Source of the DNA: Pocillopora damicornis
Taxonomy: Eukaryota
DNA length: 64,000 nucleotides
Direction of reading: 5' to 3'
Assembly: GCF_003704095.1 (NCBI RefSeq)
Contig: NW_020846334.1
Location: 186,001 to 250,000, forward strand
The notes beneath the pieces were generated by a model. It was not told the origin of the DNA. It ran no database searches and saw only the letters and a list, made by a program, of their open reading frames with translations. Of the stretch, positions 1-64,000 are shown in pieces (position 1 is the stretch's first letter; every line of letters starts with the position of its first letter). The position numbers were made by a program, and so were the translations under genes.

Positions 1-254
1 AACAAAGAAAGAAATGAGGATTGAGTCGTGGCATTTCAAAACAGTCATCAAGGTTGGATTTTCAGTGCCTAAACCAGGGTATGATTGCAAAATGCATCCA
101 AATTTGCATAGATCAGACTAAGAGATTCAGGACCTTGCGAACCCAAAGGATCCGGCGAGCCGGCTCTAACAGTTGCTGCGAAACGAGCGTCAACGCTGTG
201 AGGGTTTAGCTAACGATGCAACAGTTTACTTTGCTCTGCTGCTAGTCTCTAACT

Positions 255-361
255 AGTCTCCTTCGCAGTCATTCTTTGGGATGTCACGCAATTTTGCTCC
301 CAATATAATTAGCACGGGGAAGCGTTGCGTTACAACCCGAAGAACAGTTGCGAAGGTGACT
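255..361. mobile_element. Short hairpin/MITE-like inverted repeat
   Basis: agtctccttcgcagtcattctttgggatgtcacgcaa pairs imperfectly with ttgcgttacaacccgaagaacagttgcgaaggtgact. Confidence 0.6.
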
Positions 362-514
362 TAAACATGTCTTCGGGGGCTTGCTTGCTTTTCGTGTCAC
401 AGTGGCTCCGAAAGCCATAGACTAGAGCATATAACCACCCTAGACATTTTTATTTTTCCTCCTCTCTCAACATTTAAGCTTAAACACATCAAGAAGCAGT
501 AAATTTAATTTCAC

Positions 515-1433
515 CTTCCGCCGTTAGTGATTTAAGTAGCAAAGCCAAACCTGCAAAAAGAAACCGTGTTATCATTATTCTAGATCGAAGTTGAAACCTC
601 TTCTCATAAAGGTCAAATCAAGATATTTCGCTTGCCAGGGACAAACAGCTTAAATTTTTGCAGCTCTTTGTCTAAAAAATTTTGTATCGATCCCTCTTAT
701 TAATTGCTTGTATAGTACAAAAGGTAACGCAAAGTGTAAATTGTAAATTGTAAAGTGTTACAGTACAGTTGTCCCATCGCTGCGATCTAGTCACGCGAAT
801 CGCGAGGGTTTCTCAAGCTACCCGTTCTCTATCATTTGCCCACAACTTTTGAATGAAATTTAAAATCCAAGATTCCTCTTCAAAGTTTCTTTAAAAAAAG
901 TATATTCCGCTGCGTGCCTTTTAAGCTTTTTCACTGGATAAACATTATTTATAACTGACTTGGAAAAACGAACACATACTGACTGCATCTATTACTTAAA
1001 TACATGAAAAACACTTAGATGTCCTCAGAACAGGAAAGCACATGCTCTGAAGATTTTCTAGATAATGATGCTGCCGAAAAACTGCACCTTTTCCACTGCG
1101 GTATCTCTCTCTCATATGAGTAGATAAACAACTGACGGCAAATGGAACACAAGATCGTGAAACGTCTTGTATCATCGGCTAACATAAAGAATGAATTTGC
1201 TTTGCTCTCGTAAACCAAAGCCAAAATCCTTGAATTGGGTTACAAATCTCCATTCTCCTTCTGAACGGTATTTCATTCAGATGGAACAAACTGTCAAAAG
1301 GCTAAAGGTTCCGTATGTTTTTAAAGAATCATTTGACCTCGCATGCAAGTCAAACTGATCTAAATATTAGTGTTTATCTTGACTGGCTATAGGATTAAAA
1401 TATACAATACTTACCAAGGAATAAAAACATCAT
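515..1433 (-). CDS. Gene A0: 5' end (signal-peptide exons) of a CUB-TM family paralogue continuing beyond the left edge
   Basis: Exons 1433-1415 (ATG ATG TTT TTA TTC CTT G|gtaagt) and 550-515 (cag|GT TTG GCT...GCG GAA G|gtgaaa) splice to MMFLFLGLALLLKSLTAE(G). The 36-nt exon matches exon 2 of genes A and C in size, phase and sequence. Confidence 0.75.
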
Positions 1434-3080
1434 CCCAGCAGCCTAAAACAGCTCGAAGGCGAGCCAATTTCTTACGGAGAAGCGACTGATGTTGTATCTG
1501 AAATCATAGGTAAACAATAGATTTGCGTGGTTTTTACAGAGAGGTCACGTGATATCGAAAGCAGGGTCACGCGATGCAGTGGGTCACGACATTAGAAACA
1601 ACATACGTTAAGTTTGTTTCAGTCGGGAACAGGCAAACTCGAACGATCACCACAAATCGTATGATGAATTTCAATCATATATATTGCTCTTGACAATTGA
1701 GTTTTACCTTGGTCCTAATCGTAATTGTACAGCTTGATTATACTAGCGGGTGAAATTCGAAATAAGGTTGATTCGAACTGAATAGAATCCTGTTCTTTCG
1801 TTACCTTGAAGCCAGAGAAGGTGCTATAAGTTAGCATAATCACATCGATCAAAACTTACTTCTTTCAGTGACGGTTTCTAATTTGCAGACCTATCCGTTT
1901 TCAGCTTAGGTGTATAGTGTAATTTCGTAGTTCAATTTAGCGCACCGGTACTATCTCCCACTGAGAGTCTCCGATGATACCAAAACTGGTTAAAACACAA
2001 CATATATGCGGCTCAAATCATTTCTCGCAATCAAATGCCAATCATAATTAAGGGATATCATTTATAAAAGAAACAAAGTTACTTAGGCTAAGACGATTAA
2101 CTCGCCAACTTAGACGTGTCGCTATCCCAATCATTTATGGATGTCATATATATTGATGTGTGAGCGGACGTTTGTTGCAGTATGTACTACTTTGAGAAAA
2201 AGGACGAGCCTTTCCTTTGTTCTAGCCAGCTTAATGCTGAGCTTAAGTGCTGTATTTTGATGTAAATTGCAACCCGCAATTTATTATGTTCTTTCTACAA
2301 ATTTTGACAAATATATTAAAATAAACTGTCCCTGTGCCTAGTATTACCAAGTCAGGATTCTTTTGACACAGTGCGCATATCGGTTCATACGTAACATCTG
2401 CATCGGTCTGTAAATTTTTTCCAGGCTTTATACTTCTTGCACTAAACATGCCAAAGAAAGAAAATATAGTGGAATCCAATACAGCGTCCACGGCATCGAC
2501 GACACCCGGGAATCAGTAGATGTTGCTAAGATACAGACTGGTATGCTAGATATGACCTCATCAGTAAACAGAAGAATCACATGATTTTCGAAGCGAGGTC
2601 ACGCAATGCAGCCAAAGGGTTAAGACAACTTTCCGATATAAAGTATCTATAGCAACAACCACTCAAAAGGGTAACAAATCAGCGTGACACACGCGATTGA
2701 CACGCGCACACTCTGATATAGCTTCTACGATTATCGTGTGTGCGAGTGGCTACAGCGTCCAGTTTTAATGATTCTGTGTGCAAATTAATATTACCACAAT
2801 AAGTTTGGAGGTTTCTTCTTGCTAAAGTTCAAATAATTTTTAATCAACCACTCACAAAGAGCTATAAATTTTAGATCTGTAGCCACAGTTTGCCCTGCCA
2901 TGTTCCATGTAATACAAGTTTTGTTGCAGAACACCTTATCGCCGACTTTAACGAGTTTAGACAATTTTTTTAATCGAGAACTTGCCTTCATTGTAGGTCT
3001 GTTTGATTTTGTGCTGTTTTCGCAAGCCCTCGCGGTATTTCGAAGTAGATTTTGTTTCCAAAAACTTGCCACGGTTCGAT

Positions 3081-3278
3081 GTACAGTGGATTAAGCAGTC
3101 ACTATGGGGAACGACAGGGTGACCGCTAGTCACAGGTTGACCGCAAAATACAGATTCCACAGAATAGAGGTGAATATTACAGTATTTATATGGAAAAAAT
3201 TTCGTGGCTTTTAAAACCGACCGCTTAATACAGGGTGACCGCTCAATACAGTACCGATTGATACAGGTCCACTATGTA
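3081..3278. mobile_element. MITE-like element with TACAGTGGA-like ends and internal gaccgcttaatacag sub-repeats
   Basis: Left end tacagtgga, right end tccactatgta; repeated gaccgc(t)aatacag units inside. Confidence 0.55.
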
Positions 3279-3666
3279 TAACCTTACGTTTGGTCACAAG
3301 TGATGGAAAATATAATACTTCGACAGAAAAGCGCGCCATTGCGGCACTACAGTGTCACAGTGTCAACGTTATGGAAAAAGTTACTTCTCCCACATCCATT
3401 TACTGAAGATGTAATGAATCTGAGAATAAGATGAGTATTTAGCATTTTTCATTGATGCAAATTAACAGATGAGAGTGCTCTTTGATTGAGTGTCGAAAAC
3501 TAGCCTGTTCAACCTGTTAAGTTAATAAAACGCAGCGAAATAGTAGCTATAGTAGCGAAGGGGTAAAAAAGCAAGAGGTTTGGGTCAGGAAAAGAACGCG
3601 ACCCGACCCAAGCCTCCCTCGTTTTCAACTACCGTGCTTCGTTTTACTGATTGAACGCCTGGAACG

Positions 3667-3872
3667 AGGTTCTCAATGGGGTACGGGTGTCGGCCAACGG
3701 TTAAAATTTTGGCCATTTTACGGCTAATGGCTAATATCATTCCATTGTTGTCATCAGAAGTTTTATTTACGGTCAACTTTTTCACGACTATCTGTCAAAT
3801 TGTCAATTTTTATGCCTAACGGCTAAATTTTTAAGCCTTTTAAGGTTATCGTTTCACCCCATCGAGACACTC
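3667..3872. mobile_element. Palindromic MITE-like element
   Basis: ggttctcaatggggt at the left pairs with accccatcgagacact at the right; internal cggttaaaattttggcc/cggctaaatttttaagcc repeats. Confidence 0.5.
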
Positions 3873-3904
3873 TGGTTCAGGCTGGTCGAAAACTAAAATC
3901 AAAC

Positions 3905-4143
3905 TTATCTCAATAGCCAATCAGAACAAAGAAAAATATCACAAGGAGCCAATGAGGAACCTAAGAATGAACACGCAAACTGCGTGAAGCGCGGGAAAAC
4001 GCGTGTAACCAAGCCAAGAGTCTTTTTACTTTTGTATCTGATTGGTTTATAACGTTCTGCCAGTTTTCGCCACCAGTCACAGAGCAATGTAGAGTAAAAC
4101 CAAAGCTATCCCGTAATACTTTTGACTTAATTAAAAATGCTCC
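3905..4143 (+). repeat. Dispersed repeat family (CCAAT-rich); related copies near 7090-7230, 24415-24575 and 45200-45402
   Basis: Shared core gcgcgggaaaacgc...accaag...tttgtatctgattggt...aatcacag...aaaccaaa...tacttt...aattgaaaat seen in four places. Confidence 0.65.
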
Positions 4144-4700
4144 AGTGTTTCACCTTTAATATGTTAAAAGAATCGCCCCGGAAATCCTTGTTGTTAATGA
4201 AATAAATAATCATATAATAACATAAGGCAGTTGGTATATTAATATCGGAAACAAATTCATTAAGTTAAATTCGTTGATTCAATGATTGACCTCAATGACT
4301 GGCCTCAATTGAGATTAAACTCAAGTTTGAACGTTCTCTAAAGTGTTAATTCTGAAATATAGCTATGAAGAATTTACTTCATCTGTTCGGGTTTCGGTTC
4401 GAACGAGAGCCAGGGAACTGGATCTAGTTTGGGAAGTCGAGGCTCCCTGATAACTCGACCCAGTTCTCCCCGATTGATTCTGAATATGTCAAACCTGCGC
4501 AATTTCAGTGCAAGCCGGTAGTTACTATGATCATCGATAAGGTCATGAACATTTTCCCTCGTAGCTCTGAAATTTGGCAAAGAGCAGGTAACAGTTTTAA
4601 CTCTCATAATCGAGAGAGCAGATCAGTAAGACAAGCTAGGGTTGTTTATTTTAAGGTGGCTTGATAGCTCTTTGAGTTATAAAGATCACTGTGCAGGTTT

Positions 4701-7700
4701 TCATGAACTGCCTGTTTGGTTCCTGATACCTTCCCCATCAGTTCCAGCGTTGACTGTGCCTTGCATAGCTAAAACGTTTTCGGGTTGCGATTGGTTATGC
4801 CTCCTATTGCAACAACGGCAAGAACCGGCAACTATAGTACACAGCAAAGACAGTGCTCCAACACAAATCCCGACGATCTTAAGAATTTTAAGGGTTTGAT
4901 CTGACAGGAAATAGGAAAAAGCAGAAAAATGGTTAGCTAGAACAGCAAAGGAGCGTGAAAGCAATTTACGTCACCAAAGCATCCTATGAGCTTTGAAAGG
5001 TTGCACCATAAGTCTGCTTTGTCGATGAACGTAAATTACAGACTTGTTCGCCGTAAGATGGCAAAACGCATTGGCTCATGCAATCATTATTTCACGCAAC
5101 ACGCACAAAACAAGCAAATGCCCGCACAGGCACGTGACAATAAACCACACGCTCCCACGCCAAAAGAAAGCTTCTTCCCAGCGGCACATTACGTAGCACT
5201 AACTGATGCTGATGACACACAACGAGCTAAAAATCGTGATGCACGTGCAAAGCTACCCGTGCACACACATTCAATATCTTTCCTGCCTTTCCTATTGCAA
5301 ATTGATCTCAGGATATTCACCTACCCTTTTTTATTTTGTAGGTGGCTTTGAACCCAGGATATTTCAACTTGCCACTCGATTTAAAAGCCACACGCAAGTT
5401 CCAAGAATCCGAGGTTATCTTCGAGGGTTTCTCTGCTCCACAGTACTTTCCAACAAGGTCGCTGGTGCTGAACATTCCATCTCGCACTTCTACATAATCC
5501 TCAGAACAGTCACTGGTCCGGGACACATTGAAAAACTCAAAAGACAATATAATTTTGGAATTAGTGTCTACACTGATAGACCAGATGCATTCTACAGAGT
5601 CGTCAGACGGCAGAGGGTAGTTGTAACTGGCCAGAGTTCCTGTCTCAGACTTCAATTTGATGTTTAAGTCCTTCGCTGTGCATGAAAACGGAGCTGGTAC
5701 TACAAGAAAACGAGATGAAGACATAGAATTATGTAAATTCGACTTTTTAAAGTGAAAGATGTTTTCAGTAAAAATGCCTTCAGTCAAAAAATAAGTTAAC
5801 ACCTTCAAATCTACAATGCGAAGTTGACAAACAGCTTCAACTGTGGTTGTCGCTAAAAAGAAAAATCAATTGTGTCCAGCCTGCGTTTTTTATAGTTCTT
5901 AGAATTTTAACGTCGTAAGGCAGTGGCCAGATTGTTAACCAAGATTGAGAATGGCGGCAACCACAGTAACAAAACTAAGTAAATTTGAAGACAATTTTCT
6001 CAGCGTAAGTTCGCTGTAAGGAATCTCAAAAAGCTGTTGGGGGGCATGATTTTGCATAAACTTTTCTGTGGGGGAGATAGCAAAATTTTTCCCGGTTTCT
6101 GAAGCGCACGTTACCTTTAGAAACTTGGATTATTCCGTGTACCCTTAAAAGAGTTGAAATCGCGATTCGGATACGTTTTCTTTCGATCTTGGGGATGGAC
6201 AGTGGCTTATTCATTTTCTCTTACCATGGTTACCTCTCATTCAATTACAACAACAATATAAAAAAAAAACTTACATTGGCCGACCATCTCGAAGAAAGCA
6301 TTGAATCCCGTCCCGTACAACAATTCATCTTTGTCAGAATGGAACCGAATCCAGAGATGACGACCGCTGGAGAATACCGATCTTTCAAAGGAGCTCCCGC
6401 AAAAATTCCCAAGTAAGTCATTGGAGGATTTCTGGCCATCTCGAATTTCCAAAGTCGTCTGCTTACAAACATGTGCCAGGAAAAAAGAGGTTATTCTCAA
6501 CCTGACAAAATGGCCCTCGGTAACTGCTATGATCCACGTGCACGTCATGTTGTTAGGAAATGTCTCCGGATACAGCGGGGAAAATAATCTTCCAGTTTTC
6601 CCTTTAAGAGGGATGACGTTATTTATTCCTTGAGTTTTACATGGGCCCATGGCGGCTGAATTGATAAAAGAGAACTTTAATCATTTTGGTTATTTTCTCT
6701 TGATCCTAGAACACAGCGGTCGAACGTCTGCACATGTGCGAACGCAATGACCAGGTCTAACACGAGTAACACCACACACCACTCAAGCCAGTAAGTCACG
6801 GTGTTTTAAGCATACAACGTTTTTGGTAAAGCTCAAAACAGAGTAGTGAATCAACAGGGTATCTTACTTGAATCAGCTTTGTGTTCGAAAAGTCTTGAGT
6901 TTTCCTTTTCTTTACTTTTGCTTCCATTTACAGATTTCTATGAGTTTCAAATTTTATTTCGCTTTTTGCGAGACAGCGGTTCCTTCATATGTTTTCCTTT
7001 GAAATTTTTCGCGGGAAATGGGAGCGCGGGCGGGCAAAATAGATCTCCTTGCGCATGCCCCACGTTTGACCTTTGTGTTTGTTCATAAGCCTTTACATCA
7101 ATCTGCATACGTTTGATTCGCGAGTGACCAAGTTACGATTTGTTTTGGTTTGCATGAAATTTTCAGACCAATCACAAAGTAAAGTAATATTAAAGCAAAG
7201 CTGAATTAATTTGGACGCCTGATCAAAAAGGTACCCTACTTACGATCAGAAACTGCTTTAAAGCTTGCATGGAATCCTGGGTATCTTCCTGAGCTGTCCG
7301 CCACAAAGTCCACTCTGACTACAGAACGGTTGGACTGAATAACTCTGGGTACTGATGCACCGCAAAATCTTCCAAGTAACTCAGTAACTGACCGAACTGA
7401 TTTCCCTTGTTTGATCTCGACGTGGTCTGCAGAACAGCCTGGGGATTCTTGAAGCTCAAACGTATGAAAAGTCAAATTCACGAGAAATCCAACTGGAACT
7501 TGAATAATCCAAGAGCATTTGACATCATTGGAGTAAGAACGAGGGAACTGGTGACTAGCAAACTCACCAAAACTGTCTCCTAATTTGGTTGGAATGCCAT
7601 AAATGTCTAATTTACCACAAGCGTATTTAGCAGGGATTGCCTTAACGGTTTCGTATGTCGCCAAAAACCCTGCGGAAGCTGAGGTATTCAGGAGATTTAC

Positions 7701-10700
7701 ATACGTAACAAGTAGACTGCTTCCTCGCGAGTATACTTCAAAGTCACCAGAAGTTACATCGCAGAATTTTCCGAGGGGGATCCTTGTGGAATTTGTCGTA
7801 TCAAAAATCTCCACATAACTCTTAGTACAACGCGTTGATAACGACAGAAACGTCAGTTTTATTAAATTCCCTTCGGGTACGGATATATTCCAGTTACATC
7901 GGCCTTTTCCAGGATAGAGAGGGAAGCCAGGAGTTGCAAACGTCATTCCCTCTGCCGCCATGTGTACAGTGCTGTTGTNNNNNNNNNNNNNNNNNNNNNN
8001 NNNNNNNNNNNNNNNNNNNNNNNNNNNNNNNNNNNNNNNNNNNNNNNNNNNNNNNNNNNNNNNNNNNNNNNNNNNNNNAGAGCTTTTGTTGTGCTCATTT
8101 GATGAAATCCTTTGCTTCAACACGGTCTAGATGTCGCCGCCGCCCTGGTTTTCCTACAAAGTCAGCGCTTGGGAAGCGTTTTGAGTCACAATAAGTTTCT
8201 TCCTTCACACATTACATATTGCGCGACATTCCAACCTTCGTTCTCACCTGCTGGTATGGTCGTGTAGTTCGCATTGAATCCACCACGTCCGGGGTTAAAG
8301 CCATACGACTGCGGACCTTCAATACCAATCTCGTTTGTCATTGAGTAAAGTAGAAACGATGCTTTTAGTCCACAGAGAAGCGTTTGCGTTGGATTTCTTT
8401 TATTTATCGCAAAGAAAATAGTCAAACATGTTCTAGAAGACGGAAGCCGGAAGGATAGGAAATCCACTCGTACAATATTTCCAACAGGCGCTAGTATTTT
8501 CCAGAAACACTGTTTCATCAATTCCTGCGGGTAGCTGGATGGATACCCAGGGGTTGTTATGACACCCGAAGGACTCTTCCATACAATATTCCTATTTTCA
8601 TCCAAGGAGTTCATCGATGAACAGGCGTGAGCTACAGATATAATGATGGAAAGAATATCATAAAAAATTCGTTTACCTGGGTTGAACTGCCTCTCACGAA
8701 AGCGATGCCTGTTGTGCTGAAGGTTTATGAAAGGGTATGGATAAAAAAAAATTAGAAGGGCTATCTACCTCTTAAAATACGTAAGATAAATAACGTTAGA
8801 TTGAATCGACAAGATACCAGAATGGCTACATAGACCTTTCAAGAGATACGTTTCCTGAGATCAAGTGAGGAAAAAGCCAGAAGACTACCTCACATGAGCC
8901 TACTTTCAATGAGAAATATGAAATAGACTGAAACTGATAATGTCTCATCGCCACCTTGTCAGAGTGTATAGAAAAAAATTATTATGTCACAGGTAAGCGG
9001 CCACATTGCTGAGCAAAATAATAAATGGCGGCGCCCATAGCCCAATTTCTAGTGTCTTTGTAGACTGTTTGGAAAAGGTTAGGCGACATTCTGTAGTTTC
9101 AAAACTCGGTCATTGGCATGATTCTATATCAACTTTTCAATGGTAGCGATAAAAATTATGTGGTTTCTGGAACATCATTCCCCTTAAAGAGAAGACGACC
9201 AGACTGACGCGCACGTTTAACACGTGCGCAGTCAGACATTTTGAAGTAATTTTACGCAAGTAAAAGCAACCATCGCAGTAAGGTCTTTATGAGGGACTAG
9301 TCTCTAAAATTGATATTCTCTTGGTCCTAAACACCTTCCATATACTGGGATAACGCTTTAATGCAACTGTATCGAGGTTACGATCCACAGGATAATTTGG
9401 TTTAATCAACTAAGTTAATAAAGTAGATTAACCACCGCAAAGAGTTTCTAAAGCTGAAGTTTCAAGCGTAAGCCATCTGTCGCTCGAAAAGTCAGCTTCA
9501 GAAACTTTCTACAGTAGGCAATTTACACTATCACCTCAGTTGATACGACCAAATTATCTTATTTTATCCCCCACTGACGCAGCACCAAAGTTTCTTTAAA
9601 AACCTACCCTCTTTACGTTCCATAAGGTTTGCCAGGAGCAGCCCCAACGACCACGCCCTCCCTTTTTATCCACCCATCCCCCATTCAAAGTTCCTCAAAA
9701 ATAAAATTGCCCCGTATACATACCTAAAGAGATGGCAGAATACGATGCATAAAATTCTTCCTCTACGTCAGTCGTTTTAACTTTACTTTCGAACACGATG
9801 TACAAACGGCGAAACTTGGAATATATAGTAGTTGATTCAGAACGTAAGGGTAGACGTGCAGTGAAACGGGCGATGAGGCTGATCACAGAGCCCTCTACAT
9901 CATAAATCTCTACACTGTCCAAGTAGAGTTTGTACGTGAGACGCAGTACCACGGTGTGGTTTTCAGGCGCCGTGATATACCATCCACAAGTTGTATTTAA
10001 GCGATAGCCAAAAGGCAAGGAGGGACTGGAGAAGTTATGTTCCACAGGCGACAGAGGAGCATTCAATGTGGAGTTCAATGTACATACTGGAAAGAATGAT
10101 TATCGTGAACGCTTTAACAATTCCCTGTCAAGAGCTCCCGGGTCCGAGTTTGAGGTTTTCAATACTCCATGTTGCAAAGACGCCTCTTTCTCTAATAAGC
10201 CTCCTTCTCCCTTTCACCAAGGTAAACATTATATTACTGTTCTAAATTTGCTTAAATCTCAGTAAAAAGTATCTAAAAGCCTTAGAAAGTTCTCTATATG
10301 TTTAAATTGTTGTAGGGTTTTCAACCGGAGATACACATATTATTCACAGTATTCATCAATATTACTGGAATTAGCTCGTTGTATCGGTGTTTTAGTTATG
10401 TAGGGGTCTTACATTTCGGGATTATATAAAGGGTGTAGGGTCTAGCAGGAGCACCCACAAGAAAACGTGCCCCAACCCCTCCTTTATACAAACCCACACT
10501 CATCGAGTGTCCTTTAAATCTTAAGTTGCCCCGTATACATACTTGGAGTGACGGCAGAGTACGATGCATAAAATCCTTCATCTGTGTCAATCTTACTTTC
10601 GAACAAGATGTACAAACGGCGGAAATTGGAATATATAGTGGCTTGGTACAAATGTCCTGGCACACGTCCAGTAAAATGGGCGAGGAGGCTGATCACGGAG

Positions 10701-13700
10701 CTCTCCACGTAATAAACCTTTACGCTATCCATGGATAGCTTATATTTGAGATGCAGCACCACGGTGTAGTTCTCAGGCGCCGTGATGTACCATCCACATG
10801 TCGCGTGTAAGCGATAACCAAGAGGCCAGTAGGGGCTAGAAATGTTATGTGCCACAGGCGATAAAGGAGCGTTCAATGTGCTGTTGAATGGACACTCTAT
10901 AGAGGAAGATTATCGTAAAGACTTTGATAACTCCCGGTAAAAGATTCAAGTTTCTAATTAGCAATCCCCGACCAGAGGTTGAACTGAGTTCCCAATAAGC
11001 CCCCCGCCCCACCTCGTCCAAAGCTCAAGTTTCTACCATGCCACCCTTGTTTCTCCCGTCTAGGAAAAACTCTATTATTGTTATACTAGTCTCATTGTAG
11101 AAATTATCTGAAATCCTTATAAGTTTCTCTACGTGTTTTGAAAGTTATGAGTTATTCAGCCAGTGAAATGCACACTATACCCAATATTGATCAATGACTC
11201 ACATTTTGGCTCTCATCAATGACTTTCCAAAAAGCTCTTCTTTCTAACACGCCCTTTTTTCTCCAAAACTCCTCATTCTCTAATAAGCTTCCTCTCTTAA
11301 AAAGCCCCCCCCCCCCNNNNNNNNNNNNNNNNNNNNNNNNNNNNNNNNNNNNNNNNNNNNNNNNNNNNNNNNNNNNNNNNNNNNNNNNNNNNNNNNNNNN
11401 NNNNNNNNNNNNNNNNNNNNNNNNNAAATCCTAAATTGTAAGGTTTATTCAGAACATTATCCGTACTCAGAACCGTGCGAATTGCATGAATCTCGAATGC
11501 AGTTTACCCCCTATATTAAAGTACAAATGGGTTGAAAAGACCTACCTACCGAGCTACAATATTGGAAAGTTCTTTAACTGAAGTCCTTTCAGTTTAAGAA
11601 AAATCAGGTTCCGGGAACTAGGCTCGACAAAATTAGACCGGTTTACTTATCACGACGATTGCATCAACGTTACAACGAATTTGAAATCATTTTCATTTCT
11701 ATAATTACGATCCTTTTACCTTCAAATGGTATGGCCTGGTAAGAGATAAGAAATCCGCCGTAAGAGTCAAGAGGTCCCTTTTTCGCCTCGATCCACACAC
11801 TTCGGCCACTCGACGAGAACTTTTTAGTGCTAAAGGTAACATTCAGGCAGTATTCTGATATTAAGCTGCTTAACTCGCTCGGCCCGTCGTGTATCTTTAG
11901 GTACATATCGCCACATGGCTTATGAAATAAGAAGATTCCCGCGTCAATGCTGAGCACCTTACCAACTGGTGCCGTAATGTTCCATTGGCAAGTAGAGTTA
12001 AACGGAAGCAAAAAAGTACCATTTTCAAGTGAGCGGCTATCTTCTGTGGCCAATAAAGTGACAGTCGAGCTCTGATTGGCAGTACAACCTAAAAAATGGA
12101 ACGTTAAATTCATGGAAATATCATTCCCAGTCTCGAGTAAATAATATTGTTCAGCTCCTTTTCCGCAGTAAGATGTCTTACAGCAAGTACGGTTTGGAGA
12201 AAGATTTCCTTCGTCTTGTCACGAGCGTGGGACAAAGAAAAAAATTCTGAGTCCCCATGGGGAATCGAACCTCAGACCTTCGGAGACTCCACGGTGAGCG
12301 ACTTCTATTACGAAGTTCATATGACACGCGTCCTGCATACTGCTGGGATCAGCAATGTCGATAGCGTCATGTTTGTAGACAGAATAAGAGAGATGGTAAG
12401 TTTTGAGCTCGGTAGAGAAATAGAAAAAGATGCGTGGGACTAGGAAAGAATTCTGAGTCCCCATGACAAATCGAACGGTTTGTTTGCCTTCTCCTCTGCT
12501 GCTTTCAGTCTGGACATGCGCAGAAATCAATCAAAAGCCAGTTGTCAAAATTTAAGAATGCGATTAAGCCGCTGACAAGGAGCCTGTAAGACTCGGGGCT
12601 CGAGATTGCTTCCTCCCTCTCCCAAATTTCCAGACCGATCCATTGCATGTAACGTCCTTCGCGACTGGTTTGCTGCCCAGGGGTCCAACAAAAAGAGGTG
12701 AGACAAACATTCATTCAGAGCATGTCGCTGATCCCATGGAAACCAAATCTCAAACCAAACTGGTAACTACTTCCTCCCTATCCTCCCCCCTCCCCCTTTA
12801 ATATCACCCTGAGTTCGCAGTTCACAGCTGATTACATCATTCAGGTGGCGAAATGTCAGACGGGCCTGTCGAAGTGAATGGCAACGATTGCTCTCGTTTC
12901 ATTGATTCATCTAAACAAGACCCAAGAGTGATTTATTTCAAGATTGTAAATATAACAGATTTTCGCAGCAGTGTCACTAATACTAGTTATTCACTAATTT
13001 CCAGCGTGCTACAACAATAGTTTTTGTTTTGCTGACTCCATATCTTAAAAATACCTTCAGCAGCCAGTGATTTAAGCAGCAACAATAAACCTGATAAAGA
13101 AAATAATGATGATTATTTCAATTATTACGATAAATGTCTCAGATATTATACCATGTATAGATCGAACTATCAAAAACTGGCTAAATCAGAGGAGTGTAAT
13201 CAGGTCAGCATCAATACACCCGCTAAACTGTGCTTGCGAAGACGAAACCATAATATTTCATTAATTGACAACGTACGCCGAGTTACGTTAGTTAAAGTTG
13301 TTTCTTCTACGTGCAAAACTAACCTGAACGCCACGTTTACAGTATTTTTGCACGCAGAAGAAACTCGGATAAAATGTTAGGTTGGTTAGACGGAACTGAA
13401 GAAACAGAAGGTTGGCGAAAATTCACACGGGTTTCAAGGCATCGACTTAAAAAAATTATGCTACGTTTAAGTAACCGTAACTAACTCCTTTGAAGCGTTA
13501 CGTAATAAGACAGCAACGCAAAAAATTCGTCTGTTTGCCACGCTCTTTGGTAAAAAAATAAAATAAAACTATGACTTCAAACACGTTATATCATAGCATT
13601 CAAAGCGAAATACGACTGGGATTGAGATGACCTCAGGTAGCCATTTTGTTGTGGCAATAAATTTTTAAAATATTCGTCAATCCTTTCATTATACATTTGT

Positions 13701-14206
13701 TTTTGTCACATCAAGTCTTTCTTAGAGATAGCGTACATTGAACATCAGGCACATTCGATATGTATGGTCTCCAGAACAGAATGTATCAATTTCCTAATTT
13801 TTGGGAAAGCATCTTTCAATCGCCAAAAAATGACAGACCAGCCTTTTCTCAGATTGAAAGCGCATAATAAATCTTCGTCTAGTACAAAAAAATAAAGGTA
13901 CGGACGCCTGAACTAACGGTTTGCAATTTCACACAGTCAGAGCATTGAAATCTCTGATGTTAGCGATTGATTATATGAAAGGCGAAATCTCAATTCGCGG
14001 CGTTCTCTAAGTTTTATTCCGATGAAATTGACGCCGGACAAAGTAAATATATATCAGGTGATAGAGTAAACGAAGAGCGCGTGCATTTTTTTTTAATATT
14101 CTAACCTTGCATAAGTGCACTGCGGGTGTTCAGAAAACCTAACATTTAGGAACGAGCGCAACTTCGCTGGCTTTATCGAATAAAACTTACCAAAGTAAGG
14201 AATCAT
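4701..14206 (-). CDS. Gene A: type I membrane protein, signal peptide + 8 CUB domains + TM + short tail (cubilin/tolloid-like CUBs), about 1080 aa
   Basis: Exons: 14206-14191, 13090-13055 (MIPYFGLLLLLKSLAAEG), 12088-11720, 10896-10543, 10086-9724, 8631-8248, (start in gap)7978-7244 with two CUBs, 6655-6275, 5699-5325, 4900-4701 (TM ILKIVGICVGALSLLCTIVAGS). All visible junctions are GT-AG phase 1. CUB motifs: SPxYP, CxWxI, DYVEVRDG, GKYCG, PGF. Confidence 0.85.
7979..8078. other. Assembly gap hiding the acceptor of gene A's double-CUB exon; other gaps at 11317-11425, 18859-18958, 25067-25166 and 33799-33898
   Basis: N runs. Confidence 0.98.
9386..9616. mobile_element. Penelope-like pLTR remnant in inverted + direct (hairpin) arrangement
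   Basis: The right half matches 19260-19390 and 43860-43992; the left half (9390-9475) is its reverse complement. Confidence 0.65.
9695..11215 (-). repeat. Tandem duplication (~820-bp unit) of a CUB exon plus flanking intron in gene A
   Basis: 9695-10390 aligns with 10514-11215 in both exon and intron (e.g. gattatcgtgaacgctttaacaa / gattatcgtaaagactttgataa). Confidence 0.85.
12218..12475 (-). mobile_element. tRNA-derived SINE-like repeat
   Basis: B-box-like GGTTCGATTCC on the minus strand. Body (gctgatcccagcagtatgcaggac on minus) shared with copies at 22830-23440. Confidence 0.65.
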
Positions 14207-16224
14207 CCTTTATCCTTCCTCGAGGGCAAGCCCTCTACTTCGTAAGTTCTGCAAATGAACGGCTTATCTCTCGTCTGTCAAGCGTACGTGTCAAGCGATG
14301 TCAAAGATAGAATTATGTATTTAAAGTAACGCCATGCAGTCAGTCACGGTTTCGTCACAGCTAAAATGTAGCCAAACTGTGGGACAAATTAAAGGAAAAT
14401 AGTTTGAGCTATCGCACGTTGTACTGATTTATAGTCAAGTTCAACTTCATTTTCATTCAGTTATAATGGATGTTAAGCTGTACCGCAGCCTGATGTCAGA
14501 AATAAGACAAGAATAAAACTTATCAGTTCGAAATTTTTACTACCAGCTAATTATTGTTTGAAAAGGTCACCCAGCATAATTAGGTCTTTTGCCCGAGTTA
14601 AACCTAGTTAATCCTACCTTTCACATATCAATATGCATGATCAGATGTACATACATAGATCTCGTATTGTTCAAATGTGGCTTGCTTCGCAAGCAGGCAA
14701 TTGAGATATAGTGAGTACTGTGTTCTGATTGGCTAATGGATCTAGCTTGCCCCCTCCTCACCACGCACAAAAGAGAAAACATGTGGTGTAGGACACACCT
14801 AATCAACTAAGGTTTCTGTTCGAAATATCTCGGGGTTTCCCTGTTTGTTTCTTATGTTTTCCCTCGAAATTTCGCGTTGAGACTTTGGCGTGTAGCCAGT
14901 CATAGTTTCCCACCACGCATGCCCTACGTTTGACCGCTGTGTCTTGTTTGCGCCCGCAGGACCTAATCCCTTGGGATTTTCAAGGATGACTTAGCAGTGG
15001 CAAGAATCTTTCGTTTGCATGAAGAGTCTCACTCTTTTTTATTTCGATTGTAGGGGGCTGTAAACGGACTTTGTTTGCATGTCTTTCTTTCTTGTCCTTT
15101 TACAATGTCCACCGGTTCGAAACTGTAAAATCTGTAGAATGTACGCGAATAAAGCCTCTAAGGTTGGATCCATATTAGAGAAGGTTTCTTTAAAAGGTTT
15201 TTGTGTTTACTGCACCATTTTTAAGGAGATGCGAATGGTAATTTCCACTGAATTGAAATAAAACATATTCAGTGTCTCTTCGAAATACACCATTGATTTC
15301 ATTGTGTACGTACCCCTACCTGAAATATATGGCAAGGAAATTTTAATTGTAGGAAGTTTCGAAAAGAGTATTTTGCACAATTGTACATTTTCAGTGTATA
15401 CTTTTTTAAAACCGGCCCTCGCTTCCTCTGGATCGACACAATTTCCTCGGTCTTACATTTAACACGTTTTACCATTTTTTAGCAAAAAAAAAATTGAATT
15501 TCATCGGCTGAGTGAAACTGTCATTTAGTCCTCAATTGATTAAAATAATAAAAGGAACTCCATTATTTTTCACTTTCAAATAGCTTTAGCTTAATAACCA
15601 CCAAATGCGATAAACTAAACCTTACTGCTTATCATGTTGGACTTTAAACAATGTAAATGGAATCGTTAAATTTATCTTGAATAAATTACCAAGGACATTA
15701 TGAAATTTTGAGAAATGCTGGAGTGTTTTATTTATCCATCCGTCTTTTTTGCGATGCACCTTCTTAGGCGATAAGAGCATCTCTCTAACCTTTCTTTGTT
15801 GGTTTTTTCGTGTTTCTTAATTTTTGCAATTAAGCGTGGTGACGTGGATAGTTTTTAAGATTATCTAGTCTTAGTAGGGGTTCGAAACTCCATTCAGAGA
15901 CCATGCTAAGTGCAGTATAAACGAGTCATAAATAGGCTACAACGAAAGCGTGCGAGTTTGCATGTGAGGTACTGTTGGCAGGGACCACTGTCAGCGCGCA
16001 TTCCAGCGAAGATTCCTTCAATCACGAAAAGTTGTCGGCCACAGATACGCTTGTAAATGCAAGGCGGAATCAAAAAGTCAAGTTATGTCATGGCTGGATG
16101 GACGATGGTACATGTAACTACAGACGACGTTATGTTGTGAATCAGACGTCAAAGGCTAGTAATTAGGGACTTCTATTTGAAAACGATTTAGTGCAAGATT
16201 TTTTGTCTACAATCGAAACCTCTC

Positions 16225-17229
16225 ATGAATGTTTGTTGCAAGATGAACTCAAGTGAAAAGTTCTGCGTCGATTCTACTTTATCAAACGAATTGGCTCGTT
16301 TTAAACTAACACCAACCATCTATAACATCTTGGTAGGTGTATGCGTCACAAATGGTCTCTTATCGCCAATCGCAGTGGCAGGAAATGGTCTCGTTCTTGC
16401 TGTTATTCTGAAGTTTCCAAGTCTTCAAACTAACTCGAATCTTCTGATATTTTCGCTTGCTACAACAGACATTCTCGTCGGTGCGGTGGTACAGCCCTCG
16501 TTCATTGTGTACATCGTTAGTAAATTAAGATTGGACTTCTCCTGCATGGCTTTTATGTCGTACTTATATACCGAGATCTTCAGTCTCGGGCTGTCTATTT
16601 TAATGTTAACCCTCGTGTGTTGCGATAGATACTTTGCTATAGTTTTTCCATACAAGTACATCACTCGCGCCACGAAGAAACGAGTCATAAAAACTGTGGT
16701 TATTTTCTGGGGCTCGTGGTTTCTGTTCAACGTTATATGCAGAGCAGTGAGAGTGAAAAACGACGAGTTCTTTTCACCCGTTGCCTCCGTTGTGATCGCA
16801 GTTACTTTCAGTTTGAACATCGTTTTGAACTTCAAAATTTTCCGCATCGTGAGACTTCACAAACGACAGATTCTTTCCCACAACCAAGTCATCATTGACT
16901 TTAAGACACGAGAAAATCCTGAAGGACAAGGTAAGACGGAAAGCGACAACCCACGGACCCGTTCACAAGACACACGCATGGCTGTCACAGTGTTGTTAAT
17001 TTCCGGGGTACTCATTATCTGTTATTTACCTCTTATGTTGACTTCGGTGGCGGATATGATAGTAGACAGAGATGATATCTTCGATCACGTTATTTATCCA
17101 TTAGCAGAGACTGTAGCATTTCTTAATTCTTCTTTAAATCCGTTTCTCTATTGTCTGCGGTTCAAGGAGCTAAGACACAAAGTGAGTCAGCTTTTAAGGA
17201 TTTCGACCGCCTCCAATGAAAACAAATGA
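16225..17229 (+). CDS. Intronless class A (rhodopsin-like) GPCR, orphan cnidarian type
   Basis: 334-aa ORF with 7 hydrophobic segments. Motifs: TM1 GN, TM2 SLATTD, TM3 CDRY, TM4 W, TM6 CYLP, TM7 NSSLNPFLY, helix-8-like RFKELR. Confidence 0.93.
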   Translation: MNVCCKMNSSEKFCVDSTLSNELARFKLTPTIYNILVGVCVTNGLLSPIAVAGNGLVLAVILKFPSLQTNSNLLIFSLATTDILVGAVVQPSFIVYIVSKLRLDFSCMAFMSYLYTEIFSLGLSILMLTLVCCDRYFAIVFPYKYITRATKKRVIKTVVIFWGSWFLFNVICRAVRVKNDEFFSPVASVVIAVTFSLNIVLNFKIFRIVRLHKRQILSHNQVIIDFKTRENPEGQGKTESDNPRTRSQDTRMAVTVLLISGVLIICYLPLMLTSVADMIVDRDDIFDHVIYPLAETVAFLNSSLNPFLYCLRFKELRHKVSQLLRISTASNENK

Positions 17230-17307
17230 ATTTATTAAAGGCAAGAATACATGTAAAATTAAAAAAAATTGGGCATCAGTGTAATCTGTGAAGTTTTTAT
17301 GTGATAA

Positions 17308-17381
17308 CTTTTCACCCGTTACATCCGTGATCGCAATCATTTTCAGTTTGCACATTGTTTTAAACTTCAAAATTTTCCGCA
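17308..17381 (+). repeat. Diverged ~75-bp copy of the GPCR TM5 segment (16770-16846) just downstream of the GPCR stop
   Basis: ttttcacccgttacatccgtgatcgcaatcattttcagtttgcacattgttttaaacttcaaaattttccgca aligns to ttttcacccgttgcctccgttgtgatcgcagttactttcagtttgaacatcgttttgaacttcaaaattttccgca. Confidence 0.85.
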
Positions 17382-18808
17382 AACTCGTTGTCAAGCTTCC
17401 TTTTCTTGTCGCTCCCGTAGAGAGAGAAATACCTTGGGGGTATCTCTTTGTCGTCACAGGAAGCGGGATAAATTGACAAAAACCTACGTAGTTTTCTATT
17501 TTTTAGGCAATGTCTATTTTTTCGGACTCCGTTAGCAGTAAATACTACCTAAAAACCTAATCCTTACCCCAAAAGTTTTGCCAAAGAAGCTTGCGCTAAG
17601 AAACCACCTGGCACACCCAGAGAGCCAGTCAAAACAAAGCATTCGCTTTATCTTGCTCACCTGAGGAGTTAGCGATAAAACTCCTTACGAAAATGTATTG
17701 GTAAACTTCATGTAAACATACACCAGGAACTATGGGCGGCCCATAAGGAACCTTCTCTAGAACTTTTTCATAGATTACATAAACTAATTTTAACACATTC
17801 CTCTCCATTTCTTTTCCAAAATACCAAACCGTTTCGTTAGCCCATAACATTAGGATAACACACATATTTTTGAATAGCCATTCCGAACTCTGATTGTATT
17901 CGTTCAAGGGTTTTTAAACCAGTTTACACTCACTTTACTTGGTTCGTTTTACCGCTTGATAGTCTCGTACCCAGACCTTCCACGGCCCAGCGGTTGTTAC
18001 AATTAAACGGTAGTAACTGTGTGCGAGATTAACTGCTAACAATGCTTCTAACCATAAAATTAAAAAGATTTTCTAAGAATTCTTGGAAATAAGAATTACT
18101 TGGTTTGAGGGTGCACGTGTTTAGAGGTAACTTCAAGTCATTCATGATTGGCGTTGGTCAGTCGACACGACGAGGACACTTAGTGGTCTGTTATACCACC
18201 TATTTAGAACAGAAGAAATGCCTCAGCTTAGCTTTCAGTAAATGAGTTTCATGTTAAGGGAGCGTGAAAGGTCAAGAACGAAAATAACTTTATTTTCCTT
18301 AGCTTAGAAACTGCATGGTGGCATTTTTTGCGTACCTGAAAACAGTACGCGAACATAACCCGAAAGGAGGAGCTGTTTAGACCTCAGAAACGGTTGCGTG
18401 ACTTCGGTTTTCTTTACAGAGAAGAGAGCAGAATTTTGCGTTCCCACCGTCTGTGAGTTTTTGAAAGCAGCAATGTCCTTTATTTTAGGTGGGTAAAAAC
18501 ATTGTTAATGATTTTAGATAACTACCGCAGAATCTATCATGGTAACCTTTCATATAAATGACATTTCTTTGCTCGGATTCACATGCCACGACAGCTGAAT
18601 TGGCGGCTGTGGGTACTTTCTTGTTTACATGTCTTTTAGTTAAGAGGATCCCTGATTTTCTCGCATGAAATAACCCCAATTAAACGGAAGTAGACGAGAG
18701 ATTATATCTCTCATAGTTACTGAATTTTATGGAAGTAATCTTATTAGCAAATACGCGAACTTTTACACGTCCTCTCCGCAAGATTTTGTACAAAACAATA
18801 CCTCACAG

Positions 18809-19390
18809 GTAATTTTAGAGTTGAGTTGAAAACGTAAATTTACCACCGTAAAGAGTTTNNNNNNNNNNNNNNNNNNNNNNNNNNNNNNNNNNNNNNNNNN
18901 NNNNNNNNNNNNNNNNNNNNNNNNNNNNNNNNNNNNNNNNNNNNNNNNNNNNNNNNNNGATGAGGACACATCCAAATCAGTCGCTAGACACTTTAATCTC
19001 CCTAAATCATTCCAAACAACGTATGGCAGTTTGCGGTCTCTCCCTACATCTAGGCAGTTCAGAAGGCCAAAAAACACTAGAGCAAAAATTTATTTTCTAA
19101 ATCGGTATTCTTAATCCCCATGGTATCCATAAGCGATTTTCATTCAACTAATTTATTCTTGTTTTCTTGTCACTATATTCCCACCAATAGCATAGCTCCA
19201 TTTTCTACGTATAAACCCACACACAACCCACAATTCCTCCAATTGTTCTGACCAAGGGCTTACAGTTGAAACATCAGCCTTTAAACTATTTACGGTGGTC
19301 AATTTTTCAACTCAGTTGTCAACATCAAATTACCTGTTATACTCTTTTACCAACACAGCACCACAATTTCTTTAGAAAGTTACCCTCTTT
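18809..19390 (+). mobile_element. 5'-truncated Penelope-like retroelement remnant (GIY-YIG C-terminus + pLTR, inverted 5' piece, 12-bp flanking direct repeat)
   Basis: 18959-19151 reads, with one frameshift and one stop, SKSVARHFNLP/NHSKQRMAVCGLSLHLGSSEGQKTLEQKFIF*IGILNPHGIHKRFSFN, resembling a PLE endonuclease C-terminus. 18809-18858 is an inverted copy of the 3' pLTR. AATACCTCACAG occurs at 18797-18808 and 19391-19402. Confidence 0.8.
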
Positions 19391-19878
19391 AATACCTCAC
19401 AGAGGCTTGCTGGGTGTTTTATATTCATGATAAAGATTCAATATGATATTCATCAACAATGGCTGTAAGGGAAACTTCACCTTAGATTGTGGGGTGCAAG
19501 TGACTAATAGACTTGGGCTTGGATGTTTTTCTTACACTGTTGGAACTTCGTTCATTGTTACATTTGTAAAATCTCCCATGTAATTTGAGACACTGTCCAG
19601 CAGATGGTAGATGAGAATTATTAAAAGAAAAAGCATTTTGAAACAAAAAAAGTTATACTGGAAATAGGTAAGATTCTCAAAACTCATTTATAGGGAAATA
19701 TGTAATGGTAGAAGTGAGAATTATCTACAAATCTATTCCTTGAGCTTTTTCAGTGCCACTTTAATTATTGGAGGCCATATTTCAAAGCAATGATTAACCT
19801 TTACCTAACACAAGTCATGTTGACATCTCAAGTTTTAGAGAAATAATAAGTGCATTGTGTCATGTTTTTTCTTTTCAG

Positions 19879-22800
19879 TGTTTTGTTTGCTGCTCTGCAA
19901 ATTAGCAGTGACTGAAGGTAATTTATTCAAAAATCAATTAACACAATTTACTTTTGATAAGTTTTAGCACTGTTACCAAAGTTCAGTGAAATCCAATTGA
20001 GAAGTCTTTACAAGCTACAAGACATGGAAAACCAACTAAACAATGTGATGTGAGAGAGTGAACTCCAAACATAAACTTAGCACTGTGGTTTTTACCTTGT
20101 GTCAATACTGACTTTTACAACCAATCTCCTGAAGTGAAAAATATTACTTGAAGTTAACAGTTCACAATCAAAGTTACCCTTGAAATCTGTGATCTTAACA
20201 CTGCTATAACAAGGCTGTGGAGCTGAGAAGTTAGGCCAGCCTTGGGCTTGTAATCTGGTGGTCCTACATTCAAGCCCTCCACTATTCTACACACTAAATT
20301 AATTTTATTGATATCCACGACTTCAGTGCCTTGGCTGCATTTATTTTTAAAAGCTTTGTTGATTTAATGTTTGTTTCAAATCAGTTTGCATTACTGCTGA
20401 AATGACTAATTCAAGGAGTGTCAATTGCATTTGATGTTATTATTATTATTACTATTATTATTATTAAGTATTGTGAATTCTTCTCTTCTAACAGGGCTGT
20501 CTTGTTCTTCTTCAAATTCTCGTGACCAAAACATGAACATTTTATTGCAAAGTTCATCTGGAGTCATTGAAAGCCCAGGGTATCCAGATGGTTACTCTTA
20601 TGAGGTGATCAGCCAATGCCACTGGAAGTTAGTAGCCCCAGAGGGTAAAATGGTTCGCTTGACATTTCTGAGTTTTCAAATGAATGATTATGATATAGTG
20701 GAAATCAAAGATCCTGTTGATAATTGGAGTGCCTACCGCTCAATAATGCGATCTGGTTATTTGCCTACATTCACTATATTCTCAACTGGACGGCAGCTTG
20801 AGATAAAGGTGTCAGGAAATCGCGGAAAAACTGGTCCAGGATTTTCTGCAACTTACAAGATGGTACCTGCTGCAGGTGGGGACAAAGATATTCTTGGTTT
20901 GGCATACTATACAATTCACTTTTTGCTTGTTAGACTGTTAGACTGGTTTGATTCAGTGTAAAATACGATGTTAAAAATGAATTTTGAGACAGTATCCCTT
21001 CCATTGTGGGGACCAACTGAGCCTCAATACTCTTAGCCTGCAGAGCAGGCATAATTTTGGCAAGCGAGTGTTCAGTATTTTCTTAACAGAAATTATGGCC
21101 ACCATCTTTGATTTTAATGGCAGCAGAAGGCTAGGGAGAGAAAGAAATTTGTAGCTAGGGGGCAGTTGATGGCCAAAAATAAGGAGAGGGGTAGGGGTAG
21201 GGAAATGAAGGTTACCCCCATTGTCCACTCTAACTCCAAAATCAAACATGGCCAGTCAGATAAACAATTGCGAGCTTATAACATTAGCTGGCATCAATAA
21301 GATGACTGCCCTGCAGGCTACAACACTCTTGGAGGGACTGTTAACTAAGTTTTACTGTTTTCTAAAACATAAGTTTTGATAATTAACCCTTTAACTCCCA
21401 GAAGTGATTGGGAAGTAACTTCTCCCTATAATATCCATACACCATTCAGCAAACAGGTGATGAGAATATTGAAACTTATCATGTAGAGGATGTTATTATT
21501 GATCTAACACCAAATTCTCAAACTGATTGAAAAGCAGCTAGAGGGGAGAATTAAAAATCAGATCCTGGGAGTGAAAGTGTTAAGAAAATTGTATGCTACA
21601 ACACAGGAGGATATTGTTGAATATAACAACCAGTTAAAGGAAAAGCTGAAGGAGAAATAGATTCTTTTTAGTTGGGAGAATTTCCTTTTAGATGCCTATG
21701 AAGAGTTAAATTTTAACTTAAGGAGTTGCATTGGTGCTAGATTATTTTGTAACATGTCCTTTCTTTCTGCTTTTTTTAAGTTTCACATGGAAAATGCAAC
21801 CCTGAAAAAAATACCACAGTGCACCTGACAGGTGAAGGGATGAGTTTTTTTACTCCGAAATTTCCTATGTACTTGGGCAAAGGAGCTGCTTGTGTTTGGA
21901 ACATCACAGTTTCTGGTGGAAAGTTTATCAAGCTGACATTTTGGAGTTTCAGAGCCTCTGGATGTGAGAAGAACTATGCAAATGTTTCTGAAGTGACAAA
22001 TGGCAAACAGACATTCTTAGAAAAGTTCTGTAATAATCAATACAGAAGTGATCAGGTGGTATACTCATCAGGACACAATCTACTTATCTCTGCACTATTC
22101 AAGAAAGGTGGATTTGTTGCCACCTTTGAGGCTGTCAGCTCCATTCCTGATGGAGATTCTTGTCTCAATGATGACGAAATAGAGCTGAGTAGAAGTTCTG
22201 GTGAATTTGCAAGTTATGGCTTTCCCAATCTCTACCCTAACGATGCTAAGTGTACCTGGACAATAACAGCCCCCCCTGGGTATCTCATTCAGTTAACTTT
22301 TAACTCATTCAACTTGGAGCCTTCTCAAAATTGTAAAAAAGATTTTGTGAAGGTTGTGGAAGGCACACTCTATATTGATAATCCGGGTAACACTGTTCTT
22401 GGCACTTTCTGTGGTTCAACATTACCAGGAGTTATTCGATCAAAATACTCAACAATGTACATAAATTTTGAGACAGACAGAGCAGGAATGTACCGAGGCT
22501 TCCATGCAAGCTTCATAACATTTCCTGACCGTAAGTGCTCATTATCATTTTAATTGGTCAAATATTTTCTCTTATGCACCATTAATCACGTAACTGAATA
22601 TAGGTGGCAAAAAGCAAGGAAATGGCATCAATGTTCCACTAGTTCTGATCCCAAATTTCATCCAATACCATGAAAGTCTTCTTCATGAGTTGATTCACTT
22701 TACGAGAATGTGTTGCTGTCATTACAGAAGATAAGGAAAACCTGTTTGTTTGGAAAGCTGCTTTGAATTCCGTAGCCAATTTCTATTTTCAATGCTTGCT

Positions 22801-25352
22801 GCTTCTTAAGGAAGAGCTTCTTTGTCTGGTTGAGGTGTGGATAAAGAAAAACTTTTGAGTCCTCATAAAGAATGGAGCCTCAGACTAATGGTTTTATTTT
22901 TTAACCATAATTCTTGTTACCAAGATATCAACAATACTATTACTTTTTTTGAAAACAATACCATTGTTGGTGGTGTAAAAAGAGGTGGTGAATTTTTAAG
23001 GCCGGTGTACCAGTGAAAGAAGATATAAATAACACAGACATAATCAGAGAAAAAGAACTCGAAGTGCTCCCATTAGGAGTCAGTCCTCTGACTTTCCATT
23101 AGTACTTTGGATGCTCTTCCCACTGAGCTGTAGGGGACTTATCGCAGGCTAGGCCATTTAACTATAGCCAGTGTGACAAACTTATTTCATACTCCATTCA
23201 TCCATCTTCATTTACATCATGATTGTGCATAAGCATCACATATTAATATTCCTATCCTAGCAGCATGTAGGAAGTTTGTCACCATAGACCTAGTTAAAGG
23301 GCGTAGCCTTCCACGAATCTCCCATGGTCCAATGATAGAGCGTCCGAAGTAGTAATCAGAAGGTGTAGGTTTGACTCCTAATTTGCAGTACTCAGAGTTT
23401 TTTCTTTGAGTATGTCTGTGCCATTCACTGATTAACATCATCTTTTGATGCTATTGTTGATTTTAATATTATAATTGTTTCTGTTCTTTTTTTCAGCGAA
23501 TGTGGGACCCTGCAAACTTGATGGATTTGACAATGTTATTCAAATGACAGGCAGCAAAGGGGAAGTTTTTTCGCCCAAGTTTCCTCCGGGGACCCCTCCC
23601 AGAGACATGATGTGCACATGGACAATCACAGTTCCTGAGAGACACTTTGTCAGGTTCAACATGATTTTATTCAGGTTTGATGGCGACTGTGGGAAATGGA
23701 ACACCAGCCTTGAAATTCGCGATGGAGGGAATTCAGCCAGCAATTTGTTAAAGTTATACTGTGAATATATCTTTTATGGACGAGAGCTCTTCTCTAGCGG
23801 TCGGCAACTTTGGGTTAGGTTCAAATCTCCCAGGGCCGATTGGTCGTTTTTGCCTCGGTTCAGAGCAGTTTTTGAAGCAGTGAAACAATGTAAGGCTTTA
23901 TTTATTGAGTGCTGTTGAATTTTTCTCTATGTTGTGTGAGTTGCGAATACGAAAGAGACAGTATTTGCAAGGAAAATCATCTTTGCGGCGTCTTAACTAT
24001 TATTGTATCTCTCAGTTAGTGCATGCGCTAGGATTGGTCAATGTAGCGGGTTTTATCTCACTCTACGGCCCGCTAAATTCAATAATTTGTTTGATATGAA
24101 ATATTCCTCCTATATTTGAACCCAGAGATATCAAATATCCTTGCTACCCTTATTTCTCGGTCTGCACCGTAAGTTACGGAAACTCGTTTTTTTTCGCTCC
24201 CTGTTAGCCTGCGCGCCCCGCGTTGGGGCCGTACATCCGTGTTGAAAAAAACTCGGTCCGCGAACTCGGTTTGTAAGATGTACTTAAAAGCGAGATTATC
24301 CTATATTTAGGGGGCTTGTAAATAAGGGGTCGTGAATACTGACCTTTAACAGAGCGAAGGTAAATATTACACACAGAGACGTTAGGAACTGATGTGCATT
24401 CATGCATACAGCCGCTAGCGCGGGAAAACATTTGCAACCAAGTCACGTTGGTTTTGATTTTGCTTCTAATTGGTCGAGAGCCTGTGTCACTTTTCTGGAA
24501 CAGTAATGCACTGCAGTGATGAAAGGAAATACATTACAATGAAATACCAGATACTTCTACACTCGATTTTAATAATGCTCTTTAGTGTTACCTTTTTAGA
24601 AAGGAAAATTTTTTTATTTTTATTTTCGTATTTTCAGTACCAGCCCCCTATTCTTGCGTGACAGATAAGCGCGACTTTGATCTGTCGTCGGAGACTGGTG
24701 CCCTAGCCAGCTACAACTACCCTCTGCCGTATGATCTGCCGTATACAGTTGATTGTACCTGGACAATTAAGACTGGGAAACTGAGAAAAATCCAACTGTG
24801 GTTCGACTCGTTTAATCTAACAGACACCAATCCAGAGTGTTCGCATTCTGATGTCGTCGAGGTCGGAGATGGCGACTGGTCTCTGGGTGGGACACTGATT
24901 GGAAAATTCTGTGGATCACAGATGCCTCCAGTTATAAACTCAAATGACTCCACCATGTGGGTCCGGTTTATTACCACTGGAAAGACGAAACATCCCGGAT
25001 TTAAAGCGAGCTACAAATCAGTTGGTCAGTTTGAGTACCATGTGTGCGTGTGGCATGGAAATTCTTNNNNNNNNNNNNNNNNNNNNNNNNNNNNNNNNNN
25101 NNNNNNNNNNNNNNNNNNNNNNNNNNNNNNNNNNNNNNNNNNNNNNNNNNNNNNNNNNNNNNNNNNCTCTCCCCAGTGTCCACTCAAGGCATTCTGGTGA
25201 TACTGGCCGGTTGTCTCGGTGGGGTTCTTCTTTGTTTAGTGATTGGAATTGGATGCCACAGATATTGCCGGTCACGTCGATATCGAGCCACACGCGGTGA
25301 CGAAATTTTAGTTATTCCGTTGCGCGAAGAAGATGTCGCCACTGAATTGTAA
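19879..25352 (+). CDS. Gene B: type I membrane protein, signal peptide + 5 CUB domains + TM + short tail (first coding exon not located)
   Basis: Exons: 19879-19917 (xFCLLLCKLAVTEG), 20495-20875, 21781-22530 (two CUBs, 750 nt), 23497-23889, 24638-25024, 25177-25352 (TM ILVILAGCLGGVLLCLVIGIG; ends ATEL*). All phase-1 GT-AG and colinear with genes A and C. Confidence 0.85.
20437..20467. repeat. (TTA)n microsatellite
   Basis: Direct reading; it explains the poly-Leu start of ORF 20425..20961. Confidence 0.85.
21036..21320. mobile_element. MITE-like element with AGCCTGCAG termini
   Basis: tagcctgcagagcag at the left end pairs with ctgccctgcaggcta at the right end. Confidence 0.6.
21383..21583. 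mobile_element. ~200-bp TTAA-flanked MITE (piggyBac-like ends)
   Basis: ttaa-ccctttaactccca...tgggagtgaaagtg-ttaa. Related copies at 27905-28115, 28136-28340, 37171-37384, 42094-42305 and 44424-44623. Confidence 0.7.
22830..23440. mobile_element. Cluster of degenerate SINE fragments in both orientations
   Basis: Similar to the element at 12218-12475. tRNA-like head ccaatgatagagcgtccgaa...ggtttgactcct at 23329-23380. Confidence 0.5.
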
Positions 25353-26484
25353 ATGAGCCTGTTAATATGAACCATGAATTCTTAGATCAGTGTTGCTTCA
25401 GTAATACTAAAGCTGCACGTGATTTTGAGGCCAAATGAAGGGTGACTCTCTTGCAGCAATTATAAACTCCAAGTCGATTTTTGCTCTCCATGCACTGCAA
25501 GAACATTGGTGGAAAGAAGAGACTTCTCCTACTTAAGAAATCACCTACTAGTGCTCAGAGAAAAAAAGGAGAAAAAAGGATGAACTTACAACAGGGGGTT
25601 GCTATACCAAACCTAGGGTAAAGCTGGGTTAATTTTGGTGGACCATATTCTGAAAAATATTCAGAAAAGTAATATAACTTTATTTGTTTTGAATTGTACA
25701 CATCACTGAATTTATAACACGATGATACCTTGGACATTTTTAACTACAGTTAAACTGTAATATTAAATGAGGTGCTGGTTGTAGTTACACATAAGATGTC
25801 CACAAAACGTGTGGTTATGAGTGAGATTGTTATTAAGGACAAGTCATAGAGTATGGAGGTCGAAAAATAGATTGCTCCCGGCCTTCCAATCCCCTTTACA
25901 CGTGAAATGCCTTGTTGAGTCACACAAACAACACCCTGAAACGTTTGTTTTTATTATTCCCTTGGCCATCTTCGACTTGTTCCACTTGAACGATAAGTAT
26001 TGGATGTTAATTGGGGTTAGTGAGTGTTTTTTGGTGCCGTTTTCTGAAGCCAGAAGTTGTACAGTTTCATGCTTTACAATTAGGAGCAGCAATATCAACT
26101 GTAGGTATTTTTTTGCTTCGCAATAAAATCGGTTGAGCCCGATTTACGAAGTACGGCGAAGCACTAATCCTGAAACATCTTAAAGTTGAAAATGTCGCGA
26201 ACTCTCGCCATAAAGTCCAGATTTGTGTAAGGTTAATTATCACTCCATGCGGTAATCTTAAGACCATAAGTGGCTCGTTTTATATCCCTGGAGCTAAGTG
26301 AAGGGGCAGGAAAGGAAGAACGCGCGTGACCGTTAAGCGTGACACACCTTCTCACGTCCTTCTCTCGTTCCAATCTCTTCTTAGACGTTGGTTTCCTCAG
26401 CTAAATGAGAGTGGAGTAACCAGCAAGCTAAGTAATTGGAAAAATTCTATTTATTATCCCGGGCTACACTCGTTGTTTAAGTGG

Positions 26485-29400
26485 ATGTTGTTCTTCTGTG
26501 GTGAGTAGGCATTTTTAAAGTTAAGCAAAAAATGTCAACACGTTGTGTCTTGTCCAAGGCGGCAGATCTGTAACGGGATATTCAGCTGTAACGCCACAAG
26601 CCAGTATGAAAGCTGTTTACGTACTTCAGCGATTAAGGTTTCTTCACATGATGAGAGAAAGTTCGATGAAAAAAAGTGGCCATGCTGCATTTTATTGACA
26701 CGTTATTTTTCCTTTAATGAATTTATTTATCACGCAAGTACTTTGCATCTGAACTCGTGTCTCTTGTTTTTGTCTGAATCGAAGGGCATGTACGTTTTCT
26801 TCTCTAAGGTCTAAGGGTCACGAGGCCATCAGTGTTTTTACTACTGTCGAATGAAACCTCTTTAAAGAAAGCCTTTGCTATAATTACAATACACCGAAAT
26901 GGTAAAATTTTGGAGAAAAATTACTCAACCATAATCAATATCGGAAACAAAGGCGATTCCATTTTGTATTGTAGACTTCTACTTCGGTTTTTATTTACAA
27001 TAGATCGTAGAGATTTCTTTAAGGTTCTATTAACTACGTAGGCTTCCCAATGGTGCCCACAGAGTCAGTCGTGTTTATTTGAAAAAAAATTTAAAAGTAG
27101 ACGAAAACGCTTTTTTTCAATCTTATCTTTGATAAATTGATGGTTTTGGCTGAACAAAAACTCTGATGCAACTTTCTGGTCTCGAATAATAAGTATTTCT
27201 ATGTTTACACAGGCTGATGTATGAACCATATAACATCAGTACTGAGTGGGTAAACTGAAAGGTTTTTGGGTGGGGGGAAGGGGGTCTTCTTTGAGGAACT
27301 TAACATTGATAATCTGTAATCCAAGGTGTTTGAGATGGGGGAGGGGGAGGGGTGGTGGTTATAGGTTTCAACTGTGGCAAGGCATCATATTTTATAGCAT
27401 GATATGTAATTAAATGACTAGATGTCAACCCTCGATGTTTGGTAAATATGTATGTCAAATCACTTGCACATGATTTATATCAGAAGAGTAACATTGCAGG
27501 TTAGTGTCAGTCAATCAGTCAGTTTTTTTTTATTATGAGTAATTTAAGAAACTACACCATTGAAGCTTTTCTATATCCTCAACTACTGAGGAAGGGAATG
27601 CTATCTTACTTGGGCTGTCTAGGGGTGTGAAGCACCTCAAGGGGTGTAGTTTGGACCCCATTCAATATGAAATTGGGTGCAGATTTAGCCATTGGCTTTG
27701 AAATTGGTTGAAATGTTACGCACTGTCCAGAATTGGGTTCATGAGTTAGCTATGTCTAGAAATGTACATAGCTTTTTAAGTTATGTGGGTTGGAAAGAGG
27801 TCTTAGAAATTGACTATTTTGTTGTGAAATAGGGGTATTGTCTTTGGCTGAATGACAGAGGTCAAAATTATTTATTATTTTATAGTTTCTTCATGGTCAT
27901 TTTCTGAACCCTTTATCTCCCAAGATCTGATTGTTAATTCTCCCTCTGGCTGCTTGACTTTTTCTCATAAATTAGTTACAAGAATTTGGAATCTGAGTAA
28001 GAAAACAATTTCAGCTTGATAAATTTTAGTTTTCTGATTATCCATGTGCTGGAGAATGTAGAGATATTACAAAGAGAATTTACGTGTTAATCACTTCTGG
28101 GAGTTACAGGGTTAACTCTGGGACAAAAAGTTACCTTAACCCTATACAACCTAACATCAGGATGCATATTCTCTATACAGTTCTCTATACGTTTCTTAAG
28201 GAGCTGACAGGAGGTTTAGCAATCAACAACTTCTTTATTTTGTGATCATTTCCTTTATTCTCATTACCTTAAAGTGTGATTCAGGGATGATATCATATGG
28301 GAAAATTAGATACCAGTCTCCCTCGGGGTCAAAGGGTCAACACTCATATTCATGTTTACAATGTGTTCCATCAGAAGATGTGTTTATAAATAGGTGAATG
28401 TTACTATCCAGCTGCACTATGTAGAATACAAATACTCCATGAATCAAATACAAATATCATGCAATATTTGGACAGTTTGTTATTATGTATCGTAAAAAAA
28501 CCTCTTTAACCAGCCAGCTGTGCATGCTATGGTATTCTACATATCTGCTCTACTTAATTTCTGCCTTTTAAGAAATGCATATAAAATAAAGCAGTTGGGT
28601 AATAAATAACTTATTAAACATTTTGGTGCATATATAGTACGGCTCAGTATTTTTACTCGTTGTTTGAATTTTGACTAGCCCTATGGGCTCGTCAAAATAT
28701 GGCACAATTTTTAAAAATACTCAGCAATACTACACACCAAATTTTTAATAGGTTATATAAATTTAACCCCTTCTATTTTGGACTTTCAGGTTTGTGTGTC
28801 CTGTTAAAGGCATTGACTGCTGAAGGTACATAGAGTTATATTTTTATAAGTAGACAATATATTGGATATACCTTTATATAAATTACAGTAAAATTTATTG
28901 AACAATTTTTCCCTAGCCTGATGAAAATAAGTTAATCATGCTAACCAAGGTGAGGTCAGTATTGTAATAATGACAGACTGCAATTATGCGCAGAATTATG
29001 TCTCAATTGTGAAGTGCACAGGCAGTAAATCTGAGCAGAAAAAACAAGGTCCCTTTACACTCACAATAAACACTGAAAAAACAAAGTTAGTAAGATATTT
29101 ATTACATCTTTGGGTTCAAATAGAGGGCAAAGATTGCAATTGAAACAAAATATCAAATTTAGTAGTCTGTGCTTACTAACTGAGAGATCTGATGATTTAT
29201 ATGATAATCATATATTTGCTTTCAAACCCTTGCTTGACATCAGCAGATTTCTGTTTAAGCCTCTGTTTTATATGTTGTTTTTTTTTTCTGTTTTTGTTTT
29301 ACAAAACCAAGACTTTACGGAATAGCCATTATTTGCTCAGGGTTGGGGTGACTGTGATGCAGTCATTCATTTTATTGAACCTTTTTACTAGTCTTCTTTT

Positions 29401-32400
29401 TAAGTATTAGACCTCTGATACTTTGTCTCTAATCCCTTCTGTCCATAATTGGGAATTCTATTGGCCTTCTCAAGTTTTTTTCTTTTGTTTTTTTTTCAAT
29501 AGATTGGTATCAATCCAATTTATTTTGTGTATTTGTGTATGAAGTCTCTTCTTGAATGCATCGTCAATCACCCCTGTTTCTTCCAATTGCAACTTCCCCT
29601 CACCTTCCCTCCCCTCCCTGTTGTTCCCCTCCTTGTTACATTTGTCACTTCTGGTTGTTCAACTACCAGTTGAAATCTAGCAGTCGTGTTGAAATAGTGC
29701 CATCTTATAAATGGCATATTGTGAGGTACTGAAAAAGGAGATCTGGCTTCTTTGTATAATCAGCAAGGGGGGGAGGGGGGAGGGGTGATGGAGGGGTGGT
29801 AGACGGTGGCTAGATGTCCGTAGCAGGAGGAGTTTTGTCCTCTCCCAAAAGTTTGGATTAGTAATTCAAGTTGTGGCTCACTGATAGGCTCGGCTTATGT
29901 TGTTTTCTGGAGCCCAGACTTCACTCCAATAAATAATGGCAGGAGCGTTGGCTCGTTTATCGACCAGCGGTTGTCAATCGAGCCCAACTTGATGATGAAG
30001 TATTCCAGTGTGACCTCTGACCCAGCTTAGTCTAGACCACTATCTGTTTCTTTTATATTTATCTGTTTTTAATTAAATTTTTGTTAAATGCTTCTTTATA
30101 TCAATGGAAAAAATCCGGGTGCGTAACAATGTGATTAAATTCGGGCAGATTGCCCAGAGAAAGATCCCTTTTAAGTACCAGCAATCTTAACTTTCTCTTC
30201 TTTGAAGCTTTAACTAACATTCGGTACTTCAAACAAGAGCGACTGTTTAATTTTAGGCAAGTTTTTGTTCTCTGGTTTTCAAGATGTCTTGATTGAGGAG
30301 TTGTTCTATGTGATTATTTTGTTATAGAGGTGGCCTAAAAACTTTGATTACGAAGAAACTTGCAAGACAGAATTGATAATTAAATTACACAGTCGATAAT
30401 AGGATTTACCAGTTCGTTAAAAAGGTAAACATTGCGGGTGAGGAACCGAAAGTAGTAATCTGGAGGTCACTGAATCGTTACAAAGCGGCTACAGGTTATC
30501 TTTGGTAAATGTTTTGATTGGAGGGGCAACGTTTTGTTATCAAAGAGACGATGACAGCGGTTTGTTTTGTGTAACCGCACATAGATTACCTCAATTGGGA
30601 GAGCGACGGACTTCCGTGTGGGAGGTCGAAGGCTCGAGTCCCTCATCGGAAAAAAAAGGAAAAAACACTCAGCGCCTTAAAAATAACTCAGGAGTAAGAG
30701 CCGCTTTCGAAATGGTGTCCGTAGATACTTAGAAGTTTTTCTCTATCCGGAAAATGTCTATATACCAATAGTAGAAGGGCATGAGGAGGGCACGAGGAGG
30801 GTACGAGTATGTCGTTGTTAAGCCTGATCTTTGTGTAAGTCAGCAGGTCCACAACAACGAATCGCTGCCAAATTTTCGACCTGACACATAGACAAAGCAA
30901 AGCAAAGCAAATATAAAACAGACGTTTAGATTAAAAATAAGGAAAAAAAGCAGGGCTAGTAGTCGCCGTCATTTTCCGGTGGGCGCCTAGACTAAGCCAA
31001 TTTTCATGCTCCAAATAAATCAAAGAGACGACCAGACGATTATAACGGAAAAGCATTTGAAAACTGTAAATTGCTGGTGTAAATTTCTCTAGCTACGTGC
31101 CTCAATCCGTACGTTCGACGTATTCCCATTGAAGTTTAACGTTTGGTCAGTAGACCTTGATTAATCTTGTTATCGATCACGCAATGATTGACCGTGCGTA
31201 ACAATTGCGAACAATTTCATGTAACTGTGCTTTGTTACGAAACTTTCTGTGTCGTGAGCGAATGTTGGGATTATAATCGTTATACTGGGTTGTCGTACCT
31301 GCTAATGGAGTTAAGGCGTCAACAATCTGATTTGACCGATACGGCCAAAAGAGCTCTTGCGACGAACCGAGGCCAGTTGGAGTGTTTGAAATCAACTTAT
31401 GGATTACTAGAAAGCGAGTATAAAAACAAATGCTGTAACCTGAATGCTGAGCAAGCACGGTTTCTTCGATTCATGAAAACCAAACTTCCAGCGATCAAAG
31501 TTTCTACGGATGAAAGTGAGTTGCCCAAGCCTAAGTTCTTAACAACGACGGATTCTCCACACATAGGGAACCGTAGTACCGTGACATTGCCAGTTTTACT
31601 CGACAGAAGGAGGAGGTCGAAGTCGTTCTCGGATTTGTCGGAGGCGCTGAACTTAAACGAACTGGAATCACCTCGCGATAAGACGACGGGAAGACAAAAG
31701 TCTTGCGAGAACTTGTATAATGAAAAGCTAGGCGAGAGTCGGATTAACGCTAACACAACTCTCTCGAGAAGTTGGACAGCTTTAGACTCATCGTCGAACT
31801 TACCGGCCAAAAGGAGAACTGAGAAACAATTAGGACAACCGTTTGGAAGTGCTGCAAACAAAACTTCCTTTAAAAACTTTGTGGAACCTTCAAGAAAGAT
31901 CTCCTCCCCGGCAAGATTGGTTCCATTGGACATCAACCGCGTTCATGAAACACGAAAGTCAACAAGTAAAAAGCCAATTGAAAAGCAATTAGGAGATGTT
32001 AAAGATTTAAGGTATCTTAGAAGTGGAAAATATACCACTGAAGATGATGTTTCTGAAGAGACTATTTAAAATGTGAAAACGGCTTGAGAAAAGCGGTAGA
32101 AAACCATCCTTATTAAATATAACAAGATTAGTGCACATATTCGTGAGAAACTTTCATGGTTAACATGTGCGGTAATTGGCTTAAAGGAGCTTGCTCACTG
32201 GCTCGGAAAATAATTACATGATCTTTTTGAACTTGTTGATTATCCAACAAAATTTTCTTGTTTCTCGCTATTATTGGGAATTCGTCTCGTTACAGAGGTT
32301 GGTGCGATATCTAATAGCTACTTTTTTAAAATCTCTATTTTTAATTTGTGACCACATTTATCCGTTTCACTTTCCAGTTTTCAAACGGAAGTTTCCCAAA

Positions 32401-35400
32401 ATAATCATGATTGTCTACAGCATATAGACTGATTCCGTAAACCGATAGGTATTTTAATTTGTTGGGTCGCAATGGCAGGGAAAATAGCTGCAGACTGCAA
32501 CGTGCTTTTACGAAATCATATAGGACTCTGGAACCATAATTTTTTAGTCTTCTTGAATCTCTCGGTTGTCAAATACATCAAATTTACTTCACTCTGGCTT
32601 ACTTTTGTCGTCTGACTCTAAAGCTCTTTCCTGTCTCTTGCTCTTTGATTCTCACTGACTACTAAGTAAACTCTAAAGTACATGCATATATACATTCCCT
32701 ATCGGGTAGGCATGTTTGGGCATGCTGGCCAACTGACCTCGGTAAGAACACGAACCCAACTGAAAACTCTTAAAAGAATTTATAGCTGATTTGGCTTAAA
32801 ATGCGTCAACAGAATAACAGTCATTGAGGAACATGGTATATCACCCAGTGTTTAAACTCCCATAGACGGCGGTGAATGAGGGTAAGAGGTTCTAACTTAT
32901 CAAAACGAAAATTTTGGTAGACGGGGTTCCGGCAGACCCGTACCCCACCAACCCACGTTTCGATGTGAATGATATCGCATCGTGATAGTGTAGTCTGATC
33001 GTTCAGGTGAGGTCAGTCTTGAGAAGGACTGTTGTTGGTAGTGGTGACTGACGTTTCGACAACCTGAGCGGAAGTCATCACCAGTCAAGTGAATAGTTGT
33101 TGTCAGGCTGTTGGATGTTTTCAGGGCTTGTTTACTTTTCGAGCAGTAATCTCTATGTTTAGGTTTTGCGATTGACCTTTCTCTTAAGGTTCTCGTTCAA
33201 ATATGGATTGTTTAATTGAAAGGATGAATTACATGTTGTCATTTGGGAGAGTGTCCTAAAATTGTGAAGGTTAATTTTCTGTTGAATATGTTTCATCTTC
33301 CAAGTTCAGTAAGCCAACATATCCACTCATGCTTACCATACACAAAAAAGCGCTTCACTAGTCATTCTTGTTAGATTAGCTGACGAAGAATACAAGAATT
33401 TAAAAGAAAGCTACAGACCATTGGTGCTTTGCCTTGTGTTTTCCTCAAATGTTCTCTACATTTGACAAATCTTCTCACTAAGGCCGCGCTCGTCCAAATA
33501 CAATATTGAAGGACTTTTTATTGAAGAACTACTCCCTGATGAATTGAAACAAGTCGATTTTGGTCACACTACTCGCTGTTAAGATTGCAAAGAGGTTCAA
33601 CCTCTTACAGTATAAAGAATTCAGCATTTCCAGGTATCTTGTTTGGGGTTAATAACAATAGTGAATTGTTGCTTTTTTTCCTCTCGTCCTCTTGCCGAGT
33701 ATAGTTCGTGAATGTTGTTAGCAACAAAGAATCCTTATTGTGTTAATAAATTTATAATCAACTGGTTCGCTGATAAAAAAAATATACTGAGAGACCAANN
33801 NNNNNNNNNNNNNNNNNNNNNNNNNNNNNNNNNNNNNNNNNNNNNNNNNNNNNNNNNNNNNNNNNNNNNNNNNNNNNNNNNNNNNNNNNNNNNNNNNNAA
33901 AAAATTAAAGTGCGCTGGCAATTTTTGATCAAAGTTACTTTAGTTAAACAACGTTTCCATCTATCCTTTTCTTGTAATCATCTGTTGTAGCCCATGCATC
34001 TATTAATCCCATTAATCCTTATAATCCTAGCCCATGTTCTCTTCCATCTTCCTAACCCTTCGTTTTTTTATTTTTTAGCTTGCAGGGAAAACCAGCAGTC
34101 GACAGTCACGTTAACGAATTCAAATGGCATAATTTCCCCTGGATATTTTCCGAAAAATGCGGTATGCAACTGGATTCTAACAGCTCCCATAGGAAGTGTG
34201 TTCAGAATATCACTCAACGTCTATGTTAACAGACGAAAGTTACCCTGCAGTGGTAATTATGTGAAGATCTACGATGGAAGCGATGTTAGCAGTGACGTTA
34301 TGTTTGAACATGACTGTAGCGGGAAAAAGGATTTCTCAGGGTATTTTTTCTCTTCTGGTCGTCACGTGTTACTGGAGGTAAAGACAGGAGCAGAGGAAAA
34401 GTCTACGGGATTGATTTTGAAATATGAAACCTTTGCTAAGCAAGGTAAACTTTAACCTAGAGGAAGGGTACTCTAATGTATATCATTAGAGTATATGCCC
34501 CTTTTTAGGGCGCTAGTTTGCTCTCGGGCCCAGTGCCTCATAGTGCTTGAGCTTACCACTTAAAAAACCATACCTCTCTGAGCAGTTCTCGCGTAAGATG
34601 GCTTGCGATAGTTATAGAGGTATGGGAGACAACGATAGTTTTACAGCACCACATCTAGAAAGAGTTGTAAAATACAACTGAGGGTAGGCCAAGAAGGATC
34701 TCGTAATCCCACTGGCAAACACCCATCTAAGACCTTAAGTGTACTTGTCATCGCCAGAGAAATTGGTCCTCCTCAAAAATCTCTCAGCTGAATCATTGTT
34801 TATGATACTCTTTGCTACCCCCCCCCCCTTCCAAGGGGTAAGGTGGCAGGGTAGGGCAGGGCAGGGCAGGGCTGAAGCTGAGGCCACCACCCAAGATATA
34901 CTCTTACTAAGGGGGAAGTAACTATGAAGGTCGTTAAACCACTGGTAGAAGAAATTGAGGGAATCGAAGTGAGAATTCCTCGGAGAAATCGTAAGGTGAG
35001 GTGCGAGGAAACTATACAGCGTCTTTCTCATGAAAGGTGGTAGCTATTTGCTTTGAGTTTGTGCGGGATAAGGGTTAAATCCCCCTGTGAGTTTAGAGAT
35101 CGATTTCCTTTAGTGTGGTAAAACGACGACAAATCAGGAAATCGTAAAATGGGAAATTTCTCAAATAGCCAGTAACAACTCAAATTTAAAAAAAAGGACC
35201 AACACCTGATGTGCGAAAAACGTCAGCGAGCCAGTTGCGAATGGTTTTATTTTGGCCAAACCAATTACAATGCAAGATAAGGCAAATTCAGTGCAATGCC
35301 GAATTTTTTTGCGACATTTAGTTGGAAGTTTCTATTGTTAACCGTGACATTAAATTGTGTTCCCTTTTCTAGAGCCATGTTCTATAAACAGTACCTTGGA

Positions 35401-38400
35401 TGCTCCACTGTCGCCAACTGAACGTAACTTCACAAGCCCTTACTACCCTCATGGCTATCCCTTAAATACAACTTGTGGATGGCACATCGCAGCTCCTCAG
35501 GACCATGTGGTTATGCTTTTGATAACACAACAGCTGGATCTTCGTGACAGTGTGGAAATTTTCGATGTAGATGGCGCCCAACTCATTCCCATTGATATTC
35601 CAAAGAATGAGCTTTACTCGAAGTTTCAATCTGTCTACGTAGTCTTCAAGAGCGATCAGAGGCCACGAACGTTCCTAAACCAAGAGAAGGGGATACTTGT
35701 TCGTTACTCCGCAGTAAGGAAAGGTAAAGCTTTGGCGGAGTATGAAGGGACGAAGGTGGCGGTTTGGGTTGAACCACAAAACTCTAGTGGGTCGTAAAAG
35801 TCTTGGCACGTTCTTCTAATTATTGAATTTTCCCTTTGACTTTTGTTATTTCTCCCTTCCCCCCCTTCCCCCCTTTCAATGTTGCTTGGTGCTAACAAAA
35901 TAGTCACACAGGAAATATTATATGGGGGGAGAGGGTAAGGGGGGACTTGAAAGTAACTTACTATAGATGAATTGCAAGATTTCTGTTTATTATGTTGAGT
36001 GAAGGGTTGTTCCAACCTCCTTTGCCACTCATTGTAGATCTTGCAGGATCATCAATGACCTCCATTTTTGTGATAATCTGAATTATGACCGACCTTGCTG
36101 ATTGTCTAACTGACCAACTAAATGACTTAATGGCTGACTAGCTGTGTGATTAATCATTTGATGACTATTTTTTTTTGTTTTATTTGATTATTTTTTCCAT
36201 AGTAACCACCTGTTCTTTTGGAAACTCCTACGACGAGAACATGAATATCTTCCTCGAGGATTCTTCAGGAACAATCGAAACTCCCGGGTATCCAAGTGGT
36301 TATAATAACTCCCTGATCAACGAGTGTTCCTGGAAGATAATCGTACCCACTGATAAAGTGGTACGAATAGAATTCACATCTTATCGGCTTGGACAGTACG
36401 ATTATACTGAAATCGCTGATAGAATAAATGGGTTACTCCCAATTTCTATTTTACTTTCTGGCACAGAACCATCGTTTAAATTCTATTCAACTGGACGCGA
36501 GCTTAGTATAAAGGTGACAGCTCGTTCAGATCAAAAGAGTGGTCCAGGATTCATTGCAGACTACACTGCAGTGCCTGCGGGTGAGTCGGTCAGTCTGTTA
36601 TACAACGTGTCCGTTAGTCTTTCCGTCAGTCAATCTTGGTCCATATGTCTGTCTGTTTGTTTGTAAGAAAATCGTATTGGTGATCATGTTGTCAGTCTTT
36701 CAGTCAATCAGCTACCGAGTTAAATATGTACTGTGGTATCCAATCACTCTGGCTCTTCATGCAGGTCAATGGGTCAGTCTGACAGTCAGCCAATCAGTCA
36801 GTCTGATAGCCTGTCAGTGAGTTAGTCAGCCAGCCAAACAGTGGGTCAGTCAATTAGTGAGTTAGTTAATCAGTTTGCTAATCTGCCAGTTAGTCAGTCA
36901 GTTAGTCAGTCAGTCTGTTGGCTATACATACCGTCCGAATCTGTTTATCAGTCTGTTCGTCGGCTATTGAGTTAAATTAGGCCAATCGGTCTGTTAATCA
37001 GCCATTTCAGTCAGCTCGTTAGTCGCTCAATCGTTTTCCCAATTAGTCGTAATTTGTCAAAGTCTTAATGAATAAGTTAGAAAGTCAGTCAGTCAAGCAG
37101 GAGATGAGTCTTTCCTTGAGTTATTCCATCAATAAAGAGGCCCACCAATCAGAGAGCCCTTGTAGTTTTTTTAACCCTTTCCTTCCCAAGATCTCATCGG
37201 TAATTCTCCTTACTCTCTGCCATACAATTCTCATAACGTTAGTTCTGAGAATTTGGTATTGAATCAACTATTAATAAACCCCTAGTTTATATTTCATGTT
37301 ATTATCATCACTTTCCTGCTTTGTAGTGTATCGATATTTTAAGGAGAAATTATGTCTTGGTCACTAATAGGAGTTAAAAGATTATCTGAGCTAGAAAGAA
37401 AGCGTGGTTACCTTTTTCAGTGACATCGGGAGCCTGCGTTTTGGGAAAGAACTCAGTGGTGAATATGACTGGTGAAGGGCGAAGCTTCTCAACGCCAGGG
37501 TATCCTTTCATTGTGGAACAAGGAACTTGTACTTGGAACGTCATAGTGAACTCCGGCGAGTTCATAAAGCTTACATTTCGGAATATTAAGGGAATATGCG
37601 CTCAGAACTTTATAAAAGTCTTTGATGAAACAAATTCCACTCGGATTTCCCTAGGAAAGTTTTGCACAAAATACTCCGACGTAGTATACTCGCGAGGCAA
37701 CAAATTAAAGGTGGAGTATACATCACTCTCTTCCAAAAAGTATTCTGGTGGTTTTTTCGCCACATATCAGTCCATTCAAGCAATCCCAGGTAATTACTCC
37801 GGTCAGATAACTAGATATGAATCAAGACGTATTGAAATGAAAGACTTCGCTGGCGAATTCGCCAGCTACAATTATCCGCTGCCTTATTCCAACGACGTCA
37901 AGTGCTTGTGGGAAATTGAACGGCAGGCTGGTCACGTGATCCGTTTGACGTTTCAATTCTTTGACTTACAACAATCTGAAGATTGTGAAAGCGATTATGT
38001 GAAGATCGAACAAGGATCTTACTTTTGGAGGACTCTGGTTGGAAAATTCTGTGGCTCCTCGCTCCCTGATGCCATTCTGGTGAATGACTCAAATATGTAC
38101 GTGGACTTTGTGAGCGACAGCTCCGGAAAATACCCAGGATTCCATGCAAGTTACCAAATACTTCCTGATCGTAAGTATGGAAAAATTTAAGGTGCTGAGT
38201 CGCTGCACTTTTATTTATTTTGAACTTGATGATGACGAAACGATGAGACAGATAGTTTCAACTGTCATTCCCTTTGTTAAATATATATATATTTCTTTTC
38301 TCTTCTCTTTTTCCTTTTTTCTAAGCCGCAATGGGACCATGCAAGAACCCCTTTCAAGACAACGTGATTCCTCTGACTGGAGAAAAAGGAATTATCTTTT

Positions 38401-39814
38401 CGCCTGTTTATCCGCGTAAATTTATCGACAGCATTACGTGCACCTGGATAATAACAGTTCCTGAGAGACATTTTGTCAAGCTGAGAATAAAGTCTTTCGA
38501 TTTTCGCGATTGTTCGGAGTCCATCCTCACTATTCGCGACGGCCGAAGTTCAAGGAGTGATTTACTTAAGTCTTTTTGCAGCATATCCTTTGAGAGCTCA
38601 GTGTTTTCCAGCTCTAGTCATCTTTGGGTTCAGTTCGTTGCTGTTCAAAACCGTATTGGAGCGAGCTTCTATGCTGAATTCGAGGCTGTGAATCAAGGTA
38701 GTGATTATTTACTCCCCAACATATCTACAATTTTATCATTTCATATGAATGGTACATTAACTGCGCGAGGTGAAGATATAGTTTCCGTGAAACAGGATTA
38801 AATCTGATATTCATCAATATTTGTATAATAAATGTTATTTCTTCCCTTCTTTTCAGTACCAGCCCCTTTCGCTTGCACTGCAAGTAACCAACGCGTCACT
38901 TTTACGTCAGAAACAGGAAGTCTGGCCAGCTATAACTACCCTCTTCCTTACGATGACTCTGCCGAGTGTGTTTGGATCATTCGCGTGGACAGTGATAACA
39001 ACATTAAGCTATCCTTCGACTCCTTTAATCTGTCTCAGTCCGACGAATGTTCTGAAGATTATGTGGAGGTACGTGACGGCCAGTTTGACACCAGTGATTT
39101 GGTAGGAAAGTATTGTGGATCACAGAAACCTTCAGCAATTACTTCGGATGACTGGGAGCTTCGCGTGGCGTTCAGGTCCAGCGGAAAGACGAAATATCCC
39201 GGTTTCAGGGCAACTTTTGAAACAAAAAGTGAGTGCAAATGTTTGTAGGTGTCAATGCGATGTTTTGATGCGACATTGGACGTTCCTCTCAGAAATCATC
39301 ACTTAGCTGGGAGGGGATGCCCAATTAGACTTGGACAGGGTTTTGAAACCTTGGCGAGCAGCATCAGAAAGGCAATCAACAACAGTAGCTATAGAGGGTC
39401 AGTTATTGTGCTACTTTTTGAAACATTGGCTAATTTACGTAACTGCTGATCAAAATAAACATTAGAACAACAAACTTAATTTCCACTTTTGAAAGGGGAC
39501 ACAATCTTCTCCATTCTGTAACACTCTAGTTCCCGTTTTTTTTATTCTTGTCTCTTTGGTGTTTGTCGACCCTGGCTAACTTGTACAAGGAACAAAGTAA
39601 ACTTTGATTATTTTCTCCCCATGCAGAGTCAACTGGAGCCATTTTAAAAATCGTGGGAATTTGCGTCGGTGCACTGGCAGCTGTATTTGGAATCACTGGA
39701 GCCTGCATAAAGTACGGCAGCTGCTGCAAGAGCGATGAAGATAGAGTTGTTCAAGGAACTTTTGACGACAAGGTAGAAGGTGTCCCTTTACAGGAAGAAT
39801 CTTCTAAAGTATAG
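26485..39814 (+). CDS. Gene C: type I membrane protein, signal peptide + 7 CUB domains + TM + short tail, 942 aa as modelled
   Basis: Exons: 26485-26500, 28790-28825 (MLFFCGLCVLLKALTAE), 34079-34444, 35373-35723, 36203-36580, 37421-38170 (two CUBs, 750 nt), 38326-38697, 38857-39228, 39627-39814 (TM ILKIVGICVGALAAVFGITGACI; ends SSKV*). Total 2829 nt, open frame. Linking the first two exons crosses an N-gap. Confidence 0.82.
27905..28340. mobile_element. Two adjacent TTAA-type MITEs
   Basis: ccctttatctccc...gggagttacagggttaa and ttaaccctatacaacc...ggggtcaaagggtcaa. Confidence 0.6.
28609..28752. repeat. Long imperfect hairpin (MITE-like) immediately upstream of gene C exon 2
   Basis: cttattaaacattttggtg...agtattttta...ttttgac pairs with gtcaaaa...taaaaatact...caccaaatttttaatagg. 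Confidence 0.6.
30580..30715 (+). mobile_element. tRNA-derived SINE fragment
   Basis: A-box-like tacctcaattgg and B-box-like ggctcgagtccc followed by a non-tRNA body. Confidence 0.5.
31305..32069 (+). CDS. Intronless uncharacterised protein (~254 aa): N-terminal helical/coiled-coil-like region, Ser/Arg/Lys-rich middle, C-terminal DLRYLR motif
   Basis: Open frame 31188-32069 in AT-rich DNA; first ATG at 31305 (MELRRQQSDL...). Protein-like composition. ATTAAA at 32112-32117 downstream. Confidence 0.7.
   Translation: MELRRQQSDLTDTAKRALATNRGQLECLKSTYGLLESEYKNKCCNLNAEQARFLRFMKTKLPAIKVSTDESELPKPKFLTTTDSPHIGNRSTVTLPVLLDRRRRSKSFSDLSEALNLNELESPRDKTTGRQKSCENLYNEKLGESRINANTTLSRSWTALDSSSNLPAKRRTEKQLGQPFGSAANKTSFKNFVEPSRKISSPARLVPLDINRVHETRKSTSKKPIEKQLGDVKDLRYLRSGKYTTEDDVSEETI
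32981..33092 (-). mobile_element. Penelope-type pLTR fragment, second family, with degenerate hammerhead-like core
   Basis: The minus strand reads ctggtgatgacttccgctcaggttgtcGAAAcgtcagt; homologous to 43318-43411. Confidence 0.6.
36581..37096 (+). repeat. Degenerate (CAGT)n low-complexity tract in a gene C intron
   Basis: Many imperfect agtc/cagt units. Confidence 0.7.
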
Positions 39815-41417
39815 CTGCAACTGTTATCGTCAAAGAAGTTGTGACATTCCCATTGGGGTCGCAATATTCTCGAAAGGATTTTAATTACCCTTATTTCCTT
39901 ACTTCCTTGCGTTTAACTCTTCTCTCACCTGAGGGCCAATGTTCCTTTAAAGCTTCTCTGATTCTAGAGGTTGTTTCATTCATCCATAGGCCACAAGAAC
40001 ACTATGTGTCAATTGATTTGGTCGACATATTGTGACTGTCGAATGGCTGCCTGATATTAATGTCTTGCAAAGGCGTCAACAGCCTTGCAGACACTTGAAA
40101 ATGCTGAAGAAATCCTCGCTAAAACTTGGTTACAACAGCAATCTTCCCGCTCTCAATCACCGCAGTGAGAGAGAAAAAAAATAACTTACAAAGAACTCGA
40201 AAATACCTCTCATGTAACTGGGCTCCTAGTCTGCACATTTTTAAGGTACATTCTTATTTTTTGCACCAGAAAACTCCAGCAAATATTAGTTTGAGATATT
40301 TATTTAGGAAAAAATCTCCTTCCAAAAGGTGATATCAAGTGATTCACTGGAGATTGTGTGATATCAGGAGAGTAGACATGACTTCTGATTCGCTACTTGC
40401 AAATTTGAATCACCTAAGTAGGAATAACATACGATACTTAACAAGAATAAACTAACCCTATGGTCTCAAATTAAATTTTTGATTGTTGATCTATGCGATG
40501 AAAACAACATCTTAAAAGTGCAACAACGTCAAAGTGCTAAAAAGGCACAGCTAAGTATGTCACTGATGTTCCTACCATATTATGACGTCTACGGTGATCT
40601 ATTAGAGAGATTTAGCGACGCGTCTGCGTGAAACGGCAAACGTCAGCTTTCCCTTTCACGTAAAATAGCGTGAACTATACTACTTTAGCTTCGCGTGAGC
40701 TCACGTCACTTCGGAATGGACTGGCACTAGTAAACACTAGCAATTTGCAACATTTGCAAAATGGCGGCTGAAAGACGGTAAGTACAATGTCTAATTGTTA
40801 CAAATTTACAAATCGCAAACTTTAAAATGGCTTTTCCTCTTTTTGTAATCTTATTTGAAATATAAGTTTGCTCATTTATCTTAATCTCGTTTACAGGCGA
40901 CAAGTTTGTAAACAACTTGAGCTTATGATAGGGGGGTGGGGGGAGGGTTCTGTAGAAAACTGACTGAAAATTAACTGTCAATGAAAATGAAAGTTTACCG
41001 AGACACAACAAAATCCTCCGCCGCCACCACGCACACACACACAAGCGCTAAATAACGACCAGTTTTTAGTAATTTTATTAGTCTGCCTTCTCTTACTGTA
41101 AGGAGACCCTTAGTTCTTTACTAAACAACAAAAAGTTTCGTAGGAGAACAACTTGATACCGCAGAAGCCAATTGAGAGAGAATATTGGGAAGAAGGTTGT
41201 GTTTATAGATATAACACCGGTGAAGACGTCATTGAAGCATTTTAACATCGATGTTGGTCCTTATTCATCAAATTCTAAAATAAACTTGCGTTAAAACTGA
41301 GAAGGCGTAGAGTCCAAAGCATCCTATTATTGAAGAGGCCAATTGAAATCCTGAAGCAAAAAGGCAGATTTTAGAATTACGTAGGTCGGGATTTACCCGT
41401 CGGGATTATTGATGGAG

Positions 41418-44400
41418 CTATATCATTACAGGGGAACCCAGGGATATGACGGCCGTTGATGCGAGGAACATAACGATCTTGAACTCAATAACGCCAAATG
41501 GAGCTCGGTCTCTCAGAAGCATAACTTGATTCACATAAGTCGCGGCTTTCAAGACAAAGACTTACTTGAAACAACAAATTAGAGCTCAGGTGTAAAGGGC
41601 GCAGGCCATAAATCCGAGCGGAAAAAACAAAGTTCTGTAACTTATAGTATGATATTAAATATATAATTTTATCGCTGCGTTCAACTTAAGCTGAGGGGGG
41701 GAGACTTTAATTCTGATAATCTTTTGGATTCGGCTGGCCGTTCAGTAAAAAACGGCTTAGCTTGGCGAACGATCTTACGAAACGAACTTGTGATTCTAAC
41801 AGCTCAAGCTTGCATTTAGAAACCAAGAATTAATGATTCAAATTATCATGACGCTTGCTTTAGTACACTCCTGATCCTCGCTCTTTCTGCAATCCGACCC
41901 ATTCGAGAAATGTCGAATTTGAAAGATGGCGTCTACGTTGAGACACTTTTAAGATGAAAATCATATTACAACACGACCTCGCCCTGGTGTGGGAGGCCCG
42001 CTGGCCAAATTATTTGTGCGCTGGCCGGCTCAGTGTGTTGTGTTTTTAGGCAAGACACTTCATTCTTACCGTGCCTCTCCCCACCCGGATGTATTAACCC
42101 TTTATCTCCCATGAGTGACAAAGACAGAATTTCTCCTTACAATATAAACACAATATCAAGCAGACGAGTGATGAGAATATAGAAAAATATGAACTAGGGG
42201 ATTTTTGGTTAATCCAATACCAAATTCTCTAAACTAACATCATAAGAACTATATGGCAGACAGTAAGGAGAATTACTAATGAGATCTTGGGAGTTAAAGA
42301 GTTAACGGGTAAAGGGAAGCCTAATGAAAAGCGTTGGGGGGGAGGAGAGAGTAACCTTGCGTTAGACAAGGATCCCATCCAGGGGGGAGTGGTGATACTC
42401 CTAGTCCAGCGCTTCATGCCATAGAAACCTGGACAAGCCTTGGCTGGATGGGCCACTCGGCCCGAGTACGGACCTAACCTTCCTTAGTTTATTTCGCTCT
42501 TGTACTCACCGCCGGAAAGTTTTACACAAATAAATACCTTCGTTGATCTCTAAATTCTTACCTCTATTAACAGCCTCATATTTTATGACAAATCCTTTCT
42601 CGCGTCCTTGAGAATTGGAAACAAATCGCACGTCAACTTCTTCACCGGCCGACGTGGTGTCCGGAAAATTTCCGCAGTATTTACTCCTTGAGCGGGTATC
42701 GTCTGCAGTGACGTCACTAACTTCAACAAAGTCTGCGCCGCAAGGTTTTGCCAACTCAAATTTATCAAATTTCAGATTCACTCTCTTTCCTTCAGGGGCC
42801 TGAAGTTTCCAAGTGCAGTCCATGTTGTTAGGATACAGTCCGGGTATCCACGGGGAAGAAATGGTACCTGGAACAGAAGCGTTGATTATTTGGTCTTTTC
42901 CTCCAGTGCAGTGGTCGGTAATCTGGCCTTTAACTGCAAAACATCAAAAAGATAACTCAATTAAGGACCAGTTATGATTTAGCGATGAGGAGGGGAAGGT
43001 GGAGGATTTTGGGGAGAATCACATGGTTTTCAGGGGGGAACGGAGGGGAGATCAGTCGTCGTCAACAGAGTCCAAGTGGAGGACTATAGAAAACTGACCG
43101 GGGGAATCATAAGAATATCCATAGAGTCTTGGGGGAGGGGAGGGGAGGGGGGAATAAGGTAAATTTTATCGTGTTACATCCAAAATTCTCCAACTCCTTC
43201 CCCCCTGTGCGAAAAAAATTGACCAGGACTGCGAAAAAGGCACACACCCTGTCATTCGGGCGAGAGCAGTTTGAAGGCGACTGTTGACTGTTGTCAAGTT
43301 TCAACAGTTGATATATTCACTCTGATGAAGAATTTCGCTCAGGTTGTCGAAACGTGAGCCACAATCACCAATAACAGTCCCAATCAGGACTTCTCCGCGC
43401 TCGATCAGACTGCATAATCAATCTTTACTCTAAGGTGAAAACATTTATGGTGAAACATTTCTGATAAAGAGATTTGAACTCACGTTAACTGAGCCGCGAG
43501 GAAGAAATGAATACAGGCAAAATAATTACCTTTAATAAAGTCGTTGGACTCAAGGAATTGTTTGAAAATAAAGAGACCTTCACGGATTGGAAATTTTTAG
43601 TTGAGAAAAAAAAAATCAAGGTAGTCATAATAACACCAAGACATAAAAGATACGTTAAGACAGAATCAAAAGTTAATGGTATAGGATGCAGAAGCTTGTT
43701 TTCGTTGGCTCTTGAAAATTTTAATTTCTTATCAATAAAATATCAAAGCTCGTTTCTCTTCAAATATCTTTAGGAAACTGCTTTTTAAATCGTTGATATT
43801 TGCCCTAAATTCCTGTCTCGAGCGTTCACCTTTTGTCAGAGCGAATGACGAAAGGCTAACGCTCGAAATGTCAGCTCAACAAACTCTTTGTGGTGCCTGA
43901 TTTACACTATCAACTCAGTTGATGGAACCAAATTATCTTATAATACCTCATCGACGCAGCACCGCAGTCTTATGTTAAAAACTTACCCCCTTTATTCAAA
44001 TTATGAAAGTTTCGTCGCCCCTCACTGACGAGTGGAATACTTACAAGGTAGTGATTCGAAAGTAGCATTGAAGCCATTTTCTGCCGAGGCAAATGATCCA
44101 TCAGATTTGAATGACACCCACAATTTTCGACCGCGGAAGACTGGTAGTTCACGCTCACCACAAAACTGACCTAACAGCTGGCCATTTTGATCGCCATCTC
44201 GAATGACAACTTTATCGTCGGGGCACTGGGTTTGAAACACACGGAAGACCAATGTCATGAAGTGGCCGGCTGGGGCCTGGAGAGTCCACGAACATTCTCT
44301 GTTTGGCGGATACTTTCCTGGAAACGTCGGGGAAGTGAGGTACCCCCGTGTGAAAAGTGGGGGAATTGTTTTTCCTTGGGTGCATTTGGCGATCTCAACT

Positions 44401-45971
44401 AGGAGAGATATTCAAGCCTCTAGTTAACCCTAAGAGAGACTTATATCCAAATTCTCCTCACATTATCACCCCTGAATCAAACATGAAAGCCTGGGAATAA
44501 ATGCAATTATTAACAACTAAAGAAGCTGTTGTTGTTACCAAATTCTCCTTGTTAGCACCTCAGGAAATTTATGAAGAACAGTTTGGAGAATATGCATTCT
44601 GATGTTAGGGTGTAAAGGATTAAAGGCGTTTGAATTTTCTGTGAAGAGCAGAGAAAAACTAAAAACTTCAAAATATGAAAAAGGTTTTCAACTCAAAGCC
44701 AGGGTTGTACTTTAACCCTACTGTTTGTTTCTTTGAGGAGAAAATTTTAAATAAAATCGAGAAGTCCATAAAGTCCCTCAGGAGCCATGGAACCTCCGAG
44801 ATAATGTAAAATCGATGATCACTTATACAGTCAGCATTAATATTTACGAATTTCTGGTGATTGCATTGTGCGCACCAATGACTCAATTATTCTTTCAATT
44901 TCGTCATTCGTTTGTTTTGCTTTCTTGTTCTGACTTTTTTAATTGGCTCGTTTGGTTTTTTCTTTCTACTCAGATCAGTGAGAAAGTTACTTTTCGATTC
45001 TAAGAAAGCGATTATTCAACAACCCAGGTTTTCGAGTTATCACCATGCGCACTTATCACTCGGTAACTTGTGCAGCGTTAATGTGCGCATATGATGAATC
45101 AAATATGTTAATTTTTACACCACACGAACATATTTTATGCAGAGACAAATCACCTGGCACTTAAATATAAAGCGCTGTTCGACTAGGTGTCACAAAAAAA
45201 AAGTACCAATGGGAACGTTAAGTGAAAACAACCAAATTGCCTAAAGCGCTGAGAAACGCGGGCGACCAAGTCGTGATTGGTCTAAAATTTGTATCTGATT
45301 GGTCGAGAAAGTGGCGCGAGTTTTCTGGACAAATCACAGTGCGAAGTAATGCAAACCAAAACAATACCTGATTACTTTCGACGTTCAATTGAAAATTATT
45401 CTATTTAGAAGTACCTTCATCAATAACTCTGTAAGATCCACTGAATCCATCAAAGGGATCTTTTTCATTGGAAACGAAGAAAAAGTAGAGTGAATTTTCC
45501 GAAGAAATAATTGGAGCTGGCTTGTTTGATCCACAGAACTTGCCGATCAACGGACTCTCCCCGCTTGATCCGTCTCTGACAGCAATGTAATCACTCCCAC
45601 ATTGCGGAAATGCACCCTCTAATTGAAAGGAATCGAAGGACAACTCAATCCTATAGCCCTCTGGGGCCTTAAACAGGTAGGTGCAGTTGAGATTCACAAT
45701 GTATCGGCTCGGATAAGAGGGGCTTTGGAAGATCATTGATGAGCCATTTGCGTTGAATGTGATATTGCTCTTAAAACGGCTGCAACTCTTTCGTTGTGCT
45801 AGAGATGGAAAACGGAAATGAATTATCAGATACTCAAGGTGCTGTACATAATTGATAAGAAACGGCTTTGAAAAAGACAACTTTATGGTAGTTCATAAAC
45901 CTGCACTTACCTGAAGAACTTGTTGTTTGCAAGATTACAATGAAAGCTGTGTGAAAAAATAATAAACACAT
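41418..45971 (-). CDS. Gene D: secreted or GPI-anchored protein with 3 CUB domains
   Basis: Exons: 45971-45911 (signal MCLLFFHTAFIVILQTTSSS), 45798-45415, 44398-44045, 42933-42562 (each one CUB, phase 1). Tentative last exon 41545-41418 encodes a hydrophobic C-terminus; its acceptor is weak and uncertain. Confidence 0.75.
41988..42482 (+). mobile_element. SINE interrupted by a TTAA MITE (42094-42305)
   Basis: The SINE body ...ggcaagacact...gtgcctctccccacccggatgta resumes after the MITE as cgggta...aaccttgcgttagacaaggatcccatccaggggg; TTAA is present on both sides of the MITE. Confidence 0.65.
43318..43411 (+). mobile_element. Penelope-type pLTR fragment with hammerhead-like core (CTGATGA...GAAAC)
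   Basis: CTGATGA at 43322-43328 and GAAAC at 43349-43353; homologous to 32981-33092. Confidence 0.6.
43816..43992 (+). mobile_element. Penelope-like pLTR remnant (short inverted piece + direct copy)
   Basis: tgacgaaaggctaacgctcgaaatgtcagc, preceded by its imperfect reverse complement; the 3' part matches 19280-19390 and 9500-9616. Confidence 0.65.
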
Positions 45972-48918
45972 TCCATTTCTAGAGCAAAACAAAATTCTTA
46001 CTCGTTATTTTAGAGAGTAGATCAGTAGGTTAGTATAGCCAATATGAGTTTAGATTCAAGTTGAAAGTATACAACATGCTGCTGAAACCATGTTATTTTT
46101 TATATCCAAAAGCGATGTTCGAAGTTGTGACACTGACTGCGGTTTTAGCTCTCAGAGAGCATCCAACCTTTCGAAATTTGCCTTCAAAAGCGCCTGAATT
46201 TCGTTGACAGACGCCGCCATATTGAATCTTGCTAAACGGCCTGGCTACTTATCCGTGACGAAATAGTCTCGATCCTCTTTCTTCCGTCTAAAGAGAAATT
46301 TTTCGAACAATTGTCAGCCTTGCAAAAAGGCATGTCTGATCAAGATTATAAATTTTTGTTTGTTCTTTTTCTCTTTTACATCAAGCAGTTGATTTCAAAA
46401 TGGCGGCCTCCAAAGTTAAATTTTTCGCACAGCCAGGTAGGTTACTCTTGGCGATCTTAACACGCGGTAAACATCAAATTCTTATCAATAACGTGTAATG
46501 AAGGCGATGAAGAAAGGATGATAATTTGCATATTCAGTGAATTAGACGGTAAGGGTTCTGCTGGTACTTATTGGAGAAGTCCGCCAACTTTCGCCACTTA
46601 ACACCTCACCTCTTTCCCAACTACAAAATTAAAATAAGTACTCATTTATCTAAATGTACTTTCCTTGCCCAAACAACAATGGAAAGGAAAGACAAGTGAA
46701 ATTAGTCGAGTGAATATTCAAACCGGAATTTGGCTATCTATTAGTATGAATTTGTTAATGTCGCACATTTCAGGGTAAAATTTAATTGAAAACCTTTTTG
46801 TTTTACAGTATTTTATGACGTCAATTTAGCACTTCCACGAAATATTTATTTTTACCAAGTGTTGCACAACTTCAAAGTTTTCGCGGAAGTGCGTACAATT
46901 ACCCCCATGGCTTTTTCGAGTGAAAAATATAATGAGAACCTTGACGACAACACTCGAAGATATTAAACTGATTAAACCGCGACATGAAAGAAACCGAAAA
47001 ACCTCTTTGGGTCTTAATAAAACGTGGATATAACTGTATTCTCTCGATTGCAGTTAAATTGCTTATAGAAATTACTACGAAATTACTCATTCAATAGGTG
47101 AAGAAATTGCTTATCGATAGCAAAGCGTTAATGAATTCAAAGTGGGAAATCGTAAATCGAATGTGTCGGTGAAAAAGGATTGCCAATCTTCTGCTAATCG
47201 AAATCTGGAACGAAGCTGGAACGTACTATTTTTAACTGGAGTGAATAACAACTAAGCTTGCCGGAATCTTCACAAATGTTGACTGCTTCTTCTGTGTATT
47301 AGCCGAGGGAACTGGCCCATATTCTGAAAAGTTTCGGTAAAGATTTCTCTTCTTGCTCAACCAGTTTTAAAAGTTTTAGAACAGGCCTTGGGTATCAGGG
47401 TATTTATATTCTGTACTTTACGTCGATATATTAAGACTGTGACTTGTGTGATTGTTTACACTTTGGCCACGGTCAAACAAGTAGCAATCCTGTGTTGTAC
47501 GCAGAGCACTACGGTGTCCAATGTAATAATAAAGCACTCACCGCATAAAGAGGCCAGGAAATTTACAACTGTTTTGGTTTTCATCGTTGGGCAAACAACG
47601 ATAGGATCACGGTTTCAATCAGGAGCTTCTCAAAATATCAATCACGCATCTTTAGTATTAACGCGTTCCGCGTCATCAATTTTTCAAGCACTCGGTGCGT
47701 GTTTTACATATTTTGAATAATCTTTTTGTTCGTGTTCCGTATATTTGACGCTTATTAAGATCACTAAAGCCACTTCAGTTCTATTGTTAGTTCATTACAA
47801 AATAACAACATAACCAGTAAACTTGCGTTGCTTTGTACCCCTATTGTTAAAAGAAAAGCGACTCGATTGTAGTAAATAACTTTCTTCTAAAAGCTCTCCC
47901 CAGGAGGGAGGGGAAGGGGGGACCTCTCATTTGCAGAGAATGCGATATAGTTTATAAATATAAAATATACAAAAGGCGCCAAAGAATATTTAAAAGATAA
48001 AGCTCGCTATAGACTATGTTATCTTGTGTAAAAAGTTCAATAATCTTTTTAAGGACCTCTTTAAGGAGGACCCAACTCTCTTTTCCCCGACCAAAACGCT
48101 AAGCCATCGCGCAATTTAATTTAGGTAGAACAAACATCTGATGCGGTTTTGACGACTTCGTCCAGCGCGTGACAGCTTCGTCTTTTGACGGATTTCCGTG
48201 CATTCATACTAATATATTTAATGTCTCCGCTACCCTCCCACGCGGCCAGCTCAGTGCGCCGGCTAAAAACATGCAATTATCCATTTATTTTTTTCAGTGA
48301 GATTCTTTAAAACTACATTGTCTGGATCGGGAGAGAAAAATTTGCTTTATTATAATGAATAATAATATGCAACTATCTGCGAGCCGCTTTGGATAGTGCG
48401 ACTCCCGTATCATATATATTTACAGAAAATATTTACAACAAAATATGCAACCAATTTCAGGTTATTCAAACTACAAATGTACTCATTTGTCGTTTCAGGG
48501 TAAGCCAGTCCTTTTATGAGTGCGAGTTATTTTGAGAGGAAAATTTTCCCTCAGTTTCAAATACTGGTTTTTGGCAGTTCACACCTCCTGTTTGATTCAA
48601 GATAAGCGCGCGGTATTTTGGTGCAGACAGATTTAAAAATGTCTCAATCGTTATCTGCATCGAAGAACGATATTCCTTTGTACGAGATCGTTTGCATTAA
48701 CCATAATCAAGAAAGTCTTTATGAGTGTTCTTTGCGCTCCAGCCAGAAGAAATTAAGCGTTGTTTGGATGGGAAAGATTTGTGCTCCTGAACCCACTAAC
48801 TGAGCGTATTACTAATTGCTTGCAAGATATATAATCCTAAATTTTTTAACCTGCTTGTGGCATTGGGAAGCCGACCGTAATTTGTTATTGGCGATTTTTA
48901 ATTGGTCCGCTTTATCGT

Positions 48919-51900
48919 TTACTCCGCAACAGGCGTGAGATTTTCCCGCGAAAAAGTGCCGTGTGACTGCGATTGTTTCCTCTCATTTCTGTCACACGAC
49001 GTCCATTGCGATGTGAGCAATTCCTGCTCTGATAATGACTCCTTACGTGTGTCTGAATTCTCCATTACAGGAGAGAACTGAAGGTCTATGTGTTCCCCGG
49101 ATGAGGAAGCCGTGCCACCTGTGCAGTTCTGCTCGTTTTCTTGGTTTTCACAACCAGGTGTCAAAGTATTTTCTTCGTCCGAATTTCTTTGTTTTCGTTT
49201 AAGGTAAAGAGTTAATATTAACAAAATCATCATCAAACCAAGCATAGTTGACACACCTGTGATGACCAGTATCAAAGGAGGAGAGTCTGAGTTAGAAAAA
49301 CAAACAGAAATAAATCAGTAAATTCGAAATGTTTCCTCGTTGTAAAACTTTGACTTAGCGAGTCGTCTGGCCTCTTCGACTACAAATCATGCAAATAGTG
49401 ACAAAAGGCTCTGAAATCAATATTATGGGGGTATTAGGGACTTAATCAAAGCACGAAGCAGCATTAACAATAAGATTCAAAGGTGAATTATACTCCAGAA
49501 ACCATACAAATCTCTCCGTGTGACGTCAAAGGTAAGTGGCCAGGCTGCGAAGCAGGATCTCAAAATGGCGACTTTCATAGTCGAATTTTTAGCACATTTA
49601 AAAACGATTTCCAGGAGGTTTAGTTTATCATTGGAAAACGAAAACACCTTTAGTGACATAATTTTCAGGATATTTTTGTTATGTCTCACTATATATGCAC
49701 AGTTCCATAGGCGCGTTGGGCACCTTTTGCCGGGCGCACGACTCCGTAATGAAATTTAACTTGTTGTGTTACTGGGCTGGAATCTTCAGTTTTCGATCAC
49801 TCGAAACGCCAGTGCATTACAAATTTGTCATGACGAAGATGAAATTTTTATGGTTTCTTGTTTTTACTCCTTCAATGCGCAGAACAATATCCCAGCGCGT
49901 ACGACAGTCGAGAGCCCGACAGCAGTGTAATAATAGTCCATTTTACTGCGTGCTTGGTTGCCAAGCCTTTGAACAGGAGTGAGGTTAAGGGTGACCTTGT
50001 TATGATACAAACCTTGCTGCTTTTCAGATGTAAATTACTTTGTTATCATGCTTATTAGATACTGATCTCTATCACGACATGGTCACCTTTAGCCTCACTC
50101 CAAATCAAAGGCTTGGCAATTAAGTACACAATTGTAAAATGGCTTATTCCTTTGATGGTTATTCAACGCAGCTTTCGTTTGTAATGCTGTAATGCTGAAG
50201 GGAGCACAAGCAAAGCTCTTATAACAACATCCGGAGAGGTGGAGGTCCACCTTTGAAGTATCCATAATTGAAACAGCGCTTTCATTTCCCAAAGACATTT
50301 ATGACGTCTTTAACTATAACACACTTTTGAAACTAAAACTGTGGTCTGAAATAAGTTACCCTTTGCGTCAGGAATGGGAATTTATTCCCATCTCTTCTGG
50401 AACAACACCTTTTGTATAAACTAGACTTACCTTTAACAGCTATATATTTCGCTTTGAACCTCACAGATCTGTACGGGTTTGCCTTAAATCTCACCCACAT
50501 TTCGTTGCTAGTGGTAGAGATCTTCTCAGGTGTTGCGTGGCCACAGAACAAACCGAGCCGCTTACTGTCACGGTGGACTCCGTCACGCACCTCTAAATAA
50601 GGAACCTCCTGATTGGATAAACACGGAGGGGAATCTCCCAGATCAAAGAACTCAAATTCGAGATTGATAGAGTGTCTCTTCTTGACGGAAATGTACCAAG
50701 TGCATTGGATGTCATCCATGAAGGATTCAGGATATCCTGGGCTCGAAAGCTCACCTCTCTGTTCACTGATCTCAGTTCTATCATTCTCGTCCGTTGTGCG
50801 GTTCGGCGAGCAGCCTTCAGTACTCTTCTTCACTGAAAATATGAGAGAAATTTGTTGAGAAAAAGAGTCCTAGTAAGATTACGAACTTGGAACCAGAGAC
50901 CATGAGCTCAGTTCACTAACTCTTGCTTGGAAATTACATCATGAAAAAGAAATCGATGGTATTCTAATTTTTGTAAATGTTAGTTTGAGTGTATTTCTAT
51001 AGATAAAGTGGTTACATTTTGATCTGAACGATAAAAGAGGTCGTCATTCCCCAGTTCAATGTTTTGAAAAAACTTACACCACAAAATGAGGATTCCTCAG
51101 GAAAATTATGGCAAAAGCAAAACAATTTTTCACTATTCCAAACTTTCATTCAGAATAACAAAGTTCTCTTATCTTTTTTTCTTTTTTTCACCAGATCCAA
51201 GAGAAGTTAATCTTCAATGCTTAAAGTTAAAGAGTATTATGCAATCTGTTGTTTGAAGAACTTCAGATTCAGACAAGTAGTAAAATCTAAGGTTTGTTGG
51301 AAGAGGGGGGGGGGGAATCTGAACTCCCCGGTCCCTCCTTTATTCCCCAGCGATGTCAGCGAGTAATTTGGTAATCAAAGGCCCCGTTTCTCAAAAGCGC
51401 TGGTAGTTACAGGTTTACCCCCCCCCCCCCCCCGAAAAAAAAGGACAAAAACAACAACAACAACGTTGTAGTATTCTTTACTTTAAGATCCCAAGATTTG
51501 GTTCAGATCCGTAGACCTACCGACCAGACCATTCTCGTTTTAAGAAATACCATGTCCTGTGTGATCGGGAAAATAGAGAGACAATTTCTGGGTTTGGATC
51601 CCTACCCCTCCACCCCTTGGACTTAAGCCAACGCGTAACCTGAAGCCTGCCTGGAGATTTTGATGGATCATTGATTAATAACAGTGCCACTTAGCACACG
51701 TCCACGATTTAATTAATAGCATCATCAAGTTTGCTTCTCAATAATGAGATAACCACTCCATTTAATTCATTATTGAGTCAAAAATTTCATCAGGATTAGA
51801 ATAAAACATTTAACGACTTAACTTTGAGATGAATATGATGATAAATAGCTCAATGATTCCTGTTGACACCACCTAACGTTTAGGCGCCAAAAAGGCCAAA

Positions 51901-53109
51901 ATTTGACTGGAACAAAGAGCAATTTGGATTCTACTTACACGACGAATGTCATCAAAACAGTACGATTTCAACTGGTCAACCTGTTTTATTGTTTTAAAAC
52001 GAGTTAGATTGAAAAACATATGAAAATAATTTGCAGCTTGGATCGGCCAATGCGACAGAATAATATTTCTGTCCGTTCACCGGCGCTAGATCAAGTTTTT
52101 TTGTAGACACGGCAGAGTGATTCCTATTAAAGTTTATTTGGCTTATTTTAACAAAAGGTTAGAGATATTAACGTCAGTTTAAAACATTTCTTTGACTTTT
52201 TGACGTAAATTTAATAAACCATGAGTCAAGTCTGACAGAATTTAAAGTGAGTGGAGTCTCGATTGTCTTTAGATTATTACAGAGGAATGACTACATTTAA
52301 CCTTTAAAAGTGCCTTACAAACCTCAAACATCCACGAAGAAAGGGTGAATATTATCGATATTTTTTGATACTGTTCATGGCATAGCGGAAACATTCCCCA
52401 AAGTAAAAAAAAATGTTTTAACCAGTGACTTTCAGTGTACTTCATTCTTGCCAATTTTATTTTGTTGAGAGGCTGTATTTGTTTATACGTTCGGCGATCG
52501 CACGCAAGTGAGCCACTTTGGGGGAAATGAGCTAATAATCTGCGTTGTTTCCTGTCTCGAATCCCTTTGAAACATTTGTAGACCACAAATTATCACATAA
52601 GCTATGAACGACTAGGAGGATTCTACTCGTTCAATCACGAGGCGAGTTACATAATATCACAAATGCCCCAGCCGAACTCGAGAAAATGCTCGCCTTGGTT
52701 TGACTGAGAAGTGACACTTGAGTTCGGTTTAAAAAGGAAGCTGACAACACACTGGTTTCTCTGTTCTGTCTTCATATTCAAAGACAGCCGGGCATTGAAA
52801 CGAAATTAGTGCGCCGTTGTGTCTAAATCCTTTGTTTGCCCACGAAAATACCAAGAACATTAGCTTAACTAGGCAGCACAAAGTGTGCGGTTACTCGCAA
52901 CAATGAAACGGGTCTCGGTTGAGCGACAAAGAATGGCTTCTAACCGGTCTCAGCAGATTAGAAATTATGTCAGACTGAAGGAACTTTTATACTCTGAGAA
53001 CGGTGCAAGTTTAAGTCACGTCACACTCAAAACGAAGTAAAATTCTCAACAGCTTGAAGTACTTACGTAAAACGATCGCCAGGAGAACAAGAGAGAAAGA
53101 AGAATCCAT
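48919..53109 (-). CDS. Gene E: single-CUB type I membrane protein, 270 aa
   Basis: Exons: 53109-53067, 50832-50431 (CUB), 49286-48919 (TM LILVITGVSTMLGLMMILLILTLYL, then KRKQR and an acidic tail). Spliced N-terminus MDSSFSLVLLAIVLLKKSTEG|C. Total 813 nt in frame. Confidence 0.85.
49936..50145. mobile_element. Palindromic MITE-like element
   Basis: ccattttactgcgtgcttggttgccaagcctttga pairs with tcaaaggcttggcaattaagtacacaattgtaaaatgg. Confidence 0.65.
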
Positions 53110-55194
53110 TGCCAAGGAATTAGTTATTCTTGGAGAACTGCGGTTTTGAAGACTCCGTAAAAATCATATGGCACCAATGTTGTGCTTTCACAGACTTGAG
53201 GTGACACAGAAGGTCACGGAAACTCGATACTCATCCATGTCGGCCAAAACGTAAATGAAGTCTTAAAAATAACTGCTTTACCAAGACAAACAAATCAAGG
53301 TCAGATTGTTGCCAGACCACCACCGAGCGCCAGACAAGTGTAAGGGTGTGATTATGTTCAAGTTGATGTTTACAAAGTAGGGCTCCAAAGTAAACATGAC
53401 TTTTTTCGAAATTCAGGATTTTTAAGGAGTTTTTAGGAAAACACACACCTCTGATTGATCAATCACCCATCTGTAAAATATTTTTTCAGTTTCGATTTCC
53501 GACCAAACGATAAGTTGAGAGGCGATACAAAAAATGATTCGGTTTTTGACCTCAATTTACAAGTAAAAGTTTTTCATCGAATTTTTCTCTGTTATCGATC
53601 TAGGGTCTTACGGCGAATATTTTGCGGTTGGGTCATTGGGTTTTTGCGATCAAAGCTCTTTAATTTTCAAGGATTATCTGATTGAATTTTGTAGCTAATG
53701 GCGAGGAGAATAAACTTAAACATGCCGAACTTATACATCCAAGCTTCTTAAAACAAACGTTTCAACTAAACATCTCATTTTTGTGAGGGGACTGTTTAGT
53801 CTTCTCATGGGAATTCATAATCGTTTCAGAGATCCATCCATTCTGTCTACATGTCTTTCCTGGGCGTGCCTGGTAATGTTGCCTTCTGGAGCTTTCGGCG
53901 AAAACTGTGCAATAAAATCCTTGTGGCAAAGGAACACTGAGCAATCTAGGGAATCTGAAACATTCCCACAATAATTGTTCTCGCGTGTTTTTGCTGTCTT
54001 AACCTAAAATAAACATATTTAATTCACCTCGAAACGCCGTTTGGAGTGCTGACATTTCTGTGGTCACTCTTCCGATGAAAGAGGGCAACGGACCTGCTGA
54101 AGATTCGAATGAATGGTTTCTTGGATATCGGTGGATAACATTTTGCCGAAAGCTACATCCCTGAGAAGCGACCGGTTGGATTGGAAGCCCTTTTCGGATG
54201 AAAAGTATATTACATATCAATTCTGATTAGTTAAGGGGAAAGTCCGACATTTGGTCTCCATGGGCAATGTGTTTAAACAGGACAGGCGAGAAAAAATGCT
54301 GACAGATTTTTACGAACAATCAATTGTTCATGCATTGACATAACCGCAAGGAAAATTAACATCTCGTTCACCAGTGACAGGACAGATTCCTTTAGATATT
54401 TCATCTTCAAACCAGAAGGTAAAAGATTTTGACATTCACGGCACTACCGCTGTCTGAAATGAATGCGTATCGGGGACTTGTCATTAGTATAAGGCCGGAA
54501 GGGGGGGTTGGGAAAGGGAGGATTTTGGTAGTGATGCCCCCCTCAGGCTCTGTAATATTTTGATGATTCCCCTTTCCCCCCAACCCCCACCCCATAAAAA
54601 AATACCGTGTATTATTCATATTTAAAATAATTTTACAACGTAAAATATATTAAAGTTCACGTGGCAACCATGTGGACAATCACTCTGAACACTCCTGTCT
54701 AGTGCCTCTAATTTTACACTGGTTACCGTGCGCGTGAAGCAGAAAAAACTTTTCAGTTTGAATCAGGAGCCCACTACTTAACACCGACTCACAAAACATG
54801 TTTCATGAATTGATCGTTTGCTTGAGACGCCTTTGTTCACACGAATCTGTACTCGAACTATCGCAAGAAGCCTTGCCTCTCTCTGCTGTTTTTCCTTCGA
54901 TATTTTAACAAGTAAAGTTAGAAATTAACCACGCGCTAATCTTGATTGGTCGATGTGCTCTCGTGGAGAGTCTTAGTTCACGGTAAATTCAAACTAAAAA
55001 TTGACTTGTCTGTGAAAATGCTGTGACAAAAATACAGGGCAGTTGAAGGCTCCTTGAACGTTATTCTGACCCTCTTGTAGCAGAAAATAAACATTCATTA
55101 TAGCATGAAACAATTATCTGTGAAACATCAAATACACCCTATGTTTCCCGTTTACGCCGTTTCAATCCTTCCATTAAAATAAACTCAACAGCTC

Positions 55195-58189
55195 TTAATT
55201 CTTGTCCAGTGCCATCCTCTTTGATTTTCTCGCCTTTTTCCGCTCACTATTTTCCTGCATTCTACACGTTTGTTCCTCGCAGGCGCTCACGTTTTCCCGC
55301 CTTATTCTCTTGTCACCAGTGTCCCATCCGCGTTTCATCCAGGACGGGAATTTCCGCGTTTCCTTGGGAAGAACTAAATTACTATCTGTAACTGTGTCAT
55401 TATGTAACGATGCTTTACTCCGATTTTCTATTGGTGTAGCAGGAGAAACCTTGATTGTTATTCCCGGCCTGGTTTTATAGACTTTGACGCGGGTTGATGA
55501 AAGAGAGTTTCTCCTTTTTATTGCCGAAGCCACAACACCAACTATAATTAAAATGAAAACTACGACGGCCAATGCCACAAGAAAAGAAACAGCTGATAGA
55601 CCTGGAGCAAAGATAAAAAATGAAACATTCACATCAGGCCATGCTTAGAAGACCCTTTTAGATATTCTTAAAGGTGAAGTACACCTTAGAGCATTACTTT
55701 TAAGGGCCGATCTTTATTTATCGCCTGAGAAGGGTCTCAGGATTTTGGTTGTGTCACCATTGAATGCGGAAAAGGCAAAAGCGCAAACGCGGTTCTGGGT
55801 CGTATTGATTTTTTTGTAGGCTACGTACGATTTTCTTAAACGCGAACCTGTGTCTAATGCTTTCTAGCAAACTTAGAGGTAAAAAATGGTGGAAAGTTAT
55901 ATGACTGCTCCACCGAAAAAATCCGCTTCGACCAAGGCTTGTTAGGTCATAACCGCCTGCCGCCTGCCCGCCGTCTCAGGTGGGATATGATTGAGTGAAC
56001 TAACTTACCATTCGAAGTATCATATGTGGTATATGACATCTTAAAGCCTCGCTTCTCCACAGACCCGTCTGAACGAAAGTGAATCCACATGTGATTTCCG
56101 GTTGAGAGGACGTCATTAGGTATTCTGCTACCACAAAACGTTCCAATAACTGGACTATTTGAGTATTTCCCGTCCCGAACCGACACAAAATCGCAATCTT
56201 GGCAAGCAGGACTGGCGTTTTGAAGATCAAATGTTAGAAAAGAAAGCTTTATCCTCTTCTCTTGAAGAGAAATAACCCATGTACAGGTTAGATTTCCGGG
56301 ATAGGCTTCAGAAGTGTCGTAATCAGGGCTACAAAATGTGTCAGATGATTTAGTCAAAAATATGTTATTGTTCAGATTTGAAGTTTTGTTTCTGGAGCAT
56401 CTTGTTTCTGTAAGAAGAGGATAAAACTATTCATTGTTTGGATCTGTTAGTATTTGAGCAACTTCCCACCCACCCCTCCCCTAATCCAGCATTAACTCTA
56501 ACTTGTTATCATTTGACCATTCTTGGGTTGAGGGAGGGGTGGGTGCGCATTCCATTAATTTCGGACCGTAGTACATTTACGTAGACAGTTCATGTAGATA
56601 AGATGACAGAGGCCTTGAGGGACCGGTACCATCAGGTATTTGACTTGTTTGTTTGCATTTGTTCGTTGTTTAGACCTCGAAAACTATCCTCCAGTTAAAC
56701 AAAGCACAAAAAAACATAAACACGAGAACAATGAAAATGTTTAAGAAGTAATGATTTATGACCCGTTTAGTTTTCAATAAGTCGTTGCAAAGTGTTAACA
56801 TCCTCTATATGATAAGCTGAATTATACACGTATTTTGACTGGTTCTTGTTTTTGATCCATTGCATAGAGGATAGACGCAAGGATAACGTTACTATTAATT
56901 TTTTTTCCCACCAATTCTTCGTTATCACATAAAACAAATTGAATCCAAGTTTCCGTGGGTCTGTACAGTAATAAATCACAGACGACTAATAAATGTGGTA
57001 AGGATCTGTTTTGTTCCTGCCTTATTTTGATGTCATATGTGATCAATTACTGAACAGACCCAAGGCAGCATAAAATCTATTTGGTATTAAAGTATTTAAC
57101 AAATAATTATTTTCAACTCACCGCTTAAAACAAAGATGCGTAGCAGGTTAAAGAAATCTGTGAAAAAAGTTTTATATCAAAATGACTCATAAAATCTACC
57201 AGTTTATAAATTTAGTGATTGAAAGCATATGAAGTGAGTCGAAGAAATAGGATGGAGCGAGGCGCTCATATTCTCATAAATCTATCAAGATGCTAACGCA
57301 CTGGTAGCCAACAGAAAATGTTCCTTTTTGTGTGTGTTTTACAGTCGGTATGAATTTAGTGCAAAGCAAGCGCAAAGGATGGATGTACGAATGAGGGACG
57401 CACACAAGTTTTCAAGCTTCTCTTCTCGCTTTTGACCCACGCTTCGTGCACGTCTCGCTCTTTTTTCCGCTCGCCTGGGAAACGATGTACTGGAGATAAA
57501 TGTGTGGTGGCCTTCCGAGACTCGGTGAATCAATAATTGATTACCAAAGTACTCGCGAAATGATTGTTATAACAGTTTTAACGACCTCCTCCAATTTTTT
57601 TTTTTTTACCGATTTTAATTGAAAGAAAATCAACTTGGTCCATCATTAGTAGCTTTGCGTTATAAATTAAGGGATGTAGTTTTTAATTAAAAGACTGATC
57701 ACTGAGTTCTTAACACTGATTTTGTGTACGTACCGAATTGAAATTTAAACGGAGGAGTACATCCGGTCATGCATTGAAATGCTGTGCGGATGTCACGGTA
57801 CTTTTTTCACAGGATTAGAAGCTATTACCGTTATTCCTCACAATCCTGGTCACGATCGTATGGAACCCCGGTTTTACAGCTAACAGGAATTAAGCCTGTT
57901 TCTTACTTTGTAACACACTCGAGCTGATTGAAGTTTAACAACTTAAAGCCGAGAGCAAGTGGCGAATGTTTCCAGGAAAATATCATTTTGTGGAAAGGTA
58001 GTCATATAATTGGCGGCCAGAGAGTGAAAGTCCGCACGAGAACTGATTAGTTTGAAATGTTGAATTATCATCACTGATGATTTCACAATCGAGGTCCACA
58101 AAATGCCAAAAGGACTGAATATACAAAGACACAATATTATACTCACGAACAAGCCTGAGAAGAAATGATCTTTCTAACCAGGTCGCCAT
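55195..58189 (-). CDS. Gene F: single-CUB type I membrane protein with basic cytoplasmic tail
   Basis: Exons 56407-56009 (CUB) and 55601-55195 (TM AVSFLVALAVVVFILIIVGVVASAI, then KRR) are firm. Probable first exon 58189-58147 (43 nt, phase 1, same size as exon 1 of gene E). Extra small exons near 57733-57879 are possible. Confidence 0.75.
56440..56550. repeat. Short hairpin repeat family; second copy at 61845-61950
   Basis: Both copies read ggatc...gagcaac...cccctcccctaa...gggtt(g/a)ggg(g/a)..gggt.ggtg. Confidence 0.55.
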
Positions 58190-60167
58190 TTGAACGTCTC
58201 CCAGCCGTTCAACCCAATTCAGCTGCAGGAGCGGTAATTATTTCCAATAAACACAAGGTCAATATATGCAGACTTGGAGTAAAGGAATAAACAGTTATTT
58301 CTTAATTTTTTTTTAGAACAAAAGAATCTAGTAATTATCTTGGAAAAACGATCCGACCATAACAAAAAGAAACTAATCAAAGCAGGCTGAACGCGCTCGA
58401 AAAGGATTATCAAGGGCACATTTCTGACAATGACTCATTGTAGGTGTCAGAGAATGGTTCACAACGGATTTAAGTCCTGTTGTTATTTCGGCAACCATCA
58501 TTGTAGGCTTTCTTTGTTGAAGCCGATATTTGGTTGTCGTAGTTACTCGACTGGATGTTGGGATGTCAGATACGCCGTTAAAAAACACTCCTTTTTGAGC
58601 AGGTGTGCTGCCACTGTTAAATGTTCTAGAAAAATGATGACAGCTTTGTTTTGTTTTGTTTTTTTTTCTTTGCTCAGTAAGGTTATATTTTTAATTGCTA
58701 TCAGTTCTAAAACATTTTACTACTCAAGTTCATTTTCGCAAGTTTCGACTAAAGAAGGTTGGCCCATCTTAAGTTCACTTGCAATCCTTAGATAACTATG
58801 AGAGCGAAAGGTTTTCTCAATTATCAATTTCTGATTCTTAGGCTTCCGTTATATCTCTCTAAAATCACAATTACAGGGTATTGCTTCAAGATTTATTCAT
58901 TTTCAACTAGCAATCAGGCACTGACCGGAGACCAGGGAAATGTAAGATGGCGTTTTACCAGGAAGGAAGACTGAAAATCAACAGACGTTAGCAAAATTTC
59001 ACTCTTAGCCACGGAGCACACGAGTATTATTGACTTAGGAAGACACATCTCGCTGATAAATGATATTCTGTTAATTTAGACAGCTTTTACTGCATCAATA
59101 AATTATGATTCACTTCTGAGTTTATTTTTATAACCATCACCATTCCTCTCATTTCGATTCTTACCTTTAACGAAGCCGACGTTGTTACGACAAAAGGTTC
59201 TCATGAGGTAATGATAGCCTTTAAACTTTTTTCTTCACCACATTACTACATTCGTGCAGTCAGACAATGCATTAGCAGCTAAAAAGCATTTTTCATTCTA
59301 GAAAAACCCAACGCCAGGTGAGAGGCAGATTTTGTGGCCTTCAAATGGGATTTTTATCCGCTTTTACGTGTAAGACCTCAGGCAATATTCTCTAATGGAT
59401 CGGCGCTCTGTAAATTGGAGGCATATGTTTTCCATTTCCATTAAATAACACAGTACCGAGAGTATTCTTAGCACAAAGAAATACGCTCAGCTACATTTTA
59501 TAACTTGTCAAGATCCCATTTTGGTTTTTCAAAAAAAGGATGTTACTTAATAGTTTTATTTAAGCCTTGCAGTAGACAATTACTTTGTCTCATTTGCCAG
59601 CCGAACATTACATAGACATCTTGAGGTAAAGCATTTGAGATGTTACAATGATATGGGATAAATCGATTAAAAAATATAACCTAAAATTGGGCGGACATGA
59701 GAGCTTCGAAAATCAGCTTTAGATTCATCCAGGGAACAGTTTTAATCTTCCGTAAGCCTTGGTCTATCATAAAGACATTTTACAGGGATTTAGAGTAATT
59801 GCTGAAAATTATAAAAGATTTTAAATTTTATAAATTGCACTTTCCTGTTGCAAGAAAATGTAAGCAAAAACGGGAATTTACAGCAAAGATGCACCGATCT
59901 AAATTGCTTGCAAGTGGTTTACGAAATACCAACATTTAGCAAGTTCTAGATAAATACAATTTATCCAAAATATAATTTAACAGCAGGTGCTAAAGAAAGC
60001 ATCGCAAGATGGAAAAAAAAAACGATAATTTAGTTTCTTTGTATATGCTAGAGGGCATTTAAGAGCGTTTGCAGTAAGCCTCTAACCGATAGAGGTTTTA
60101 TTTAAGATTTTAGAACCTTATGCGATGTCATTCTTAGCTTTTCCTTACCGTTGCATTAATAGAAAGT

Positions 60168-61455
60168 ATGAATCACTCGAACATCACTTTCGTGTCAGCG
60201 GCGTTTCGTGGTGTGATGTCAACGCCGTATGACGCTCCGCTCCATTACGAAGAGATCCAATCAGATGACGCCACGTGGATTCTGACGTCAGCGTTTATTA
60301 TTTTTACCATGCAGTCGGGGTTTGGTCTCCTCGAAGCAGGCATGGTATCCAAGAAAAATGAAACGAACATCATGGTAAAAAACGCTGTTGATGTCATTTA
60401 CGGCGGCTTCGCCTATTGGCTGTTTGGATTCGGTCTCAGTTTTGGCCGGGATGAGGGAACGACAGCTTTCAACGGCTGTGGTAAATTTTTCACCGACGCA
60501 GATGATGACGAAATGGGTCACGTGTTCGCCAAGTATTTCTTCCATTTGTCATTTTCCACAACTGCGACCACGATCGTCTCAGGGGCGATGGCGGAGCGAG
60601 TCGAGCTTAAAGCCTACATTTTGTTCTCGTTCATCAACACCTTGACGTATTCCTTACCAGCACATTGGATGTGGGAACCGAAAGGCTGGCTTTATGAGCT
60701 TGACGCCGTAGATGTGGCTGGTTGCGGTCCGGTACATCTCGTCGGCGGCTTTAGTGGTTTGGTAGCCACGCTCTACCTTAAGCCTCGCTTGGGCAAATAT
60801 GACGAAAATAATCGCCCTAGGCCTAACATAATGGCTTCTCCGACCAATGCTATGCTTGGGACGTTTATGCTGTGGTGGGGGTGGCTTGGGTTCAACTGTG
60901 GAAGCACGTTTGGGATCACAGGAGGAAAGTGGAAGCTTGTATCCAGGTCAGTGACATATACATCCCTTTCGTTACGTCTCTGGTTCGTATAGTAATAGAA
61001 TAGGTAAAGCGTGACGCATTTAATACATCCGCTACGATCGAATCGTATAAAAGATACCTTGGTGGAGACCACGTTTCGTGTCGTACATGTAAATAGAGTA
61101 GAGAGGGCAATTTGTAATTTGTTCTGTCTTTGGCTTTTGTGGTGCACGTGCGCACCATGTGATGACATGCTTTCCTTTTTTTCTTTGCCACGGTCAAGTG
61201 CCAAGGGCCTTTAGGAACTTTTAACCATGAAAAAAGTCTTTGTTATTTGCAGAGCTGCCGTCGTTACGCTCAACGGTGCAATCGGTGGAGGAATTTTTGC
61301 AACAGGGTTTAGGTGAGAAAAGTGATTTTGCAGATGATAGATGCTGACAAACAAACCATCCCTCTTGATGACTACCAACATTTTTTACCAATCTGATCGT
61401 TCAGATTGGCTACCAGCACGCAACTAATCCTAGCTGTATTTCATGCTTATAGATG

Positions 61456-61491
<36 letters not shown>

Positions 61492-62759
61492 TGCGTTGGA
61501 ACTGTTAAACCAACGACAAAATTATAATCACGTCAGGAAACGATTTTGGGATTCAATGTCTGCATGATAGAGAAGGATTATCAAGGCCTCGTCTTGCGTT
61601 ATCCACCTCAGTGTACGGCTTCAACAGCTGAAAACAGCTTCCACCTCGATAATTCTCGAAATCATGCTCAACCTCATCCAATTATGATTATTAAATGGCT
61701 AATCACATTCTAACACTGTCTAAGCATGTTTTCTTTTTCTCTTTAGCTATCTGAAATATAAGAACAAGCTCCTTATTGATGTTTTTGTAACTGGCATTAT
61801 TTCTGGACTCGTTAGCATTACAGGTGAGAACAAAAAAAAATTGGGGATCAGTATCAGCATTCGGAGCAACAGCGCACCGACCTACCCGTCCCCTAACCCA
61901 ACATCAGTCAACGGATAACAAGTCAGGGTTAGGGGAAGGGTAGGTGAGCAAAATTTCAATCAAGACTAAGGGGTGGTGGGTGAGTGTAGAGCGCTCATCC
62001 TCATGACCATCTTTTGTTTTATCGTGTCATAGTAAATAATTATGATAATTCTGTAAGGTTAGTCTTATTGGTGTGCCACGACCCATCCACCCCCCCCCCC
62101 CCCCCCATCTTAACAAAGATGCAAATAGAGTGTAATACTGAGTGAAAGGTGACAAACTGTTGTATTTTCATATGCTTGGTAGGCAATATATCTCTATTTG
62201 TATTTTATTTTCCATATTTCATTTCTCAGCCATTTGTCCTGTTGTAACTCCATGGGAAAGTGTACTGATCGGCTTTATTGGAGGCGCGTTTGGTTGTTTT
62301 GGCAACATCCTCCTCGAACGCATGTGCATTGATGATCCGGTACATTGTATTTCAACACACGGCATCACTGGCCTATGGGGGATCGTAGTGGTGGGACTTG
62401 TTGTGGAGAGGGACCCATTGATGTCCAAGCACTATGATGTTTTTAAGGGAGGCAGTTGGAGAGTCCTGGGTGTTCAAATACTTACCGCTGTCACCATTGC
62501 ATCGTGGACACTAATCACTACATTTTTAGAGCTTTATGCTATTGATAAGTTAACCTGTTTGCGCATGTCAGGTGAGAAGGAGCTCGATGGTGCTGACAAA
62601 TGGGAACATGGGATCTTTGCAAACGAAGGCGATGATTTCTCATGTCTGACGTTTGAAAGAGACAGACTTTTTTCTGAAGAGGATACCGTGCGATTGCCTT
62701 ACTCTTCCTCTCAGCACAGTGGCATCCAGAGTCAAGAATTGGCGGTCGAAAAAGTTTAA
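60168..62759 (+). CDS. amt: Ammonium transporter (Amt/Mep/Rh superfamily, invertebrate Amt type), 481 aa
   Basis: Exons 60168-60946, 61253-61312, 61747-61823, 62230-62759 (1446 nt, frame consistent). Motifs: FTMQSGFGLLEAG, IVSGAMAER, AHWMW, DVAGCGPVH, WWGWLGFNCGS, GLVSITA, IDDPV..STHG. Confidence 0.95.
61458..61488. repeat. (TA)n microsatellite in Amt intron 2
   Basis: Direct reading. Confidence 0.9.
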
Positions 62760-64000
62760 AAGAGGCCACCATTATGCTAGACGAAAGGTCGTGAATATGT
62801 CTTGGAGTTTCTCAAAGCTTTGACAGTTAATTGTTGACTAATCAGCGCATACTTTTTGATAAACTGTTTTTTGTTTTGTTTTGATATTTGAATGTGACAT
62901 TTCTGTGGCGAGCAATTAACTAGGTAATTTTTAATAAACGCTTGAAGTAGAAGTGTAACTAGTCTCAACCCGTTTTAATTTCAAAAAGGCTTTCTGGTAT
63001 TAAAAACCTTTTCGTAAATGCAAGCTTCAGATTTCAATCGAGACCTTTCAAACTAAGATGTACACATAGTATAAACGAGCTAATGAGGACTCAAAGAAGG
63101 TCATGTCACCAAATTTAATTGGTCGAATATTTGGCACGTAATTTTTTAATTGATTACAATTACAGAGCGTCGAGAAATCAAACCGATACAATTCCAAATT
63201 ACCTTTGATTATACCGCCTTATAATAAGATGATAATAATAATAATAGTAATGTTATTAATCCAGGAAGTTCACATCACCAAAGGTGTTATTCAGTGAGAC
63301 CCTGCCCACCCACCTACAAAGAAGCGTTTGGGACAAGCTACCCCCATATGTCAATAATCAATAAGGTTATCCATCCCAATAAGGCGTTGGTCCAAGGCTT
63401 TCATTAGGAGAAATGGGTGAGGTTCAGCTCCAAATATCACAAACCAAAACAAAATTCATATTGAGCTTTTTTGACTACAGCTCAGCCCTCTCGAGCTTTT
63501 ATAACCCTTGTATTTTTAATTTTTAGCTTTATGTTAAGTCGGACCTTTGAGGTTAAAGGATTTATTTGATTAAAACATTCAGCCCCCGATAGACAAAACG
63601 TTCTTCTTTATTCATTTGTCTATTTACTTATTTTAATTCGTAGTTGTACGAACTGTTTGATTGGAAAACGTTCTCCTAAATTTAATAAAGCAGACAACGG
63701 GGTTTAAAAAGCAGCTCCTTCACTTCCGCTTTTAAGTTTTCTGTTTCTAGTCTTAGCTTGTATGAAAAACACTACTGTTCGTCGTGGAAGTCGGCAGATT
63801 TCCGTTTTCTTGAGCAAGCTCAGTTATAACGTCAAGTCTTACGCCGCCGTTACTATACCCGTCTTTTAATGAAAATGTACCCTTGCCAGAGTTCTTGGTT
63901 GCAGAGCTTCTCAGTGACACAGCTCTTCGCCAATTCAGTCGAGGGAGTTTCCTTCGGGTACGGATTATTTTGCGCGAATCTTTCCCTCCGTTCTCTGTTT

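What the first reader, a model, noticed from the sequence alone, without database searches (positions are those of the whole stretch)
515..58189. Cluster of seven CUB-only cell-surface genes: candidate diversified recognition/adhesion receptor locus
Seen: four paralogues sharing a split signal peptide (A0, A, B, C), three of them visible as 8, 5 and 7 CUBs + TM + tail of about 30-40 aa, plus a 3-CUB gene and two single-CUB TM genes within 58 kb. No astacin, serine-protease, EGF, LDLa, Sushi or FA58C exon was found. Established: BMP1/tolloid, cubilin, neuropilin, NETO and CSMD all combine CUB with other domains, and CUB domains mediate protein recognition. Inference: a lineage-expanded family of CUB-only receptors (immune or symbiont recognition, allorecognition, gamete recognition or skeletal-matrix adhesion) that automated pipelines would mislabel 'cubilin-like' or 'tolloid-like'.
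Basis: partly seen in the sequence, partly recalled or inferred. Interest (0 to 1): 0.8.

Follow-up and report, generated by a model that had tools for sequence, protein, structure and literature searches.

The report
Conserved coral cluster of CUB-only genes
A 65-kb stretch of a stony-coral (probably Pocillopora) genome holds seven neighbouring genes whose proteins consist only of CUB binding domains, most anchored in the cell membrane. The genes are real and conserved among corals, but they evolve like ordinary co-receptor or binding proteins, not like a hypervariable recognition locus.

Summary
Pfam and a local profile find 25 CUB domains in the window and 8 more just to its left. They fall into seven genes:
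- A0: 8 CUBs
- A: 8 CUBs
- B: 5 CUBs
- C: 7 CUBs
- D: 3 CUBs
- E and F: one CUB each

Every CUB exon is phase 1-1 with AG/GT borders. A0, A, B and C share a 36-39-nt signal-peptide micro-exon, one exon that carries two CUBs, and a last exon coding a membrane span plus a 31-38-aa tail. No exon for any other domain was found.

- CUB-only membrane proteins are already known (SOL-1/dSol-1, CDCP1).
- The family is not a recent lineage-specific expansion. Subfamilies A/A0, B and C each have counterparts in other coral assemblies.
- A related species keeps the same gene order, including an orphan GPCR head-to-head with gene A.
- Orthologue dN/dS is 0.03-0.43. A ~97%-identical Tara Pacific scaffold gives pN/pS of 0.25. 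Neither suggests hypervariability.
- D has no membrane exon and is probably secreted.
- The tails of C and B end in class I PDZ-ligand motifs, and C's is conserved in its orthologue.

My best reading is non-catalytic surface binding or co-receptor proteins.

No RNA evidence could be obtained. The five assembly gaps lie in introns, except one that removes the 5' end of A's two-CUB exon.

The parts
1415..1433 (-). Gene A0, exon 1: ATG plus 6 codons plus 1 base, donor TTG|GTAAGT
   Evidence: It is homologous to A's exon 1. The rest of A0 (8 CUBs plus the TM exon) lies left of the window in L002.
515..550 (-). Gene A0, 36-nt signal-peptide micro-exon, phase 1-1
14191..14206 (-). Gene A, exon 1: ATG plus 5 codons plus 1 base
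13055..13090 (-). Gene A, signal micro-exon
11720..12088 (-). Gene A, CUB type a exon
   Evidence: Pfam E 8e-6. Splice sites.
10543..10896 (-). Gene A, CUB type b exon
9724..10086 (-). Gene A, CUB type b' exon, a tandem duplicate of b (70% aa identity)
8248..8631 (-). Gene A, CUB type c exon
7244..7978 (-). Gene A, two-CUB exon (d+e). Its 5' end is lost in the assembly gap 7979-8078.
   Evidence: The gap was not filled.
6275..6655 (-). Gene A, CUB type f exon
   Evidence: Pfam E 1.6e-22. Splice sites.
5325..5699 (-). Gene A, CUB type g exon
   Evidence: Pfam E 7e-29. Splice sites.
4704..4900 (-). Gene A, last exon: short stalk, TM span, Cys cluster and a 38-aa tail
   Evidence: Acceptor at 4900, with 17 of 20 pyrimidines upstream.
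16225..17226 (+). Intronless orphan class A GPCR, head-to-head with gene A
   Evidence: Pfam 7tm_1, E 7e-30. Orthologues of 70-83% identity sit on contigs of the same length as those carrying the CUB exons.
18473..18488 (+). Gene B, candidate exon 1 (inferred only)
19879..19917 (+). Gene B, 39-nt variant of the signal micro-exon
20495..20875 (+). Gene B, CUB type c exon. The poly-Leu upstream of it is an intronic TTA repeat.
21781..22530 (+). Gene B, two-CUB exon (d+e)
   Evidence: Pfam E 6e-39. Splice sites.
23497..23889 (+). Gene B, CUB type f exon
24638..25024 (+). Gene B, CUB type g exon
25177..25349 (+). Gene B, last exon: TM span plus a 31-aa tail ending T-E-L
   Evidence: The acceptor lies 11 nt past the gap 25067-25166.
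26485..26500 (+). Gene C, candidate exon 1 (inferred only)
28790..28825 (+). Gene C, signal micro-exon
31305..32066 (+). Conserved intronless ORF of 254 aa nested in C's long intron. Not part of the CUB family.
34079..34444 (+). Gene C, CUB type a exon
35373..35723 (+). Gene C, CUB type b exon
36203..36580 (+). Gene C, CUB type c exon
37433..38170 (+). Gene C, two-CUB exon (d+e)
   Evidence: Pfam E 2e-42. Closest solved structure is cubilin 3kq4, E 3e-52.
38326..38697 (+). Gene C, CUB type f exon
38857..39228 (+). Gene C, CUB type g exon
   Evidence: Pfam E 1e-31. Splice sites.
39627..39811 (+). Gene C, last exon: TM span, Cys cluster and a 35-aa tail ending S-K-V
   Evidence: 82% nt identity to the orthologue, whose tail ends T-K-V.
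45911..45971 (-). Gene D, signal-peptide exon: 20 aa, donor CAG|GTAAGT
45415..45798 (-). Gene D, CUB 1 exon
   Evidence: Pfam E 5e-26. Splice sites.
44045..44398 (-). Gene D, CUB 2 exon
42562..42933 (-). Gene D, CUB 3 exon. No TM exon follows it.
   Evidence: The only hydrophobic ORF downstream (42232-42305) belongs to a genome-wide repeat.
53067..53109 (-). Gene E, candidate first exon (inferred only)
50431..50832 (-). Gene E, CUB exon
   Evidence: Pfam E 2.5e-24. Splice sites.
48922..49286 (-). Gene E, TM exon with a longer tail. Its 3' limit is untested.
56009..56407 (-). Gene F, CUB exon
   Evidence: Pfam E 1e-26. Splice sites.
55198..55601 (-). Gene F, TM exon with a longer tail. The first exon of F was not found.

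Best explanation
This is a conserved tandem cluster in a scleractinian coral, probably Pocillopora damicornis. Its genes encode non-catalytic glycoproteins built only from CUB domains.

Four paralogues (A0, A, B, C) are type I membrane proteins with a shared plan:
- a signal peptide split over a tiny first exon and a 36-39-nt micro-exon;
- a rod of 5-8 CUBs in a fixed order, a-b-c-[d-e]-f-g, with local duplications or losses;
- a last CUB that abuts the membrane, with almost no stalk;
- one TM span followed by a cysteine cluster (candidate palmitoylation sites);
- a 31-38-aa tail with no enzymatic or known signalling domain.

The tails of C and B end in class I PDZ-ligand motifs. D is a secreted 3-CUB protein. 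E and F are single-CUB membrane proteins.

Shown: the domain content, exon structure, paralogy, orthology, synteny and purifying selection.

Inferred: they work as cell-surface binding or co-receptor (auxiliary-subunit) proteins. The CUB array would bind protein partners, and signalling or localisation would depend on associated proteins, such as PDZ scaffolds or a partner receptor or channel. This is how the CUB membrane proteins neuropilin, NETO, SOL-1 and LEV-10 work. Most of the CUBs lack the canonical Ca2+ triad, so binding probably does not use the cubilin/C1s-type Ca2+-lysine site, except perhaps at the 'e' position.
For: - 33 CUB domains and nothing else.
- Phase 1-1 exons with AG/GT borders.
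- Shared micro-exon and homologous exon 1.
- TM-plus-tail exons.
- Position-by-position paralogy of the CUBs.
- A 7-CUB one-to-one orthologue of C, and two A-like 7-CUB genes, in another species with the same gene order.
- Clades A/A0, B and C are each supported at 99% SH-aLRT and contain proteins from other assemblies.
- dN/dS is 0.03-0.43 in every domain, and pN/pS is 0.25 against a near relative.
- Tail ends are S-K-V in C, T-K-V in the C orthologue, T-E-L in B, and T-N-L and T-S-F in the two A-like genes of the related species.
- The Ca2+ triad is complete only in B's e-type CUB.
- Known CUB membrane proteins act as auxiliary subunits or co-receptors, and NETO1 has a class I PDZ motif (PMC9083331).
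Against:
- The first exons of B, C, E and F are unproven.
- A and A0 of this genome lack the PDZ-type ending.
- No binding partner is known.
- The closest solved structure by sequence is cubilin, an endocytic multi-ligand receptor, so a scavenger role is equally compatible with the sequence.
- Full-length annotated relatives could not be retrieved. The word search is limited by length, and the profile search was swamped by cubilin-like giants.
Confidence: 0.55

Rival explanations
1. Endocytic or scavenger multi-ligand receptors. The CUB arrays would capture soluble ligands (nutrients, lipoprotein-like cargo, microbial or symbiont surface molecules) for uptake, as cubilin does.
For: - Cubilin CUB5-8 is the best solved-structure match by sequence.
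- Arrays of 5-8 CUBs form a multi-site binding surface.
- The e-type CUBs keep a near-canonical Q/E-D-D site.
Against: - 32 of the 33 CUBs lack a complete Ca2+ triad, which cubilin uses for ligand binding.
- The short tails show no obvious NPxY- or YxxPhi-type endocytic motif (read by eye only).
- Cubilin itself has EGF repeats and no TM span.
Confidence: 0.15
2. One reading: a diversified recognition locus for allorecognition, gamete recognition or symbiont recognition, whose distal domains evolve fast to discriminate partners.
For: - The N-terminal 'a' CUB is the fastest-evolving domain: 55-61% identity between orthologues and dN/dS 0.33-0.43, against 0.10-0.15 for the e and g CUBs.
- Copy number and CUB number differ between species and paralogues. 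A has b/b'. A0 has f-g-f'-g' and lacks a. The related species has two or three A-like copies.
- One domain (A0 f) shows 7 nonsynonymous against 1 synonymous difference to a near relative.
Against: - Every domain has dN/dS below 0.5.
- One-to-one orthology and gene order are kept across a divergence of dS about 0.8.
- A0 differs by 14 of 882 aligned codons (98.4% amino-acid identity) from a ~97% nt-identical Tara scaffold, with pN/pS 0.25.
- Exon divergence there is no higher than intron divergence.
Confidence: 0.1
3. Skeletal-matrix or extracellular-matrix adhesion proteins of calicoblastic cells. Their ectodomains would be shed into the skeleton, as reported for other membrane-anchored coral skeletal proteins.
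For: - CUB-only proteins with signal peptides occur in Acropora skeletal proteomes (PMC4890752).
- Tandem acidic CUB proteins occur in the Porites skeleton (PMC8691061).
- The host is a calcifying coral.
Against: - The described skeletal CUB proteins have a single CUB plus threonine-rich or acidic regions and no TM span. No such regions are seen here.
- No identity to those proteins was tested or shown.
- Some contigs with family members carry ammonium-transporter copies only 71-75% identical, about as distant as Nematostella's 74%. This hints at a distribution beyond close calcifying relatives, but the taxa are unnamed.
Confidence: 0.08
4. Mis-parsed genes or pseudogenes. The CUB exons would belong to larger multi-domain genes, or would be decaying copies.
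For: - There is no transcript evidence.
- One exon border is lost in a gap.
- The first exons of four genes are unproven.
Against: - All 33 CUB ORFs are open, with phase-compatible splice sites.
- Each of A0, A, B and C has its own signal micro-exon and its own stop-terminated TM exon.
- Purifying selection acts on orthologues.
- No other domain exon lies in the 64 kb.
Confidence: 0.04

Closest known systems
SOL-1 (C. elegans) and dSol-1 (Drosophila)
   Same: They are type I membrane proteins whose ectodomain is CUB domains only (four), followed by a TM span. They are non-catalytic and act through partner proteins (PMC9083331).
   Different: They have 4 CUBs, against 5-8 here. Orthology was not tested, because no SOL-1 sequence was at hand. 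Nothing links the coral genes to glutamate receptors. The split signal peptide, the two-CUB exon and the clustered arrangement are features of the coral family.
NETO1/2, SOL-2, LEV-10 and neuropilins
   Same: They are single-pass CUB co-receptors or auxiliary subunits with short tails. NETO1 ends in a class I PDZ ligand, as C and B do here. NETO2 and the neuropilin CUBs match the e-type CUB at E about 1e-17.
   Different: All of them carry LDLa, or FA58C plus MAM, besides CUB. None of these was found here.
Cubilin
   Same: It is the best match among solved structures (3kq4, E 2.7e-52 over four stretches) and has long arrays of CUB domains.
   Different: From my own knowledge, cubilin has EGF repeats, 27 CUBs and no TM span. 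Here 32 of the 33 CUBs lack a complete Ca2+ triad, and a TM span is present.
CDCP1
   Same: From my own knowledge, it is a CUB-like-only type I membrane glycoprotein.
   Different: The CDCP1-specific Pfam models hit only weakly and partially. One hit (A's f-type CUB, 29.5 bits against a cutoff of 27) passes, and it is far weaker than the generic CUB hit of 80 bits. From my own knowledge, CDCP1 has a long tyrosine-phosphorylated tail, whereas these tails are 31-38 aa.
Acropora skeletal 'CUB domain-containing proteins'
   Same: They are coral proteins with a signal peptide and CUB as the only known domain, and they show lineage-specific duplication (PMC4890752).
   Different: They have a single CUB plus a threonine-rich region, and no TM span is reported. 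The relation to genes D, E and F was not tested.

Membership tests
CUB domain superfamily (PF00431) | Match to the CUB profile above the gathering score | tested here: met
   All 25 window domains score 24-144 bits against a cutoff of 21.4. The conserved Cys-x-Trp is present in 32 of 33 domains.
CUB domain superfamily (PF00431) | Canonical Ca2+-binding triad (Glu, Asp, Asp) of ligand-binding CUBs | tested here: not met
   In an alignment anchored on the cubilin-aligned e-type CUB, the triad is complete only in B's e-type CUB. It reads Q-D-D in the other e-type CUBs and in F, and is absent elsewhere.
Cubilin | EGF repeats, about 27 CUBs, and no transmembrane span | tested here: not met
   No EGF pattern in any frame. 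The genes have 5-8 CUBs and a TM exon.
NETO / SOL-2 / LEV-10 | LDLa module next to the CUBs | tested here: not met
   No LDLa pattern and no Pfam hit in the non-CUB ORFs.
Neuropilin | Two CUBs, two FA58C domains, one MAM domain and a TM span | tested here: not met
   No FA58C or MAM hit among the 81 ORFs.
Tolloid/BMP1 and MASP/C1r/C1s | Astacin or trypsin catalytic domain | tested here: not met
   No HExxHxxGxxH, TAAHC or GDSGGP motif in six frames, and no Pfam hit.
CDCP1 | Matches to the CDCP1-specific CUB models (PF23665, PF23668) across the ectodomain | tested here: not met
   All hits are partial and sit under a stronger generic CUB hit. Only one passes the 27-bit cutoff.
SOL-1 / dSol-1 | CUB-only ectodomain plus a single TM span | tested here: met
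   The architecture definition comes from PMC9083331.
SOL-1 / dSol-1 | Sequence orthology to SOL-1 and four CUBs | not tested
   No SOL-1 sequence was available through the tools. The CUB number differs (5-8).
SOL-1 / dSol-1 | Modulation of an ionotropic glutamate receptor | not testable with these tools
   This needs electrophysiology or co-expression.

The most novel reading that the evidence does not exclude
The CUB-array membrane proteins are partner or auxiliary subunits of the orphan class A GPCR that sits head-to-head with gene A. The two starts are about 2 kb apart. The same arrangement is seen directly in one related species, and by shared contig length in at least four further assemblies. 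Together they would form a two-component receptor: CUB ectodomain in trans plus 7TM. This would parallel adhesion GPCRs such as ADGRG6, which carry a CUB in cis, and it would be used by corals for sensing an external or symbiont-derived ligand.
Probability: 0.07. Interest if true: 0.7.

Novelty: new member of a known kind. Interest (0 to 1): 0.35.

Why it matters
Corals have many uncharacterised surface proteins, and annotation pipelines tend to label any multi-CUB gene 'cubilin-like' or 'tolloid-like'. This locus defines a distinct, conserved family: CUB-only, single-pass, with a short tail. It has clear subfamilies, a recognisable exon signature, and a conserved GPCR neighbour.

That gives a concrete set of candidates for co-receptor or ligand-capture functions in coral cell biology. 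It also removes them from the list of likely hypervariable self/non-self loci. The value is mainly in annotation and in generating hypotheses; no new principle is shown.

Tried and rejected
2. Full-length relatives.
   - The word search sees only proteins 0.55-1.75 times the query length, so it returned single-exon ORFs.
   - The profile search of 1.84 billion representatives was ranked by summed score and swamped by cubilin-like proteins of 2000-4000 aa. None of the 150 listed was a close full-length family member.
   - Spliced models were not joined and sent to any search tool. All searches were exon by exon, by reference.
3. ATG at 20434 followed by poly-Leu as B's start. Rejected, because the Leu run is an intronic TTA microsatellite just upstream of a standard acceptor, and a homologous micro-exon lies 580 nt upstream.
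4. Hydrophobic ORF 42232-42483 as a TM or GPI exon of D. Rejected, because its hydrophobic end belongs to a repeat with thousands of candidate copies in the genome.
5. An 'a'-type CUB for A0 across the window border. None was found.
6. Signal exons conserved between species upstream of C. No convincing match was found.
7. First exon of F. Not found.
8. Logan or ENA ORFs longer than the two-CUB exon as possible cDNA evidence. All hold only two CUBs, so they are genomic read-through.
9. ESM Atlas search for the nested ORF. No usable hit.
10. Earlier scan notes. Nothing bears on this locus beyond the same finding.

Full report
**Source.** The window is G000:C2969:186001-250000 of a 234.35-Mb assembly in 4393 contigs. 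Its GC content is 39.7% and it has five 100-109-nt gaps.
- The best named relative of the neighbouring ammonium-transporter exon is Stylophora pistillata, at 83% identity.
- Two Tara Pacific coral-metagenome scaffolds are 96-99.6% identical in DNA to the left part of the locus.
- The published Pocillopora damicornis assembly is 234 Mb (PMC6208414; PMC9646523).
- The host is therefore a pocilloporid stony coral, probably P. damicornis. This identification is an inference.

**Observation.**
- Pfam finds CUB in every candidate exon.
- A profile built from those hits finds 25 CUB domains in the window and no others. It finds 8 more in the 10 kb to the left, and none in the 10 kb beyond that.
- Every CUB lies in its own exon with AG/GT borders and phase 1-1, so any exon can follow any other in frame. 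The exception is one exon in each large gene that carries two CUBs.
- Seven genes result:

| Gene | Strand | CUBs | Note |
|---|---|---|---|
| A0 | minus | 8 | body lies left of the window |
| A | minus | 8 | |
| B | plus | 5 | |
| C | plus | 7 | |
| D | minus | 3 | |
| E | minus | 1 | |
| F | minus | 1 | |

- An intronless class A GPCR sits between A and B. An ammonium-transporter gene lies to the right of F.

**Gene anatomy.** Pairwise identities show that the CUBs of the four large genes correspond position by position:

| Gene | CUB order |
|---|---|
| C | a-b-c-[d-e]-f-g |
| A | a-b-b'-c-[d-e]-f-g |
| A0 | b-c-[d-e]-f-g-f'-g' (no 'a' exon) |
| B | c-[d-e]-f-g |

- Identity between paralogues is 33-70%, lowest in the membrane-distal domains.
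- Each of the four genes ends in an exon that begins a few residues before a TM span. The last CUB therefore sits almost on the membrane.
- That exon continues with a cysteine cluster and a tail of 38 (A), 31 (B) or 35 (C) residues before a stop.
- Each gene also has a micro-exon coding the hydrophobic core and the ...K-x-L-x-x-E end of a signal peptide. It is 36 nt in A0, A and C and 39 nt in B. A degenerate pattern gives 3 matches against 0 expected, and B's copy is.
- In A and A0 the micro-exon is preceded by a homologous first exon: ATG, 5-6 hydrophobic codons and one base. Similar candidates exist for B and C but are unproven.
- D has a 20-residue signal exon with a perfect donor and no TM exon. 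The only hydrophobic ORF downstream is part of a dispersed repeat.
- E and F have TM exons with longer tails. Their first exons are unresolved.

**Gaps.**
- The gap at 7979-8078 swallows the acceptor and about 7-10 codons of A's two-CUB exon. The frame across it cannot be known and I did not fill it.
- The other four gaps lie in introns or upstream sequence. B's TM-exon acceptor lies 11 nt beyond the gap at 25067-25166.
- Gap-free orthologous loci have no additional CUB exon at the equivalent positions.

**CUB-only?**
- Regular-expression scans of all six frames find no EGF, LDLa, Sushi, astacin or trypsin signature.
- None of the 81 same-strand ORFs of 55 aa or more outside the known exons hits any Pfam family.
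- Within the window the claim holds, but transcripts are still needed.

**Relatives.**
- The two-CUB exon has four copies in this genome, all in this cluster. Other CUB exons elsewhere in the genome are 40% identical or less.
- Sixty-two exon-sized ORFs from other assemblies match it at 44-74% identity. The only named one is from the coral Desmophyllum pertusum.
- A quick maximum-likelihood tree places A/A0, B and C in separate clades, each with 99% SH-aLRT support and each containing sequences from other assemblies. It also shows two further clades.
- On one 400-kb contig of a related species, the C orthologue has the same seven CUBs in the same order, at 55-85% amino-acid identity.
- That contig also carries two A-like seven-CUB genes plus a fragment of a third. 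A 7tm_1 gene lies head-to-head with the nearer one, as in the window.
- Contigs of identical length carry the GPCR orthologue (70-83% identity) and family CUB exons in at least five assemblies, and the ammonium transporter in several. Treating equal length as the same contig is an inference.

**Selection.**

| Comparison | Result |
|---|---|
| C and A against their orthologues | dS about 0.65-1.2 (one saturated value of 3.0) |
| Domain 'a' (most distal) | dN/dS 0.33-0.43 |
| Membrane-proximal e, f and g | dN/dS 0.03-0.30 (e and g 0.10-0.15) |
| A0 against the ~97%-identical Tara scaffold | 14 nonsynonymous and 16 synonymous differences over eight CUBs, pN/pS 0.25 |
| A0 domain f alone | 7 nonsynonymous against 1 synonymous |

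- These are functional genes under constraint, with a gradient of faster change towards the tip.
- This is not the pattern of a hypervariable recognition locus, although site-level tests were not possible.
- Copy number and CUB number do change between lineages (b/b', f'-g', loss of a and b in B, extra A-like copies).

**Mechanism.**
- By sequence, the closest solved structures are cubilin CUB5-8, PCPE-1, the MASPs, NETO2 and the neuropilins.
- In an alignment anchored on the cubilin match, the Glu-Asp-Asp Ca2+ triad is complete in only one of the 33 CUBs. It reads Gln-Asp-Asp in the other e-type CUBs and in F.
- Types b and c have also lost the second disulfide.
- The tails have no recognisable domain.
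- C ends S-K-V and its orthologue ends T-K-V, within a well-conserved tail. B ends T-E-L. The two A-like genes of the related species end T-N-L and T-S-F. A and A0 of this genome do not end this way.
- A short tail with a PDZ ligand on a non-catalytic CUB ectodomain is how NETO1 is built, and (from my own knowledge) neuropilin too. SOL-1 and dSol-1 show that a CUB-only ectodomain on a single TM span can act as an auxiliary subunit (PMC9083331).
- I therefore favour a binding or co-receptor role (confidence 0.55). Cubilin-like ligand capture is the main rival. Recognition and skeletal-matrix roles are less likely.

**Comparison and novelty.**
- Membership in cubilin, NETO/LEV-10, neuropilin, tolloid/MASP and CDCP1 fails on defining features that were tested here.
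- The architecture matches SOL-1 in kind, but orthology was not tested.
- The family seems uncharacterised. The Pocillopora genome paper and the coral skeletal-proteome papers describe other CUB proteins, not these.
- I class it as a new member of a known kind: multi-CUB single-pass membrane proteins.
- Its most unusual feature is the conserved head-to-head GPCR neighbour, which I give as the speculative novel case.

Noticed in passing
window 16225-17226 (+): An intronless orphan class A GPCR lies head-to-head with CUB gene A, with the two starts about 2 kb apart. It belongs to a sharply bounded orthogroup: identities run from 99% down to 46%, then drop to 33%. The nearest named proteins are 27-30% identical Porites 'unnamed' or TAAR9-like receptors. 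It is syntenic with the CUB cluster in other assemblies.
   Followed up: partly
window 31305-32066 (+); L003:2577-3359: A conserved intronless ORF of about 254 aa is nested in the long second intron of gene C. It is open on the same strand in a related species, at 70% nt identity over 1.1 kb. It is rich in Ser and Lys, and the N-terminal part looks like a coiled coil by eye. It has no Pfam hit and no usable ESM Atlas hit.
   Followed up: partly
window 60138-60989 and 62142-62756 (+): Two exons of an ammonium transporter (Amt family, 'ammonium transporter 3'-like; 83% identical to Stylophora pistillata) lie next to the cluster. The gene sits on contigs of the same length as those carrying CUB family members in several other assemblies.
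   Followed up: partly
window 42232-42305: This is the end of a short dispersed repeat with thousands of candidate copies in the genome, 91-99% identical over about 74 nt. It creates a misleading hydrophobic ORF downstream of gene D.
   Followed up: yes
window 36765-36920; L003:9044-9600: A tandem-repeat tract in the intron after C's third CUB exon is also present and expanded at the same intron position in the related species.
   Followed up: no
window 20437-20466: A (TTA)n microsatellite just upstream of B's first CUB exon reads as Met plus poly-Leu in frame with the exon. It could be mistaken for a signal peptide by gene finders.
   Followed up: yes
L002:6053-6391 versus L006:5065-5403: The first f-type CUB of A0 shows 7 nonsynonymous against 1 synonymous difference to a ~97%-identical Tara scaffold. 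The other seven CUBs show 0-3 nonsynonymous differences each. This may be gene conversion with f', local positive selection or chance.
   Followed up: no
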